A model generated the notes under the pieces. That model was not told where the DNA came from. It ran no database searches and was given only the letters and a program-made list of their open reading frames with translations. The position numbers were made by a program, and so were the translations under genes. A stretch of DNA of 64,000 nucleotides from Tubulanus polymorphus (lineage: Eukaryota > Animalia > Nemertea), in assembly GCF_964204645.1 (NCBI RefSeq), contig NC_134031.1:10790088-10854087 (forward strand). The letters are read 5' to 3'. Below, in pieces: positions 1 through 64,000 of this stretch. How positions within the stretch are numbered: the first letter of the stretch is position 1; each line of letters opens with the position of its first letter.

Positions 1-692
1 ATGGATCTTGGGCGTGTGGTCACTGCGGAAAATAGTGGATGCACGCTACCTGCCGTGGCGCACTGATATTATTTTGGTGTTTAAATTATTTTTTTTTTCA
101 AACAAAATAAACTCCATTCATCAAAATGCCTCGCTTGTTTTGTGGAATATGTAGTTAAACTTCGACTTTGTCATCAATATTTCTTGCGACTGTGATTGAA
201 ACTCCCACACTCAGTTAATTCAAGTGATATAATCGGGATGGAAATCTCAGCTGGCCAATTTATTTACGCTGGTTTTTACGTAAAGAGTAGCGACCGTCTG
301 AAACTGCAAAGAATGATCCGGCCTTATCCGAATTCCAAAAGTCTTCACTGCGTAGTGTCCGGAGCACTCCCCAGTCTCTCGGCATTAGCGCTGAATATCG
401 CGCCGCGAGGCGTTAGACTATATCAGCGCACGCGTGCTGTATGATCAATATCTCCATGTACAATCATGTTCTGCATTATACACACACAGCGAGTGTATTG
501 AGCGTTGCCGTAGTAACTCGCTCCAGCAGCTTGAACTAACGAGTAATGTTGATTATTTTATAACCAAATTTAAACATCAGAATCAAATTTAAACCCAGCT
601 GCACCATCTACACCAAGTACAGAATATATGTACCAATATACAGAAAAATCAGTCCACACAAACAGCTTAAATCGTCTCATAAAGAAACATTC

Positions 693-760
693 ACAGACAG
701 ACAGACATGACGACGATGCCATAGATGGGTTCGCCTGACGATGAAACCCATCAAAAAAAA
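693..760 (+). mobile_element. 3' end of a non-autonomous Helentron/HINE-like element
   Basis: (ACAG)n microsatellite 693-707, then stem-loop GATGGGTT(724-731)/AACCCATC(745-752) followed by an A-run; 5' end not located. Confidence 0.35.
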
Positions 761-3136
761 ATAACCAAATATTTATTTGCTCAATCCGTTCAATTCGCCC
801 ATTAGTAGTGAAATTACAGGCTACTGAAATTGCGTTTGAGTGTGCTAAAAATACCTTTGAGCATAGTGTATCAAGGATTATCGATTGGCCAGACCATTGC
901 TACGAGACCCAAAAACAAAATAGCCGCTTTTTCAAACAGGCTTTGGGTCTAGGAATGACATCCTGCACATGTGTGGCTAAGGTTAATGATAAATGCTTAA
1001 GATTTGAGATGAAAATAATCATATTATGAGCCTCATACTGGGGCTACATATGTGGCGTTAGGCTACCTTCAGCTTAATGTCAAACTCACACTACCAAAAT
1101 GGCCCGCATGGGGTGGATAAGGAAGAAGGGAATAAGAAAGTAAGGAAATATTCATAGGGCTTATGAGTTGACTGGTACAGCACGAAGATGCTTCATGTTT
1201 TTCTTGCCTCCCATGTCCCTGTAAATTCTACGATACCACTGGTATTTTGACGTTGTAAACATTGGGGTATTTCTAGAACAAAGAAAATGCAATAATGCAT
1301 TTCAGAATGAATACGATTGATATCACTGGATGAACTTCCATTTCACTCCACCCACCCGTGTTTCGCCAATAGCATTCTATTTTAGCAAAAAGCTTCTTCA
1401 TTAATGTGCAAAGCTTTTGCATTTAGTCCTTATGCACAGATATCACACGCATTGTCCACACGCGTTTTAAACACTGGATGAAAAATAGCCACCAGTCACA
1501 ACCTGTTGACAAAAGTGCACAATCTCTATAGGGGCCTATAAACATCCCCTATGGAGCTGCTGTCAAGGTAAAAATACTTACTATTTGAAGCTGAAGCACC
1601 AATGTAATGCGCCGACAATGCCACAAAATAATGAAAAAATTCATCATAATCGCCTGAATTGAGAATTTCTTCTTTTCTGTAAATAATATGAAAATTTCAA
1701 AGTAAACAAGAAACCCATTGGCAGTGCTAGGCCTACTAGAAGACTCGACTGTTACAACAAAACCTCACTATAGTGAACAAATTACTACTTCACTACAAGG
1801 AGGTATAATGCAACTCTGTACCAGAAAAAAATGTTCACTGTTCACAATCAGGTGTCCAATATAGGGAGGTACTGATGTATTATGTATTCCATATAGGAAA
1901 ATTTTATGACCGAGCAAATGTTGCTTGAAGGAATTGGATGGCCTAGCTCAGCCAGATTTGATAGTTCTTCAAAATCACAGGTGGCCTAAAAATGACAAAC
2001 CAGAAAGCTAATTGAATTCTTAAATTAAGTCTACCACACATGGGAGGTAGAGTATGCGTTTCATACATGAATGTCCACAACTTCTGTTAAATCAATGTAG
2101 AAAACAAGGAAGCTTTGGATTAAACGCTCACGACATCTTTCTATTAGGCCAGGCTTTTTTATTTTGTTGGTTTACGGATAAGGTAGGTTTAACACGTTCG
2201 CTGCCACCTAGCGGTTTAAGGTCCGGTCGCAATTGCCGACGCTAATTTTTGACATTATACAATTGATATGCTGCCAGCACTATTTGTACATTGATAAATC
2301 AATACACTGATCCATTCTAGTATTAAAAAACCAATAACGGATAACTCGTCACTGGCACTGGTGAAGAGATTCTAAATTTTTTTGTTATTTATCAAATTTA
2401 ATGACCCTAAAACTGCAATGAGTTGCGGTGTCGTGCGGATCGGCACGCACGGTCTCGCTCCGAGCAGCAGAGACATATTTTTCGCGAGAGAAATCAATTT
2501 TTGAATTGACATTTGAATTTTCCTGCTGATAGTTTATTCGATTTTTTTTCTGGCAGAAAATAATTATGCAATTGATGCATTTCAACGAGTCTTCCATTTT
2601 TTCTCTGGTACCATAATTGAAAAATTCGTAGGTATTTTTCGTCTTCCTTTACTTTCTCAAAACAAAAATTAACACCAGGTCAAATTCTTCAATCTTGCAA
2701 AAAACCGTCTCAGTTTCACGATAATGTCGGTTTTTACATTATGGTTTTATTAAGATGGTTGAAACCATTAAAAAATTCCTGATACAATCCAAATCGAAAT
2801 AGTAATCTTTTCAGCAGATGTGGCAAACCGACCTATCCCGGGTAGCCAAAGACAAGTTTATATTTAGTTAAGAATTGGGTCAAAGTTTTTTTCGTAGAAA
2901 ATTTAATTTCATTTGATCTGTTCATCATAATTTTCCTAATCAAATTATAAGCCTAATTTCTTCAATAATCTAATACTCGGGGCCCAAATCTACAGAACAA
3001 TTTCAATATCGAAATAAAATTGATACATTTTAAGAGTTAGTAATCCGAGTTTCTTTACAGTTTCATTGACAACAATTAATTTTCTCGGTGTTCCTATAGT
3101 AGTTACTCTACTGACAATATTTTGAGTGTTTTTGTT

Positions 3137-3611
3137 AGGCAGTGGATGTTTTGCCAATGCGGCATTATTCCTGTTAATGCCATTTTGCCAATGGCGTGTT
3201 CTGATTGGCTTATTGACGCTGCGCATGCGTACTGAGGTGCGTGACTTAGAAAATTCAAGGAAAGAGAAGGAGTTAGAGAAAATAACAGCAGAGAGCGAGA
3301 TTCGAGCCCGTACCAGCAGATTGCTAGTCGAGCGTCTTTCCACTAGACCATCGGGCTCACTCAAATCCACCTGCAAGTTTTCACTACATATATCCTCACT
3401 TTACCCTAACCCTATCCCTAGGGGTCAAAACGGACCCTAAACCTCACCCTAACCCTCTGGACCCTCTAAACCCTAACCCTAACGAAACCCTAACCCTAAA
3501 GCGAATATAATGATGTTATTGTTATATTCTATTACTACATCTTACTATATATAGCCATTGGCAAAATAGCGTTTACTAAAATAATGCTGCATGGCAAAAT
3601 ATCCACTTCCT
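3137..3611. mobile_element. Non-autonomous TIR element (MITE) with internal telomere-like CCCTAA repeats
   Basis: ~58-bp imperfect TIRs (AGGCAGTGGATGTTTTGCCAATGCGGCATTATT... / ...AATAATGCTGCATGGCAAAATATCCACTTCCT); degenerate CCCTAA repeats 3404-3500; T-rich flanks. Confidence 0.7.
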
Positions 3612-3739
3612 TTTTTTTTACACTCCATACGTGAACGAGTGTTTTCGAATCGCTATGATTTCTTAATCTGCAAATTAAATCAAGCTGCAGTGACGAAGCG
3701 TCGATCACTTAGATTTTATCTATTACATATTATATACTA

Positions 3740-3768
3740 CTAGAGTAATACCCGTGTAAATCACGGGT
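3740..3768 (-). mobile_element. Helitron-like 3' terminus
   Basis: CTAG (3740-3743) next to hairpin ACCCGTG-taaat-CACGGGT (3750-3768); other end not resolved. Confidence 0.45.
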
Positions 3769-6700
3769 GATTCCTTTGGCCCAGAACTTCAAAATGTTCA
3801 ATTTATTCGCAATGGAATTAAGTCAGACCATTTAAAATCTATGTGTTCATGCCCGTGGAGACCCTATGAGCTTTGTTGACCTGTACCCGTGGAGACCGGG
3901 AACTATCGGAGGTAAACAAAATATATCCATTGCGATATGATTATGATCAAACATATAATTCATAGACAAAAAATGCATTTGAATGTAAGTTATCCTCAAA
4001 TATTTTTCGTATCATAGTTTCCATCTTAGATGTTTCAGGTTCGCATTCAGTCAAATAGGAAGCGTTAAGCCACGTGACTGTCCCAACTTTCTGGCTGGCA
4101 CGACTTGAAGGGCGTTTCATCCGGTGATTTTATATAATAGTAAAGCGTCACGACTGTCTGATAATGATCCCTAACGACCAATTGTTTATCGGAACTTTAT
4201 AGCGGATAAATAAACAATATAAACACAAGGTATTTCCGTGATATTTAGAATTTACTTGCAGTTCATATTTAGCGCCATTCTCGCGAGATCATCAACAACG
4301 CGGAAATAAAATCCAAGCCCATCGCCAAACCCCTGTAATTTCCTTAATTCCGCTACTACAATGACCAATAAATCATAGTCAGTAACCTGTCTGTGGTTTA
4401 GTTTCACGATCGGATATTTTCACAAACCAATCAGGAATGGGAAGGTCATTTTTGTATGCAGTCTTCGTGAGTCAATTTGACTCACAAGTAATTTGCCTGG
4501 CATTTCATTGTCTCTTAAGATATCAATCTAATGTTTGTTGTAATCAACGCACAACAGATTCGTAGTTTGTTTGATACCTGTGTAACACCTCACCTGACGA
4601 TTTTAATCCATGTGCAAATTGGCCATTTAGTGAGAGTAAATTTCTGTCAATTCAACGGCGGCCATTTTGAAAACTTGTGGAGGGTGCTGGCACCTGTGGA
4701 CTGAGGCCAAGAGAACAGCACAAACTAACGAAACAAAACGACCAAATTGAAAAAATTAAGAAATCAACCAAGCCAAAATTCTGATAATTTGGGGCTGATT
4801 TCCTCGATTCAAACCGACAGGTCGGCCATGTTTCCGCACTAATTACCACCTAAAAACATCTGAATAAATATATCTCAATAAATTTAATTGAATTGACAAA
4901 ATTTCGTTTTTGGGCATATAACTTTTCTTCATCAGAACATCTTTAAATCAATAGCTAAGTATGAAAATAATGCAAAGATACGCCTCATTTTCAGAGATGG
5001 TTATGTTTGAAAACATGGTTTTTTGCAAAGTTTTAATGTCATGACATTTCAGTGGAGGGTTAGAAACTTTGATTGACATCCAATATGGCGTTGTTGACGT
5101 CGCGAATTGGCGAATTTACACGCAATTTAGGGCCCAAAATAACAAGATTTTATCATCCTAGAAAAAATTATTTTCCTTGGTCAAAAGTTACTGATTTTGA
5201 ATCCCTAGACCTCCCTGATAATAAATATGCTGAAATAAAAATTTTTGGGAGGGGGGTACGAAAGTGCAATAGCGCCCATTTTTCTTCATCCAGAATTAAT
5301 TATTTGATTATTTACCATAGAAAGCACGAAGGTTTGAAATATATGCTGGAAAACCATCAAAAATAAAAATTGTCGTTTCGGCTTGGAAGTTTTATTTAGG
5401 CCTAAATCCTTGTAGGTCACCTTGACTATCATGCCACATGTATGCAATACAGAGAAATGGCGGCCAATGGTAGGCATGTTCATGTCTGCGCGGGGCGCCA
5501 CTATCGATTGTGACGACCATTATTGATTAGGAAAAGTGTGATGCGCGTTTTTACTACGCGTTTTGACATCGCGTCGTAAAATCATTCATAAAACCTGTCT
5601 ATCAATGCAAATGAGCTAAAATCTTTTGGAATCAACCAATAAGATCGATCTTTATCACTTGGGGGTTGGTTTAGTGTATAAATCCGCATTTTAGTCGAAG
5701 AAAATAGAAATCGAAATATACCCTTTTTCAAGAGCAAAATTCGTCAGCTTAGGACCCGGAATAAGCTACGAATCATCAGGAATCGGAAGGTTTAGGATCT
5801 TAAAATTCAAATACTGAAGACCGCATGATTTTATTTCGTGTCGGAGCTGAGCGATCGCTGCCGGAAAAGTCGATGTCTAAGTTTTGCGTTGAAGCGAGCG
5901 ATACAAAATGGCGGCCGGCACTTGTTATTGAATGATGACGCGCCGCACTGCTCGTGATGAGATCAATATTCAACAATCATTCATCAGTCTAGCGGTGAAT
6001 TATTGTATTTATTTTCCGATTCGTAATTATTCATCACTATATTTCTGAATATTAGGACAGATTTAGCGAAATGATCGGCAAAAAAATTTTTTTTGCGCGC
6101 GCATCACCACTACGCTCCCGTCAGTAAAGCGGCTGTTGAAAGAGGGAGGCGTCTAATGGGATGAATTGAGGCTTGTGACGGGCAAAAATAGAGGCGCGTG
6201 ATGGGACAATGAGGCGCCCGAGGGGATTTTCCAAAAGCAGCAAAATTTAAATATATATAAAATATTGTTGAAATTTAGCTCAAAACAGAACAAATGGATT
6301 ATTATTTAGTTATTATTAGTAGTATTATTACTATTGCTTGGTTTATGTTTCTAAACTGATTGATTTTATTATGATATCATGAATATATTTCAAATTTCAG
6401 CGTTTTGAGCTAGGCCAAGCCTAATTTTCTGCTTTTCATAACTAAAATTCATTTAGCAAATAATATATAAAATTGGTATACTTAAATCAATTTGCAATAG
6501 GAGCCTATGGCTATAGACCTAACTGACAGGCCTTGAAAATCATGTTTATTCATTTCAAAAATTATGTAGTGAAAAAAATAATTTCATCTGAAATCATATC
6601 AATATTTCTCAATATTTCACATTTTTTCTTGCCGTTACCATGGAAACCTAATAATAATAATAATCTATATAATAATAGATATTCCTAGATAAACTTAGGG

Positions 6701-6958
6701 CAAATGTAAACTATTGATAACTAGTTATTCTATCCCCTTTCTACATCTTAACTTTTGATCTAACATCGATATTTTCATTATTTTCCCATTTTTCGGCTGG
6801 TTTCCATGGAAACCATAGGCATTTGGAATCAGATAAAAATTTTGGGTCTTTCAACTGTCACCTGAAAGTACTATGAGTGTATTGCTCTTTAAATTTCTAG
6901 TCTATCTCTTTTAGTTTAAGAGATATTGAAGTTTGTTTACATGAAATATTGCCTTCTT

Positions 6959-7341
6959 AGATCACAGTTTTTGTGTATTGAAACATGAAGACACTTTTCG
7001 CTCAAATTTTCAAACTTCAATTTGCGATATCTCGAAAATTACTGAAGATAATTCAAAAATTTAAAAAGGATATTGTTATTTGAGCACTCCCCATTCCCCT
7101 TTCTTTCAGTAAGATTGGAGCTATTTGAATTTTTTATGGATATAGCTAGGTATATCCATAAAAAATTCAAATTGCCCCAATCTTACTGAGACAAAGCTTA
7201 TTGGAATAAGGAAGGCTCAAATAACAATATGCTTTTTAAATTTTTGAATTATCTTCAGTAGTTTTTGAGATATCGCACTTTAAAGTTGGCAAATTTGAGC
7301 GAAAAGTGTCTTCATATTTCAATACGCAAAAACTGTGATCT
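6959..7341. repeat. Long imperfect palindrome inside the hAT-like element
   Basis: Arms of ~190 bp centred on GGATATAGCT|AGGTATATCC at 7147/7148. Confidence 0.9.
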
Positions 7342-8539
7342 TTGTTGTGTAATTCGTGCACATATTTTACAGTAAAAGTGCTATATCTTGAAAACTACAT
7401 ATGATAATTACACAATTCAAAAAGTTATTTCATGTGAATACTTAGACCTTGAATTTGAGATAGGTTAAATTATTTGGGGGTCTCGCACTTGACCCCAGTT
7501 GCCATGGAAACAAGTAAAATAGGCCTAAAAGTTGTTAAAACAGTTATTTTAAGTTATTTAATGTATTATACATGTCTAACTAATTAACCCCTGACAATAA
7601 ACATAATCCAAATGTTGTATAAAACTTGATAGATTTAATTTCAAAAGGGTTGCTATGGCAACAGTGTCAAAAATTGAGATTTTGATGAAATTGGTGTTTA
7701 ACATAGGTTTCTTGGGTGAAATCAAGGATACAATATGATCATTAGCCCCCTCTGAACACCATGGAAGGTCTTTATGCTGATGAAATAATATTTTTAATAG
7801 AAATTATGACTTTTCGACTCAATTAAACAAGAAAGGTACGGAACAAATTTTTTTCTGAGAAATTCAGAGCCGTAATATTCTAGAATATCATTCTACATTA
7901 GGTTATAGTGCCAATCTATGAAAATAATGGCTGTAATCAAAGGTTTATTCTCTAAAATTATCCTGGATTGAATTAAATAGATAGCCAGACCAAATAATCT
8001 AAAAATAACCTGGCTGGCAGGGTGCCTCGGCTGTTGCTAGGGGGCCAAAAAACTTTAACAAAATGTATACATTTTTTGTGCGCTCCTATGCGCGTGTACA
8101 TATAGATTCATATAGATGCTTTAAAATGAATTCGCAGGCAGTTTTCATGCTCTGAAGGTTTTTAAACCATTGAGCACCACTGGTTTAATCCAGAACTCAT
8201 TTTTTGGTAGAATTGTGATCTAAGGGTTGCATAATCTATGACTACTACTATTTAGTAAAACCAGAGTGAAAATACGGTTGAACAGTATGTGAGACTGAAT
8301 CTAGTGGTTTTGTATGGGCTTTTAGGGATAGAATAATGAAAATCCTTCTGCCGCTGGTACCCCAGCTACTCTTCTCGATTGCACATCTTTGGATCTTTTA
8401 CATGCACTTTAAAAAAGAATGTACATGCCCGGCCTTTGATAAACCAGTTGGGAGCACTGGTATATTCTGACCTAATAACTTGGCTTCACTGGTGCTAAAC
8501 ACACCAGGCACTCTATCCAGCCATCAGGTCATCAAAAAT

Positions 8540-8990
8540 AAGAATTTGAAAGAATCAAATAAATAAAGAAAAATACAACTGAAGATTAATAAAAATGAAA
8601 CTTAACAAAATATACTGGAATGCAACACAAACATAGGTTAAAGATTTGGAAGATTAAATATAAGAAAGAGTATATGTAATAAAAGAAAAGACATAACTAA
8701 AGATTAAAACAGAATAAATATAACATAAAATATAAATAATTAAGGATAGACACAACTGAAAATTTGAAAAGAATTAATATAACAAAAATATAAAAAATTG
8801 AAAAACAAAAATATAAATAATTGAAAAGAATGAATGTATAACAAAAATATAAATAATTAAAAATAGACACAACTAAAGATTTGAAAAGAATTGACATAAC
8901 AAAAATATAAATAACTTAAAAGTACAACTAAAGATCTGAAGGGAATTGACTTCAGAAAAAGTAAAGATAAATATATTCCTAGTTGATAAA
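8540..8990. repeat. Degenerate AT-rich tandem repeat (~55-60 bp unit)
   Basis: Recurring AAGATTTGAAAAGAATT...ATAACAAAAATATAAATAATT...ACAACT. Confidence 0.6.
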
Positions 8991-9282
8991 AAGATAAGTG
9001 AAGTTGACCAAAAGATAAGTGAAAGTAAATTAGTTCTGTGAAAAATATCAACGACACCCCAATAAATCTGTAATAGATAACTATAGTAAATAAAATAAAT
9101 TACCAAATGATACTAAATTATCAGGGTTTTGTTATTGCCCGATTCAACAACACTTAGACTTAAATAAATTATACAACAATAATAAGTTATTCAACAACAA
9201 TAAATACGAGTATTGAATTTTTTTTAGATAAATATAACAATGAAACTCAACAAGAATAAATAATATTCATATTCAAATATTT

Positions 9283-9287
9283 ATATA

Positions 9288-9327
<40 letters not shown>

Positions 9328-9335
9328 CATATGTA
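9283..9335. repeat. (AT)n microsatellite
   Basis: Direct reading. Confidence 0.95.
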
Positions 9336-9379
9336 CATATTTACAGCAGGTTAATAATGTTCATTAGCAAGTTTGATTT

Positions 9380-12300
9380 TCAAGGGAATAGCTCTAGGTC
9401 ATTACGCATAATATCAACAATAATTTCATCAGCCGACATATAACAAAATTCACCATTATCAAATACAACTTTAAAATCTAGAATTCCGCGCTTAGTTACT
9501 TCTACTGACTCAAAATATCCATTATACCATTTGGTTGTCCCTTCATCTAGCCATCTCTGCGAAAAATTACTACTAACTAAACTATGCGGTGTAATTATCA
9601 GTTCAAATAAGTCTATCATTTCTAATGGAATGGCAATATCAAATAGCTTATTCATGATCGATTTCAAATCTTCTAAAGTGGACTTGCTAAATGTTATCTT
9701 CGACTCAGGCTGACATTGAAAGATTCTAGTTCGAATATTAATCTGAGATTTAATTACTTCTAAGGATTTTGTTTTAGAATGTCCAGCCAGATAACTTTCC
9801 ATCATATCGGGTCCAGTCCACAGACCCCCAGATTGAAACATACATTCGAGCCATTGTTCAAATTTAGCTCTGTCGCGATCTTCCTTTTCTAATTTCTTTT
9901 TTCGCGCCTCAAGTAGTTTATTTTGAATTTTCTCAGAATGTTCCTCTTCATCTAATCTATCCTGCTCGTTTATATTCTTAACTGATCTTCTAGCTAGACT
10001 AATTACACTTTCTTTATCAACATCTGACTTCGATCGCAACCATTCGCCTGTTTATTCTTTCGAAACATAACCTTAGCTTCTATATAGCCAGTTTTCACAT
10101 TTCTGGCACGCGCAATTTCCTGATCTGCTGACGCAAAATTTCGTTCTCCGCTTATGTTTGTATTTGAGCAGGATGCGGCTTCTTCTAATAGCTGAGCAGA
10201 TGGATTGTCAAAAATTCCACCTGGAAGTTGAGATTTCAATTGCCTGTCCATCACATTCAAACATGCTTGGCACAGGTCTTTCAATAAACTTAAAAGTGGT
10301 TCCGTCTGAATGACTTGGTGCTGTTAAACTTCGAAATACAGCATCACTCTGGATATCAACAAGATCAAAAGCACAAGGAGCATCAGGTGTCAATAGACTA
10401 CTAGCATCCTTTGCCCAAGCACCAAGTCTTGAATGAGCTATTTCAAAGTGCTCATTCATTTCAAGAATATTCCGCGTTTGGCCTAAGAGTCGCATCCAAG
10501 GTCCGGTTAAAACTTTGCCTATGATTCCCTGACTACGTAAACATAGATCCAATTCATCTAATTGTAATGCGTTCAGTACACTTGTTTGAACAACATTTCG
10601 AGGACTGAAAGTGTCATTGAAAAATTCGATAACTCCTAATTTATAATGGTATAATGAACCGCATGAGAGGAAAACTACATGAAACCTATTGCCAACAAAA
10701 CGATTATAAAGTACTGATTTTCTTCTTTCTGTTTCAGGTACGATTCCTTTAGAATGAAGAAAACTGCTCAATACAGTGCTACAGTTGTACTTTGTGTCAT
10801 GAAATAATTTACTGGTTGTTCTGACTGTAGCTACTGTGTTGCTCTCGCCGCGATGTAGAAAGGGATAATTGACGCCAATCTTTTTGCTGGCTATGTCAAC
10901 TGATGCCTCATATATCTTGATCACTTTCTCACAGTCGCCTGCCATTGCCTCTAGTGGGTGCATGGCACATTTAAAGTTAGGCTATTCAAGTTATGGCCTA
11001 TCAAGTTTTCTAATTTTTTTTCAATCGCTGTATTCGTAGTGACACGATCAGACATGGTGTTTTTGATCTTATTCAAAGTAGAGTTGGAATCTACTGAATT
11101 CTGAGAATTCGAAGAATCGATTCTATTGCATGCTTTAACGATGGTTTTAGTATATTCATCAGCAGTTCCACCGGCTTGAATGGTTAGTCCCATTAGTAAG
11201 TCGCCTTGTTTGGTGGCTACCTCAACTTCTACAAGATGTCCTAGTTTTTTTGTAGTTCCATCGTATTTCACTGTGAGATTATCTTCTTTCTCAATGGTTT
11301 CTTGAACCTGAGACCTAGAGGCAGCTTTCATTTCTTTAGTGAATCGATTCTGGGTTGTATACGAAGGGATATTTCCAGATAGTTCAGTATCCGTGAGAGC
11401 AGAATTTACTAATTTAATGGCAGTTGAAACATTTTTTTGAGAAATTCCTAAGTTCTGCAGATGATAGCTAGCTTCACGAATTTTATGCGAATACGTTCTT
11501 CCGTCCATTTTAGTGCCTAATACCTGATTCTCCCTATTTTCTAGAGTCAAACATTTATCCTGTAGATGACTAACTTCTGAATTAAGAGATGAAATCCTTT
11601 TTACCTTTCCACAGAGATTTTCTTGATGTTCCAAAAGAGATCCATTTAAATTCTGGGAATGTTTTTCTTTTAAGCTAGATCTGGATAATAGTGAACGGGA
11701 TTTTGTTTTTGATTTATTCTTGTGAAGTTGCCTGATAGTTCGTTTGGCTTTCTGCAGTTTGGACTGAAGCCTGGCAACATTCTGAGCCTCACTTGTTGAT
11801 TTTAAATCCAAATATCTTGATTTCCATAATTTTTGCTGAAGCTTCTTTCCTTTTCATGAGGAAATTAGTGCGGCTCGTATTGCAATTTCTCAGTTTTTGC
11901 TTCAATTGCAAATTCTCCATTTCAAGTGAATCATTTCTACTTTTTAGATTGCTATTCTGTTCTTCTAAGGATCTTAATCTATCTTTAGCTTCAGCTATTT
12001 CACGAGCCATAGTTATGGAGACTTCGTTCACTATATCTTGTTCAAATGAAACCCTTTGTCGCTTTGAAGCCAAAGGGTTGGATTCTGAAGATGGTTCTGG
12101 TGTAGTAATTGGATCGACATTAGGCGGGATGTAAGTTTGATTTAGGTATTCTGAAGGAGACTTGCTTTTGGATATAGCCCTCCTTTTGCAATGAACTTGA
12201 CTGAATGAAGATCTTATTATTCTACCTGAATGTATACCGGATATGTGTGGGTATACATAGCCTAATGTCTTAGCTATTTCAATCCATGAGATTTTGGCTT

Positions 12301-12390
12301 TTGTAGCGTAATTGAAAATCTCATATACATTCCCATTCTTTGTCAGCAGGATTCAAACGTTTTAGATTATCTAGGTTTTCGCTATCGATT
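9380..12390 (-). pseudogene. Frameshifted DDE transposase (hAT-like) with N-terminal coiled coil and C-terminal Tudor/Spin-like domain
   Basis: Overlapping ORFs 11789-12073, 10951-11811, 10208-10963, 10003-10284, 9380-10039; motifs YDGTTK, MSDR, C-x2-H(PL), NRF, NISGERNFA; C-terminal RW..KWYNG..FKVVFD. Confidence 0.75.
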
Positions 12391-12579
12391 CCTAAAGAAT
12401 CACAGAAAGGACCAAGTGAGGTAGCCATGATTGAACTATGGAACTGCAGTAAATCTCTGTTTTATAATCCTTATTGAATAAACCCTTTTAAAATGATAGA
12501 ACACTATATATTCATATAATCCGCTATAACGCGAGTGGCAAATATGTACCCTAATTGCTATTGATTCTAACCCTGAAAA

Positions 12580-13320
12580 ATGATCCAAACTTGAAATAGT
12601 TTGAATAAATCCTAACTTGAAATGGTTTGAATTAAAACAAAAGTAATTCAAACTTTGAGAATGATCCTAACTTGAAATACTCGAAACAACCGAACTTGAA
12701 ATGGTTTGAATAAATCCTAACTTGAAATAGATTGAATTTAAAAAAGATTAATTCAAACTTTGAGAATGATCCTATCTCGAAATAATTTGAATAAATCTAA
12801 ACTTGGAATAGTTTGGATAAATCCTAACTTTAAATAGTCTGATGAACTTAACTTGAAATAGTTTGAATGATCCTAACGTGAAATATTTTGGGTAAATCCT
12901 AACTTGAAATAGAACGAATTGTAACTTGAAATAGTTTGAATTAAAACAAAAATTAATTCAAACTTTGAGAATAAATTCTAACTTCAAATAGTTTGAATAA
13001 ATCCTAACTTGGAATAGTCTGAATAAATCCCGACTTAGAATGGTCTAAAAGAATCAAACTATGACTTAAAATACACTGTAGTCTGAACAAATCCTGACTT
13101 TGGAGTTTGAATTTAAACAAAAATAATTCAAACTGAAAATAAATCCTAATTTGAAATAGTCTGAAAAAAACTTGATATAGTTTGAATCAAAACTAAATTA
13201 ATTCAAATTTGAGAATAAATCCAAACTTGAAATAGTGAGCGAATAGATCCTAACTTGAAATAGTCTGAATTAAAGCAAAATTAATTCAAACTTTGATAAT
13301 GATCCTAACTTGAAATTGAA
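12580..13320. repeat. Minisatellite, ~26-bp unit AATCCTAACTTGAAATAGTTTGAAT
   Basis: Many degenerate copies interleaved with TTAAAACAAAAxTAATTCAAACTTTGAGA higher-order units, upstream of the transposase. Confidence 0.85.
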
Positions 13321-16300
13321 AAAAACCGAAATTATAAGTCAAGAATCAAACTTTGACTTTAAATAAGTTGAAAGTGTCTAAAAAGTAACTAATAAGACCT
13401 AACTCTGAGCGCTATCTTAAAGAAGTGAAAACCTAACCGATAAGCGTTGAATTGTATCTGTAAGAACGCTGAGCAAAATATTTTAAATCAGTTGAATATA
13501 GTTATAGAGCGCTCAGAGATAACTTTTGCTGATGATATCGGGTGTACGTCTGAAAATACGTACTAATATTTAGAATAGTGGCACAGAGACAAGGCGGATA
13601 CTCCCGTATCTATGCTACTGGAAATTGCTCCGATATCGTCAGAAAAAGTATTAAATATTTAATGGTTTACGCGACCCTAACCTAACCTAAATTTACAGCA
13701 GTTGGATCGGTGGATACTCCTCACCAAACTGCCCTAAGGCACCCTCCTAAATGTACTAATTGAGGGGTACCGAGCGAAGTACAATGCCCGTGCCTTAGAA
13801 ACCTAAACTAGTGTTTTTTTAATGCGTTGTTTGTGTACAGTGTACGCGTTTAAAAGTTTGGATACCAAAACACCCAAACGAGATCTAAAAATGTGTTTTT
13901 GTCGCGAGTTCTGAATCAAAAGAATGAATGGTTAAGGCAAAACGATCCCCGTACGTCTTCAAATCTCAAAATCCAGAAGAAAATCCGTTATTTTAATATA
14001 TGCCGTACTGAAAAGTACCACACTATTAAAACAATTACCTAGAGCTAAAACCCTACGCGAATATCACGATAAAACGACTGAAAAGAGGTCAAGTTATCTC
14101 TAAATCAATCGCGATTGACCGTAGCTTTGCCGACTCAGTCAACCTCCAACGCGCTAATGAGGATTCCTGGAAAATTACCCGACCTATATTGTCTTAAAAG
14201 TTCACCCAGGGTGAATTAGTAGTTTCTTTCTAAAACTTCTCATGACCGCTTTTTGGATGAAATTAGCATTAAAACATTCCAATGATCGACTTGAACCACT
14301 ATGTGCCTCCTATCAATAGTTTAACTCGATAAATTTAATGCATAAGTCGGTCAAAATAAAAAGTTTGAAAAAAAACAAGCCTGCCTCCCCTCCCTTAAAA
14401 AATGCGCTTTTTTTAACCCAACCGGTTCACAGAATATGCCAAGTCAAATGTCACTCCGCATTAAGAATTAATGCGGAAAAAACGACCTTATTTCCAGTTA
14501 AATAAATTCAGTAATCGTATTATATTTCCACCTCAGATGCATTATGAATTAGTATTGTTGACCCAGAAACCGTTAAAAGTTGCTGCACTGCGTATTTGAA
14601 TGACTCATCGATTTTCTCTGCATCGCGTGATCATTCATTGCGCGAGAAGCCGCCATGATGAATGCGCGTTTCAATCGTCGGCTAGGACATGCAATTTTCC
14701 GGCAGCTCTCACTCAGCCCCGACACAATATAAATTCAAGCGGTTTTCGCGATTCAAAACTTAAGAACCTAAAGGATATGATTCCTGGTGAGAGATCGCTT
14801 ATTCCGGATGAAAAAGTATATAATTTTGCATGCAAACATGAGGTAAATTTTTAAATTGAATTTTCATCTACTATTGGCGGATTTATACAGTGAAAAACCC
14901 CACCAGGTCAGGAAGAAGGTTTTGATTGGCTAATCTATAGAGGTCATTAAGTGTTCACATGATTCTAGTGGTTTTATGAATGAATTTACTACGAGTCCTC
15001 TCCCGCGCGTAGCATGGCTCACGCGTCACACTTTTCTTAGTCAATAATGGTCGTCACAATCAATAGTGGCGCCCCGCGCGGATATGAACATACCTAATAT
15101 AGCTACCAATGGTGGAATTTGTGGAGAAGTTAATCAATTTCTCAAAATAATGTTGATTAATCACTCGAAACATAGGCCCTACATAAAATTGGATTATTTC
15201 GAAAGGTACCTGCGTTAGTTTGTGAATTATAAGCCATTAGCCTAATCAAAATTGTGGACTGAAGTGAATAGTAGAAAGAAAGTATAGCCTATTTCTGAAG
15301 TGTTACTTTTTTCAACCGTGTTTTGGCCCTTGTCATCCCTAACGTTGGTATAAGACCCCCATCCGATTATAAAAAGCTTTCCACCAACTATAATAAGGAA
15401 ACTAACTTAACTAATCACAACGCAGTTTAATTTAATAATAAATCTATCTTATCAATACGAGCCCCTGTGGATTTGATGGGTGTCGAAATTTGGTGTACAC
15501 CGATATCGATAACTCACCCTTTTATGATAGCCCGAAAAAGTTCGGGGATGTGAGAATAATTGAAACTAGAATATGAGGCCAAAAGAACTGATTTTATTTC
15601 TCTTGACCAATCTACAGCGACTGCCGGCTCAGCCATCGCCATTTTGTGGTTGAAATCTAAGTCTAGACTGGTTACCGGTTCTTCCATTATTGTATTAGAC
15701 TGGTTGTCGGTCTATATCTTCAGTTATAGACTGGTTGTCGGTCTCTACCTAGACTGGTTACCGGTCTCTATCTTCAATTAAAGACCGGTTGTGCCCATCC
15801 TCCACATCTTCACCCGTCAAGGGATTCGAACCCACTACGCTAAAGCTGTTCCCCGAACCCCTTGACCTCACGAGTCGTTGGAGTCGTTACTAGCCGACCA
15901 GAAACCGGTCGTACCAATCACAGCGCTTGTAACAAACCGTCAGTAGACTTCTGTTGGTTTCCCGTTAAATTGACCAATCAGCGAACGTTTTACCGAACAA
16001 GGAAGTATTTCGCAAATCGATATATGACGTCACGCGCAACAGCGCCAATAATGAAATCACGCTTCGTGAGGCCAGGGGGCTGGTGGAAGCGAGTTCGGGA
16101 GTGATACCGGACCCCTGGCAAGCGAGGATGATCCTCCATTTTACATTTTTGATGCATGTCAAATAAGGTCAAACATGTAAAGTAGCAAGTTACTTCCTGG
16201 TTAAGATGGCGTCTCTTCGAATTTGCTTAGCTTCGAGCGATATCAAAAGTGCCCTTTACAATGGACGGAAAGACATTGATTTCTGTTAGTATCAGATAAA

Positions 16301-17009
16301 TCCAATGATAATTTACCTGGTACTCGGAATACAAACTAACAAGGATCGAAATCTAATGCGAGGTGAGCTCTGCCGCGACCGTCACTGAATACGGAACATT
16401 GAAGGAACAGAGGACATCCTTTCTGAGATGTATGTATTTAGTGAATTGATGTTTTAATACAGTTGACTATATTTAGTATCTGAATAAAGTTTACAATTAT
16501 TGAACTCCTTAGCGCTTTGTGAGATCAGATATTTGGACCCACCTCAGCCTACTGATTTCCTGATACAGACAGCAAGTTGGCACAGTCAAATTAAGAGACT
16601 TGGTGAAGACAAGTTACTCAGATCACACTGGGAATTCGCAATATCCTCTCTCCTCATGGACCACACAATGTCAATGTTGACTTTGCTAGAAATAGATTAT
16701 AAAATTCATCACGACCAATTCATTTTCACTGAATTCAATATTTATTGTTCACTTCTGGTACAATATCTTGTTCAGCCCCTGACAAGAGAATAAGCAATTG
16801 ACAAGAGAATAAGCAATGACACTACGTATTTCATGACATAAAACAGTAGTTTTTTTTTTCATCGACAAATTGGGACGATCCTGCTATCCCCGATTTGAAT
16901 GATAGTGTCTTTAGAATCATAAAGACCATGTCTCGACCAGACAGATAATCCAACCACAATTCAAATTGAAGGCTCGCTAGTGCAGTTATTCACAGAATCC
17001 AGCTCTTTA

Positions 17010-17103
17010 AACCTCATCAGTTTATCAGATCGTGAGCAGTGGAGAAATACAGTACACAACATCTTGGCGCAGCGGCGCTTGCTGATGTAACTGATGATGA
17101 TGA
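17010..17103 (+). mobile_element. RTE-like LINE 3' remnant
   Basis: Reads ...SDREQWRNTVHNI..., resembling RTE C-terminal DRxxWR, followed by a (TGA)n tail. Confidence 0.4.
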
Positions 17104-19350
17104 GTTTATCAAAATCAAGGAGTTTCACCGCCTGTTATTTGGAATCTCATTTCATGACAGCTAGTACTGATTCTTTATTCTCTTTGATTACTGCATGATG
17201 TTATCATTCTGAAATTAAAATACATATCTTACTTACAATTAAACCTGGATTGACTTTACAATTAATGGTTCAGAATCCATTTTTCAAACTTACCTTGATG
17301 CATTGCAATCTATTCTTTTCATGTTGAGCTAATTTGATATGCATACCTTCAATTTCTTAAAACATCCTACGAGTTGTGACTCACAAAATCATCACTAAAA
17401 CGCTCACAATAATCTACAATAGATAATCAATATAGTGTTCGTGGAATAGCACTCATATTCGACGTTCACATTTTTATGAAGAAGTAAGGAAGTAGGTGAA
17501 GTTACCTTGTTGATGTCATTATTTTCACTGGATCAACTGCTGATATCCAATGTCACATTAAGAACAATCGGTAATCAATCAATCGCCTCGAGTGAACAAA
17601 CAAGTAGCCTCTGCTGCAAGGTTCAGTATGTCAGTAGTGGTATAGTAGTATTGTATGTATTATTGTTTCCTCCATACACACACAGTCCAAATTGCTGATT
17701 GACGACCTGTAGGTTTTGACGGCGCTGTCACACAGCCATCCTGAATTGAATACCGATATTTTCGGTACCACACGCTAAACAAGTGCCTGCAGAAGCGTTA
17801 CCTGGCAGTTTTAATGGAATTTCTTTCTTCATTGGTATGAAAAATGACTTTAAAGAGGTCCATGGAACGTCAATCGGCAAAAGGTAGAAAGTTTCTTTTG
17901 TCCAATGTCGTATAGCGCCGCTGCGGTCGAAAATCGAACTAATCTGTCAAGTCGATAATTTTCTAAGTGAGAAGACGCCGCGTTCAGTTCGCAGTGCACT
18001 GTACGTACAGTTTTTCGATACACTGCTGTTCAGCAAATTTGTTTTGAAGTTGAAGTTCACAGCGCGCTATTCAGTTTTCAGAAGTAGAGGGCGAAAATAA
18101 CATCATTCGTAAGATCTCAGATTGAATATTTTCATCAGATTCAGAGCTCAGTTCATTGTATAAAATGTTTTATTTCATGTATTAGACAGTTACTTCTATT
18201 ACTCTGACAGGAGTTTTTATGTCATAATTTTTTTACCTCATGTGTAACTCAATTATAGCAGAGTTGATAGTTTAATTATCAATTATTAATTTATAAATGA
18301 ATTAGTATTATTGATTCAATTATTGGATTGATTATTATTAAGAGATATGACATTATAAACATATATATAATGCAAAGATATGGATGTTATATATAATGCA
18401 ACGATTTGGATGTTATAATGATAATGTATTTCTACTCGCATAGAAATGAGACTAAAGTTTTCCTGTTTGGATATTCTAAAAGCTTATAAGTCCTTTGCCA
18501 AGGATATGAATGGTTTGTGATGATATTATGTTAACTAAATTCATTTGTTGGTTGAACGATTTCAATTAATATCGCAATATTTAGCATTCGTGATATAATT
18601 AATTGTTTATGTTAGCAAAAGATTGCATTTGATATAGAAGGCTTTAAAATGTTTTGATGTATGGTTGAGATTTTCAAAATAAATGTTACGCTTACAAGAG
18701 ATAATTGGAACTAGATGTTTTATTTCATTTTTATCAAGTATCGATGTCTTTCGACGATGTGCAACAGCCCATTAGAGTTTGCCTTAAAATACTCTCAGTC
18801 TATAAGCTGAATTTAATTCATACCGCCGTTACAGTACTATAAAATTGACACTAAATCTTTAGCGTCATTGGATTAGGACGTCCCCTGTTTCACATCCGGC
18901 AGGTGTGGTGCCGGTGGGTAAGTTTAATAAGGTACACCAAATCTATTAAAACGATCGCTATTTTAAAATCAAAACATCCCGAAGAAATTGGGGATTCGAA
19001 CCTATCGGATATATACTGGTACTCGGCGTCTTTCCACTTAACAAAACATCGTCAATAACATTAGTTCTTATTATTGCTAAGTAGCGGCGCTACCGGTACT
19101 GTCGATCGGACATTAGAAACTTTCTACCTTTTGCCGTAAATCGAGACACAGTGTAGGCGGCCATGTTACATTGTTCACGTGATGAAATACTGAAATCTGA
19201 TTGGATCCGTAAAATCCGCGGAAGATGGCGGACGGGCAAAACCTGTCCCATATTGAATGGGACAGGCAACCAGTCTAGACTCTACCTTTGTCAATCACCC
19301 CGTATAGACTGGTCGCCTGTCCAATTCTGCGCCACCTGCATTCGCAGTCA

Positions 19351-20299
19351 AGTTCAAGTTCAAAGTTCAAGTTCAAATTTATTTCACAGAAAGCATGACA
19401 GGCTATGTACACAGGTTGAGAGAAAACAAACAATAAAATTTACAATTTTTTTAAACAAAGCACAATTATAAAAAGAGAGTGAGAACAGTAGCTTTCAGTG
19501 TGGGCCAAGCAAAGCCTTTAGGCCGCTGTCGCAAGCACCAAAGGGAAAAAAACGAAAGGGAAATGAAGAAACAAAGGGGAAGGAAATGAAAGTTGATGAT
19601 TTTTGATAATTTCAGAAGAGTTTATATGAGTAAGCTAGAGGGTTCAGAAGAGTGAGCAATTATAACAATTAGGGTTATTACATTGATGGATATCATTGTA
19701 GGCGGAGGTGAGATATGGTCTGAGTTTACGTTTTAAATTTTGTTTGCTAGTTTGTAGGATGTCATTGGAAAAAGGTACTTTTTGCCAGATGTTTGAAAGA
19801 ATGTTTTGCGGTGAATTTTGATGCGGGGTTGGCGGTGTTTGTTTTGAAAATAAAGAATATGCGTGGTCTAAATATATGCTTTTTCTGATGTTGACTAAAG
19901 GAGATAAGTTTTCCGCGGTGAAGTAATTAGAAAAGTAATGGGGTGAAGATTTGATGGTGTTTTGAATAAAAAGTGCAGTTTAAAGGATGAGGACATCATT
20001 GATTTTGAGGATTTCAAGATTTTTAAAAAGTGGGTCTGTGTGTGCAGTGTACTTAGAGTTGGTGATTATTCGAACAATCTTCTTTTGGATTAGGAGGCAT
20101 TTTTTATTATAAGGCGAGTGGCCCCAAGCCAACATGCCATAGTTCAAATGAGGATAGACTGAGGTGTAGTAAAGAGAAAGTAAATTTTGTGTGTCTAGGA
20201 TGTTTTTAGTTTTGTTTATGATACCAGTAATTTGTGAAATTTTCTTGTGTATTTTGTCGATATGTGGTTTCCAGTTCAGATTTTCATGTATTGTCAAGC
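19351..20299 (-). mobile_element. 5'-truncated CR1/L2-clade LINE
   Basis: ORF 19980-20306 GLTIHENLNWKPHI...YPHLNYGMLAWG...HTDPLF (RT C-terminal region); AATAAA plus (TTGAAC)n 3' tail at 19351-19385; possible TSD CAGTCA (19345-19350 / 20300-20305). Confidence 0.85.
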
Positions 20300-20357
20300 C
20301 AGTCATTCAATATGTTTAGGTCATAATTAATATACTGTATGAGTGTGTTGAGGCGTG

Positions 20358-20673
20358 AGTAATAGGGGTTTAGTTGTTCTATACCAAAGGTCGAACGGTC
20401 GAGTTCATTAAAAACAAAATATTAAAAGTAATTTAAAACTATAACATATTTTCATAGCCGTGTGTATTTTATATTATAACTAAATATTTATTCTAAGATA
20501 TTAATAATTTAAATTTTAAAAGCATATTGTAAATAAATCAAATATATTCTATTATTTTACTAAAATACACACGGCTATGAAAATATATTATAGTTTTAAA
20601 TTACTTTTAATATTTGTTTTTAATGAACTCGACCATTCAACCTTTAATCTAGAACAACTAAACCCCTATTACT
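20358..20673. repeat. Terminal fold-back hairpin of Polinton A (within ~570-bp TIR)
   Basis: Arms ~113 bp: 20358-20470 vs 20561-20673. Confidence 0.93.
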
Positions 20674-20931
20674 CTTAAAATATTTATATACATGAATAAA
20701 ATATATATGAATAACATATAAATTGATAGATTATTCAATATAAAAGTAACGAGTAATTAACGAGCTCTTATAGAATAGATATATAGATATATTTTAAACA
20801 TATTTCAATATTTATATTTGTATGAGTTAGATTTTTAAACATTAAAAGTGTTAGTAAAGTGTGATTGAAAGAATTCATATTTAAATCATTGAACTTCTAA
20901 AATCAATTTAGTAAAAAAATATGTATAATAA

Positions 20932-22433
20932 ATGGAATCAGAACAACCACAAACTATCAATATTACAAATAACACTGGTGTCATAAACATATACTACAAG
21001 AAGTGTTCTAAATGTGAAATAGATAAATTCGCTATAACAGAATTTAATAAGCGTAAGATTAGCAAAGATGGTTTTCAATATTGCTGTAAAACTTGTACTA
21101 AACTATATACCAAACAATATCGAGAAGATAATAGAGAAGCTTACAATGATTATATGACAGAATATATGAGAGGAAAATATCAAACAGATCTTAATTTTTG
21201 ATTAAAACAATGTTTAAGATCTAGATTTACACAATTATTCAACAAAGAAACGCATTCAGAAACACTATCTAATTTATTAGGTTGTTCAGATAAATTTTTC
21301 ATATCATGGATAATATATCAATTCGACGATAAAATGAATATAGATAATTATGGTGAATACTTCCATATTGATCATGTGTTGCCGATTTCTAAATTTGACA
21401 TGAGTGATGATTATAATAAGAAGCTAATATGGAGCTGGAGAAATTTAAGACCTTTAGAAAAGAAGGAAAACATAATTAAATCTAACAAACTAGATATGAA
21501 ATTATATTTAGATCAACTGGATAAAGCAAAGACATTGGTTGAATTATGGAATTCAACACATAATGAAAAATACGTTGAAGCTTAAGCGCTTAGAAAACCG
21601 GTTACTCTCGATCTATGTCAAACCGCCTATATTTAATTGTATTAGGTTGTTTACAAAAACATCTGTGCCGCATTTTATATTCAGTTGAATGGGGTGTGCC
21701 TCATTTGAATATTGATCGAATGTGCTATTTCAGTTGAAAAGGATTAATCAATTACATCACAAAGGAACATCTGTTGCTCAGACAGTGTTTAGCTAGTGAA
21801 TAACTGGCAGTTATAAGCGCGCAGCACATAAGCATAGGAACGCATAGGATATTCTCTCTATAAACACAATTTTAGGAGTTTACAGTTATAAATGTAAGTA
21901 CTGTTTTTGTTGTTATTAAGGCGTCGGGAAACGTTAAGCATGTAAAACTTACCCTGGTAAGATGCGTCACAAATGGCCATGTTTAAGTGCTGTAATTAAT
22001 ATTTTACAACTACAACTTCAAGTTAGTTTTATTCTACACTAGATATTTATCTTTTAGATAACAAAATGAAGACCATTGAATCAAGAAAGTGAAGATGGAT
22101 GGATGTGGAATCAGAAATAATGGATATTTCAACTCATGAAACTGTAGCAGTTTAGCCTTACTGTATAGGCTTTCAATGCATTACGTTTGTCGGAATTTCA
22201 ATTGCGTCATTAAGCTGTTGTTAATGACACACAGTGACAGATGTTGTATTATACTTTATTAATTCCTGCATTCCACGCATACCTTACCGCTCCTGAGCCG
22301 AGCGGCTTGGAATGTGGAAATCGATAATTATCGTAGAATAAAATATATGTGTGTTTATGAAATAGTATTTCCACCAGTCGTTTCTTTGAATTTATTTTCA
22401 GTTTGAGGATTTATTATCGAGAATCCAAAATGA
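20932..22433 (+). pseudogene. Zn-finger/HNH endonuclease-like gene of Polinton A (premature stop; 827-bp insertion near 3' end)
   Basis: CSKC..CCKTC, HIDHVLP..NLRPL..EN..KSNK; homolog of 40019-40696. Confidence 0.75.
21581..22407. other. Unclassified 827-bp insertion in Polinton A
   Basis: Absent from B; removing it restores YVEGFIIENPK* (B: YVEEFDIKDPK*); higher GC than the element. Confidence 0.75.
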
Positions 22434-22737
22434 CTTACCTGGACAGTTATAATTGCTGCTCCTAATAGATAAACAATAGTAGTGAGATATTAAATCCTTA
22501 TTTAAATAGAATATAATTAAAAAAAACAATAACTTCAACTAGCTAGTGAATTCTATTTTAATTTTTTATATTTTCTTTTGCAATTCTTGTTAACACTAGA
22601 TTGAATAGATTTTGATAAGATTCGAATAAAAATTCTTCACCTTTAACTAACCTAGTCAATTAAGTATTAACCCAAAGAGATACTAATATCATTTTATAGT
22701 ACTTATAATATTTTTTTCGCTTTTTTCTCTAATATAA

Positions 22738-23340
22738 ATGTCAAAGAAATCGAGTAAGAATAGTATTGATATTGAAAAAACATTAGATGATTTGGGTATA
22801 AGTGATAATAAGGATCCAGTTGTGTCTAATTCTATTCAAGTTAATAACAATATTGATTATGAATACTACTTATATTGTAAGCACCATCTTGAATTACTAA
22901 TTGCTAGCGGGAAGTGTAAACAATTTTTAGCTAAGACCATTACTTTTCAAGAATTAGATGCTATGAAACCAGATAAAGTAATAAAATATTTTAAGATTTA
23001 TGAAGAAGCTAGATTAGCTAGAATAAATGATTATATTTCAGATGGTATTGTCAAATGTTATTCAAAATTATGTAACCGGTTAATATCAATTGATGATGAA
23101 AATAAATTATATGGTGATTTGAAAAATGACTACTTAGTTATGACTGAATTACAAAAATGGGTTGGTTATCCTTCATTTCAATTAGGATCGGTTATGACAT
23201 TAATTTCTACTGGCGTCATAACATTTTCGAATATCAAACCTATGGAATATAAATCAGGTAAGAACGAAACAGATGTACTACAACCAAGCGGTGAAACAGA
23301 AAATGAATCAGAACAAAAATTAACTAAAATAAATGAGTGA
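22738..23340 (+). CDS. Polinton A hypothetical protein
   Basis: Intact ORF, homolog of 41001-41609. Confidence 0.8.
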   Translation: MSKKSSKNSIDIEKTLDDLGISDNKDPVVSNSIQVNNNIDYEYYLYCKHHLELLIASGKCKQFLAKTITFQELDAMKPDKVIKYFKIYEEARLARINDYISDGIVKCYSKLCNRLISIDDENKLYGDLKNDYLVMTELQKWVGYPSFQLGSVMTLISTGVITFSNIKPMEYKSGKNETDVLQPSGETENESEQKLTKINE

Positions 23341-23707
23341 TGGTGTTAAGAAAAAGGATAGATCCGAGAAACAAATTAAATGGGCAAGAGAATTAGGTAA
23401 AAGATCTGCAGAATTAAAAAAAGCTAAGAAAAAGAAATTAACTGATATAAATGAATCACAGAAATTATCTGATATTGATTCAAAGAATAATCCATCTGAT
23501 AGATTCAGCACAGCTGAATCTCATAATTACTTATATATTACAATTGGATTAGTAACAGTTATTATATTCTCTGGTGTAATATATAAATATAAGTATAAAT
23601 CTGATTATAACAATAATGATTCCAATGATAATAAACCTATCATACCAGAAAATAAGTCAAATCATAAAGTCATTGAAACTAAATCTAAATTATTATTAAT
23701 GGATTAA
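23333..23707 (+). CDS. Polinton A basic protein with one transmembrane helix
   Basis: K-rich N-terminus, hydrophobic YLYITIGLVTVIIFSGVIY; homolog of 41602-41955. Confidence 0.75.
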   Translation: MSDGVKKKDRSEKQIKWARELGKRSAELKKAKKKKLTDINESQKLSDIDSKNNPSDRFSTAESHNYLYITIGLVTVIIFSGVIYKYKYKSDYNNNDSNDNKPIIPENKSNHKVIETKSKLLLMD

Positions 23708-23713
23708 AATAAG

Positions 23714-24805
23714 ATGAAAAAAGAACAATATTTAAGAGAGTTATATTATAACCCAGAAAGTGAAGTATCATATTCTAGCGTTTCAGAATTATGGGGTAAA
23801 ATTAAATCTGATAAAGAAAATGGCAATATAAAATATAGTGAATTAAAATCATGGTTACAAAATCAACCAACATATCAAATCCACAAGAAAATGGATAAAA
23901 CTTATTCAACAAGAAAAGTTATGGTTTCATATATCGATCAACAATGGCAAGCAGATTTAATTGACATGAAGAACTTAGAGGAATACAACAAAGGATATTT
24001 CTGGATATTAAATGTTATAGACATATTCAGTAGATACGCATGGTCAATTCCAATCAAAAATAAAACTGGTATAGAAATGACAAATGCTTTTAAATCAATA
24101 TTTAAAGAAGCTATTCCAGATAAGATACAATTTGATGAAGGTAAGGAATTCTATAATAAACATTTTAAAAAACTATTATCTGATAACAATGTAGATTATT
24201 TTTCAACACATTCAGATAAAAAAGCATCTATTATAGAAAGATTTAATAAAACATTGAAAACTAGAATGTGGAAATATTTTACTGCTAATGAAACATATAA
24301 ATATATCGATGCGTTAGATGATTTAGTGATAGGTTATAATAATTCTAAACATAGTTCTATTAATATGAAACCTATACAAGCTAGAAAAGAAGATAATTCA
24401 GAAATAGTTTGGAATAATTTATATGGAGCGTTTGTTACACATGATTTCGGTGAACCTAGATTTAAAATAGGACAACACGTTAGAATATCTAAATATAGAA
24501 AAACATTTTATAAAGGTTATACCTCTAATTTTACAGAAGAAATATTCAAGATTAAAAAGATAATATTAACTAAACCTTTTGTTTATAAACTAGAAGATTT
24601 AAAAGATGAAGAAATATTAGGTTATTTCCATGAACAAGAATTATCACTTGTACCAAATCCAGATGAAATAGAATACAAAATAGAAAAAGTATTGAAAACA
24701 AAAACTCTTAAAGGAAAAAAGTATTCTTTGGTGAAATATAAAGGATATGATGATAAATTTAATGAATGGATTTTATCTAGTAAAATTAAAATAATAAATG
24801 AATAA
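23714..24805 (+). CDS. Retroviral-like (rve) integrase with C-terminal chromodomain
   Basis: WQADLID, QFDEGKEF, IIERFNKT; C-terminal YKIEKVL..SLVKYKGYDDKFNEWI. Confidence 0.95.
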   Translation: MKKEQYLRELYYNPESEVSYSSVSELWGKIKSDKENGNIKYSELKSWLQNQPTYQIHKKMDKTYSTRKVMVSYIDQQWQADLIDMKNLEEYNKGYFWILNVIDIFSRYAWSIPIKNKTGIEMTNAFKSIFKEAIPDKIQFDEGKEFYNKHFKKLLSDNNVDYFSTHSDKKASIIERFNKTLKTRMWKYFTANETYKYIDALDDLVIGYNNSKHSSINMKPIQARKEDNSEIVWNNLYGAFVTHDFGEPRFKIGQHVRISKYRKTFYKGYTSNFTEEIFKIKKIILTKPFVYKLEDLKDEEILGYFHEQELSLVPNPDEIEYKIEKVLKTKTLKGKKYSLVKYKGYDDKFNEWILSSKIKIINE

Positions 24806-25196
24806 AGATTTATTTATATTTGAACCGCATAATATGTTAGTTACTGGTGTAACCAACTGTGGTAAAACACATTTCATATTAGACTTGTTAGAAACTATTT
24901 ATAAGAATCATTTTGATAATATAATATTATTCTGCCCTACTTATGAAATGAATAAAACATATAATAGAGATATAGTTAAGATGAAAAAGGTTATTATATT
25001 AGATCCTAAAACAGTAAAAGAAAATTTAGACAATTGTATTAAAATAGCAATTGATACTTATAAAGGATCAAATATATTATTCATTATAGATGATTGCGCA
25101 AATTTACATGATTCAAAAGTTAGAGAAAGTGAGTTATGTTATTTAGCTTTCTCTGGGAGACATTTCGGGATAACAAAAATATACGTTTTCTCTTAA
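24798..25196 (+). pseudogene. Packaging ATPase (FtsK/A32-like), C-terminally truncated
   Basis: Walker A GVTNCGKT, Walker B IIDD, GRH; diverges from B immediately after GRHFGIT. Confidence 0.88.
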
Positions 25197-25287
25197 TAAA
25201 AATAAAAATAGATTATTTTATAACTATTTCTATACTTAGATTAATAATTTACATTTTTAATTTAAAAAATAAATATCTATATATTTG

Positions 25288-25377
25288 TGTACTAGACGTA
25301 CGAGTAAGAAAGTAAGATTTCTTAGATTCTTGGATTCTTACCAAGATTCTTACTTTCTTACTCGTACGTCTAGTACA
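25288..25377. terminator. Perfect 30-bp inverted repeat at the convergent gene junction (putative terminator/3'-end signal)
   Basis: TGTACTAGACGTACGAGTAAGAAAGTAAGA (25288-25317) and its exact reverse complement (25348-25377). Confidence 0.55.
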
Positions 25378-25404
25378 TAGATATATAAATTAGTTTTATA
25401 ATAA

Positions 25405-26661
25405 TTATTCTAATTTTGTTTCTAATACTTTTATAAAATCATCTCTGTTTATATCTAATTCATCTAAATTCTTAGGTATATTTATTAATTTTAGTCGAGC
25501 CATCTTAACATAATTATTAGTAGGTATATCAGCTTTTTCTCTTAATTTTTCTAAGTATTCATCAAAATCATCATAATCAAAATCAAAATGATATCTAAAA
25601 TTATTTATCAGATAACTTAAATCTATTTTTCTAAAATATGATAATTTATAAATTTGTTCAGGATTATCTTCTGCATAAGCTAATGATTTATCAAATAACA
25701 ACTTATAGAATATATAATATTGGTTAGTTTTAGGATTAAAATATTTGATATATTTCTTTGGGTTATTTAACAATGGTATCATACTCACCATTTTATAAAC
25801 ATTAATTAGATGTAATTTTGATTTATAATGAGTATTTTCATCAACAGGTTCAATTTTCTTATTACAATATTGACACGTTTTATTTCTTTCTATTTCTTCT
25901 AATTTCTTTTCATTTTCTTCTAACACCCTTTCATTTTCTGTATGCGTTTGAGATTTTTTATGTTTAGAAAATTTACTTTTAGAAATATCTAAATCACAAA
26001 TGTTACAATGTTTTTTAGAATCATCAATTGTTTCATTATCATTAGTTTCAATTGTATCAACATTATCTGTTATATTATCTATGGTATCTTTTGTTTCAAT
26101 TGTATTAACATTATCTATGATGTTATCTATTATATTATCATCAGATATATTATTATCATTATTATTCTTTTCTTTTTCTATATGTTTCTTTGATTTCTTA
26201 TGTGATGCCCAATTTTTATATGATATATATTTCTTACATACATCACAATATTTTTCATTTGTCTTTTTGGTTTTGATATCAGGTTCAATCTTATCATTAT
26301 TAGATGTAGAAGGTAAAACATTATTAGATGTAGAAGGTATTATATTATTAGATGTAGAAGGTATTACATTATTAGATGTAGAAGGTATTACATTATTAGA
26401 TGTAGAAGGTATTACATTATTAGATGTAGAAGGTATTACATTATTAGATGTAGTAGGTATAACATTATTATCAATTATATTACTTAAATTATCAACAACA
26501 CCACTTTTATTATTATCGATTTCTATTAGTTTAGTTTTATAAATCTTAAAAATAGGATCAAATATCAAAGCTATATTACAAGGTATTACATAATATAATC
26601 CATCATTATTTTCAGGGGTATCGATATATGGAATATGTTTATATACTTTACCTCCTTCCAT
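25405..26661 (-). CDS. Polinton A protein with 8-aa repeats and three C2H2-like zinc fingers
   Basis: (NNVIPSTS)x7 encoded by a 24-bp repeat; CDVC..H..H, CNIC..H..H, CQYC..H..H. Confidence 0.8.
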   Translation of the reverse strand: MEGGKVYKHIPYIDTPENNDGLYYVIPCNIALIFDPIFKIYKTKLIEIDNNKSGVVDNLSNIIDNNVIPTTSNNVIPSTSNNVIPSTSNNVIPSTSNNVIPSTSNNIIPSTSNNVLPSTSNNDKIEPDIKTKKTNEKYCDVCKKYISYKNWASHKKSKKHIEKEKNNNDNNISDDNIIDNIIDNVNTIETKDTIDNITDNVDTIETNDNETIDDSKKHCNICDLDISKSKFSKHKKSQTHTENERVLEENEKKLEEIERNKTCQYCNKKIEPVDENTHYKSKLHLINVYKMVSMIPLLNNPKKYIKYFNPKTNQYYIFYKLLFDKSLAYAEDNPEQIYKLSYFRKIDLSYLINNFRYHFDFDYDDFDEYLEKLREKADIPTNNYVKMARLKLINIPKNLDELDINRDDFIKVLETKLE

Positions 26662-26694
26662 TTATTATATAAATTTTTTTTTAAAGTTAAAATT

Positions 26695-27944
26695 CTAATA
26701 CATAACACTATTTAATTGAGAATTTACAATATTTAATTGCGCGTCAGATATAATATAAATGTCCATTTTAAAATTTTTGATTCCTTTATTCTTTGTCATG
26801 AATAATTGTATTCCATCTTTAGTGTTCTGTAATTTTTTTCCAGAACCATGTAATGAATTATCCTCTGTTGTTCTAAAATCTAACCATAATGCATATTTAT
26901 TACCGGTATAATAATCAATTTGATTAATATTACAATTTTCAGATGATTTTACTTTTTCATTCAAAAAATGTTTTCTAATTTCTGGCAATTGACCTATCAT
27001 TCTCATTCCTTGACAAAATATTTTATTTGCTATTCCTTCAAAAGTTATTTCTACTTTTGTTATTTCAGGATTATAATAATTATCAAGATTTATTGCGCCA
27101 TTTGAATATGTAGCAATTGTAAAAAATATTGATATACCTTTAATAGATCTTCTTGGGAAGTTAATATTCTCATTAATAATTTCATCATTTGCATTAATAG
27201 ATACAGTTTTAAATTTATCAATATAATCATATAATAATGAAAATCCTTGATTGTATTGGTTTGAATTGTGTTAGCAATATTTTCATCAGTTACTGTATCA
27301 TATTCTAAACATATATTCGATAATTTATAACCCATATCTTTATTAACGCTAGATATTACAATTTCATTAACAGGAGCAAATGTTATTTCGAATATAACAT
27401 CTTCTTGAATTGCGTATTTATATAAAGGCGCATTATTATTTATCAATTCAAAGTCTAATGGAATTTTACATTTGCTTCCATATATTCTTTTTATCAATTT
27501 ATCTATAGCAGTAGTTAATATTGCATTATGTGCTTCTGATCTTAATTTATTTTGGTTTTCTGGTTGGATTCCTTGAAATATCATATTATTTCTATTTTCC
27601 TTAATTTAACCATAAATCTTTATAATGCATAAATAAATTATAATCATCTAATGAGAAAACTGTTTCTGGGCCGATCTTTATAGTTAATTTTTTATAATCA
27701 AATATCTTCCAACATTATCAACAACATAATTATTATTATTACCAGTTACTTTTATATCGGCTGATAAATAAATACTATTTGGAACATAAAAAGTATTTTG
27801 TGTTAATCGAGGGATTCTAACATATAAAGTTTTATCAGGATTAATATTAGAAGGGTTATGAGTAATTATATGATGTGATCTTTCTGCTTTAATAGCATTA
27901 GATATTCTAGAAATCTTAGAAGGACTTATATAACTCCCACTCAT
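26695..27944 (-). pseudogene. Major capsid protein (double jelly-roll, hexon-like) of A, frameshifted
   Basis: ORFs 27684-27944, 27090-27584, 26695-27006; ITHNPSNI..VRIP, CLEYDTV, YALWLDFRTTEDNSLHGSG, DAQLNI. Confidence 0.8.
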
Positions 27945-30900
27945 TTATTTAACAAAAAAATTAATTATTTATTTTTTATTATGTTTATTTTTTATTATTT
28001 TTTCTTGATATTTTTTGATATCATATTCACTAATCCAAAAATAATAGCACTTACAACTGTAATTAAAAATAAAATAATATGTTCAGCAGCAAAGTGAAGA
28101 ATATTCCCTGCAGATTTCAATATAAAACCAACAATTGATGCAATAATTCCGGGTAAACCTGCAGCAGATTTTTTAGATAGTTCCCATTAATATTTTGCTA
28201 ATTTTTTTAAACCATCTTTTACTTTATCTTGTATAGAATTATTATCTGGGGGTTTATCCGGTTTATTGGGAGTAGGAGTAGATTTCAGTGAATTTGATAT
28301 AGCTAAACCTATTGTTGTGAATACCATAGTTACAGCTGTTAGAATTGAAAGAATTGTGATTCCTTCAAACTTAAATAATAATTTTATTCTATCTTTCAAT
28401 GATATGTCAGAATTTGGTTTTAGTATTAACTCTTTAACAACAACTTTTAATCTATTAATACAAAAATCATATGAATTTAATAATAATTTCATTTTTTCTT
28501 TCTGAAATTCTATGTTATATTTTAAATCATCAATTTCTTTTTCTAAATATGCATTTCTTTTTTTAAATTCAATTTCTTCAATAACTTTATTATCTCTATC
28601 TAATTTAAATTGTTCTGATTCTTTTCTTGATTTAAATAATTCATCTTCTAAAGTTCTAATTTCTAAATCTCTTATACTTTTATCATGCGCAATTTTATCA
28701 GCTTCATTTTGTATACTAATAATTTCTGTAATTGCTTTATCAGAAAATATATTTAAAGCTTCTAATTCTTGATGCATCAAGTAATCCATTTGGTAAAAGT
28801 TCTTCAATTGGTACTTTATTTGATTTAAGTTTACTAGTTTTGGAAGTTATATTCTGTTCAGAAGTTGTTTCTGTTTCTAAATTATTTTTGATTGTTTTAA
28901 ATAATTCATTAATTCTTTGTTTAAATACTTTTTTATTTTGATTTATTTTTTCTTGTGTTACATTTTCTATTTCATCAATAATACTTATTTTTTTTAATTC
29001 TATCTGGTTCTAATTTTTCCAAAATTGATTCTGCTAATATTTTGTCTTGATTTTTATAAGAGATATTAATATAATAATCTTCTTTCAAATGATAATAATA
29101 TTCGCCATCTAAAAATTTTAATTCTCTTACTAAAAGTCTAGCACCTCTATCATTTATATTATATCCAGAATCTTTAAATATAGGTTTGAATTTATACATT
29201 TGGTCTATATAATCTAAATCGTGTCTTACTAAATATGGATCTTCATATTTAGGATTTATTCTCAATTTAGATCTTCTATCAAATTCATCTGTTGATGGGG
29301 CTTTATAAACACTATCTGCTAAATTAGAATTATATGCTGATTCATCATCATTATCAATATTAGTTTCTGCACCATTATAATCATCAACAATATATCCTTC
29401 ATTATTAATTCCCATTTCTCGAGGGATTCTAACATATAAAGTTTCATCAGGATTAATATTAGAAGGGTTATGAGTAATTATATGATGTGATCTTTCTGCT
29501 TTAATAGCATTAGATATTCTAGAAATCTTAGAAGGACTTATATAACTCCCACTCATTTATTTAACAAAAAAATTAATTATTTATTTTTTACTATGTTTAT
29601 TTTTTATTATTTTTTCTTGATATTTTTTGATATCATATTCCCTAATCCAAAAATAATAGCACTTACAACTGTAATTAAAAATAAAATAATATGTTCAGCA
29701 GCTAAGTGAAGAATATTCCCTGCAGATTTCAATATAAAACCAACAATTGATGCAATAATTCCGGGTAAAGCTGCAGCAGATTTTTTAGATAGTTCCCATA
29801 AATATTTTGCTAATTCTTTAAAACCATCTTTTACTTTATCTTGTATAGAATTATTATCTGGGGGTTCATCCGGTTTATTGGGAGTAGGAGTAGATTTTAG
29901 TGAATTTGATATAGCTAAACCTATTGTTGTGAATACCATAGTTACAGCTGTTAGAATTGAAAGAATTGTGATTCCTTCAAACTTAAATAATAATTTTATT
30001 CTATCATTCAATGATATGTCAGAATTTCGTTTTAGTATTAACTCTTTAACAACAACTTTTAATCTATTAATACAATAATCAAATGATTTTAATAATAATT
30101 TCATTGTTTCTTTCTGAAATTCTATGTTATATTTTAAATCATCAATTTCTTTTTCAATTTGCATTTCTTTTTTTAAATTCAATTTCTTCAATAACTTTAT
30201 TATCTCTATCTAATTTTAATTGTTCTGATTCTTTTCTTGATTTAAATAATTCATCTTCTAAAGTTCTAATTTTTAAATCTCTTATACTTTTATCATGCGC
30301 AATTTTATCAGCTTCATTTTGTATACTAATAATTTCTGTAATTGCTTTATCAGAAAATATATTTAAAGCTTCTAATTCTTGATTTGTTGCATCAAGTAAT
30401 CCATTTGGTAAAAGTTCTTCAATTGGTACTTTATTTGATTTAAGTATACTAGTTTTGGAAGTTATTTTCTGTTCAGAAGTTGTTTCTGTTTCTAAATTAT
30501 TTTTGATTGTTTTAGATAATTCATTAATTCTTTGTTTAAATACTTTTTTATTTTGATTTATTTTTTCTTGTGTTACATTTTCTATTTCATTAATAATACT
30601 TATTTTTTTAATTCTATCTGGTTCTAATTTTTCCAAAGTTGATTCTGCTAATATTTTGTCTTGATTTTTATAAGAGATATTAATATAATAATCTTCTTTC
30701 AAATGATAATAATATTCGCCATCTAAACATTTTAATTCTCTTACTAAAAGTCTAGCACCTCTATCATTTATATTATATCCAGAATCTTTAAATATAGGTT
30801 TGAATTTATACATTTGTTCTATATAATCTTGATCTTGTCTTACTAAATATGGATCTTCATATTTAGGATTTATTCTCAATTTAGATCTTCTATCAAATTC

Positions 30901-31032
30901 ATCTGTTGATGGGACTTTATAAACACTATCTGCTAAATTAGAATTATATTCTGATTCATCATCATTATCAATATTAGTTTCTGCACCATTATAATCATCA
31001 TCAATACATCCTTCATTATCAATTCCCATTTC
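27807..31032. repeat. Tandem duplication of ~1.61 kb (27807-29418 / 29419-31032)
   Basis: Duplicates the membrane-protein gene and the capsid 5' end; chimeric ORF 28975-29556; TC microhomology at the junction. Confidence 0.9.
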
Positions 31033-31065
31033 TCCCATTTCATAATCTTCTCCACTTTCTGCCAT
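29607..31065 (-). pseudogene. Coiled-coil protein with C-terminal amphipathic/TM helices (candidate membrane-penetration protein), frameshifted; second copy ~27994-29418
   Basis: Acidic N-terminus, coiled coil, EGITILSILTAV.., AAALPGIIASIVGFILK. Confidence 0.7.
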
Positions 31066-31081
31066 TTACATAATAAAAAAA

Positions 31082-32396
31082 TTAAAATTTAAAATATAAT
31101 ATTCCTCCTATAACAATTCCTATACAAGTTATCGCTAATTAAGCATTTTCATGGGATTTATTATCATTATCAGTTTTAATTATATCATGTTGAATATTAT
31201 CAGTTTTAATATTTTCTGTAGTATTGTAATCTTTTATTTTAGAATCATTATTTAATTTAATATTCTTAGTTTTAGTTTCTGTTGATTGAATATGTTTTTT
31301 ATTTTTTTCACCTTCCATTAATTTTGGAGCAGTAATTATCTTTTTATTTATATCATTTAATCCAAATGAATTATTTATTGTTGCAGTTTTAATTACATTA
31401 TTATAACCAATTATGTTCCCATCTTTAATACTAAATCATTTGAAATAATGAATAGATTAGGGCATATACAATAATTTAATCTAATATGTGATTTATCTAA
31501 ATAATTTTGATATCTCACAATGTTTTCTGGAATCGATCTATTTTTATCATTATGAATTGAATCTTCAAATAATACTTTAAATTGTTTCTGCACATCGAAT
31601 GAAGTGTTATCATTTCCAATTATTGGTGATCTTGTTTCTACTTGTGCGCCTAAAATACAAATTAAATACGTTCTAATAGATTGATTTATTCTTTGATTTA
31701 TTCTTTGTATACCTGATTTTGTAAAACCTTCACTATTTTCTAAAATGAAATTAATCCAACCATTATTATTATTATCAATTTTATAATTATGATAAGCTGA
31801 AATTCTATGCATATAATCAATTCTTTTTATTTCATACTCTTCACCAATACCTTGCAATTTACCATGCGCTCTACAATCAGAATTAATATTTATATTAAAT
31901 TCATTACATATTTTATAAAATTTAGATTGATTAATATTATTATCCAATTCTTTAAAATATTTAGATCCGGGTAAAGGACATTCTAATTCATTTAATATTA
32001 TTCTGATTTGAAAATATGTGTGAAATCTAAATGTTGTGTGAATTAATTTTAAATCAGAATAATTCAAATTTTTATCTAAGTTATTTAAATGATCATTCCA
32101 ACTTATACCACAACCAGTTGTTGCACAATAAACAGCAAAATTTAATTGGTTCTGCCAATATTTCATATTAGATTTTACTTTATATATATGATATTCATCT
32201 TGAGTAACAGTAACTTCATATGTATTAAATATATTTTCCATTTTAGAAAAAAAAACTGTGATTCAGTAACATAAATTTCTAAATTAGTTAATGCATTTAA
32301 AACTAAATTTTTATATGTAATATTTTTATTAAAATCTATTGCAGGAATATTATATTTAATTGGTTTATTATATTGGAAAGCTTTTAGAAACCCCAT
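31082..32396 (-). pseudogene. Conserved Polinton hypothetical protein (WQNQLNFAVYCATTGCG), frameshifted
   Basis: Homolog of 47664-49064. Confidence 0.7.
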
Positions 32397-32411
32397 TTAT
32401 ATAATTAAAAA

Positions 32412-33887
32412 ATTAATAATTTATTAATTCTTTTAATAATTTATCTTGTTCTTCAACTGTTATATGACCATTTAAACTTATTATATAATCTAGTGTATTC
32501 TTTAATTTATTAATTTCTTTTATATTAGTTTTAATTTTTTCTTTATTACTTTTTATATTTAATTTTGAACTTATACCAGTTAAAACACTTGATGATAATC
32601 CTAATACACCAATTGATATAGCTAAAGGTGTTAATGGACTGAATATTGCTAGAAATGTTATTACAGAACTAATTGTAACCGAACCACTAATAATAAAATA
32701 ATATATAATTTTACTTTTTAAATATTTTTTCTTTTTTATCTTTAAGTCACTTTCAAATTCTAATATTTGTTTTTCTAAATATATTTTTAATTTAGTTTTA
32801 TTTATATCATGAGGAATAATATCAATATTATCAACTTTATCATCCTTTTATTTAGCAAAAACATTACTAATTAGTAAATCTATACGCTACAAATATAACA
32901 ATAACAGTTCCACCTAAAATCCAAATTATTTCATATTTCTGTTGTTCCTTACTTGGGGTATAATAATCTGTTAATTTAGGTTTGTATAGATGTAATTTTT
33001 CTTTATTGGTTACCGCGTTATATAAACTCATTGCATCATCAACTGATTGAAAATCTCTATGAGAAATCTTCTGATCATATAATTCTTTGTTAATATAATC
33101 CATGTAATTTTGCCTCTTTTCTCTATATTCTTCTGCTGCTTTATTGTATTTCTAGTGCTAAGTTATGTCTTTTTTGTTCTGTTAATGAACCATTTTTATC
33201 AATATGTTTAAATAAATAACCACCACCAGTAAATGCTAAAGCGTTAACAATTGCCGATCCTATAATAGTTATAATTGCAGATGCCATTTATTTAGCAAAA
33301 AATTATGCATTTATATGGGAGGAATATATTTTTGTTTTTCCAAATAATCAATAGTTAAATTAGATAAAGTAACTGCTAATGTTAATTTTAAAATATCATT
33401 TATATCAAATCTATCAACATTAACACTTCCCATTTTAAATACTTTTTTTAATACCGTTGAATAACCAACAGTTCCAACTGATAGTAATGCGCCATTATAT
33501 AATCCAGTTATTATCCACTTATTATCACTCATTTATTTATCAAAAAATTACTATCTTCAAAATATTTAGTTATCTTAGTGATGATTAATTCAACATTTAT
33601 TTCATTACTAGTTTCATTTGTATATATTTCAATTATTATTTCTTTAATATCATCGATGATAAAATCTTCATCTAATTCATAAAATCTTAAAGATTATGTA
33701 ATTAAATTAGTAATCTTTTCTACATTTAAAGTTTCTTTATCTATTGTTTTTTCATACTCAAATGTGTTTCATTAGAAAATGCAATATTTTTAATATGTGT
33801 AATTACATCATTAATGTTAAATTTCATTTCTTTCTCACGTTTAAAATCAAACCCAATACATATACTCGGTCCAACAGTTATATTCAT
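32412..33887 (-). pseudogene. Four small Polinton A genes (TM protein, ALAFTGGGYLF protein, intact 73-aa ORF 33311-33532, acidic protein), partly disrupted
   Basis: Collinear with B 49081-50560. Confidence 0.7.
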
Positions 33888-34607
33888 TTATATAGTGAAA
33901 GAATTAATTTATTCAAATCAATTAGATATCCATTATGATTTCTTATTTCTAATCTAAAATTATTAAATTGAGGAATACAAGGTTTAAAATCACATTCAGC
34001 TAAATTATAATTTATTTGCGTTCCAAATTGTTTAACATTTTTTAATGGTAAACTATTTAATATACTAGAATTACAAATTGTATCTTTAGTTGCTTCAAAT
34101 GTTTTTGTAGGATTAATTAAATTGCAATAAATATAAAAGTGTGTAAAAGTCATTATATTTGTATAAGTTTCAATACTTGAATAATGTCTATCCGGAAGAA
34201 TTCCTAACAGTTTAGCTAAAGGTTTTCTTACTAGAAATCTATGTTGTTCATTAGTTAACTTTATTCTTATTTTATTCGAACTATCACTTTTGATAAATTT
34301 AATTTCGAATCTAGCAGCTGCGCCCTCTTTTATTAATTTCTTGCGCTAATGTTTCTAAATTATATAATCCTGGTTTTAGATAAAGATGAAACCATTTATT
34401 CAAATTTCTATCATAAATTTTAAAAGCTAAATGATCAAGACTTTTAGTCGATATATTATGAAAAGAATTACATAAACTTATATTAACTAATTTTAAATCA
34501 ACACAAGTCTTGAATTCTCTATCTAATTGTATTAGTAAATTATGAGATTTATAATTTGTAAGTTTTCTTGAATCAACAAATATTCTGTATTCTTTTAATT
34601 CTACCAT
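33884..34607 (-). pseudogene. Minor capsid (penton-like) of A, premature stop and 3' deletion
   Basis: ORFs 34311-34607 and 33884-34153; FYIYCNLI, NNFRLEIRNHNG..IDL. Confidence 0.7.
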
Positions 34608-34624
34608 TTATTTTACATATTTTC

Positions 34625-34837
34625 TTATTCGAAATCTATTTCATGGTGCCCTTTTTCATTCTTACCCTTATATATGAAATAGAAATCACCTGAACATAAT
34701 TCTTCTAAATCTTCACTTGATAATCTATGAAATCTATCTGGTAAATATGTTCTGAATTTATATGTATTTCCTTTTAATCCTTCATATTCTAAGTGTATAA
34801 CTAATTTATCTCCATATTTGCTAGTAACTGTAACAAT
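34625..34837 (-). pseudogene. 3' half of A's OB-fold/SSB-like gene (5' half at 58690-58840)
   Basis: Split by the TIR element; homolog of 51346-51699. Confidence 0.75.
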
Positions 34838-35592
34838 CGGTTCCTGAACTTCGCTGAAAAAGCTGAATCACTGAAACGCTGAAACGCTGAAATAAAAGCG
34901 CTGAAATTTCAGGGAATTTCCGAAAAACGCCGAAATTTCAGGGGATTCCCGATAAACGCTGAAATCGTGCTAGGTACCAACAATACACGTTTTGAAATAT
35001 TTTCCGGGCCGGTGTCCGCTGCCAAGTCCTGAACCGCGTTTAGTCTCTACCTTCGGTTACAGAGACATGCATGGACAGTATGTGTGGAGTATACTTCTAG
35101 AGGGCCACTTGTTGGACAAATTATTCTCCATTATACCAGAATGCTCGTAATTCCATGAGATTGAGGCTTCTTCCGTAACGTCACTGAGTTGCTGACTTCC
35201 GTCACTTCGAGACGTCCGAGAATTTGTTCTCGTTATTTTTGTTGGATTATATCGTTCAACATCTCCTTTAGGCCTTTTTTATAACTTTTTCAATGTAAGT
35301 CTTCGGAATTCGCTGAATATCCGTAGCTTTTTTCTTGTAAATTATTAAATTTACTTTTATTTTGGTCTCATTTATTTAGCTAGTGCCTTTTAGGCCTAGG
35401 CCCTAGCTATTCATATAATTTTCAATTAGACTTTCGGACCCGTTGGGTATCGTTTTCTATCATGCAGTCTAATCTAGATTATGTTCCTCTTGACATCGGT
35501 CAAGAAGTTGAAATTGATTCCCACGTCGTTGACGATGAGGATTACATGGCTTCGGCATCAATGAAGGTCGTCAGAGCCTTTCTTATAAACTT

Positions 35593-36690
35593 TTGACGCA
35601 TACTGCGTCCTCTGATAAAAACTTAATTCCTCAGAGAATTGTCAAAACGAGTAAACCGTCTACGGTTTCTAAATCATCGTCTAGTCCTGTTGAAACCCAA
35701 CAGTTTGCGGATAGTGTTTCCACTAATCCGGTTATGTCTGAATTTCTACTAATGAAAAAGAGACTAGAAGACCTTGAAAATCAGATGTCTTCAGATTTTG
35801 CCGAATATCCTTCGGATATCGCCTGTCATAACGATGATCATAATGTTGCTGATATTTCTAATTCTGATTCGATCGGTCAGAGATTTTTAAGTCTCTTTAA
35901 TAAATCAGATGACAACAATAATCTTCCTGTTAACAAGGATTCAAATGATTTATTAGACTTTTTGAGATCTGAGGTTCAGTCTTTTAAAGTGACTGGACCT
36001 CCGTTAAATGAAGATATTTCGTCTTTATTGACTCAACTTTTATCCGGTTTCGGATCTGACGATCCAGAAAAGAAAAGGTTTCTAGACAAGCTAGAACGTA
36101 AGGCTAAGGACTATGCTTGTCCTGATAATACATCAAAGTTGGCTGTTACGAAAGTTAATCAGCCTATATGGATGAAACTTCCTAAAGAATCTGCTGCTTT
36201 TGATGTAAAACTGCAGAAAATCCAAAATTGGAATCTTCGGGGTGTTACAGCTATCTCCCGTGTTGTTGAAAGTTTAACTGATTCCTCTAAACATTTAGAT
36301 AGGAAATCGTTAGGGGCCATTTTGTATGATGCGCTTTCGTTTTTCGCTCAAGGAAACTTTGAGTTGAATTTGAGAAGGAGAGAGCTTCTTAAGAAAGATT
36401 TTAAAGATTCTTTCAAGCCGCTTTGGCTACCCTCGAATCCCATTGGGGATCAATTATTTGGGGATAACCTTGACGAAAAATTAAAAGAAATCGATAGGAC
36501 AACTAGAATGGTTGGGAAACTTCTTCCTACTAATTTTCGTGGTCGTGGCCGCTCTAGCGCTTTGAGAGGTCGTGGTCGTGCTCGGTATGGCAGATTTCAA
36601 CCATATCCTAATTATAGACCTTCAAATTATACTCCAAACAAGAAGGATTTTTGGAGGAAGGGCCAGTTTCAGGACCAGAAAAAATGGTAA
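35593..36690 (+). CDS. DIRS gag-like ORF1 (likely ATG ~35462 with frameshift)
   Basis: CPDN..KVNQPIW..DVKLQKIQ..LNLRRRELLK..LFGDNL; RG-rich tail. Confidence 0.8.
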   Translation: MTHTASSDKNLIPQRIVKTSKPSTVSKSSSSPVETQQFADSVSTNPVMSEFLLMKKRLEDLENQMSSDFAEYPSDIACHNDDHNVADISNSDSIGQRFLSLFNKSDDNNNLPVNKDSNDLLDFLRSEVQSFKVTGPPLNEDISSLLTQLLSGFGSDDPEKKRFLDKLERKAKDYACPDNTSKLAVTKVNQPIWMKLPKESAAFDVKLQKIQNWNLRGVTAISRVVESLTDSSKHLDRKSLGAILYDALSFFAQGNFELNLRRRELLKKDFKDSFKPLWLPSNPIGDQLFGDNLDEKLKEIDRTTRMVGKLLPTNFRGRGRSSALRGRGRARYGRFQPYPNYRPSNYTPNKKDFWRKGQFQDQKKW

Positions 36691-38562
36691 GTCATTCCTT
36701 TCCTGTAGCTGGCCGTATTCGACTTTTTTTACCTTTTGGGAGTCATTAACTTCAGACAGTTATTTATTAGATTGTGTTAAAGGTTACCACATTGAATGGG
36801 AAAACCTCCCTCCATGTCAATTGGAGTTGCCTCGAACTATTTTCTTTTCGAGTAAAGAGCAGTCTGCTATAGACGTTTTATTATCTGAATTCCTTCAGAG
36901 GGGAATTATTGAGTTTGCTTCTCCATCTCATGGGCAATTTATTTCAAACATTTTTGTTGTCCCCAAGAAAGACTCTGGGTTTAGACTCATTTTGAATCTA
37001 ACTCATCTGAACAAATTTGTAAAATATTGTCATTTTAAAATGACTTCATTGAATACTGTTCTGAATTTAATGACGCCAGGTTGTTATATGGCTTCATTAG
37101 ATTTAAAAGATGCCTATTATTCTATTTCAATTTGCCCTGAAGATAGGAAATTCCTTAGATTTATTTGGAAAGGTCATCTTTTTCAATATACATGTCTCCC
37201 TAATGGGATTTCTTCGGCGCCTAGACTTTTTAAGAAATTATCAAAACCGGTTTTAACACCATTACGTCAGTTAGGTTACATCTCTGCCGATTATATCGAT
37301 GATATTTATTTGCAAGGGCTGGATTGTATCGAATGCAGTTCGAATGTATCGATTTCTAAAACTCAATTACAAAATTGTGGTTACTTTATTAATGAGGTCA
37401 AGTCAGAGAAGAAACCTGATGTTCAAAGTTTCTTGGCTTTTGGTTAAATTCAATGACTTGGAAGGTTTTCTTAGGTCAGGATAAGATTGAGAAAATAATC
37501 AAAGAGTGTTCCACATTGTTGCACAAACCAAATCCGTCTATTTGGCATATTGCCCATGTCGTGGGTGTTCTAGTTTCTTCCTTTCCTGCTGTGCCGGCAG
37601 GTCGATTATATTATCGAAATTTAGAAAAACTTAAGTCTATGTCTCTTTCTCAATCGTTAGGAGATTTCAATACTAAAGTCTCTCTTTCTGATGAAGCTAA
37701 GACTGATTTAATTTGGTGGATTGAGAATATTTCTCATTCTGCTTCTGCTCCAATTACACGTCATGCGCCTGATATAACTATTACCACTGACGCATCTCTT
37801 TCAGGTTGGGGTGCAATTATCAATCAAACTAAAACCTATGGGTTTTGGAATCCGCAAGAGAAATTGAATCACATCAATATTCTAGAGCTTAGGGCAGTTT
37901 TGTTTGCCCTTTTATCGTTCAGTGGACTTATTCAGAACAAACATATTCTTGTTCAATTAGATAATACCGTTGCAGTAGCCTACATTAAGAATCAGGGAGG
38001 AACAAAATCTCCTCAGTTGAATAGTTTAGCTAAACAGATTTGGCAATTAGTCTTCAAATTTAATTCATGGCTTTCTGTAACTCACATTTCAGGAATATCG
38101 AATTTTGATGCAGATATTTTATCGCGCGTTCAATCGGTCAATAAAGAATGGCAATTAGATAAGACTGCGTTCTCTGATATTATCAGAGTTTTTGGACAAC
38201 CTGAAATTGATCTATTTGCATCTAGAATTAATACCCAACGGGTTAAGTTCATTTCTTGGCATCCTGATCCTCAAGCTTTTTGTATAGATGCATTCACTGT
38301 GAATTGGTCAAATTGGTTTTGGTATGCCTTTCCTCCATTTAGTTTAATTGCTAAATGTCTGTCTAAAATTCAACAAGAAAAAAGTCACGGTATTCTTGTG
38401 GTGCCTAATTGGCCGTCACAATCATGGTATCCAAAGTTGATTAACTTGACTAATCAAACTTTCACTTTATCTTGCAGAAAGAATTTACTACGTCTTCCTC
38501 AAGATCCAGAGAAAATCCATCCGATTTACAAACAGCTAAGTTTGCTGGTTTGTCGCTTTTAA
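36572..38562 (+). pseudogene. DIRS reverse transcriptase, RNase H and Dam-like methyltransferase (break at ~37420-37450)
   Basis: FRLILNL, LDLKDAY, YIDD; TDASLSGWG, HINILEL, DNTVA; DLFAS, YAFPPF. Confidence 0.92.
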
Positions 38563-39521
38563 CACAACACTTGCTTTCTCTGGGTCTGTCAAATTTGTCG
38601 ATTAATTTGCTTTTGTCATCTCTTCGAGATTCAACTCTTCGGCAATATGATGTGTATTATAGACAATGGATCGATTATGTGACTCGCCGAGGGTGTGATT
38701 ATAGAAACCCATCTGCAGAACTTTTAGTTGATTTTCTTTCTTCATTATATGAGAAAGGCTTGTCATATAGTGCGATAAATACGGCAAGATCTGCTATTTC
38801 AACTTTTAGTTTTGCGTCACCATCCGCTAATATTGGGTCCGACCCTCTTGTGAAACGACTTTTCAAAGGTATTTTCGAGAATCGTCCTCCTATACCTAAA
38901 TATAATGATACGTGGGATGTTGGTATTGTCCTTCGTTTTTTGAAATCAGTAGAACCGTTACATGATTTGTCTCTATCTGATTTGACTAAGAAAACTTTAT
39001 GTTTAATGGCACTTGTTTCAGGACTTCGGCGTAATGTGCTTCATCAATTACGTATCGATGACATGAACATTTTTGATGATCATATAACCTTTCTTTTCGT
39101 CAAACAGAAACCAGATAGACCGGGGAAACCGACTCATCCGATTTCGTTTTTTGCTTATCCTTATGATAAATCGATTTGCGTTTTATCTTGTATCAAAGAA
39201 TACATTCGTGTAACGGCTGGTCTTAGGAAAGACAATCATCTTTTCATTTCTACTAAAAAACCTCACGGACTAGCGTCAAGTGAGACATTATCGCGCTGGA
39301 TTAAAGATGTCTTGTTCGCCTCTGGAGTTGATATCAACCGATACTCCAGTCATTCTACTCGTTCAGCTTCTGCGTCTGCGGCTGTTAAGACTATCCCAAT
39401 AAACACTATTCTCCAGGCTGTTGGTTGGAGCTGCGAACAGACTTTCGCAAAATATTACTATAAAACTGTAGTTGATCATCCTTCGAAGCAATTGGCTAAT
39501 GCGGTCCTTGCTTCAATTTGA
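38472..39521 (+). CDS. DIRS tyrosine recombinase
   Basis: SGLR, HSTR, VGWS..TFAKYY. Confidence 0.92.
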   Translation: MQKEFTTSSSRSRENPSDLQTAKFAGLSLLTQHLLSLGLSNLSINLLLSSLRDSTLRQYDVYYRQWIDYVTRRGCDYRNPSAELLVDFLSSLYEKGLSYSAINTARSAISTFSFASPSANIGSDPLVKRLFKGIFENRPPIPKYNDTWDVGIVLRFLKSVEPLHDLSLSDLTKKTLCLMALVSGLRRNVLHQLRIDDMNIFDDHITFLFVKQKPDRPGKPTHPISFFAYPYDKSICVLSCIKEYIRVTAGLRKDNHLFISTKKPHGLASSETLSRWIKDVLFASGVDINRYSSHSTRSASASAAVKTIPINTILQAVGWSCEQTFAKYYYKTVVDHPSKQLANAVLASI

Positions 39522-39578
39522 TTTAAGGTATTTATGTTTGTTTCCTTGTGTATAATAAGTTTCGGCAAAATAGATGAC

Positions 39579-39771
39579 AGTAATAGGGGTTTAGTTGTTC
39601 TAGATCAAAGGTCGAACGGTCGAGAAATTTTCCTAATGTGAAAATAACAATAATTTCTACTTGAATTAGTCGCGCACACTCCTAATTCAAGTAGAAATTA
39701 TTATTATTTCACATTTGAAAAATTTCTCAACCATTCAACCTTTAACCTAGAACAACTAAACCCCTATTACT
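39579..39771. repeat. Left terminal hairpin of B (193 bp)
   Basis: ~91-bp arms around the loop TCGCGCACACTC. Confidence 0.95.
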
Positions 39772-40018
39772 CTTAAAATATTCATATGCATGAATAAAAT
39801 ATATATGAATAGCATTTAAATTGATAGATTATTCAATATAAAAGTGTGAGCTCTTATGGAATAGATATATAGATATATTTACAACATTATTTCAATATTT
39901 ATATTTGTATGAGTTAGATTTTTAAACATTAAAAGTGTTAGTAAAGTGTGATTGAAATAATTCATATATAAATCATTGAACTTCTAAAATCAATTTAGTA
40001 AAAAAATATGTATAATAG

Positions 40019-40696
40019 ATGGAATCAGAACAACCACAAACTATCAATATTACAAAAAACACTGGCGTCATAAATATATACTACAAGAAGTGTTCTAAGT
40101 GTGAATTAGATAAATTAGCTTTAACAGAATTTAGTAAGCGTAAGATTAGCAAAGATGGTTTTCAATATTGCTGTAAAACTCGTACTAAACTATATACCAA
40201 ACAATATCGAGAAGATAATAGAGAAGCTTACAATGATTATATGACAGAATATATGAGAGGAAGATATCAAACAGATCTTAATTTTAGATTGAAACAATGC
40301 TTAAGATCTAGATTAACACAATTATTGAACAAAGAAACGCATTCAGAAACACTATCTAATTTGTTGGGTTGTACAGATGAATTTCTCAAATCATGGATTA
40401 TATTTCAATTCGACGATAAAATGAATATAGATAATTATGGGGATTATTACCATATTGATCACGTGTTACCAATATCTAAATTTAACATGAATGATGAATA
40501 CAATAAAAAACTTATTTGGAATTGGAAGAATTTAAGACCTTTAGAAAAGAAGGAAAACATAATTAAATCTAATAAACTAGATTTACAGTTATATTTAGAA
40601 CAGTTAACAAAGGCAAAGAAATTTATTGATCAATGGAACAATGATCCAAATAATGAACAATACGTTGAGGAATTTGATATCAAGGATCCGAAATGA
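40019..40696 (+). CDS. Zn-finger/HNH endonuclease-like protein
   Basis: CSKC; HIDHVLP..WKNLRPL..ENIIKSNK. Confidence 0.8.
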   Translation: MESEQPQTINITKNTGVINIYYKKCSKCELDKLALTEFSKRKISKDGFQYCCKTRTKLYTKQYREDNREAYNDYMTEYMRGRYQTDLNFRLKQCLRSRLTQLLNKETHSETLSNLLGCTDEFLKSWIIFQFDDKMNIDNYGDYYHIDHVLPISKFNMNDEYNKKLIWNWKNLRPLEKKENIIKSNKLDLQLYLEQLTKAKKFIDQWNNDPNNEQYVEEFDIKDPK

Positions 40697-41000
40697 CTTA
40701 TCTGGACAGTTATAATTACTGCTCCTAATAGATAAACAAAAGTAGTGAGATATTAAATCCTAATTTAAATAAAAAGTATTTAAAAAACAATAACTTCAAC
40801 TAGCTAGTGAATTCTATTATATTTTCAATATTTTCTTTTCAAAAAGAGAATACTTTATATTTTGAATAGATTCAAATAGAAATTCTTTAAATTCAAATAG
40901 CTAGTATCAGTAGTCAATACTAGAATTCTTTAGCTTTAACTAGCTAGTATCATTTGAAGAATACTTATAATATTTTTTTTGCTTTTTTTCTCTAATATAA

Positions 41001-41609
41001 ATGTCAAAGAAATCTAATAAGAATAGTATTGATATTGAAAAGACATTAGATGATTTGGGTATAAGTGATAATAAAGATACAGTTGCAACTAATTGTGCTC
41101 AAGTTAATTGTAATATAGATTATGAATACTATTTATATTGTAAGCATCATCTAGAACTATTGATTGCCGGTGGAAAAACTAAACAATTTTTAACTAAGAG
41201 TATTACTTTTCAAGAATTAGATGCTATGAAACCAGATAAAGTAATAAAATATTTTAAGATTTATGAAGAAGGTAGATTATCCCGAATAAATGATTCTATT
41301 TCAGATGGTATTGTCAAATGTTATTCTAAGTTATGTAACCAGTTAATACCAATTAATGATGAAAATAAATTATATAGTGATTTAAAAAATGACTACTTAG
41401 TTATGACTGAATTACAAAAATGGGTTGGATATGCTTCATTTCAATTAGGATCGGTTATGACATTAATTTCTACTGGTGTCATAACATTTTCGAATATCAA
41501 GCCTATGGAATATAAATCAGGTAAGAATGAAACAGATGACGCTGTACTACAACCAAACGTCGAAACAGAAAATGAATCAGAACAAAAATTAACTAAAATA
41601 AATGAGTGA
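41001..41609 (+). CDS. Polinton B hypothetical protein
   Basis: Intact, conserved with A. Confidence 0.8.
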   Translation: MSKKSNKNSIDIEKTLDDLGISDNKDTVATNCAQVNCNIDYEYYLYCKHHLELLIAGGKTKQFLTKSITFQELDAMKPDKVIKYFKIYEEGRLSRINDSISDGIVKCYSKLCNQLIPINDENKLYSDLKNDYLVMTELQKWVGYASFQLGSVMTLISTGVITFSNIKPMEYKSGKNETDDAVLQPNVETENESEQKLTKINE

Positions 41610-41955
41610 TGGCGTTAAGAAAAAGGCTAGATCCGAGAAACAAATTAAATGGGCAAGAGAATTGGGTAAAAGATCTTCAGAATTAAAAAAAGCTAAGAAA
41701 AAGAAATTAACTGATATAAATGAATCACAGACTTTATCTGATATTGATTCAAATAATAATCCATCTAATTCTTCTAATAGTGGAAGAAATAATTACTTAT
41801 ATATTACAATTGGGTTAATCACAATTATTATATTATCCGGTGTAATATATAAATCAAAATTCAAATCTGATGATAAATATGATTCCAATGACAATAAACC
41901 TATCATACCAGAAAATAAATCAAATCATAAAGCCATTGAAACTAAATCTAAATAA
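41602..41955 (+). CDS. Basic single-TM protein
   Basis: Conserved with A. Confidence 0.75.
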   Translation: MSDGVKKKARSEKQIKWARELGKRSSELKKAKKKKLTDINESQTLSDIDSNNNPSNSSNSGRNNYLYITIGLITIIILSGVIYKSKFKSDDKYDSNDNKPIIPENKSNHKAIETKSK

Positions 41956-41976
41956 TTATTAATGGATTGAAATAAG

Positions 41977-43071
41977 ATGAAAAAAGAACAATATTTAAGA
42001 GAGTTATATTATAACCCAGAAAGTGAAGTATCATATTCTAGCGTTTCAGAATTATGGAATAAAATTAAATCTGATAAAGATAATGAAAATATAAAATATA
42101 GTGAATTGAAATCATGGTTAAAAAATCAACCAACATATCAAATCCACAAGAAAATGGATAAAACTTATTTAACAAGAAAAGTTATGGTTTCATATATCGA
42201 TCAACAATGGCAAGCAGATTTAATTGACATGAAGAACTTAGAGGAATACAACAAAGGATATTTCTGGATATTAAATGTTATAGACATATTCAGTAGATAC
42301 GCATGGTCAATTCCAATCAAAAATAAAACTGGAATAGAAGTGACAAATGCTTTTAAATCTATATTTAAAGAAGCTATTCCAGATAAGATACAATTTGATG
42401 AAGGTAAGGAATTTTATAACAAACATTTTAAAAAACTATTATCTGATAACGATGTAAAATATTTTTCAACACACTCAGATAAAAAAGCATCTATTATAGA
42501 AAGATTTAATAAAACATTGAAATCTAGAATGTGGAAATATTTTACTGCTAATGAAACATATAAATATATCGATGAGTCGATAAATATATTAGATGATTTG
42601 GTGAAAGGTTATAATAATTCTAAACATAGTTCTATAAATATGAAACCTATACAAGCTAGAAAAGAAGATAATTCGGAAATAGTTTGGAATAATTTATATG
42701 GAGCATTTGTTACACATGATTTCGGAGAACCTAAATTTGAAATTGGTCAACACGTTAGAATATCTAAATATAGAAAAACATTTTATAAAGGTTATACTCC
42801 AAATTTTACAGAAGAAATATTTAAAATTAAAAAGATAATATTAACTAAACCTTTTGTTTATAAATTAGAAGATCTAAAAGATGAAGAAATATTAGGTTAT
42901 TTTTATGAACAAGAATTATCACTTGTACCAAACCCAGATGAAATAGAATACAAAATAGAAAAAGTATTGAAAACAAAAACTCTTAAAGGAAAAAAGTATT
43001 CTTTGGTGAAATATAAAGGGTATGATGATAAATTTAATGAATGGATTTATCTAGTAAAATTAAAAGAATAA
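41977..43071 (+). CDS. rve integrase with chromodomain
   Basis: DDE motifs as in A; C-terminal chromodomain. Confidence 0.95.
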   Translation: MKKEQYLRELYYNPESEVSYSSVSELWNKIKSDKDNENIKYSELKSWLKNQPTYQIHKKMDKTYLTRKVMVSYIDQQWQADLIDMKNLEEYNKGYFWILNVIDIFSRYAWSIPIKNKTGIEVTNAFKSIFKEAIPDKIQFDEGKEFYNKHFKKLLSDNDVKYFSTHSDKKASIIERFNKTLKSRMWKYFTANETYKYIDESINILDDLVKGYNNSKHSSINMKPIQARKEDNSEIVWNNLYGAFVTHDFGEPKFEIGQHVRISKYRKTFYKGYTPNFTEEIFKIKKIILTKPFVYKLEDLKDEEILGYFYEQELSLVPNPDEIEYKIEKVLKTKTLKGKKYSLVKYKGYDDKFNEWIYLVKLKE

Positions 43072-43676
43072 ATGAATAAAGATTTATTTATATTTGAACC
43101 GCATAATATGTTAGTTACTGGAGTAACAAAGTGTGGTAAAACACATTTCATATTAGATTTGTTAGAAACTATTTATAAGAATCATTTTGATAATATAATA
43201 TTATTCTGTCCTCCTTATGAAATGAATAAAACATATAATAGAGATATAGTTAAGATAAAAAAGTTTATTATATTAGATCGTAAAACAGTAAAAGAAAATT
43301 TAGATAATTGTATTAAAATAGCAATTGATACATATAAAGGATCAAATACATTATTCATTATAGATGATTGCGCAAATTTACATGATTCAAAAGTGAGAGA
43401 AAGTGAGTTATGTTATTTAGCTTTCTCTGGAAGACATTTTGGGATAACAACATGGGTTTTAAATCAAAAATATAATTCAATTGTTAAAGACTTTAGGGAG
43501 AATATAAGATTTCTAGTTTTATTCTACAATAAAAATCTATGCAACAATCATTGGAAGAAAATCAAATTATACCTACTGAATTACATGATGAATATATGAA
43601 TAAATTAAAGAATAATAAAGGTTCAAAATTATTACTGAGACTACAATTTCCCTATGAATATAAATTTATAAAATAA
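43072..43676 (+). pseudogene. Packaging ATPase (FtsK/A32-like), late frameshift
   Basis: GVTKCGKT, IIDD, GRHFGITTWVLNQ. Confidence 0.9.
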
Positions 43677-44075
43677 CTATTTATATACCTATGTATTAGA
43701 TACCCTATTAGATACCCTAATACCTGATACCCCATTAGATACCCTAATACCTGATACCCTAATACCTGATACTCTATTAGATACCTTAAATACTTAAAAC
43801 CCCCTTTTTTAAAATAAATATTATTTATACAATTTTCAACCAATTTATTTTTTTTTTCAACAAATATATGAATAAGTTTGAAAATAATAAAGGTTATTCA
43901 TTATTACTGAGGTTTCAATATAAATTTAAAAAAGAAATATAATTTAAGGTATTTTCAAATAATATGTATTAGATATGTATTAGATATGTATTAGATATGT
44001 ATTAGATACCTTAAATACCTTAAATACTTAAAACCCCCTTTTTTATTTACTATTATTTTATACAATTTTCAACCT
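43607..44075. repeat. Repeat-rich convergent junction of B
   Basis: Degenerate duplication of the ATPase 3' end; GATACCC-based repeats 43699-43790; (TATGTATTAGA)x4 at 43963-44006. Confidence 0.8.
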
Positions 44076-44181
44076 TAATTATTATTTGATTGTTAGATAA
44101 TTAATTTCTGAATCACTTTCATCATCACTCTCCAATTCATTATCAGGCCCTAACAATTTATTCAAATGCTCTACCGTATCT

Positions 44182-44934
44182 TCATAAATTATTTTCTGAT
44201 TTAAGTTTCATAGAATCTTTATTATCAATGCGCTTTCCTGTATTTTCATTATTATCTTTATTAGTATTTGCTCCTAATATTTCATTTACAGTGTTTGATC
44301 CTAATATTTCATTACCATCGGTTAAATCTAATTCATCTTTATTAGGTGTTGCTAATAAAAAATCTTCATATAATTCTTTACCATTTACTTTTTTATTTGA
44401 AACAAATTTTGTAACATATCTAAATGGGTGTTCTATAAATTCTCTTAAACCAACACGTTCTATAACATTAGTAATATGTGAATTTGTATTCATATGTTTA
44501 TTCCAATTTGATGGAGCGTTTGAAAATTCACCTTTACAATAATCACAATAATTTCTATTTTTACTAACATTTAATATTATTGCATTATTATATGTAGAAG
44601 GTATTGCATTATTGTATGGAGAGGGTATTACATTATTAGATGTAGAAGGTATTACATTATTAGATGTAGTAGGTATTACATTATTAGATGTAGTAGGTAT
44701 TACATTATTAGATGTAGTAGGTATTACATTATTAGATGTAGTAGGTATTACATTACTTAAATTATCAACAACACCACTTTTATTATTATCGATTTCTATT
44801 AGTTTAGTTTTATAAATTTTGAAAATAGGATCAAATATCAAAGCTATATTACAAGGTATAACATAATATAAACCATCATTATTTTCATGTGTATCGATGT
44901 ATGGAATATGTTTATATACTTTACCTCCTTCCAT
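44182..44934 (-). CDS. 8-aa-repeat/zinc-finger protein of B
   Basis: (NNVIPTTS)n; CDYC..H..H; N-terminus nearly identical to A, C-terminus unrelated. Confidence 0.78.
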   Translation of the reverse strand: MEGGKVYKHIPYIDTHENNDGLYYVIPCNIALIFDPIFKIYKTKLIEIDNNKSGVVDNLSNVIPTTSNNVIPTTSNNVIPTTSNNVIPTTSNNVIPSTSNNVIPSPYNNAIPSTYNNAIILNVSKNRNYCDYCKGEFSNAPSNWNKHMNTNSHITNVIERVGLREFIEHPFRYVTKFVSNKKVNGKELYEDFLLATPNKDELDLTDGNEILGSNTVNEILGANTNKDNNENTGKRIDNKDSMKLKSENNL

Positions 44935-44966
44935 TTATTATATAAATTTTTATTAAAGTTAAAATT

Positions 44967-46192
44967 TTAATACATAACACTATTCAATTGAGAATTTACA
45001 ATATTTAATTGCGCGTCAGATATAATATAAATGTGCATTTTAAAATTTTTGATTCCTTCATTCTTTGTCATGAATAATTGTATTCCATCTTTAGTGTTTT
45101 GTAATTTTTTTCCAGAACCATGTAATGAATTATCCTCTGTTGTTCTAAAATCTAACCATAATGCATATTTATTACCGGTATAATAATCAATTTGATTAAT
45201 ATTACAATTTTCAGATGATTTCACTTTTTCATTCATAAAATGTTTTCTAATTTCTGGCCATTGATCTATCATTCTCATTCCTTGACAAAATATTTTATTT
45301 GCTATTCCTTCGATAGTTATTTCTACTTTTGTTATTTCAGGATTATAATAATTATCAACATTTATTGCGCCATTAGTATATGTTGCAATGGTAAAAAATA
45401 TTAATATACCTTTAATAGATCTACTTGGGAAGTTAATATTCTCATTAATAATTTCATCATTTGCATTAATAGTTACGGTTTTAAATTTATCAATATAATC
45501 ATATAATAATGAAAATCCTTGATTGTATTTAGTTTGAATTATACTTGAAATATTTTCATCAGTTACTGTATCATATTCTAAACATATATTCGATAATTTA
45601 TAACTCATATCTTTATTAACGCTAGATATTACAATTTCATTAACAGGAGCAAATGTTATTTCGAATATAACGTCTTCTTGAATTGCGTATTTATATAAAG
45701 GTGCATTATTATTTATCAATTCAAAGTCTAGTGGAATTTTATATTTGCTTCCATAAATCTTTTTTATCAAATTATCTACAGCATTAGTTACTACTGCATT
45801 ATTGGCTTCAGATCTTAATTTATTTTGGTTTTCTGATTGGATGCCTTGAAATATCATATTATTTCTATTTTCTTTAGTTAACCATAAATCTTTATATCTA
45901 ATGAGAAAACTGTTTCTGGACCAATCTTTATTGTTAACTTTTTAATCAAATATCTCCCAACATTATCAACAACATAATTATTATTATTACCGAGTACTTT
46001 TATATCGGCTGATAGATAAATACTATTTGGAACATAAAAAGTATTTTGTGTTAATCGAGGAATTCTAACATATAAAGTTTCATCGGGATTAATATTTGAA
46101 GGATTATGAGTAATTATATGATGTGATCTTTCTGCTTTAATAGCATTAGATATTCTATGATTCTTAGAAGGATTGATATAACTCCCACTCAT
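44967..46192 (-). pseudogene. Major capsid protein of B, disrupted near 45860-45900
   Basis: ORFs 45878-46192 and 44967-45857. Confidence 0.82.
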
Positions 46193-46209
46193 TTATTTAA
46201 CAAAAAAAT

Positions 46210-47648
46210 TAATTATTTATTTTTGATCATGTTTACTAACCCAAAAATAATAGCACTTACAACTGTAATTAAAAATAAAATAATATGTTCAGCAGCAAAG
46301 TTAATAATGTTTCCTGCAGATTTCAATATAAAACCAACAATTGATGCAATAACTCCTGGTAAAGCTGCAGCAGATTTTTAAGATAGTTCCCATAAATATT
46401 TTGCTAATTTTTTAAAACCATCTTTAACTTTATCTTGTATAGAATTATTATCATTCGGGGGTTTATCTGGTTTATTGGGAGTAGGAGTAGATTTCAAAGA
46501 ATTTGATATTGCTAAACCAATTGTTGTAAATAACATAGTTACAGCCGTTAGAATTGAAAGAATTGTTATTCCTTCAAACTTAAATAATAATTTTATTCTA
46601 TCTTTCAATGATATTTTAGAATTTGGTTTTATTAGATATCTTTTAAAAACATCTTTTAATCTATCAATATTATAATCATATGATTTTAATAATAATTCAA
46701 TTTCTTCTTTTTGTAATTCTATGTTATATTCTAAATCATCTTTTTCTTTTTCTAAATATGCATTTCTTTTTCTAAATTCATTTTCTTCAATAACTTAATT
46801 ATCTCTATCTAATTTTATTTTTTCTATTTCTTCATTTTTATCAGTTAATTCATCTTCTAAATTTCTAATTTTTAATCTCTTACATTTTTATCATGCATAA
46901 TTTTATACTAATAATTTCTCTAATTGCTTTATCAGAAAATATATCTAAATCTTCTAATTCTTGATCTGCTGCATCAAGTAATCCATTCGGTAAAAGTTTT
47001 TCAATTGGAACTTTATTTGATTTAAGTTTACTAGTTTTGGAAGTTTTATTCTGTTCAGAAGTTGTTTCTGGTTCTAAATTATTATCGATTGTTTCAAATA
47101 ATTTTTCAATTCTTTGTTTAAATACTCTTTCATTTTTAATAATTTCTTCTTGTGTTACATCTTCTATTTCATTACTATTTCTTATTCTCTTAATTCTATC
47201 TGGTTTTAAATTAAGCAAAGTTGATTCTGCTAATATTTTGTTTTTGTTTTTTATAAGAGATATCTATATATTAATCATCCTTCAAACGATAATAATATTC
47301 ACCATCTAAAAACTTTAAGTCTTGTACTAAAAGTCTAGCGCTTCTATCATTTATATTATATCCAGATTCTTTAAATACATGTTGAAAATCATACATAAAT
47401 TCAATATTTTCTAAATTTTGTCTTACTAAATCTGGATTTTCATTTTCAGTAGGTATTCTCCATTTAGCTCCTCTAATATATTCATCTGTTGATTGGCCTT
47501 TAGAACCACTATCTGCTAAATTAGAATTATATGCTGATTCATCATCATTATCAATATTAGTTTCTGCATCATTATAATCATCATCAATATATCCTTCATT
47601 ATTATTTCCCATGCCTTCCATTTCATAATCTTCTCCACCTTCTGCCAT
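46210..47648 (-). pseudogene. Coiled-coil/amphipathic membrane protein of B, frameshifted
   Basis: ORFs 47271-47648, 46880-47218, 46378-46608. Confidence 0.7.
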
Positions 47649-47663
47649 TTACATAATAAAAAA

Positions 47664-49064
47664 TTAAAATTTAAAATATAATATTCCTCCGATTACAATT
47701 CCTATACAGGTTATAGCTAATTTAGTATTTTCATGGGATTTATTATCATCATTTAGTTTAATTATTTCATGTTGAATAATATCAGTTTTAATATCTTCTG
47801 ATGTATTATAATCTTTTATTTTAGAATCATCATTTAATTTAATATTCTTAGTTTTAGTTTCTGTTGATTGAATGTGTTTTTTATTTTTTTCACCTTCCAT
47901 TAATTTTGGAGCAGTGATAATCTTTTTATTTATATCATTTAATCCAAATGAATTATTTATTGTTGCAGTTTTAATTAGATTATTATAACCAATTATGTTT
48001 CCCATCTTTAATACTAAATCATTAGAAATAATAGATAGATTAGGGCCTATACAATAATTTAATCTAATATGTGATTTATCTAAATAACTTTGATATCTTT
48101 GAAACAATGTTTTCCGGAATCGATCTATTTTTATCATTATGAATAGAATCTTCAAATAATACTTTGAATTGTTTCTGTGTATCAAATGATGTATTTAAAT
48201 TGTTATGTTTCCAATTATTGGGGATCTTGTTTCAACTTGCGCGCCTAGAATACATATCAAATAAGTTCTAATAGATTGATTTATTCTTTGTATACCTGAT
48301 TTTGTAAAACCTTCATTATTTTCTAAAATGAAATAAACCCAACCATTATTGTTTTCGTGTTTTAAATTATCATAAAATGTCGGTAATTTATTGAAATTTA
48401 ATGTTTCTAAATCCTTAGTTTCTATTTTACCATAACCTAATTTATTACTATAGATATTATAAAAACTATTAGATGGTATGGGAAGTGCACAATATTCTGC
48501 AATCTTTTTAGGGCAAGGAAGTGATCTTATTGTTCCAATTTTTGTTCTAAAATCAGAATTATTTATATCTATATTAAATTCATTACAAATTTTATAAAAC
48601 TTTGATAAATTAATATTATTATCTAATTCTTTAAAATATCTAGATCCTGGTAAAGCGCACTCTAATTCATTTAATATTATTCTGATTTGAAAGTATGTAT
48701 GAAATCTAAATAAACTTTGAATTAATTTATATTTAGAATTATTCAAATGATCATTCCAACTAATTCCACATCCTGTTGTTGCACAATAAACAGCAAAATT
48801 TAATTGGTTCTGCCAATACTTCATATTAGATTTTAATAACCATTGTTTTTCATCTTTCAATTTTTTAAAATCAATTAAATATACATGAAATATATTTTCC
48901 ATCTTTGCATTAAAATTATTAGTTTCAGTAACATAAATTTCTAAATTAGTTAATGAATCTAAAACTTCATTTCTATATGTAATATCTTTATTAAAATATA
49001 TTGCAGGAATATTATATTTAATTGATTTATTATATTGGAAAGCTTTTGGAAAACTATCTACCAT
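47664..49064 (-). pseudogene. Conserved hypothetical protein (WQNQLNFAVYCATTGCG) with C-terminal TM, frameshifted
   Basis: ORFs 48195-49064 and 47664-48185. Confidence 0.72.
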
Positions 49065-49080
49065 TTATATAATTAAAAAA

Positions 49081-49515
49081 TTAATAATTAACTAATTCTT
49101 TTAATAATTTATCTTGTTCTTCAACTGTTATATGGCCATTTAAACTTATTATATAATCTAGTGTATTCTTTAATTTATTAATTTCTTTTATATTAGTTTT
49201 AATTTTTTCTTTATTACTTTTTATATTTAATTTTGAACTTATACCAGTTAAAACACTTGAACTTAATCCTAATACACCAATTGATATAGCTAAAGGCGTT
49301 AATGGACTGAATATTGCTAGAAATGTTATTACAGAACTAATTGTAACCGAACCACTTATAATCAAATAATATATAATTTTAATTTTTAAATATTTTTTCT
49401 TTTTAACTTTTAAGTCACTTTCAAATTCTAATATTTGTTTTTCTAAATATGTTTTTAATTTAGTTTTATTTATATCATGAGGAATAATATCAATATTATC
49501 AACTTTATCATCCAT
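49081..49515 (-). CDS. Two-TM protein
   Basis: Hydrophobic hairpin flanked by basic helices. Confidence 0.75.
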   Translation of the reverse strand: MDDKVDNIDIIPHDINKTKLKTYLEKQILEFESDLKVKKKKYLKIKIIYYLIISGSVTISSVITFLAIFSPLTPLAISIGVLGLSSSVLTGISSKLNIKSNKEKIKTNIKEINKLKNTLDYIISLNGHITVEEQDKLLKELVNY

Positions 49516-49535
49516 TTATTTAGCAAAAAAAATTA

Positions 49536-49958
49536 CTAATTAGTAAACTTATATGCTACAAATATAACAATAACAGTTCCACCTAAAATCCAAATTATTT
49601 CATATTTCTTCTGTTCATTACTTGGGGTATAATAATCTGGTAATTCAGGTTTGTATAGATGTAATATTTCTTTATTGGTTACCACGTTATATAAACTCAT
49701 TGCATCATCAACTGATTGAAAATCTCTGTGTGAAATCTTCTGATCATATAATTCCTTGTTAATATAATCCATATAGTTTTGTCTCTTTTCTCTATATTCT
49801 TCTGCTGCTTTATTGTATTTCTCTAATGCTAAGTTATGTCTTTTTTGTTCTGTTAATGATCCATTTTTATCAATATGCTTAAATAAATAACCACCACCAG
49901 TAAATGCTAAAGCGTTAACAATTGCCGATCCTATAATAGTTATAATTGCAGAAGCCAT
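49536..49958 (-). CDS. Small conserved protein (GSAIVNALAFTGGGYLF..EQKRHNLA), C-terminal TM
   Basis: Intact ORF, conserved with A. Confidence 0.78.
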   Translation of the reverse strand: MASAIITIIGSAIVNALAFTGGGYLFKHIDKNGSLTEQKRHNLALEKYNKAAEEYREKRQNYMDYINKELYDQKISHRDFQSVDDAMSLYNVVTNKEILHLYKPELPDYYTPSNEQKKYEIIWILGGTVIVIFVAYKFTN

Positions 49959-49982
49959 TTATTTAGCAAAAAAATTATGCAT

Positions 49983-50203
49983 TTATATGGGAGGAATATA
50001 TTTTTGTTTTTCCAAATAATCAATAGTTAAATTAGATAAAGTAACTGCTAATGTTAATTTTAAAATATCATTTATATCAAATCTATCAACATTAACACTT
50101 CCCATTTTGAATACTTTTTTAATACCATTGAATAACCAACAGTTCCAACTGATAGTAATGCTCCATTATATAATGCAGTTATTATCCACTTATTATCACT
50201 CAT
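49983..50203 (-). pseudogene. Small hydrophobic protein (frameshifted homolog of 33311-33532)
   Basis: Sequence match to A. Confidence 0.7.
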
Positions 50204-50560
50204 TTATTTATCAAAAAAATTACTATCATCAAAATATTTAGTTATCTTATTTATGATTAATTCAACATTTATTTCATTACTAGTTTCATTTGTATATATT
50301 TCAATTATTATTTTTTTAATATCATCGATGATAAAATCTTCATCTAATTCATAAAATCTTAAAGATTCTCTAATTAAATTAGTAATCTTTTCTACATTTA
50401 AAGTTTCTTTATCTATTGTTGTTTCACACTCAAATGTTGTTTCATTAGAAAATGTAATATTTTTGATATGTGTAATTACATCATTAATGTAAAATTTCAT
50501 TTCTTTCTCATGTTTAAAATCAAACCCAAAACATATGCTCGGCCCAACAGTTATATTCAT
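50204..50560 (-). CDS. Acidic hypothetical protein
   Basis: Intact ORF with TAAATG start; conserved with A. Confidence 0.7.
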   Translation of the reverse strand: MNITVGPSICFGFDFKHEKEMKFYINDVITHIKNITFSNETTFECETTIDKETLNVEKITNLIRESLRFYELDEDFIIDDIKKIIIEIYTNETSNEINVELIINKITKYFDDSNFFDK

Positions 50561-50576
50561 TTATATAATGAAAAAA

Positions 50577-51331
50577 TTACTCTCTACATCTTATAACTAA
50601 TTCATAAATTACAGGAAAGTTATTCAAATCAATTAAATATCCATTGTGATTTCTTATTTCTAATTTAAAATTATTAAATTTAGGAATGCAAGGTTTAAAA
50701 TCACATTCTGTTAAATTATAATTTATTTGAGTTCCAAATTGTTTAACATTTTTTAGTGGTAAAATATCTAGTATACTAGAACTACAAATTGTTTCTTTAG
50801 TTGCTTCGAAAGTTTTGTAGGCTCGATTAAATTGCAATAAATATAAAAGTGTGTAAAAGGTATTATATTTGAGCTGCCTTCTGCGTTTCCAGTAACTGTA
50901 AGCGGTTTAATACCTCACATTTTAGCCAGTGGTTTGTTTACCATAAATTTATGTTGTTCATTAGATATCTTTATTCTAATTTTATTAGTACTATCAATTT
51001 TATTAAATTTAATTTCAGATACAGAAGTGCCCCCGATTTTCAACCGAGCTCTTCTATTAATTTCCTGCGCTAATGATTCTAAATTATATAATCCTGGTTT
51101 TAAAAATATATGAAACCATTTATCTTTATTTCTCATATAAATCATAAACCCTCTATGTTCAAAAGTTTTATCCGATACATTGTAAAAAGAATTACATAAA
51201 CTTATATTTACTAATTTTAAATCTACACAATTCTTAAATTCTCTATCTAATTGTACTAGTAAATTATGAGATTTATAATTTGTAAGTCTTCTAGAATCAA
51301 CAAATATTCTGTATTCTTTTAATTCTACCAT
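50577..51331 (-). pseudogene. Minor capsid (penton-like) of B
   Basis: ORFs 50915-51331 and 50577-50837; VDS..L.REF..LVNISLCNSFYNV..IDLNNFPVIYELVIR. Confidence 0.75.
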
Positions 51332-51345
51332 TTATTTTACATAGT

Positions 51346-51699
51346 TTATTCGAAATCTATTTCATGGTGGCCTTTTTTATGCTTACCTTTGTATACGAAA
51401 TAGAAATCACCAGAACATAATTCTTCTAAATCTTCACTTGATAATCTATGAAATCTATCTGGTAAATATGTTCTGAATTTATATGTATTTCCTTTTAATC
51501 CTTCATATTCTAAGTGTATAACTAATTTATCTCCATATTTGTTAGTAACTGTATCAATATTTGTAATTAGATATTTCTTATGGATTGTTAATTCTGGTAA
51601 CTTTTTGAATTTATAATCTACAGATTTTACATTTGTGATATCTTTTATTCTATCTAGAAATAATTTGTTGTTCTCACTGTTTGCTTGTTTACTCTCCAT
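51346..51699 (-). CDS. Putative OB-fold ssDNA-binding protein
   Basis: KKLPEL..KY.IT....NKYGDKLVIHL..TYLPDRF pattern; adjacent to pPolB. Confidence 0.55.
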   Translation of the reverse strand: MESKQANSENNKLFLDRIKDITNVKSVDYKFKKLPELTIHKKYLITNIDTVTNKYGDKLVIHLEYEGLKGNTYKFRTYLPDRFHRLSSEDLEELCSGDFYFVYKGKHKKGHHEIDFE

Positions 51700-51728
51700 T
51701 TATAATACATGTTTTTATTAAAATTTGA

Positions 51729-54700
51729 TTAACACGTTAGAATTCTTTTCATTATTTCCTTCTCTTTTGTTTCTTCTCTTTTAAATTTTAAGTATTCATC
51801 TAAATTGCAACCATATGCAACTGTATGAATTCCATCATCTAAAATATATCTTTTATCATCAAATGGGTTTAGACTTATCTTTTCAATTTCTTCAATAAAC
51901 ATTTCATGATCTTCAGATCTTAAACATCTCATCTTATGTTTTCTAACTTCTTCATTGAATATACAATTGATGTAATCTTTGAAATGAATATTCTTTTCTA
52001 CTACACTTTTGGTTATTCCTTTTAACTTTTTAGCTTCATGTTCTTTAGTTTTATATGAATACATTTTAGATCTAATACCGATGAATTCAATCATTTCTTC
52101 ACCGCCTAATTCATCCTTAAACTTCCCTGGAACTTTTTTATTATCATTGCTAAACAATTCATGATCTTTAGGATAGTTACTAAAATCAAAATGATGTTTT
52201 AATGTTTTTAAATCATCAGTTATGTTATCAGTTTTTATCTTTAATATGTAAGAATCGGTATCAAAATATAATATTTCTATATGTTTTTCTCCAAAAAGTG
52301 GTTGTAATACGTTATAATAGAATTCATACATCAATAGCTTTGATATTTCTAAAACTGAAGCGCCAACATAGATTGGTTTATTAAATTTCATTGATGTTCT
52401 TCTCATCTTAACTGCAGCTAAATTTTCATCAAATATTCTGTTACCAATGAACTAAGGATATGATTGTAAATGTCTAATTCTTTTTCCATTACTAACTAAC
52501 TCAATATCATTTCTATTTCTAATATTTTCACAAGTCTTACCATAGAATGCATTATTCATTAACTTGAAGAAATCTTTCTCGAAATCAGTTTTAGCTTCAG
52601 TTCTCTGTTTGGTGTTAAAATCTATATATTTTTCTAACCACTTAGATTGACTAAATGAAATATATCTATGTACTTTTTTTAGAATCATTCCTTGATTCAA
52701 ATAAAACTTCAACATTCTATAATGTACTACATAATTATATTTATCTTCTTGAGTTACCATTAACTTTTCTGCATGAATAAGATTTTCGGGTTTAATTCTT
52801 TTTTGGTAATTTGATAATTCTTCATGAGTTACAGTTTTATGTTCGGGACAGTAAGCTAGATTTCTAGATTTAAATTTAATATGTTCAGGATATTCTAAAT
52901 CTACAACGAAGAAGTAACCAGTATCTGAATCATCTGCAATATCTAGAATTCTTTTCTTCCAATCAAATTTATCATTATTTTCATTCTGTAAAACTTCAGT
53001 TATTTGAAATACTCCATAAGGTTGTGGTTCCATCATTGCCCAACCATACAAATTATTTGCATCTATATATAATAACTTATATCCAGGGTTATCATTTACA
53101 TTGAAATATCTATCACCTAATACACCCGAAACTCCTCCTCTTATAGATTTTTCAAATAATAGTAATTGATCTATATTTGTTAACAAATCCATTTTTATAT
53201 CTGTAAGTTTTAATCCACAATCCCATGTTAAACCTGGTGATGAATAACAATGACAAGGATCAATGTTAAAATATTTTAGGTTTACATCTCTAAACCTTTC
53301 GAATAGATCAGTTAATAATAATACATCTGATTTTAGATATAAATCTACTAATTGCCCATGATTTTCTATTTTGAAATGATTCCAAATATTCAATGTTCTA
53401 TTATATACTTCATCTTTAACATATTCATTTTTTAATTCATCATAGAATTGTTCTTTTAATAATTCAGTTATATTGAAATCATTATGTGATTTATAAAATG
53501 AATATGGAATTGCTCCTTAACATCTCATTAATTGAAAATCATCATTATTTGGGTAATATTCTTTTAATATTTTTAATTCAGCATCAACTAATGATTTTGA
53601 TAAGTTATCTAATGAACTATTTAAAAATCTATATGAATCTATAAATCTTAAACACCCAAATTGGACTTATATATAATTCTCAGATGTTTTAGCTAACATT
53701 CTAAATTTATAAGTTGGTATTTTATCTTTTGATCTATTTGAATTTAATCTTTCTATTTCATTATTAATTTCTTCTATTTTATGGCATAACTGTTTGATGA
53801 ATAAATGTGCATCATATCCTGATAGATTATGAAATATAACTGGAACAAAGTTAATTTTCTTAGCTTGTAAGTTAAAATTCTCATGTGCGGCACCTCTAAA
53901 CTTTCCATTCAAATGATCATGGTCTCTTACTTTTTTATCTTTATAATTAAATATCTTTTCACAATAATAACATTTATCTGCAAACGCAAATTCTTCTTTA
54001 TCTTCTTCTGTCATTATAATTTCTATATTTGTATTCAATAATTTACTAAATCTTATTTCATATTCAATTAATAAGTCACAAAAATGATTGATAACATTTT
54101 CATTTCTATAATCATAATATTCACTTTCAATTAGTTCTGGATAATCAGATTTAATATATAACCCGAAAGCTGCAGCTGATTGATGAATCTTTTTAATAGT
54201 ATTTGTTTTTGGTGGTTCTTCAGAATAATCATTTTCATTAGAATTTAATTTCTTTCTCTTATAATATATTTCTTTTCTATCTTGATCGGTTAATTCTTTA
54301 TTTAATGATTCAAAATCTCCATATATAACAAATGGTACTTTATTTCTGTAATCATATTTTTTGAATTCTAATATTTTATCTTTTTCATTTGGTAAAACTA
54401 ATTTACAATAATCATGATTTTCACATAATTGTTTATGATTTAATAATGCACTTTCAGTTCTGAATTTATGTAAACATTTTCTACATAGATATATTTTATT
54501 ATCAAAATCATTTTCTGATTTAAAAAATAAATCGATTCTTTTAATCCACATATAATGATTCTCATAATATATTATATCTATAACATCGTTTGAATCATAA
54601 TCTTTTGATAGATATAAAGGTTCTAATGTATAATGTTTTATATTGTTACCTTTTGTATTCGGTAATTTGATTAAATCAAATACATTTATCTTTATATTAT

Positions 54701-55753
54701 TATCTCTTTCTATCTTTTAATTCTAACAGGATACTTATCTATCTTATAATTATTTTCAAATGGTTTATAATGAGTTAATCTACAAATATTATAAGTTGCA
54801 GGATGTAAACAACTTATCATAGTCCATAGAAAACATTTATCATCTTCATTTTGTACATTTATAACAGCATTAGTTTTAAATGGTAGTTTAATATAACTCG
54901 ATGCTTCAATATCTGGTTCTTTATAATATGATACATTATTTTCATCAATCGGTTTTGATTTAGTTAACTTATTATATTTTGTGTTATAAACATGTAAAGT
55001 CATAAATATTATTTCATCAAATATTAAACCAGATCCTTCAAAATATTTCTCTTCTATTTTAGTTTTTACTTCATTATAACATTTATCTAATTTATCATCT
55101 ATATGTTGTTTAGATATAATATGTTGTGAATGAGAATTTATATTATATATTGGTTTATCTTCAGATTTTATAAACTTTACTTTAAATTATATACTAATTT
55201 TAGGATATTCAACATCAGTTATTATTTTTATTATTTCTTTCATATTTTCTAAATGTTTTTTATTTTCTTCTAATGTTTTTCCTTTATGAAATTTAAACTC
55301 GATAGCTGCTGGGCCAATATCACTTTTAAATGCTTCGGTTATCTCTATATCTTTTTTATTATCTAATGAATTAATATAATTTCTTACATCTTCCATGTAT
55401 GGTCTTTTATTGTTTAATTTATTTTTTATGCTTTTAATTGTCTTCTGTTTCTTATCATTATCTTTATCAAAATAATCTTCACCTAAAATATCATTATTCT
55501 TATTTCTAATATGGCTTTTTGATTTTAAATGTTCATTATAATATCTTTTATCACTGAATGATTGATTACATGTATCACATTTGTATGTTTCTTTTTCAAT
55601 CTTTAATTCATCTAATTTAGTTTCTAATATATCATCTTTATCTTCTAGTTACAATTTATTCTCTAAATGTGTTTTAGTTTTATTGTGTCTTGCTTTTTGG
55701 GATTTATCTATATTGATATTACATGTTGGACACTAGTACTTATTTGCTTCCAT
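51729..55753 (-). pseudogene. Protein-primed family B DNA polymerase with N-terminal Zn fingers and endonuclease VII-like insert, frameshifted
   Basis: YGDFES, FHNLSGYD, LYIDANNLYG, KLMNNAFYGK, YFDTDS; CYYC..VRDHDHLNGKFRGAAH. Confidence 0.95.
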
Positions 55754-55986
55754 TTTAATACTAAATTTTTTATTAAAATTGATTTTAGAAGTTCAATGAT
55801 TTATATCATGTATTATTTCAATCACACTTTACTAACACTTTTAATGTTTAAAAATCTAACTCATACAAATATAAATATTGAAATAATGTTTAAAATATAT
55901 CTATATATCTATTCTATAAGAGCTTACACTTTTATATTGAATAATCTGTCAATTTAAATGTTATTCATGTATATGATTATTTTAAG

Positions 55987-56179
55987 AGTAATAGGGGTTT
56001 AGTTGTTCTAGGTTAAAGGTTGAATGGTCGAGAAATTTTCCAAATGTGAAATAATTATAATTTCTACTTGAATTAGGAATGTGCGCGACTAATTCAAGTA
56101 GAAATTATCGTTATTTTCACATTTGGAAAATTTCTCGACCGTTCGACCTTTGATCTAGAACAACTAAACCCTTATTACT
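55987..56179. repeat. Right terminal hairpin of B (193 bp)
   Basis: Reverse complement of 39579-39771 and self-complementary. Confidence 0.95.
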
Positions 56180-58869
56180 GATGACTTTGAAATCTCATGG
56201 AATTACGAGCATTCTGGTATAATGGAGAAGAATTTAGAAATTAAACGAGACTTACCTGTAAGTTGAAGTTTGATTGTAATTCTTCGGAATTATACCAGAT
56301 GCGAGTGATTACATGCCCGCCCTTTTCTAATGCCCACCCATCTCGCATCTGGGTTTGTGTTAGAATATTATTTTTTCTTCTGTGTTTCATACAGATTAAT
56401 TTAAGAATTCTCGCATCTTTTTCGTTTTTATTGCGAAACGAATTTCATGCTTTTCTTTTACATCTATCTTGCCTCTTTAAGACTTTGAATAGTGACGTAA
56501 CGGAAGTAGCCTCAATCTCATGTAATCACTCGCATCTGGTATAATTCCGAAGAATTACAATCAAACTTCAACTTACAGGTAAGTCTCGTTTAATTTCTCA
56601 ATTAAATCGCTTGAAATCCGGATTTTTAATGCATACAGGCAGCATAATGAGGAAAACCCATTCACAAACCGTGCAAGGCAACTTAAACACTATGAGTATG
56701 CTCAATATTCCCTGCAAGACACAAAATATCTTATTTGAACGTTCATGTATAAAAGTAACATGGAGCAACTTTTATTTTGTCAACACGTTGATGGGCGACG
56801 GACTATGTCACTATGGTATTCTCTGAAGGAGGTAAATTAAATTTGACAGCTAGTTATATAAATGATGCAGCTTTTGGACAAAAGGGATCTAACTAAATTT
56901 CTTTTTAATTCACTGTGGAATGGAATGGAATGGAATGGATTGACGCCAATGGCATGCAGTAGGCCCCTACGTATGGGTCATACTAATTAGCGTCAACCAA
57001 TTAATCTAAATCGGGCAAACCATTCAACAACTGTGAATAATTAATTTGCTGTGGCGTGATAATAATTAGTTTTTTTGAAGAAATGACATACCAACTGTTA
57101 GAAAAATGTACCGATTCTTATTTTTAGACTACTACTGAATCTATAAAAGGAGGAGTCATAGACAAAGTTGATTTGCTTAGCTGGAGACACTTCTTGTCTA
57201 GTACATCATCTCAAGTACTGGGTGTTTTGTAAGTTTCAGTATTTATTTACTAAGTGCTGTTTTCTTGGACCTCAGGGCTTTCAAACTAGGCCCACCCCAT
57301 AGGCTATATAGTCCAGGGTGTATTAGCCACTATTCTTTTATATCCTACTAAAATGCACCTTTTTCTATTTTTAGATTCAGGCTTAGAATGTGCAAATTTT
57401 TTGAGATACTGAGAAATCAGATGGCACCAGTAAACTTCAACTGCGAAATTTGCAGCAGGATAGCTGAACGACACAATTTTTAAAAATAAAATGGCTATTC
57501 GAATGCTATTTCAATAATAACTTGATTCAACCAGAGAGAAATAAGTAAATTGCGGATGTACAGTACACCCACTTTTCTTCCCTGTTTCCTGGTACCAAAT
57601 TTTTAGTCTTAAGCTAAGCGATATTCTAAGGTATGCTAGTGGATTTCATTAGAATATGAAGCAATGGAACCAGAATTCTAGCCAGAGTTAAGCGAACTAT
57701 TGATTCTGATATAATGTAAGAACTGATTTCCTTTGTGTACTCTTGCAGAATATGTTACGTATTATTTCAAGCTGTTAAATAATATAGTTAGACAAACGTC
57801 CAATTATTGGATCTTTCTTGTTGACTCGTTTAATTTTGTGAGTTAAGAGTTCAAGTCAATCCACAATGTGCAGTGCCTAGCCTTCATCTACACTAAAGCC
57901 AAGCCTGTGTATGGGAAAATATCATTCGACTCCTATAGGCCAGACAAATCAAAGCATGCAATACATTGCAGATAGTAGTCTCCGGCAAGTCGAAAGAGAA
58001 AGTAAACCAGGTTCCGGGAACAAAGACACTTAAAGACTCCTTCCTCCTTGTAGAAATTGTAGAAATATGGCACCCAATCGTAGCAATGCTAAGTACAGTA
58101 TACTATGACGGTTGAACCTTTATTAACGAATTTCAATGACACCGAAAATAGAATCAAAATAATCATTAGTTCCGTGCTAGCACTTAATTTGGGTTATCAG
58201 GTTCAGCCTAACTGTACTTTCATTCAGCTACTACTTGTATGAGACTTGGCAATGATAAGTTGCAAGAAATCACCAAACATAAGAAAAAATATTGTGAATT
58301 AATATTACTGTAATTAAGAATGTATGCCAATGAAGTGATAACTTCATTGTTAGATCGTACCGGTATATGCACATAAAACTATGGCAAAAAAAAAACACAT
58401 CTAACAATCCACGCAATCCGCAATCGATCAAGTCGATCATGACAACGACCTTAAGGCATGTCTCTGTAACCGAAGGTAGAGCATAAAACACGGTTCAGGA
58501 CTCGTCAGCGGACACCGGCCCTGAAAACATTTCAAAACGTGTATTGTCGGTACCTAGCACGATTTCAGCGTTTTTCGGGAATTCCCTGAAATTTCGGCAT
58601 TTTTCGGAAATTCCCTGAAATTTCAGCGTTTTTATTTCAGCGTTTCAGCTTTTCAGTGTTTCAGCTTTTTCAGCGAAGTTCAGGAACCGCTGTAACAATA
58701 TCTGTAATTAGATATTTCTTATGGATTGTTAATTCTTTTTACTTCTTAAATTTATAATCTACTGATTTGACATTTGAAGTATCTTTTATTCTATCTAAAA
58801 ATAATTTGTTGTTCTCACTGTTTGCTTGTTTACTCTCCATTTATAATATATATTTTTATTAAAATTTGA

Positions 58870-59789
58870 TTAACACGTTAGAATCCTGTTCATTATTTCC
58901 TGCTCTATTGTTTCTTCTCTTTTAAATTTTAAGTATTCATCTAAATTGCAACCATAAGCAACTGTATGAATTCCATCATCTAAAATGTATCTTTTATCAT
59001 CAAATGGGTTTAGACTTATCTTTTCAATTTCTTCAATAAACATTTCATGATCTTCAGATCTTAAACATTTCATCTTATGTTTTCTAACTTCTTCATTGAA
59101 TATACAATTGATGTAATCTTTGAAATGAATATTCTTTTCTACTACACTTTTAGTAATTCCTTTCAATTTCTTTGATTCATGAGTTTTGGTTTTATAACTA
59201 TACATTTTAGATTTAATTCCTATGAACTCTATCATTTCTTTACCACCTAATTCATCCTTGAATTTACCGGGTCGCTTTTTATCATCATTGCTAAACAATT
59301 CATGATCTTTAGGATAATTACTGAAATCAAAATGATGTTTTAATGTTTTTAAATCATCAGTTATGTTATTAGTTTTTATCTTTAATATGTAAGAATCGGT
59401 ATCAAAATATAAGATTTCTATATGTTTTTCTCCAAAATGAGGTTGTAATACATTATAATAGAATTCATACATTAATAACTTTGATAATTCTAAAACTGAT
59501 GCTCCAACATAAATTGGTTTATTAAATTTCATAGATGTTCTTCTCATCTTAACTGCAGCTCAATTTTCATCAAATATTCTGTTACCTATAAATTTAGGAT
59601 ATGTTTGTAAATGTCTAATTCTTTTACCATTACTAACTAACTCAATATCATTTCTATTTCTAATATTTTCACAAGTCTTACCATAGAATGCATTATTCAT
59701 TAACTTGAAGAAATCCTTCTCGAAATCAGTTTTAGCTTCAGTTCTCTGTTTGGTGTTAAAATCTATATATTTTTCTAACCACTTAGATT
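58870..59789 (-). pseudogene. 3' part of Polinton A pPolB, cut by Polinton C
   Basis: KLMNNAFYGK, YFDTDS; collinear with B 51729-52648. Confidence 0.92.
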
Positions 59790-62700
59790 AGTAATAGGGG
59801 TAATAGGCTTTCAGATCAAAGGTCGAAAGGTCGAGCTCATAAAAAATGAAAAAATATGAAAATAACAATAATTTCTATTTGAATTAGGAGTGAAACTCAT
59901 AAAAAATGAAAAATAAATTCGAGCGTGCGAATATATTTTCATATTTTTCATTTTTTACTCCCTCGCCCTTTCAAACTTTAACCTGAAAGCCTATTACCCC
60001 TATTACTCTTAAAATATTCATATATATGGATAAAATATATATGAATAACATTTAAATTGACAGATTATTCAATATAAAAGTGTAAGCTCTTATAGAATAT
60101 ATAGATAGATACATTTTAAACATTATTTCAATATTCATATTTGTATGAGTTAGATTTTTAAACATTAAAAGTGTTAGTAAAGTGTGATTGAAATAATACA
60201 TGATATAAATAATTGAACTTCTAAAATCAATTTTAATAAAAAATGTAGTATTAAAATGGAAGCAAATAAGTACTACTGTTCAACATGTAATATCAATATA
60301 GATAAATCCCAAAAAGCAAGACACAATAAAACACATTTAGAGAATAAATTGAAACTAGAATATAAAGATGATATATTAGAAACTAAATTAGATGAATTAA
60401 AGAATGAAAAAGAAACATACAAATGTGATACATGTAATCAATCATTCAGTGATAAAAGATATTATAAAGAACATTTAAAATCTAAAAGTCATATTAGAAA
60501 TAAGAATAATGATATTTTAGGTGAAGATTATTTTGATAAAGATAATGATAAGAAACAGAAGACAATTAAAAGCATAAAAAATAAATTAAACAATAAAAGA
60601 CCATACATGGAAGATGTAAGAAAATATATTAATTTATTGGATAATAAAAAGGATATAGAGATAACCGAAGCATTTAAAAGTGATATTGGCCCAGCAGCTA
60701 TCGAGTTTAAATTTCATAAAGGAAAAACGTTAGAAGAAAATAAAAAACATTTAGAAAATATGAAAGAAATAATAAAAATAATAACTGATGTTGAATATCC
60801 TAAAATAAGTATTTCATCAAAAGTTAAATTCATAAAATCTGAAGATAAACCAATATATAATATAAATTATCATTCACAACATATTATATCTAAACAACAT
60901 ATAGATGATAAATTAGATAAATGTTATAATGAAGTAAAAACTAAAATAGAAGAGAAATATTTTGAAGGATCTGGTTTAATATTTGATGAAATAATATTTA
61001 TGACTTTACTTGTTTATAACACAAAATATAATAAGTTAACTAAATCTAAACCAATAGATGAAAATAATGTGTCATATTATAAAGAACCAGATATTGAAGC
61101 ATCGAGTTATATTAAACTACCATTTAAAACTAATGCTGTTATAAATGTACAAAATGAAGGTGATAAATGTTTTCTATGGGCTATAATTAAGTGCTTACAT
61201 CCTGCAACTGATAATATTTGTAGATTAACTCATTATAAACCATTTGAAAATAATTATAAGATAGATAAGTATCCTGTTATAATTAAAAACATCCCAAAAA
61301 TAGAAAGAGATAATAATATAAAGATAAATGTATTTGATTTAATCAAATTGCCAAATACAAAAGGTAACAATATAAAACATTATACATTAGAACCTTTATA
61401 CCTATCAAAAGATTATGATTCAAACGATGTTATAGATATATTATATTATATTATGAGAATCATTATATGTGGATTAAACAAATAGATTTATTCTTTAGAA
61501 CAGAAAGTGATCACCATAATAAAATATATCTATGTAGAAAATGTTTACATAAATTCAGTAATGAAAGTACATTATTAAATCATAAACAATTATGTGAAAA
61601 TCTTGATTATTGTAAATTAGTTTTACCAAATGAAAAGGATAAAATATTAGAATTCAAAAAATATGATTACAAAAATAAAGTACCATTTGTAATATATGGA
61701 GATTTTGAATCATTAAATAAAGAATTAACTGATCAAGATAGAAAAGAAATATATTATAAAAGAAAGAAATTAAATTGTAATGAAAATGATTTTTCAGATG
61801 AACCACCAAAAACAAATACAATTAAAAAGATTCATCAATCAGCTGCTGCTTTCGGGTTATGAGAATTGTAACTTACAAGCTAAGAAAATTAATTTTGTAC
61901 CAGTTATATTTCATAATCTATCAGGATATGATGCACATTTATTCATCAAACAGTTATGCCGTAAAATAGAAGAAATTAATAATGAAATAGTAAGATTAAA
62001 TTCAAATAGATCAAAAGATAAAATACCAACTTATAAATTTAGAATGATAGCTAAAACATCTGAGAATTATATATCATTCCAATTTGGTTGCCTAAGATTT
62101 ATAGATTCATATAGATTTTTAAATAGTTCATTAGATAACTTATCAAAATCATTAGTTGATGATGAATTAGAAATATCAAAGCAACACTACCCAAATAATG
62201 ATGATTTCCAATTAATGAGATATAAAGGCGCAATTCTATATTCTTTCTATTAAAATCATAATGATTTTAACATAACTGAATTATTGAAAGAACAATTCTA
62301 TGGTGAATTAAAAAATGAATATGTTAAAGATGAAGTATATAATAGAACATTGAATATTTGGAATCATTTCAAAATAGAAAATCATGGGCAATTAGTAGAT
62401 TTATATTTAAAATCAGATGTATTATTATTAACCGATATATTCGAAAGGTTTAGAGATGTAAACCTAAAATATTTCAATATTGATCCTTGTCATTGTTATT
62501 CAAGTCCAGGTTTAACATGGGATTGTGGATTAAAATTTACAGATATAAAAATGGATTTGTTAACAAATATAGATCAATTACTATTATTTGAAAAATCTAT
62601 AAGAGGAGGAGTTTCAGGTGTATTAGGGGATAGATATTTCAATGTAAATGATAACCCTGGATATAAGTTATTATATATAGGTGCAAATAATTTGTATGGT

Positions 62701-64000
62701 TGGGCAATGATGGAACCACAACCTTATGGAGTATTTGAATTAACTGAAGTTTTACAGAATGAAAATAATGATAAATTTGATTGGAAGAAACGAATTCTAG
62801 ATATTGCAGATGATTCAGATACTGGGTACTTCTTTGTTGTAGATTTAGAATATCCCGAACATATTAAATTTAAATCTAGAAATCTAGCATACTGTCCAGA
62901 ACATAAAACTGTAACTCATGAAGAATTATCAAATTACCAAAAAAGAATTAAAACCCGGCAATCATATTCATACAGAAAAGTTAATGGTAACTCAAGAAGA
63001 TAAATATAATTATATGTAGTACATTATAGAATGTTAAAGTTTTATCTAAAACAAGGAATGGTTCTAAAAAAGTACATAGATATGTTTCATTCAGTCAATC
63101 TAAGTGGTTAGAAAAATATATAGATTTTAACACCAAACAGAGAACTAAAGCTAAAACTGATTTCGAGAAAGATTTTTTCAAGTTAATGAATAATGCATTC
63201 TATGGTAAGACTTGTGAAAATATTAGAAATAGAAATGATATTGAGTTAGTTAGTAATGGTAAAAGAATTAGACATTTACAATCATATCCTAAGTTCATTG
63301 GTAACAGAATATTTGATGAAAATTTAGCTGCAGTTAAGATGAGAAGAACATCAATGAAATTTAATAAACCAATCTATGTTGGCGCTTCAGTTGTAGAATT
63401 ATCAAAATTACTAATGTATGAATTCTATTATAATGTATTACAACCACTTTTTGGAGAAAAACATATAGAAATCTTATATTTTGATACAGATTCTTACATA
63501 TCAAAGATAAAAACTGATAACACAACTGATGATTTAAATACATGAAAACATCATTTTGATTTTAGTAACTATCCTAAAAATCATGAATTGTTAAGCAATG
63601 ATAATAAAAAAGTTCCAGGGAAGTTTAAGGATGAATTAGGAGGTGAAGAAATGATAGAGTTCATTGGTATTAGATGTAAAATGTATTCATATAAAACTAA
63701 AGAACATGAAGCTAAAAAGTTAAAAGGAATAACCAAAAGTGTAGTAGAAAAGAATATTCATTTCAAAGATTACATTAATTGTATATTCAATGAAGAAGTT
63801 AGAAAACATGAGATGAGATGTTTGAGATCTGAAGATCATGAAATGTTTATTGAAGAAATTGAAAAGATAAGTCTAAACCCATTTGATGATAAAAGATATA
63901 TTTTAGATGATGGAATTCATACAGTTGCTTATGGTTGTAATTTAGATGAATACTTAAAATTTAAAAGAGAAGAAACAAAAGAGGACGAGATAATGAAAAG
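59790..64000 (+). mobile_element. Polinton/Maverick C (partial, inverted relative to A and B)
   Basis: AGTAATAGGGG terminus, 218-bp hairpin (59790-60007), TIR to ~60250, then pPolB. Confidence 0.93.
60256..64000 (+). pseudogene. pPolB of Polinton C, frameshifted, endonuclease VII-like segment deleted
   Basis: ORFs 60256-61485, 61467-61862, 61780-62253, 62284-63003, 63186-63545. Confidence 0.93.

Follow-up and report, generated by a model that had tools for sequence, protein, structure and literature searches.

We find that three Polinton/Maverick elements, A, B, and C, lie in the window, i.e., the whole stretch of 64,000 nucleotides from Tubulanus polymorphus that was analysed. They are recognized as such by pPolB, integrase, ATPase, double-jelly-roll (DJR) capsid, TIRs, and TSD. 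The elements and the genes assigned in them are as follows:

20358..34837, plus strand: element A, first part, resuming at 58690-59789 past a nested insertion
34838..58689, no strand assigned: separate TIR element inserted in A, with ~233-bp TIRs and the 10-bp TSD CTGTAACAAT
39573..39578, plus strand: left TSD copy of B, GATGAC, 6 bp
39579..56179, plus strand: element B, full-length Polinton of 16,601 bp, several genes frameshifted or stop-interrupted
40019..40696, plus strand: first ORF of B, inside the left TIR, weakly HNH-like (Pfam HNH_4, E 0.055)
41977..43071, plus strand: B retroviral-type integrase with chromodomain (Pfam rve, E 1.5e-9; Chromo, E 6e-4)
43072..43673, plus strand: B packaging ATPase in two frames (Pfam Pox_A32, E 8.4e-12)
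44970..46189, minus strand: B double-jelly-roll major capsid gene in two frames, 72-77% identity to an ORF of the relative L007
50583-51316: ORF of B that we take to be a candidate minor capsid protein (DUF5901, E 0.002 only)
51732..55648, minus strand: a further feature of element B
56180..56185, plus strand: right TSD copy of B, GATGAC, 6 bp
58690..59789, plus strand: continuation of A, carrying the 3' portion of polB (minus strand) and interrupted by the insertion of C
59790..64000, plus strand: element C, inserted in A polB in the opposite orientation and running off the window
60256..61485, plus strand: N-terminal part of the C polymerase, with zinc fingers, a terminal-protein (D1) domain with the EGSG Ser, and the OTU Cys motif

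The separate TIR element contains B together with a DIRS-like retroelement. The TIRs of B are 91% identical over 452 columns, and the integrase of A matches Pfam rve at E 5.1e-9. The window polymerases are 68-83% identical to the intact polymerase of the relative L004, and the C pieces match Pfam DNA_pol_B_2 at E 2e-5 and 2e-4, values that fall short of the curated cut-off. The capsid copies in the window have no direct Pfam match but are 65-77% identical to the L007 ORF; in the atlas, that ORF has neighbours at 0.97 in which 10-24% of members bear Capsid_N/DJR families. A relative of the HNH-like ORF in L004 falls near atlas HNH clusters at 0.86-0.88, a lead only, and the single-sequence model of this ORF has a pLDDT of 35, too low to use. 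Among B open frames of at least 55 aa, no Pfam match to an adenovirus-type maturation protease was found and two motifs searched for were unmatched in B; a divergent or broken gene could escape such searches.

Each Polinton end in the window carries a long terminal fold-back followed by a stretch of ordinary TIR:

20358..20673, plus strand: left-end fold-back of A, 316 bp, arms at ~20358-20471 and 20561-20673
20674..20920, plus strand: adjoining TIR of A, ~245 bp, inner limit approximate
39579..39771, plus strand: left-end fold-back of B, 193 bp, 12-nt loop
39772..40005, plus strand: left adjoining TIR of B, inner limit approximate
55765..55986, minus strand: right adjoining TIR of B, inner limit approximate
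55987..56179, minus strand: right-end fold-back of B, 193 bp, oriented as the left
59790..60007, plus strand: polB-end fold-back of C, 218 bp, mirrored block at positions 13-23
59836-59853 and 59896-59913: 18-nt direct repeat in the interior of the C fold-back
60008..60245, plus strand: adjoining TIR of C, inner limit approximate

These coordinates and lengths agree exactly with those given by an earlier, sequence-only reading of this DNA, which also described the adjoining TIRs as highly similar between copies; they are 91.7-96.7% identical over aligned columns. All four ends (three elements) thus carry a fold-back of 193-316 bp, in the form of one long palindrome per end and not of clustered short palindromes. 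Every fold-back starts with AGTAAT, ends with ATTACT, and is followed inward by CTTAAAA, and in B base 1 of the palindrome directly adjoins the TSD. As DNA, the fold-backs fold at −57 to −108 kcal/mol, whereas 30 dinucleotide-shuffled versions of each strand reach −12 to −23 kcal/mol (z = −16 to −23). The predicted fold is blunt, with pairing running to the terminal base, and could in principle self-prime. The 5' strand is also strongly folded, the gap to the 3' strand being only 3-12 kcal/mol. That these structures are fold-back chimeras from assembly or library preparation is extremely improbable, because the arms are not exact mirrors and their differences recur at the same sites, as inherited, in three separate insertions with different flanks, and because B has an intact 6-bp TSD and ends that agree at 186/193 bases (96.4%).

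The arms fall into two zones. At positions 1-25, the two arms of an element differ from each other at 0-1 bases, while C differs from A/B at 9-10, which supports the earlier proposal of fold-back copying. At positions 26-46, the differences between outer and inner arm are fixed across elements, mismatch positions being common to all three; here, outer arms differ between elements at 0-2 positions and inner arms at 1-4. Since the outer arms remain steady while the inner arms drift, the outer sequence at positions 26-46 looks constrained. The earlier idea that structure rather than sequence is maintained therefore fits positions 1-25, which match within and differ between elements, but not the outer arm at 26-46. 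If 3' re-extension were frequent, the sequence gives no cause for it to stop at the terminus or to spare positions 26-46. Similarly, the sequence-only reading had described changes mirrored in both arms; the blocks that it quoted for A/B and C are present, but all 10 pairs changed on both sides are in C. Nine of these lie within one block at positions 13-23, which includes an exact repeat of positions 2-9, and the mirrored changes of C thus represent one or two events. The interiors, described as copy-specific, do give palindromes of different length (193 to 316 bp) but are partly homologous: those of B and C have 31 bp in common at 96.8%, and those of A and C a common start recognisable by eye. 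The C apex matches the B loop reversed (GAGTG, plus a second 8/9 match), which may be a loop inversion or equally a short mirrored copy. The interiors have no other substantial match in the window and the junction is identical at 4/4 ends; we therefore rejected a captured MITE as their source. Finally, the B-right adjoining TIR is nearest to C (96.7%) and the B-left adjoining TIR nearest to A (96.1%). Because the two B palindromes are nevertheless alike, the ends are also homogenised within an element.

A polymerase that in this lineage snaps back and copies itself might leave such palindromes as functionless by-products, together with a mutational polarity. In agreement with this, the C interior and the 13-23 block resemble single slippage events, A has an additional ~150-bp palindrome at its convergent gene junction, where relatives have inverted repeats while B has none, and the putative ends of distant relatives are plain. 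We consider this explanation unlikely, because 4/4 ends keep the palindrome at the same junction despite the differences in length, because the mismatch positions are fixed across three elements, because no matching mutational bias is seen in the body or the TIR, and because the outer arm retains three CpGs in elements with a CpG o/e of 0.38-0.60.

The mismatches between the arms also have a strand bias, a new point that the sequence-only reading missed. Beside eight transversions, the four stems contain 22 transition mismatches, and 22/22 read as G·T on the strand that has its 3' end at the terminus. They fall on 9-10 distinct sites; counted as nine (A88 taken as homologous to B70, C50 omitted), all are of the 3' type (binomial p 0.004), whereas restricting the count to the five inherited wobble sites raises p to 0.06. 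Of the columns eligible for a 3'-type wobble in the ungapped 46-bp stem, 7/26 carry one, versus 0/33 for the other strand (Fisher p 0.002), and 98.4% of cells are paired on the 3' strand versus 89.1% on the 5' strand. By contrast, the element body has no strand bias (singletons 21 vs 16, p 0.51), and six other inverted repeats used as a control show no polarity (13 vs 15), although 9 vs 0 is not significant against these repeats turned to their majority strand (20 vs 8; Fisher p 0.16). The predicted effect of these mismatches is better pairing on the strand that ends at the terminus. The polarity could instead reflect strand-specific C-to-T damage rather than selection, three of the sites being CpG. 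CpG decay as the sole source was rejected, since it would strike both strands and both arms and the CpG-site changes are 3/3 on the inner arm and on one strand. The polarity is equally compatible with an RNA hairpin, in which G·T becomes G·U: as RNA, the outward strand is the more stable by 11-32 kcal/mol. On outward or read-through transcripts, the structure might then terminate transcription or give rise to double-stranded RNA, a role that would fit the hairpins found where the genes of A and of relatives converge. We find this improbable, as the genes adjoining both ends point inward, an Rfam search gave 0 matches, and neither the pairing to the exact first base nor the homogenised positions 1-25 would be explained.

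Judging by its sequence, the polymerase has kept a terminal-protein domain with the predicted linking Ser. Ser122 is present in 64/64 alignment rows (alignment A4), as is the Cys of the OTU (D2) motifs; the OTU His is present in 63/64 and in the C frame lies past a frameshift. The domain model, made for the relative L004 (C is 70% identical), has a pLDDT of 84 and places the Ser between helix 2 and strand 4. Its top fold matches, at E 5e-3 and weaker (all E > 0.001), are Y-family polymerases, in agreement with the little-finger origin of the pPolB terminal-protein domain described in the available part of PMC11161782. These features bear on the suggestion of the sequence-only reading that the ends replicate by a self-primed rolling hairpin as in AAV and other parvoviruses, or resemble poxvirus hairpin telomeres. 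The blunt-paired 3' OH of the fold-back could prime, the C apex might record a loop inversion, vaccinia hairpins likewise depend on mismatches (PMC8956199, in part), and the same model has been proposed for Halocafeteria elements (bioRxiv 10.64898/2026.07.28.741278, in part). However, resolution in such systems randomly inverts the whole palindrome (PMC11575299, in part), whereas the stem has one orientation in 4/4 ends, weak evidence with three independent elements (p 0.25). Moreover, no Rep/HUH was found in B open frames by Pfam, the 18 motif matches having no family support, and the terminal-protein Ser and OTU motifs are kept. Thus, a parvovirus-like rolling hairpin is disfavoured and, in our view, quite unlikely; a single-orientation rolling hairpin, or self-priming followed by terminal-protein patching, is retained as a variant.

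We suggest, at slightly less than an even chance, that the 3' strand folds back when single-stranded and provides both a local duplex origin and a repair template for protein-primed replication. Among the alternatives offered by the sequence-only reading, terminus repair fits best. Once a strand is displaced, or the element is freed from the chromosome, the 3' end would pair with the inner copy ~200-300 nt away and, pairing locally, would not need to find the far TIR 16 kb away as in the adenovirus/PRD1 panhandle. The terminal protein-polymerase would then initiate on the hairpin duplex and copy first the outer arm, then the loop, then the inner arm; orientation and inner mismatches would thereby be inherited without flip/flop. 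Occasional trimming of the 3' end and re-extension on the inner arm would mirror new sequence onto both arms, as would mismatch repair or a switch of template within the hairpin; positions 1-25, position 39 of C, and the interiors may be such products. With G·T on one strand and A·C on the other, the 3' hairpin would stay continuous and the opposite hairpin would be weakened, making the integrated copy less prone to form a cruciform. Only three elements are available, which counts against this reading.

The hairpin might alternatively be an excision or rescue signal, in which a single-strand hairpin or cruciform with its base at the host-element border is cut, releasing the element. Candidate cutters would be the integrase, the EndoVII-like insert of the polymerase, the HNH-like ORF, or a host resolvase. 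Integron attC sites are strand-specific folded substrates and offer a parallel. The start of the palindrome at base 1, adjoining the TSD, would suit this role, as would the presence of the HNH-like ORF and of the EndoVII-like insert, which Pfam matches at E 1.5e-4 in L004 and at 0.0025 in B. Nevertheless, this alternative is doubtful: the EndoVII family is found on many of the 120 polymerase homologues listed and is not lineage-specific, C lacks the EndoVII-like stretch, the window has no solo palindrome (eight terminal-motif matches, all at the four ends), and the A·C mismatches of one strand speak against a cruciform. Combining these functions with 3' fold-back, we tentatively consider, as a possibility well below even, a strand-specific hairpin telomere with conserved wobbles and a bulge that would free or copy the element at the border, repair the 3' end, present the origin, and replace the panhandle. 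In the literature searched, no comparable hybrid end was found for any end-initiated protein-primed replicon.

Searches for further copies gave no match to the exact 19-nt junction pattern in viral contigs, to the integrase in viral contigs, or in the capsid search and the phage collection search. The metagenome scan kept 80/439 relatives; contigs of the closest of these 80 (81-83% integrase identity) stop before the termini. No long terminal fold-back was found among 15 GTDB loci and 18 IMG/VR loci, in checks of 12 and of 18 loci, and a motif-plus-palindrome screen of 98 loci gave one weak internal match. The L073 contig opens with an 81% inverted repeat but shows no end of the Polinton type. 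Four ends of distant relatives (L013, L024, L106, and L107), putative because they come without TSD or second TIR, have no long fold-back, suggesting that the wider group can do without the hairpin.

For Polintons, departure from the chromosome and the restart of synthesis on a single strand are described by models, the standard one having the two TIRs pair in a panhandle. The ends described here indicate, at the level of sequence, which of the strands becomes single-stranded and folds, and they offer a short substrate for an in vitro test. In other respects, the elements agree with Polintons/Mavericks as described in the available parts of PMC10748475 and PMC11161782, with a D1 plus D2 OTU pPolB, rve integrase, A32 ATPase, DJR capsid, TIRs (100-1500 bp in PMC10748475), a 6-bp TSD (5-8 bp in PMC10748475), a length of 16.6 kb, and EndoVII/HNH-bearing pPolB. 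They differ in that no adenain-type protease was detected and in the long terminal fold-back, which the available text of PMC10748475 does not mention for Polintons and that of PMC11161782 touches on only through "hairpin" in a reference title.

Terminal palindromes have already been published for protist virophages and PLVs. In Halocafeteria seosinensis endogenous virophages (subtypes 1, 2, 5, and 6) and PLV subtype 4, the palindrome lies in the TIR adjoining the TSD, as here, and a hairpin role in replication has been proposed (bioRxiv 10.64898/2026.07.28.741278, in part). Those palindromes measure 52 nt (subtype 5) and belong mostly to non-pPolB elements, as opposed to 193-316 nt in a pPolB Polinton with a terminal-protein domain; strand-biased mismatches or two-zone arms were not found in the available part of that account. 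Our observations show that terminal palindromes also occur in a pPolB element with a retained terminal protein, and a palindrome thus does not imply a hairpin in place of protein priming. The AAV ITR (PMC11575299, in part) and vaccinia ends (PMC8956199, in part) likewise have terminal palindromes of similar size, structure over sequence, and possibly functional mismatches; unlike these, the elements here show no Rep, no stem flip/flop among the four ends, a retained terminal protein, and integration by a DDE integrase with TSD.

The element resembles the adenovirus/phi29-type class of end-initiated replicons. In adenovirus and PRD1, the displaced strand is proposed to form a panhandle that rebuilds a duplex origin and restores end homology, although direct evidence for panhandles is lacking even there (PMC11886824, in part); in those systems the two ends pair together, whereas here each end could pair with itself. 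According to PMC5449611, 3' fold-back repair had not been reported for end-initiated replicons of this type; the paper describes it for the protein-capped linear DNA of Streptomyces, where the 3' single strand forms a fold-back on which Tap/Tpg extend a truncated 3' end ahead of protein priming. Streptomyces telomeres have several short palindromes, an internal origin, and unrelated proteins (PMC5449611, in part), and no Tap/Tpg families appeared in our Pfam scans. The likeness is functional only, and by this analogy Streptomyces Tap may be regarded as a precedent for 3' fold-back end repair combined with protein priming.

The terminal fold-backs belong to three Polintons, A, B and C, whose layout in the window makes four ends available: A-left, B-left, B-right and the polB end of C.

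Elements in the window
20358–34837, resuming at 58690–59789: element A, split by a separate TIR element
34838–58689: TIR element in A with ~233-bp TIRs and a 10-bp TSD, containing a DIRS-like retroelement and B
39579–56179: element B, a whole Polinton with the TSD GATGAC
Within polB of A, reversed relative to A and extending past the window edge: element C

B carries genes for an rve integrase with a chromodomain, an A32 ATPase, a capsid protein and, in pieces, a protein-primed polymerase; Pfam scans and a motif search of its open frames did not detect an adenain-type protease. Homologues with organism names come from invertebrate animals, which suggests that the host is an animal. The sequence-only reading had placed palindromes of 316 bp in A (20358–20673), 193 bp at each end of B and 218 bp in C (59790–60007), and the window sequence bears out these coordinates and lengths, with B's palindromes at 39579–39771 and 55987–56179. 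The window contains eight matches to the terminal motif; each of the four ends has two, which leaves none elsewhere. Folded with DNA parameters, the palindromes reach −57 to −108 kcal/mol, and 30 dinucleotide-shuffled sequences per strand give −12 to −23 kcal/mol (z −16 to −23). The fold-backs far exceed chance; they are a real part of a bona fide Polinton, and an artefact is hardly credible.

Other repeats and rearrangements accompany these elements. A DIRS-like RT/RNase H/tyrosine recombinase cassette (35593–39521) directly adjoins B within the TIR element. A contains a 1.6-kb tandem duplication, 97% identical, that extends over part of the capsid gene and the gene beside it (27807–31034), and a ~150-bp palindrome at a convergent gene junction (25258–25407), which B lacks; at this junction B has tandem repeats (43.7–44.1 kb), and three relatives have inverted repeats (L001 3033–3105, L003 1624–1713 and L007 9082–9359). 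The palindrome and inverted repeats at this junction are possibly transcript-end hairpins. The Polinton DNA (20358–64000) is CpG-depleted, with an o/e of 0.38–0.60 vs 0.83–0.96 in flanking DNA, and yet three CpGs persist in a tandem GGTCGA motif of the outer arm, the stem half at the element terminus.

The arms evolve in two zones, counted inward from the terminus. At positions 1–25, the arms within one element differ by 0–1 base, and C differs from A/B by 9–10. At positions 26–46, arms group by position, outer with outer and inner with inner: outer arms show 0–2 differences across elements and inner arms 1–4, while the outer and inner arms of one end differ by 4–5. In addition, near position 60 the outer arm bulges by one base within a run of A at all four ends; elements A and C have this bulge in a common run, element B in another. 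Mirrored covariation between arms had been proposed from the sequence. Ten two-sided changes do exist; however, all are in C, and nine lie at positions 13–23. Because positions 11–18 of C exactly repeat positions 2–9, these changes, apart from the one at position 39, look like a single slip that was mirrored in the two arms, and the pattern looks more like copying than many compensatory steps.

The interiors, described earlier as copy-specific, turned out to be partly homologous, with B and C sharing 31 bp at 96.8%. An 18-nt direct repeat in C's interior suggests a template jump, and C's apex, which matches B's loop read in reverse, may stem from an inversion or from mirrored copying of a short stretch. 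The palindromes of B-left and B-right are 96.4% alike without gaps, while each of B's adjoining TIRs has its closer match in another element, in the TIR on the same side (96.1% and 96.7%), and the two are 93.8% identical to each other, indicating that end-to-end copying also takes place.

Mismatches between arms were scored over stems of 114, 91, 90 and 74 nt picked from the arm alignments, with loops and C's rearranged interior left out. On the strand with its 3' end at the terminus, all 22 transition mismatches are G·T, which makes them A·C on the opposite strand; eight more mismatches are transversions. The 3'-terminus strand is minus at three ends and plus at B-right; thus, the bias tracks the element end rather than the chromosome. 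The 22 transitions collapse to nine distinct sites (p 0.004, with A88 taken as homologous to B70 and the poorly aligned C50 dropped), of which five are inherited by at least two elements (p 0.06 alone) and four are private. Within the ungapped first 46 bp, a 3'-type wobble occurs in 5/8 C columns and 2/18 A columns vs 0/17 G and 0/16 T columns (p 0.002). Paired cells make up 98.4% on the 3' strand vs 89.1% on the 5' strand. In the controls, singleton changes over 904 bp of the polymerase gene number 21 vs 16 (p 0.51), and six further inverted repeats give 13 vs 15. With each control repeat oriented by its majority strand, the counts become 20 vs 8; 9 vs 0 does not differ significantly from this (p 0.16), which counts against the polarity reading, as does the strong folding of the 5' strand. 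Host fold-back or MITE-like inverted repeats at 6959–7341, 9257–9343 and 56231–56603 served as controls; the last lies 51 bp past B's right end.

In L004, an intact relative, the polymerase N-terminus is 70% identical to C's frame. Its predicted model (pLDDT 84) shows strands and helices in the succession known from D1 terminal-protein domains; Ser122, with a Gly before and after it, sits between helix 2 and the final strand. The alignment has Ser122 and the OTU Cys in 64/64 rows each and the His in 63/64. Y-family polymerases are the best fold matches of this domain, at E values of 5e-3 or weaker, in agreement with the little-finger origin of D1 given in PMC11161782. An EndoVII-like insert, common among the homologues listed, is found in B and L004 and missing in C; at 61852–61859, C's polymerase lacks ~90 codons of B/L004, this insert included. 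The first ORF bears a weak resemblance to HNH proteins. In L004 (337–4849), the HNH-like ORF directly follows polB, and in L002 it is inverted and adjoins the integrase, so that it appears to move. Pfam scans and a motif search of B's open frames found no Rep/HUH protein, and rolling hairpin replication is quite improbable.

We tentatively favor a model, without giving it even odds, in which a 3' fold-back provides protein-primed replication with both a local duplex origin and a template for repair. The terminal 3' strand would fold back, giving a local duplex origin, and the fold-back would also template repair of the end. The model explains why pairing extends to the first base, why the mismatches are polarized, why a single orientation is seen, why 25 bp are homogenized and why the terminal protein has been retained. 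Beyond these sequence facts, we infer every step. Of the alternatives, we rate an excision signal as rather unlikely, a by-product as unlikely and an RNA structure as very unlikely.

None of the 113 loci examined beyond the window shows a matching end, and the closest relatives are contigs ending before the termini. Four putative ends of distant relatives have self-complementarity scores of 23–47 (shuffled maxima 32–38) vs 159–382 for the window ends. The hairpin appears lineage-specific, the comparison ends being putative. Among the relatives, L007, a close one with a different gene order, has a deoxynucleoside kinase gene (10340–10981; Pfam dNK E 1.7e-31). Polinton-type integrase relatives in contigs of bacterial metagenome-assembled genomes (L082, L083, L085 and L087) are probably host contamination. 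L073 starts with an 81% inverted repeat (1–854) upstream of Polinton genes that lacks a typical end motif and may be a host MITE or a broken end.

Terminal palindromes as such are already known: 10.64898/2026.07.28.741278 describes them adjoining the TSD in Halocafeteria virophages and PLV subtype 4, with a hairpin-priming model. The replication genes of those elements are mostly non-pPolB, and the supplements may list pPolB cases. A literature search on polinton/Maverick/adintovirus hairpins, palindromes and excision, covering few subscription papers and no Repbase notes, gave no other title among the matches listed. The available portions of PMC10748475, PMC11296320, 10.1101/2022.07.28.501842 and PMC6431247 contain no report of a terminal hairpin or palindrome, nor do those of 10.64898/2026.10.13.758929, where one figure marks a palindromic repeat. 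What seems new, judging from the sequences of three elements, is that a Polinton keeping its terminal protein has strand-biased wobbles together with arms evolving in two zones. Analogies can be drawn to Streptomyces telomeres (PMC5449611), the adenovirus/PRD1 panhandle (PMC11886824), the AAV ITR (PMC11575299) and vaccinia hairpins (PMC8956199).

Follow-up and report, generated by a model that had tools for sequence, protein, structure and literature searches.

Gene starts of an integrated nemertean Polinton carry a poxvirus-like late-promoter motif: probable promoter mimicry for a cytoplasmic helper

The window analysed here, a stretch of 64,000 nucleotides from the nemertean Tubulanus polymorphus, holds an integrated Polinton of 16.6 kb and 24% GC, element B (39579..56179), which is bounded by terminal inverted repeats (TIRs) and flanked on both sides by an identical 6-mer, its target-site duplication (39573..39578 on the left and 56180..56185 on the right). 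Polintons, or Mavericks, are recognised by a 6-bp target-site duplication and by TIRs, several hundred bp long, whose termini read AG...CT; the TIRs of element B are about 450 bp long and 91% identical. The left TIR (39579..40027, + strand) starts as an imperfect hairpin of 193 nt (39579-39771), and its other end covers the start of the HNH gene, so that it contains the promoter of that gene, while the right TIR (55745..56179, - strand) carries the same hairpin at 55987-56179 and contains the promoter and start of the gene for a protein-primed family B polymerase (pPolB). Besides this polymerase, element B has the other marks of the group, namely an rve integrase, an A32 ATPase (Pox_A32 profile) and a double jelly-roll major capsid protein, the last recognised through the model of a relative. 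A sister copy, element A (20358..34837), is truncated, decayed and 86-91% identical to B, and has the same start motif; element C (59790..64000, + strand) comprises a terminal repeat and a broken pPolB and extends past the window end. Element B is itself decayed, with 8 of its 16 genes broken.

The forward-strand genes begin with an HNH/endonuclease VII-like gene (40019..40696; PHROG 1035, E=8e-15), whose start lacks the TAA in B but has it in A and whose homologues bear no informative names. It is followed by a 202-aa gene (40983..41609) that starts with a T7 run, 8 nt and TAAATG and belongs to a widespread unnamed family of 468 clusters, for which there was no Pfam or PDB match and no usable Atlas match. 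A 117-aa basic protein (41599..41955), with its TAAATG lying within the last codons of the gene upstream, precedes the integrase (41977..43071; rve E=1.5e-9, above the Pfam cut-off, and Chromo E=6e-4), which does not start at TAAATG, and a frameshifted A32-type packaging ATPase (43069..43676; Pox_A32 E=8e-12), which does, the TAA being the integrase stop.

All remaining genes lie on the reverse strand. Next to a truncated zinc-finger/repeat protein gene (44182..44937; TAAATG with an A-rich upstream element) is the major capsid gene, now in two pieces (44967..46208), which opens with a T7 run, 6 nt and TAAATG at 46190-46208; its intact relative P0001 gave a model with pLDDT 85 that Foldseek matched to an iridovirus capsid (E=8e-16) and also to those of PBCV-1 and mavirus. 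A broken coiled-coil/membrane protein gene (46230..47663; about 485 aa in relatives) has a T-run promoter motif at its start, 47648, and an interrupted conserved gene without a name (47664..49080) has a T6 run, 7 nt and TAAATG at 49062-49080; its 442-aa form in the 11.5-kb relative L001 folds poorly alone (pLDDT 32), with no usable Atlas match. The same arrangement, with a T8 run and 6 nt, heads a 144-aa two-helix membrane protein (49081..49532; weak SLATT match) and, with T7 and 6 nt, both a 140-aa protein with an amphipathic N-terminus (49536..49974), a putative protein X-like product, and a frameshifted gene for a 75-aa hydrophobic protein (49983..50219), where the TAA is the upstream stop. 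An unnamed 118-aa protein (50204..50576) follows with T6 and 7 nt. The broken gene at 50587..51334, which starts at TAAATG, is labelled a putative minor capsid gene, and the 117-aa protein at 51346..51702, with TAAATG and an A-rich upstream element, is a candidate single-strand-binding protein. Finally, pPolB (51729..55753) starts at 55753 without TAAATG; its catalytic motifs A, B and C can be read in the ORF pieces, and the fragmentation of the gene accounts for the weakness of its profile matches. Scans of B and L001 gave no Pfam match to an adenain-type maturation protease, with unnamed genes remaining, and no Pfam or PHROG match to an RNA polymerase, capping enzyme, TBP or VLTF, although some conserved unnamed gene of the element could be a transcription factor.

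The preliminary description of this locus had drawn attention to TAAATG at the gene starts of element B, and this observation is borne out by internal controls, the coordinates and counts given there having all proved correct. TAAATG opens 13 of the 16 genes, the exceptions being HNH (40019), integrase (41977) and pPolB (55753) as described, while only 39 of 661 other ATGs are preceded by TAA (Fisher p=3e-13; 52 occurrences of TAAATG in B altogether). At the eight starts originally named, or 8/13, and at 0/39 non-start TAAATG, TAAAT is preceded at a distance of 6-8 nt by a T6-8 run (p=2e-6), and the full motif, found eight times, averaged 0.37 occurrences and never exceeded 3 in 300 block-wise dinucleotide shuffles. 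As had also been stated, the TAA is mostly not the stop codon of the gene upstream, serving as such at just 2 of 13 starts (43072 and 50203). The motif does recur in element A, but since A is 86-91% identical to B this is not independent support.

The motif reaches far beyond the window: in the proposed survey of related Polintons, here metagenomic relatives, TAAATG was found at 64 of 72 curated starts (about 89%) across four capsid subclades and at 1 of 13 outside them. In 60 of these 64 a T lies exactly 9 nt upstream, and when ORF-opening TAAATG are compared with all others this position is T in 62/67 vs 35/111 (p=1e-16), with T at -10 in 50/67 and G or A at +4 in 64/67; the signal is a T-rich run with a fixed T 9 nt upstream, followed by ATAAATG[G/A]. 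The motif is kept across the four subclades over a range of 20-44% GC, and in the loci of 36-44% GC (L005-L007) it marks 9/11 starts vs 8/372 other ATGs. Within these clades, both partners of head-to-head gene pairs start at TAAATG in six of seven cases, five of them with gaps of 19-30 bp, which leave 13-24 bp between the initiators. A purine at -3 occurs at 7 of 72 starts inside the motif subclades vs 10 of 13 outside, and the T that the motif places there is anti-Kozak. The A-rich and T-rich upstream classes swap genes between B and L001, and convergent genes in A, L002, L003 and L010 are separated by long hairpins that differ in sequence. A further capsid group, P0061-P0120, is more remote, with about 40% identity, and is found on long contigs, one of them named from a bivalve. 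Protein scans of IMG/VR recovered no relatives, nor did phage records, and prokaryote genomes yielded just one contig-end ATPase fragment; a motif scan of viral contigs gave, among the matches listed, 121 loci, 89 without an ORF starting at TAAATG and 26 with one.

What could have produced such a motif? In an element of 24% GC with 52 copies of TAAATG, AT-richness combined with ORF-calling bias has to be considered, but a chance origin is scarcely credible, and we reject it, given the internal-ATG controls (p=3e-13 and 1e-16) and given that the motif is present at 36-44% GC while being absent from all seven starts of the 29-30% GC relatives L015 and L016. It is also quite improbable that the motif is a signal for translation or 3'-end formation, whether through stop-start coupling, an overlapped AATAAA, an upstream T-run terminator, a trans-splice acceptor or a Kozak context. 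Such a function would fit the two starts in B at which TAA is the upstream stop, the many starts that contain AATAAA and the T-rich motifs that follow stops in pacmanvirus. However, the motif and its T-run persist in head-to-head pairs, where there is no upstream 3' end, and its presence on both strands of genes 19-30 bp apart rules out both stop-start coupling and a poly(A) signal. At none of the eight T-run starts of B is there an AG between the T-run and the ATG, and the T of the motif at -3 contrasts with the purine that relatives without the motif have at this position.

Two other readings concern the polymerase. Transcription might be nuclear, carried out by the host's RNA polymerase II together with a factor that the element encodes, such as the zinc-finger, 202-aa or 442-aa protein; the resemblance to poxviruses would then reflect a compact genome converging on leaderless messages. 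We regard this as unlikely, though Polinton integration does take place in the nucleus, several conserved genes lack an assigned function, and endogenous adintovirus genes of Amoebidium, though not the capsid genes, are transcribed after demethylation without a helper (PMC11244446). Against it, no TBP or other known factor was matched, T at -3 requires a leader-adding mechanism, the bidirectional gaps leave only the 13-24 bp noted above, and the AT-rich members do not avoid AATAAA on their coding strands (172 observed vs 168 expected, or about one per 170-210 coding nt). Elsewhere the AATAAA counts were 15 vs 19.9 expected in mid-GC members, 4 vs 9.6 in relatives without the motif (Poisson P=0.04, a small sample and a weak contrast) and 5 vs 6.2, likewise no depletion, in a nuclear DIRS/transposase control. 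TTTTTNT is depleted on coding strands, but equally so in that control, and is not diagnostic; TATAAA as a TATA box was rejected, as it would probably put the start inside conserved N-termini. Alternatively, the polymerase could be supplied by a second cytoplasmic linear element, much as yeast pGKL1 relies on pGKL2. The yeast elements are described as having a TAAAN initiator, slippage-made poly(A) leaders and stem-loop 3' ends (PMC6211774), and hairpins at convergent gene ends and the protein-primed polymerase type are points in common; this, too, is improbable, as no such partner was seen in the window or in 25 related loci, and the yeast upstream element is early-promoter-like rather than a late-type T-run.

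The explanation we favour, and consider probable, is that the start motif of this Polinton is promoter mimicry for the polymerase of a cytoplasmic helper, as in mavirus. Vaccinia late promoters consist of TAAAT(G/A) with no 5' UTR and a T-rich core 5-7 bp upstream in which one T, about 10 nt upstream, is conserved, and intermediate promoters of TAAA with an A-rich upstream element (PMC5294985, PMC11980589). The Polinton starts likewise place TAAAT plus G/A over the start codon below a T-rich core with one conserved T; that this T lies 9 nt upstream of TAAAT here and is 'the 10th' in the review is plausibly a difference of counting. Helper-promoter sharing is documented for mavirus, Sputnik and Gezel-14T, and Polinton-like viruses (PLVs) occur in entomopoxvirus occlusion bodies (PMC11296320). 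The two-part signal is likely a poxvirus-type post-replicative promoter, and the RNA polymerase that reads it would come from a co-infecting poxvirus- or asfarvirus-like large DNA virus of the cytoplasm. Transcription starting inside TAAAT would give messages without a templated leader, and slippage on the A triplet may add a 5' poly(A) leader that substitutes for the unfavourable T at -3. In the helper's factory, an active copy would be both expressed and packaged, and its chromodomain integrase would take it back into the host genome in the manner of mavirus. More tentatively, the A-rich variant (pPolB, zinc-finger gene, 117-aa gene) may represent an earlier, intermediate-like class and the T-run variant on the capsid-block genes a late class.

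The original proposal, of virion genes read by a poxvirus-like helper for a hyperparasite or antiviral provirophage, is thereby modified. Its core holds, in that the motif behaves as a poxvirus post-replicative start element (G/A at +4 and T at -9, on either strand of tiny gaps) and no RNA polymerase was recognised in the element. A poxvirus is not required as the helper, for some genes of the asfarvirus-like record G001, which is 38% complete and gave no VLTF3 match, have the same TAAATG layout; the motif is short, AT-rich and not exclusive to poxviruses. Nor is the signal limited to virion genes, as it also heads others, and nothing found supports an antiviral role, copy B being unable to make virions by itself. 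It would be a bold and rather doubtful step to see here a widespread marine-animal Polinton lineage that is the heritable virophage of an undiscovered cytoplasmic pox-/asfar-like virus, with dozens of silent copies bearing the helper's intermediate and late promoters, waking on infection only and blunting it; this would be the first animal case of an inducible antiviral system of the mavirus style, its promoter predicting the nature of the virus. We found no published report of a Polinton family with poxvirus-style late-promoter starts. Such a lineage-wide, sequence-readable promoter divides related Polintons into two predicted groups, one transcribed by a helper and one of host type. It bears on the mode of transcription of integrated animal Polintons and on their need, if any, for a helper virus, and it implies a large cytoplasmic DNA virus of marine invertebrates that has yet to be seen; its 30-bp unit can be tested by a standard reporter assay. 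If true, virophage promoter mimicry would reach beyond protists to an animal and beyond the relatives of mimivirus to the pox/asfar branch.

Among known systems, vaccinia late and intermediate promoters share TAAAT(G/A) over the start codon, a T-rich core 5-8 nt upstream with a fixed T, and the A-rich variant, whereas here the motif, a predicted promoter, heads about 89% of starts and sits in a 16.6-kb element without a recognised RNA polymerase. The yeast elements pGKL1/2 are not known to have a capsid or an integrase. They resemble element B in being AT-rich and protein-primed with a TAAAN initiator, but encode their own polymerase (PMC6211774). Animal Mavericks/Polintons and adintoviruses (Starrett et al. 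2021, PMC8502044) share pPolB, chromodomain integrase, ATPase, double jelly-roll capsid, terminal repeats and the 6-bp target duplication, while element B is without a recognised maturation protease; neither 'promoter' nor 'helper' occurs in that paper. The entomopoxvirus PLVs AHEV_PLV1/2 and CBEV_PLV1 are Polinton-like and proposed to parasitise poxviruses in an animal (Barth et al. 2024, PMC11296320), but they lack an rve integrase, have a cysteine protease and were found in occlusion bodies, whereas the evidence for element B is its promoter, a word absent from the main text of that paper. Mavirus and the EMALEs of Cafeteria, with CroV as helper, have in common with element B terminal repeats, genomic integration and genes headed by a helper-type late promoter. 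Mavirus also encodes a pPolB and an rve integrase, as does element B. The present lineage, whose helper is a prediction, differs from them in having a Polinton-type rather than a virophage capsid, a likely animal host and the TAAATG layout in place of the CroV late motif.

The window holds three copies and one fragment of a single Polinton family, 86-95% identical over their shared parts and with a GC content of about 24% against 30-42% in the flanks, namely the truncated element A (about 20358-34837), element B (39579-56179), the fragment (58456-59789) and element C, from 59790 to the window end. A DIRS-type retrotransposon (35100-39560; gag-like, RT, RNase H and tyrosine recombinase), part of which is fused into a single NCBI gene model, lies between A and B, and the minus strand has degraded transposase-like ORFs (9380-12352 and 12570-13330) beside an AT-rich repeat array. 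One ORF of the retrotransposon matches an NCBI protein of Tubulanus polymorphus at 100% identity across 58% of the ORF, which makes this ribbon worm the likely host. Element B has inverted repeats of about 450 bp at its ends and is flanked by a 6-bp target duplication; it encodes an rve integrase with a chromodomain and an A32 ATPase, with polymerase motifs found within ORF pieces. Its capsid gene has an intact relative (P0001, 73% identical), the predicted fold of which is a double jelly roll (pLDDT 85; Foldseek E=8e-16); other capsid homologues (P0009, P0244-P0251; 55% identical) appear as 'hypothetical proteins' on short contigs of several Bartonella assemblies and are probably eukaryotic contamination. 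Eight of the 16 genes of B are damaged: the protein-primed polymerase gene, pPolB, is in pieces, and seven others are either interrupted or cut short (the genes for the ATPase, the zinc-finger protein, the capsid, the coiled-coil protein and the 442-aa and 75-aa products, and a putative minor capsid gene). In A, a 1.6-kb tandem duplication (27807-31034; 97%) joins pieces of the capsid and coiled-coil genes. Each terminal repeat opens with an imperfect hairpin of 190-320 nt (39579-39771, 55987-56179, 20358-20674 and 59790-60007), of which the outer stem, mismatches included, is common to A, B and C and the inner part varies; the two at the ends of B share one orientation. Raw DNA reads labelled as the same species, mapped onto 38000-47500 only, gave a depth of about 600-900 across most of the element versus about 20 on the flank, mostly at 90-99% similarity, and 416 reads ran past the left end into sequences that differ from one another (agreement 0.37); the family therefore comprises roughly 30 diverged, dispersed copies, if the flank is single-copy.

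The preliminary description had 13 of the 16 genes of B starting at TAAATG, eight of them behind a T-run, and both counts stand: of the 661 other ATGs, 39 lie in TAAATG (p=3e-13), and the T-run precedes 8/13 TAAATG starts versus 0/39 non-start TAAATG (p=2e-6). The enrichment it proposed to look for over shuffled sequence is also present, with eight complete motifs against a mean of 0.37 and a maximum of 3 in 300 shuffles. Upstream variants differ between genes, being A-rich on pPolB, HNH, zinc-finger and the 117-aa gene and a T-run on the capsid block; the zinc-finger gene retains the A-rich type in the related loci L003 and L010, and a two-stage transcription cascade is only suggested, because in another relative, L001, two genes change class.

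A metagenome scan yielded 25 related loci, from which the heavily decayed L021-L025 and near-duplicates of L003 and L013 (L002, L011 and L014) were omitted; L011 is an exception in that its broken capsid gene begins TGAATG. In a rapidly built capsid tree of 74 rows, with SH-aLRT as its only support measure, the motif-bearing loci fall into four subclades, each supported singly and not as one joint clade. This survey of relatives, also proposed in the preliminary description, finds TAAATG at 41/46, 9/11, 10/10 and 4/5 curated starts by subclade (64/72 in total) versus 1/13 outside them (L015, L016, L018, L019 and L020, with L016 grouped with L015 by near-identity); L017, which is not in the tree, has one scored start, a TAAATG. 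Base composition is not the explanation, since the motif is present in L005-L007 at 36-44% GC and at 0/7 starts in L015/L016 at 29-30% GC. A mechanically defined set of 67 sites, made up of TAAATG at the head of ORFs of >=60 aa and a single short start added by curation, has a T at 9 nt before TAAAT in 62 cases versus 35 of the 111 other TAAATG (p=1e-16) and an A at -15 in 50/67 versus 38/111; position +4 holds G or A at 64/67. The TAAATG start pattern is real and lineage-wide. The close relative L001 also carries a deoxynucleoside kinase gene (10340-10981; Pfam dNK E=2e-31), which starts at a T-run and TAAATG. Long hairpins of differing sequence lie where the ATPase and zinc-finger genes converge in A (window about 25275-25390), L002, L003 (3740-3830) and L010 (3180-3255), decayed in B to short tandem repeats (43690-44030), and are possibly a common 3'-end signal.

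To chance we give next to no weight as the origin of the motif, and its being a translation or 3'-end signal is very improbable. As the preliminary description held, the TAA is mostly not the upstream stop (a stop in only 2/13 starts in B, and 1/15 in L001). Head-to-head pairs inside the subclades carry TAAATG on both strands in 6/7 cases, and five have just 19-30 bp between their ATGs with T-runs still present; these pairs and the rarity of TAA stops exclude stop-start coupling, an overlapped poly(A) signal or an upstream-gene terminator as a general cause. A trans-splice acceptor is likewise rejected, no AG occurring from T-run to ATG in the eight cases in B. The motif runs counter to the Kozak context usual in animals, for a purine occupies -3 at 7/72 starts inside the subclades versus 10/13 outside. 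TAAAT or TAAAA lies <=6 nt away at 69/72 inside starts, offset ATGs included, as an initiator working independently of the codon should show. At overlaps between genes, the motif occupies the last codons of unrelated upstream proteins, which accordingly end in similar C-terminal residues.

Vaccinia late promoters are described as lacking a 5' UTR and as having a core that contains T, 5-7 bp ahead of TAAAT(G/A), with one conserved T at 'the 10th nucleotide upstream'; intermediate promoters are described as combining TAAA with an A-rich upstream region (PMC5294985, PMC11980589). Counted back from the T of TAAAT, the fixed T of the Polintons is the 9th nucleotide; counted back from the first A, it is the 10th. 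A fish poxvirus retains TAAATG at many core genes (PMC4542343), and slippage at a TAAAT-type initiator gives the messages of vaccinia and of yeast linear elements their 5' poly(A) leaders (PMC6211774). The poxvirus-type late layout of the preliminary description thus matches the vaccinia account but is not exclusive to poxviruses, as it recurs in G001, an asfarvirus-like contig (288 kb, 38% complete) among the matches listed when viral contigs were scanned for the motif. Over 18 kb selected around the gene for its second-largest polymerase subunit, 5/20 ORFs start TAAATG versus 27/794 ATGs overall, all five ORFs with T at -9, and that subunit matches PDB 8xx4/8q3b, which we take to be the African swine fever virus polymerase, at E=5e-103 versus 3e-26 for vaccinia rpo132; the start layout is therefore common to the asfarvirus side also, and G001 is not claimed as the helper. 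An ORF of G001 (L073 1135-1488), possibly Atg8-like as judged by eye, starts at TAAATG. A 7.3-kb viral contig (G002; L102 1292-3020) has a head-to-head pair 37 bp apart, both TAAATG, and may represent a further small element that uses this promoter. Helper promoters are reported on the transpoviron of an asfarvirus relative (PMC11788076).

We consider it rather probable, from these sequence features, that the Polintons mimic the promoters of a cytoplasmic virus of pox/asfar type and that the polymerase of this virus would transcribe the element while both infect, with the integrase maintaining copies in the germ line. Transcription by host polymerase II with an element-encoded factor seems unlikely; in its favour, non-capsid adintovirus genes are transcribed helper-free (PMC11244446). 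Coding-strand AATAAA counts against synonymous-shuffle expectation (L001, 60 vs 59.0; L003, 27 vs 28.3; L010, 32 vs 30.3; B, 53 vs 50.5; mid-GC members, 15 vs 19.9; motif-less relatives, 4 vs 9.6, P=0.04) lean weakly towards non-nuclear transcription, though the DIRS/transposase control from the window also shows no depletion (5 vs 6.2). RNA polymerase, capping enzyme, TBP and late-factor families had no match in 29 window proteins or pieces, several of them from unnamed genes, in 23 proteins of relatives or in 70 members of the 202-aa family; a polymerase supplied by a partner element carrying it is distinctly improbable.

We found no description of TAAATG or late-type promoters in Polintons in the open-access literature. 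PLVs have been proposed as hyperparasites of entomopoxviruses, with no promoter analysis in the available text (Barth et al. 2024, PMC11296320), and the available text of Starrett et al. 2021 (PMC8502044) leaves promoters unmentioned. Mavirus and Gezel-14T provide the precedent (bioRxiv 2022.07.28.501842, 2025.10.09.676808, 2026.07.28.741278) for the mimicry of a helper's promoters that we favour, which in the Polintons is deduced from sequence alone.

What the first reader, a model, noticed from the sequence alone, without database searches (positions are those of the whole stretch)
44934..55785. Second promoter class (TTTAATAAAAA-N9-TAAA) marks replication/non-structural genes
Seen on the minus strand of B: pPolB TTTAATAAAAA-ATTTAGTAT-TAAAATG; SSB-like TTTAATAAAAA-CATGTATTA-TAAATG; Zn-finger protein TTTAATAAAAA-TTTATATAA-TAAATG, all with a 9-nt spacer. 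The HNH gene has the variant TTTAGTAAAAA-N11. None has a T-run. Established: poxvirus intermediate promoters have an A-rich core about a helical turn before a TAAA initiator. Inference: a two-step cascade, with replication genes intermediate and virion genes late.
Basis: partly seen in the sequence, partly recalled or inferred. Interest (0 to 1): 0.8.

Follow-up and report, generated by a model that had tools for sequence, protein, structure and literature searches.

The report
Polinton with two poxvirus-style promoter classes
A virus-like element integrated in this genome starts almost all its genes at a poxvirus-type TAAATG signal preceded by either a T-run or an A-rich box, which likely means it borrows a co-infecting poxvirus's transcription machinery in two stages, although the A-rich class is not confined to replication genes.

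Summary
The motif is real. TTTAATAAAAA-N9-TAAA sits at the pPolB, SSB-like and Zn-finger starts of a decayed Polinton (39579-56179): 3 sites against 0.02 in local shuffles. It recurs at 4 starts in independent relatives, each 14 nt before ATG. The HNH variant is only the other terminal-repeat copy of the pPolB promoter. The larger picture: 41 of 45 curated starts use TAAA(A)TG. This marks one capsid clade (55 of 65 ORFs), is rare in 36 other Polintons (12 of 291) and other large DNA viruses (66 of 812), and is common in poxviruses (356 of 728). The T-run lies where the poxvirus late T-run lies. The A-run lies where the intermediate L4R and G8R cores lie. Head-to-head gene pairs sharing one A/T tract copy the L3L/L4R layout. 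Best reading: likely a parasite read by a poxvirus-type helper polymerase, with A-box genes intermediate-like and T-run genes late-like. The 'replication versus virion' split fails: 3 of 10 versus 1 of 11 (p=0.31), and the SSB-like and penton-like orthologs differ in class between elements. No expression data were obtained.

The parts
39579..56179 (.). Polinton/Maverick copy B, about 23% GC, with 449-bp terminal inverted repeats (91% alike) and a 6-bp target-site duplication GATGAC; several genes carry stops or frameshifts
55751..55777 (-). Class II (A-box) promoter of pPolB: TTTAATAAAAA-N9-TAAAATG, inside the right terminal repeat
51697..51722 (-). Class II promoter of the 117-aa OB-fold, SSB-like gene (51346-51699)
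44932..44957 (-). Class II promoter of the Zn-finger gene next to MCP; same class in the L002, L004 and L005 orthologs
39994..40021 (+). Class II variant (TTTAGTAAAAA-N11-TAGATG) of the HNH/EndoVII-like gene; the left-repeat copy of the pPolB promoter
60232..60258 (+). Class II pPolB promoter in copy C
58838..58863 (-). Class II SSB-like promoter in a partial copy
20907..20934 (+). Class II HNH promoter in copy A, with TAAATG
46190..46210 (-). Class I (T-run, late-like) promoter of the major capsid gene
   Evidence: homologs hit Capsid_N weakly
47646..50580 (-). Six further class I T-run + TAAATG starts (50560, 50203, 49958, 49515, 49064, 47648), mostly membrane or unknown genes
40980..41003 (+). 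Class I start of the conserved 202-aa gene
51329..51350 (-). TAAATG start of the penton-like gene, A-rich and without a T-run; its L001 ortholog has the strict class II box
43050..43074 (+). TAAATG start of the A32-like ATPase, with an A-rich core inside the integrase 3' end
41580..41604 (+). TAAATG start of the second 117-aa gene, with an A-rich core inside the upstream gene
41977..43071 (+). rve integrase with chromo domain; no TAAA at its start (AAGATG)
51729..55753 (-). pPolB gene, broken into several open stretches

Best explanation
This Polinton clade starts nearly every gene at TAAA(A)TG with either a T-run or an A-rich box one helical turn upstream, and these are likely late-type and intermediate-type promoters that would be read by the RNA polymerase of a co-infecting poxvirus-type helper, since no polymerase or transcription factor was detected in the element. 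Shown: the two sequence classes, their fixed spacing to TAAA, their conservation in relatives and their positional match to poxvirus promoters. Inferred: TAAA is the initiator, with slippage giving 5' poly(A) leaders; A-box genes (pPolB and HNH through the terminal repeat, the Zn-finger gene, and more loosely the ATPase and penton-like genes) would switch on first with the helper's intermediate factors; T-run genes (MCP, membrane proteins) would follow with late factors. The class follows the timing a gene needs in a given element, not a fixed replication-versus-virion rule. pPolB would use the intermediate class because a parasite without packaged early factors would meet it first (my inference from poxvirus biology).
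For: TAAA(A)TG at 41 of 45 curated starts versus 6-11% of other ATGs. It marks one MCP clade (support 100/99): 55 of 65 ORFs, versus 0 of 10 in the sister group, 12 of 291 in 36 distant Polintons and 4 of 45 in the AT-rich ones among them, so base composition does not explain it. Poxvirus loci: 356 of 728 ORFs; other large DNA viruses: 66 of 812. Poxvirus orthologs: TAAATG at 132 of 154 intermediate, 148 of 228 late and 6 of 167 early starts. Class I T-run at -13..-8 versus the pox late T peak at -11..-7 (PMC11980589 gives T at -10). Class II A-run at -14..-10 versus L4R A-run at about -14..-7; class II TTT at -21/-20 versus G8R TTTAAATAA at -21/-20. Head-to-head TAAATG pairs that share one tract, T on one strand and A on the other, occur in L009, L010, L011 and L015, as in pox L3L(late)/L4R(intermediate); none in 36 distant Polintons. 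Distance from box to ATG is 13-15 nt at 10 of 10 sites, whereas distance to the upstream stop is 9-84 nt or there is no upstream gene. No TBP, TFIIB, VLTF or RNA polymerase Pfam hit among the ORFs scanned, and no tblastn hit to poxvirus loci. Precedent: virophages and Gezel-14T share helper promoters (10.1101/2022.07.28.501842); PLVs occur with entomopoxviruses (PMC11296320).
Against: No transcript, start-site or helper evidence was obtained. The strict box is absent from all six pox intermediate genes sampled and occurs once in an early-gene promoter. The pox profile is weak (leave-one-gene-out 10 of 14 correct) and largely measures T versus A near -10, the feature that defines the classes, so it is close to a one-bit match. 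Function and class are not associated (p=0.31). MCP has an A-run rather than a T-run in L007 and L011. Strict class II was seen only in the AT-rich subclade, in 3 independent sites of B plus 4 in relatives. A few non-pox viral loci also reach 40-50% TAAATG (L234, L224, L227). Several ORFs remain unidentified and could be divergent transcription factors. Lack of AATAAA depletion in coding DNA did not separate this clade from other Polintons. The window copies are decayed, and the host is unknown.
Confidence: 0.5

Rival explanations
1. Same poxvirus-type read-out but one temporal class: the A-box is only an alternative or weaker core of a single post-replicative promoter, and it sets level rather than timing.
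For: Orthologs differ in class (SSB-like, penton-like, HNH, MCP). No link to function (p=0.31). A- and T-tracts are the two strands of one tract in head-to-head pairs.
Against: The same two-strand layout separates a late from an intermediate gene in poxviruses (L3L/L4R). The Zn-finger ortholog keeps the box in B, L002, L004 and L005 although the proteins are only 31-48% identical.
Confidence: 0.2
2. Nuclear transcription by host RNA polymerase II, helped by an element-encoded factor (for example the Zn-finger protein or an unrecognised TBP-like protein) that reads the boxes; the poxvirus likeness is convergent.
For: The element integrates in the nucleus (rve integrase, target-site duplication). 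Unchecked AI notes describe TBP-encoding Polintons with private boxes. The Zn-finger gene is the most stably class II gene.
Against: No TBP or TFIIB hit. A TATA-like box 10-20 nt before the initiator, with ATG fused to it, does not fit the usual 25-30 nt Pol II spacing (established knowledge). Coding strands hold 3-5 AATAAA per kb without depletion, although that test was not discriminating.
Confidence: 0.17
3. The helper is a non-poxvirus cytoplasmic large DNA virus that also uses a TAAA initiator.
For: 8 of 80 other large-virus loci have at least 30% TAAATG starts, the highest 5 of 10. Yeast cytoplasmic elements use a TAAAN initiator with their own polymerase (PMC6211774).
Against: The median is 0 among those 80 loci, the T-run + TAAATG pairing is rare there, and the shared-tract head-to-head layout is frequent only in poxviruses. 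The sample covers only loci hit by one RNA polymerase motif.
Confidence: 0.08
4. The box is a polyadenylation signal (AATAAA/AGTAAA) of the upstream gene, and TAAATG is a stop-start junction or an AT-rich translation context.
For: At the SSB-like and Zn-finger sites of B the hexamer lies 9-12 nt after the upstream stop. Two starts in B abut a stop codon.
Against: Three sites have no upstream gene on that strand. The distance to the stop is 9-84 nt while the distance to ATG is 13-15. AATAAA follows 10 of 26 stops within 60 nt, about the 33% of control windows. AT-rich distant Polintons lack TAAATG.
Confidence: 0.05

Closest known systems
Poxvirus intermediate and late promoters (vaccinia G8R, L4R; L3L)
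   Same: TAAA(T) initiator fused to ATG; T near -10 in one class and an A-rich core without it in the other; same positions; head-to-head pairs sharing one A/T tract.
   Different: The strict TTTAATAAAAA box is not found in the six intermediate genes sampled. The carrier is a 16.6-kb integrating Polinton with no detected polymerase or factors. No early class was recognised. In vaccinia the polymerase and SSB (I3L) genes are early.
Mavericks/Polintons (Polintoviricetes; adintoviruses, PMC8502044)
   Same: pPolB, rve integrase, A32-like ATPase, major and penton-like capsid genes, terminal inverted repeats, 6-bp target-site duplication.
   Different: No Ulp1/adenain protease detected. Clade-specific TAAATG promoters, which 36 of 38 distant Polinton loci lack. 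About 190-nt palindromes at both tips.
Helper-dependent virophages and PLVs (mavirus/CroV, Sputnik/mimivirus, Gezel-14T/PgV)
   Same: A small integrating or satellite virus carries the promoter motifs of a large cytoplasmic virus and lacks its own polymerase.
   Different: Known cases mimic Imitervirales early or late motifs in protists. Here two post-replicative poxvirus-type classes are mimicked, and dependence on a helper is not shown.
Entomopoxvirus-associated PLVs (PMC11296320)
   Same: Polinton-like elements proposed as poxvirus hyperparasites.
   Different: Those have divergent capsids, and either no integrase or a tyrosine recombinase. The main text has no promoter analysis ('motif', 'upstream', 'transcription': 0 hits; supplements not examined). 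Relatedness to this clade was not tested.
Yeast cytoplasmic virus-like elements pGKL1/2 (PMC6211774)
   Same: Polinton-derived, AT-rich, TAAAN initiator with slippage-made 5' poly(A) leaders.
   Different: They encode their own RNA polymerase and capping enzyme, and have no capsid or integrase.

Membership tests
Poxvirus intermediate-class promoter | TAAA initiator just upstream of the start codon | tested here: met
   TAAATG or TAAAATG at 11 of 12 class II sites; HNH of B has TAGATG
Poxvirus intermediate-class promoter | No T at -10; A/T-rich core about 15-19 nt upstream (PMC11980589) | tested here: met
   A at -10 in 11 of 12; only A or T at -17..-10 in all 12; pox-trained score intermediate-like at 7 of 8 (weak classifier)
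Poxvirus intermediate-class promoter | Sequence identity with a known intermediate core | tested here: inconclusive
   Strict box in 0 of 6 intermediate genes sampled; G8R has TTTAAATAA at the same position and L4R an A-run at the same position
Poxvirus intermediate-class promoter | Active with intermediate factors and without late factors; 5' poly(A) leader | not testable with these tools
   No RNA data obtained; needs a bench assay
Poxvirus late-class promoter (class I sites) | TAAATG with T at -10 inside a T-run | tested here: met
   T at -11 and -10 in 30 of 30 class I sites (class picked by a T-run); T-run at 23 of 41 real starts versus 4 of 123 non-start sites
   3 of 10 versus 1 of 11, p=0.31; in relatives alone 0 of 6 versus 1 of 8; SSB-like and penton-like orthologs differ in class
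Maverick/Polinton (Polintoviricetes) | pPolB and rve integrase | tested here: met
   rve E 1.5e-9; polymerase homologs hit PF03175 at E 5e-17 and 1e-9
Maverick/Polinton (Polintoviricetes) | Terminal inverted repeats and 6-bp target-site duplication | tested here: met
   449-bp repeats at 91% identity; GATGAC on both sides
Maverick/Polinton (Polintoviricetes) | A32-like ATPase, major and minor capsid proteins | tested here: met
   Pox_A32 E 8e-12; MCP homologs hit Capsid_N below cut-off, E 7e-4 to 0.02; penton label inferred from size and Atlas neighbours
Maverick/Polinton (Polintoviricetes) | Ulp1/adenain maturation protease (group 1) | tested here: inconclusive
   No hit among the ORFs scanned; several ORFs are unidentified or broken
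Helper-dependent virophage-like element | No own RNA polymerase; shares promoter motifs with a large cytoplasmic virus | tested here: met
   No polymerase hit; motif comparison
Helper-dependent virophage-like element | Replication shown to need co-infection with the helper | not testable with these tools
   Host and helper unknown
Single-stranded DNA-binding protein (117-aa gene) | OB fold like that of SSBs | tested here: inconclusive
   Model pLDDT 82; best Foldseek rows are SSBs at E 0.03-0.08; VIA Z up to 5.6, OB folds of mixed function; phi29-SSB clusters at 0.84

The most novel reading that the evidence does not exclude
A whole clade of integrating Polintons are endogenous poxvirus parasites that have copied both post-replicative poxvirus promoter classes, intermediate and late, including the shared-tract bidirectional layout. 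They would run a borrowed two-step cascade, and their promoters would betray undiscovered poxviruses of their hosts.
Probability: 0.4. Interest if true: 0.85.

Novelty: new variant of a known kind. Interest (0 to 1): 0.66.

Why it matters
How animal-type Mavericks/Polintons are transcribed, and whether they need a helper virus, is open; no virions have been seen (10.64898/2026.06.19.733378, passage). A clade-wide poxvirus-type promoter code makes the question directly testable with short promoter reporters and 5'-end sequencing. It would extend virophage-style promoter mimicry to poxviruses and to the intermediate class. It also gives a sequence signature for sorting Polintons into helper-dependent and autonomous ones. 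I found no description in the held library: searches polinton+entomopoxvirus+promoter, TAAATG with maverick/polinton/adintovirus, polinton+promoter motif+poxvirus+helper, TAAAT+polinton (2 papers, neither on this). Most subscription papers are not searched.

Tried and rejected
AATAAA depletion as a sign of nuclear versus cytoplasmic transcription: family ratio 0.91, distant Polintons 1.01-1.02, so not discriminating; only the small group L013/L016-L019 was depleted (9 versus 16.0). TTTTTNT early-terminator depletion: 13 versus 38.8, but TTTTTNV is depleted too (49 versus 78.7), as are T5 runs in other Polintons; inconclusive. MCP-profile scans of viral and genome contigs found nothing. Single-sequence fold of the SSB-like protein failed (pLDDT 44). 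PDB sequence searches for MCP, pPolB, the 118-aa ortholog and the 202-aa protein gave nothing useful. The Zn-finger homolog search returned only itself. No whole genome is held, so copies outside the window were not examined. No RNA evidence was obtained, which leaves start sites, leaders and timing open. The primary papers on vaccinia intermediate promoters (PMC3196450, PMC3438937, PMC241297) are not held; I relied on reviews and on my own comparison of poxvirus loci. Rejected: polyadenylation signal, stop-start coupling, base composition alone, and counting HNH as an independent site.


Full report
What the locus is. The window holds several copies of an AT-rich element (about 23% GC) in 30-40% GC flanks. 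Copy B runs from 39579 to 56179. It has 449-bp terminal inverted repeats (91% alike) and a GATGAC duplication on both sides. It encodes an rve integrase and an A32-like ATPase, a pPolB whose homologs hit PF03175, an MCP whose homologs weakly hit Capsid_N, a penton-like protein (label inferred), an HNH/EndoVII-like protein and an OB-fold protein whose best fold rows are SSBs at non-significant E-values. It is a decayed Maverick/Polinton. The host is not determined; an animal is probable from the homologs' labels.

The observation. The three sites are as described. The 11-mer occurs 6 times in 64 kb: five at these starts or their copies and one by chance in coding DNA. In shuffles of B alone the bare 11-mer is barely significant (23 of 500 reach 3), while the form with N9-TAAA is not reached (0 of 500). 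Because that pattern was read off these sites, I tested it out of sample. A scan with an MCP alignment gave 19 related loci. In L001-L004 (L005 left out as a near-copy of L004), 4 of 20 TTTA[AG]TAAAA matches precede a start, each with ATG 14 nt later (p 2e-7). They serve the Zn-finger orthologs of L002 and L004, and the penton-like gene and another Zn-finger gene of L001. The HNH variant lies on the plus strand and is the other terminal-repeat copy of the pPolB promoter, so it is not an independent site.

The wider code. 41 of 45 curated starts in B and L001-L004 use TAAA(A)TG, against 6-11% of other ATGs. Aligned on TAAA, class I has a T-run at -13..-8 and class II an A-run at -14..-10 behind TTT at about -21..-19. 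Against 123 non-start TAAA(A)TG sites, the T-run (23 of 41 versus 4) and the strict box (7 of 41 versus 1) are both enriched. A looser AAAAT core marks 5 of the 12 remaining starts versus 4 of 118 controls, so class II probably has weaker members; several of the unclassed starts (ATPase, 117-aa gene) lie inside upstream coding DNA. The trait is clade-specific: 55 of 65 ORFs in 16 loci of one MCP clade (support 100/99), 0 of 10 in the sister group, and 24 of 312 in 38 distant Polinton loci, or 12 of 291 without L150 and L162.

Comparison with poxviruses. A recalled RNA polymerase motif fetched 36 poxvirus loci and 120 other large-virus loci, of which the 80 with flanks were counted. TAAATG starts 356 of 728 poxvirus ORFs and 66 of 812 others; 8 of the 80 reach 30% or more. 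I labelled poxvirus orthologs by synteny, Pfam and the class table of PMC11980589 (section 4, part 2), and left out loci above 45% GC. The late profile peaks in T at -11..-7. A profile of 6 intermediate against 8 late genes scores 7 of 8 class II sites as intermediate-like and 18 of 22 class I sites as late-like. The classifier is weak (10 of 14 in leave-one-gene-out) and mostly reads T versus A near -10. The strict box is in none of the six intermediate genes. G8R has TTTAAATAA from -21/-20 and L4R an A-run at about -14..-7. L4R (intermediate) and L3L (late) share one tract read from both strands. The same layout occurs in L009, L010, L011 and L015 and in none of 36 distant Polintons.

Function of the marked genes. 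Strict class II marks 3 of 10 non-structural and 1 of 11 virion or packaging starts (p=0.31), and 0 of 6 versus 1 of 8 in relatives alone. The L001 SSB-like ortholog (32% identity) and kinase have T-runs, HNH in L004 has a T-run, and the integrase of A, B and L002 has no TAAA start. MCP has a T-run of 5 or more in 7 of 14 loci with a usable start, and an A6 run in L007, L011 and L016. In vaccinia the polymerase is early, and D13L and A32L are intermediate. The most stable class II gene is the Zn-finger gene, whose function is unknown. pPolB starts were seen only in this window.

Mechanism. Shown: two sequence classes tied to TAAA, and no detected polymerase or transcription factor. Established: TAAAT is where poxvirus post-replicative transcription starts, with slippage-made 5' poly(A) (PMC4542343, passages; PMC6211774, passages). 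Also established: virophages and Gezel-14T carry helper promoter motifs (10.1101/2022.07.28.501842, passages), and plasmid-borne genes in infected cells were used to separate intermediate from late genes (PMC11980589, passage). Inferred: the element is read in the cytoplasm by a poxvirus-type helper, A-box genes first and T-run genes later. How an integrated copy would reach the factory is not explained. I give this 0.5. Rivals: one class without timing 0.2, host Pol II with an own factor 0.17, a non-pox helper 0.08, a polyadenylation signal 0.05. The last fails because the box keeps 13-15 nt to ATG at 10 of 10 sites while the upstream stop is 9-84 nt away or absent. Two composition tests meant to support cytoplasmic transcription did not discriminate.

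What is known. PLVs occur with entomopoxviruses (PMC11296320; abstract and term passages, no promoter terms found in the main text; supplements not examined). PMC8502044 has no hit for 'promoter'. PMC5294985, PMC11161782, PMC11788076 and 10.64898/2026.06.19.733378 were seen as passages. Searches (listings only) showed no report of poxvirus-type promoter classes in Polintons. An unchecked AI note on another genome (e1-8580207) has the same helper idea and is not independent support; its claim of a poxvirus polymerase subunit was not met in the ORFs scanned here. Notes on TBP-encoding Polintons supplied the Pol II rival.

Verdict. Observation confirmed with corrections; interpretation partly supported. 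It is a new variant of a known kind: helper-promoter mimicry, here of both poxvirus post-replicative classes. Interest 0.66; 0.85 if helper dependence and the two steps are shown.

Noticed in passing
window 55987-56179 and 39579-39771: Both tips of element B are near-perfect palindromes of about 190 nt (DNA fold -71.6 kcal/mol, z -19.8). Copies A and C have different palindrome interiors inside similar outer arms.
   Followed up: partly
L001:10340-10981: A relative encodes a deoxynucleoside kinase (PF01712, E 1.7e-31) behind a T-run promoter; its closest hits among the viral loci held are non-pox large viruses.
   Followed up: partly
L009:368, L010:2015, L011:240, L015:786: Compact head-to-head TAAATG gene pairs, 18-24 nt apart, share one A/T tract like poxvirus L3L/L4R; in L015 the ATPase sees A8 and MCP sees T8.
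   Followed up: yes
L150, L162: Two distant Polintons (29-36% pPolB identity) also start most genes at TAAA(A)TG (7 of 7; 10 of 14), which suggests a second origin or a wider spread.
   Followed up: no
L013, L017, L019: The sister group of the clade lacks TAAATG (0 of 10); the pooled set L013/L016-L019 has fewer AATAAA than expected (9 versus 16.0). A possible nuclear-transcribed relative.
   Followed up: partly
window 35734-39521: A DIRS-type retroelement (reverse transcriptase, RNase H, tyrosine recombinase) lies between copies A and B.
   Followed up: no
window 20340-35000, 58690-64000: At least three further decayed or partial copies, 86-95% identical to B, cluster in the window; copy A has an internal 1.6-kb duplication.
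   Followed up: partly
window 44480-44827 and 26192-26539: A 24-nt tandem repeat lies in frame inside the Zn-finger gene; orthologs carry different repeats at this place.
   Followed up: no
window 43600-44180: The gap between the converging ATPase and Zn-finger genes holds short tandem repeats and a duplicated GGTTGAAAATTGTATAAA unit.
   Followed up: no
P0163: A pPolB homolog carries an intein with a LAGLIDADG domain.
   Followed up: no
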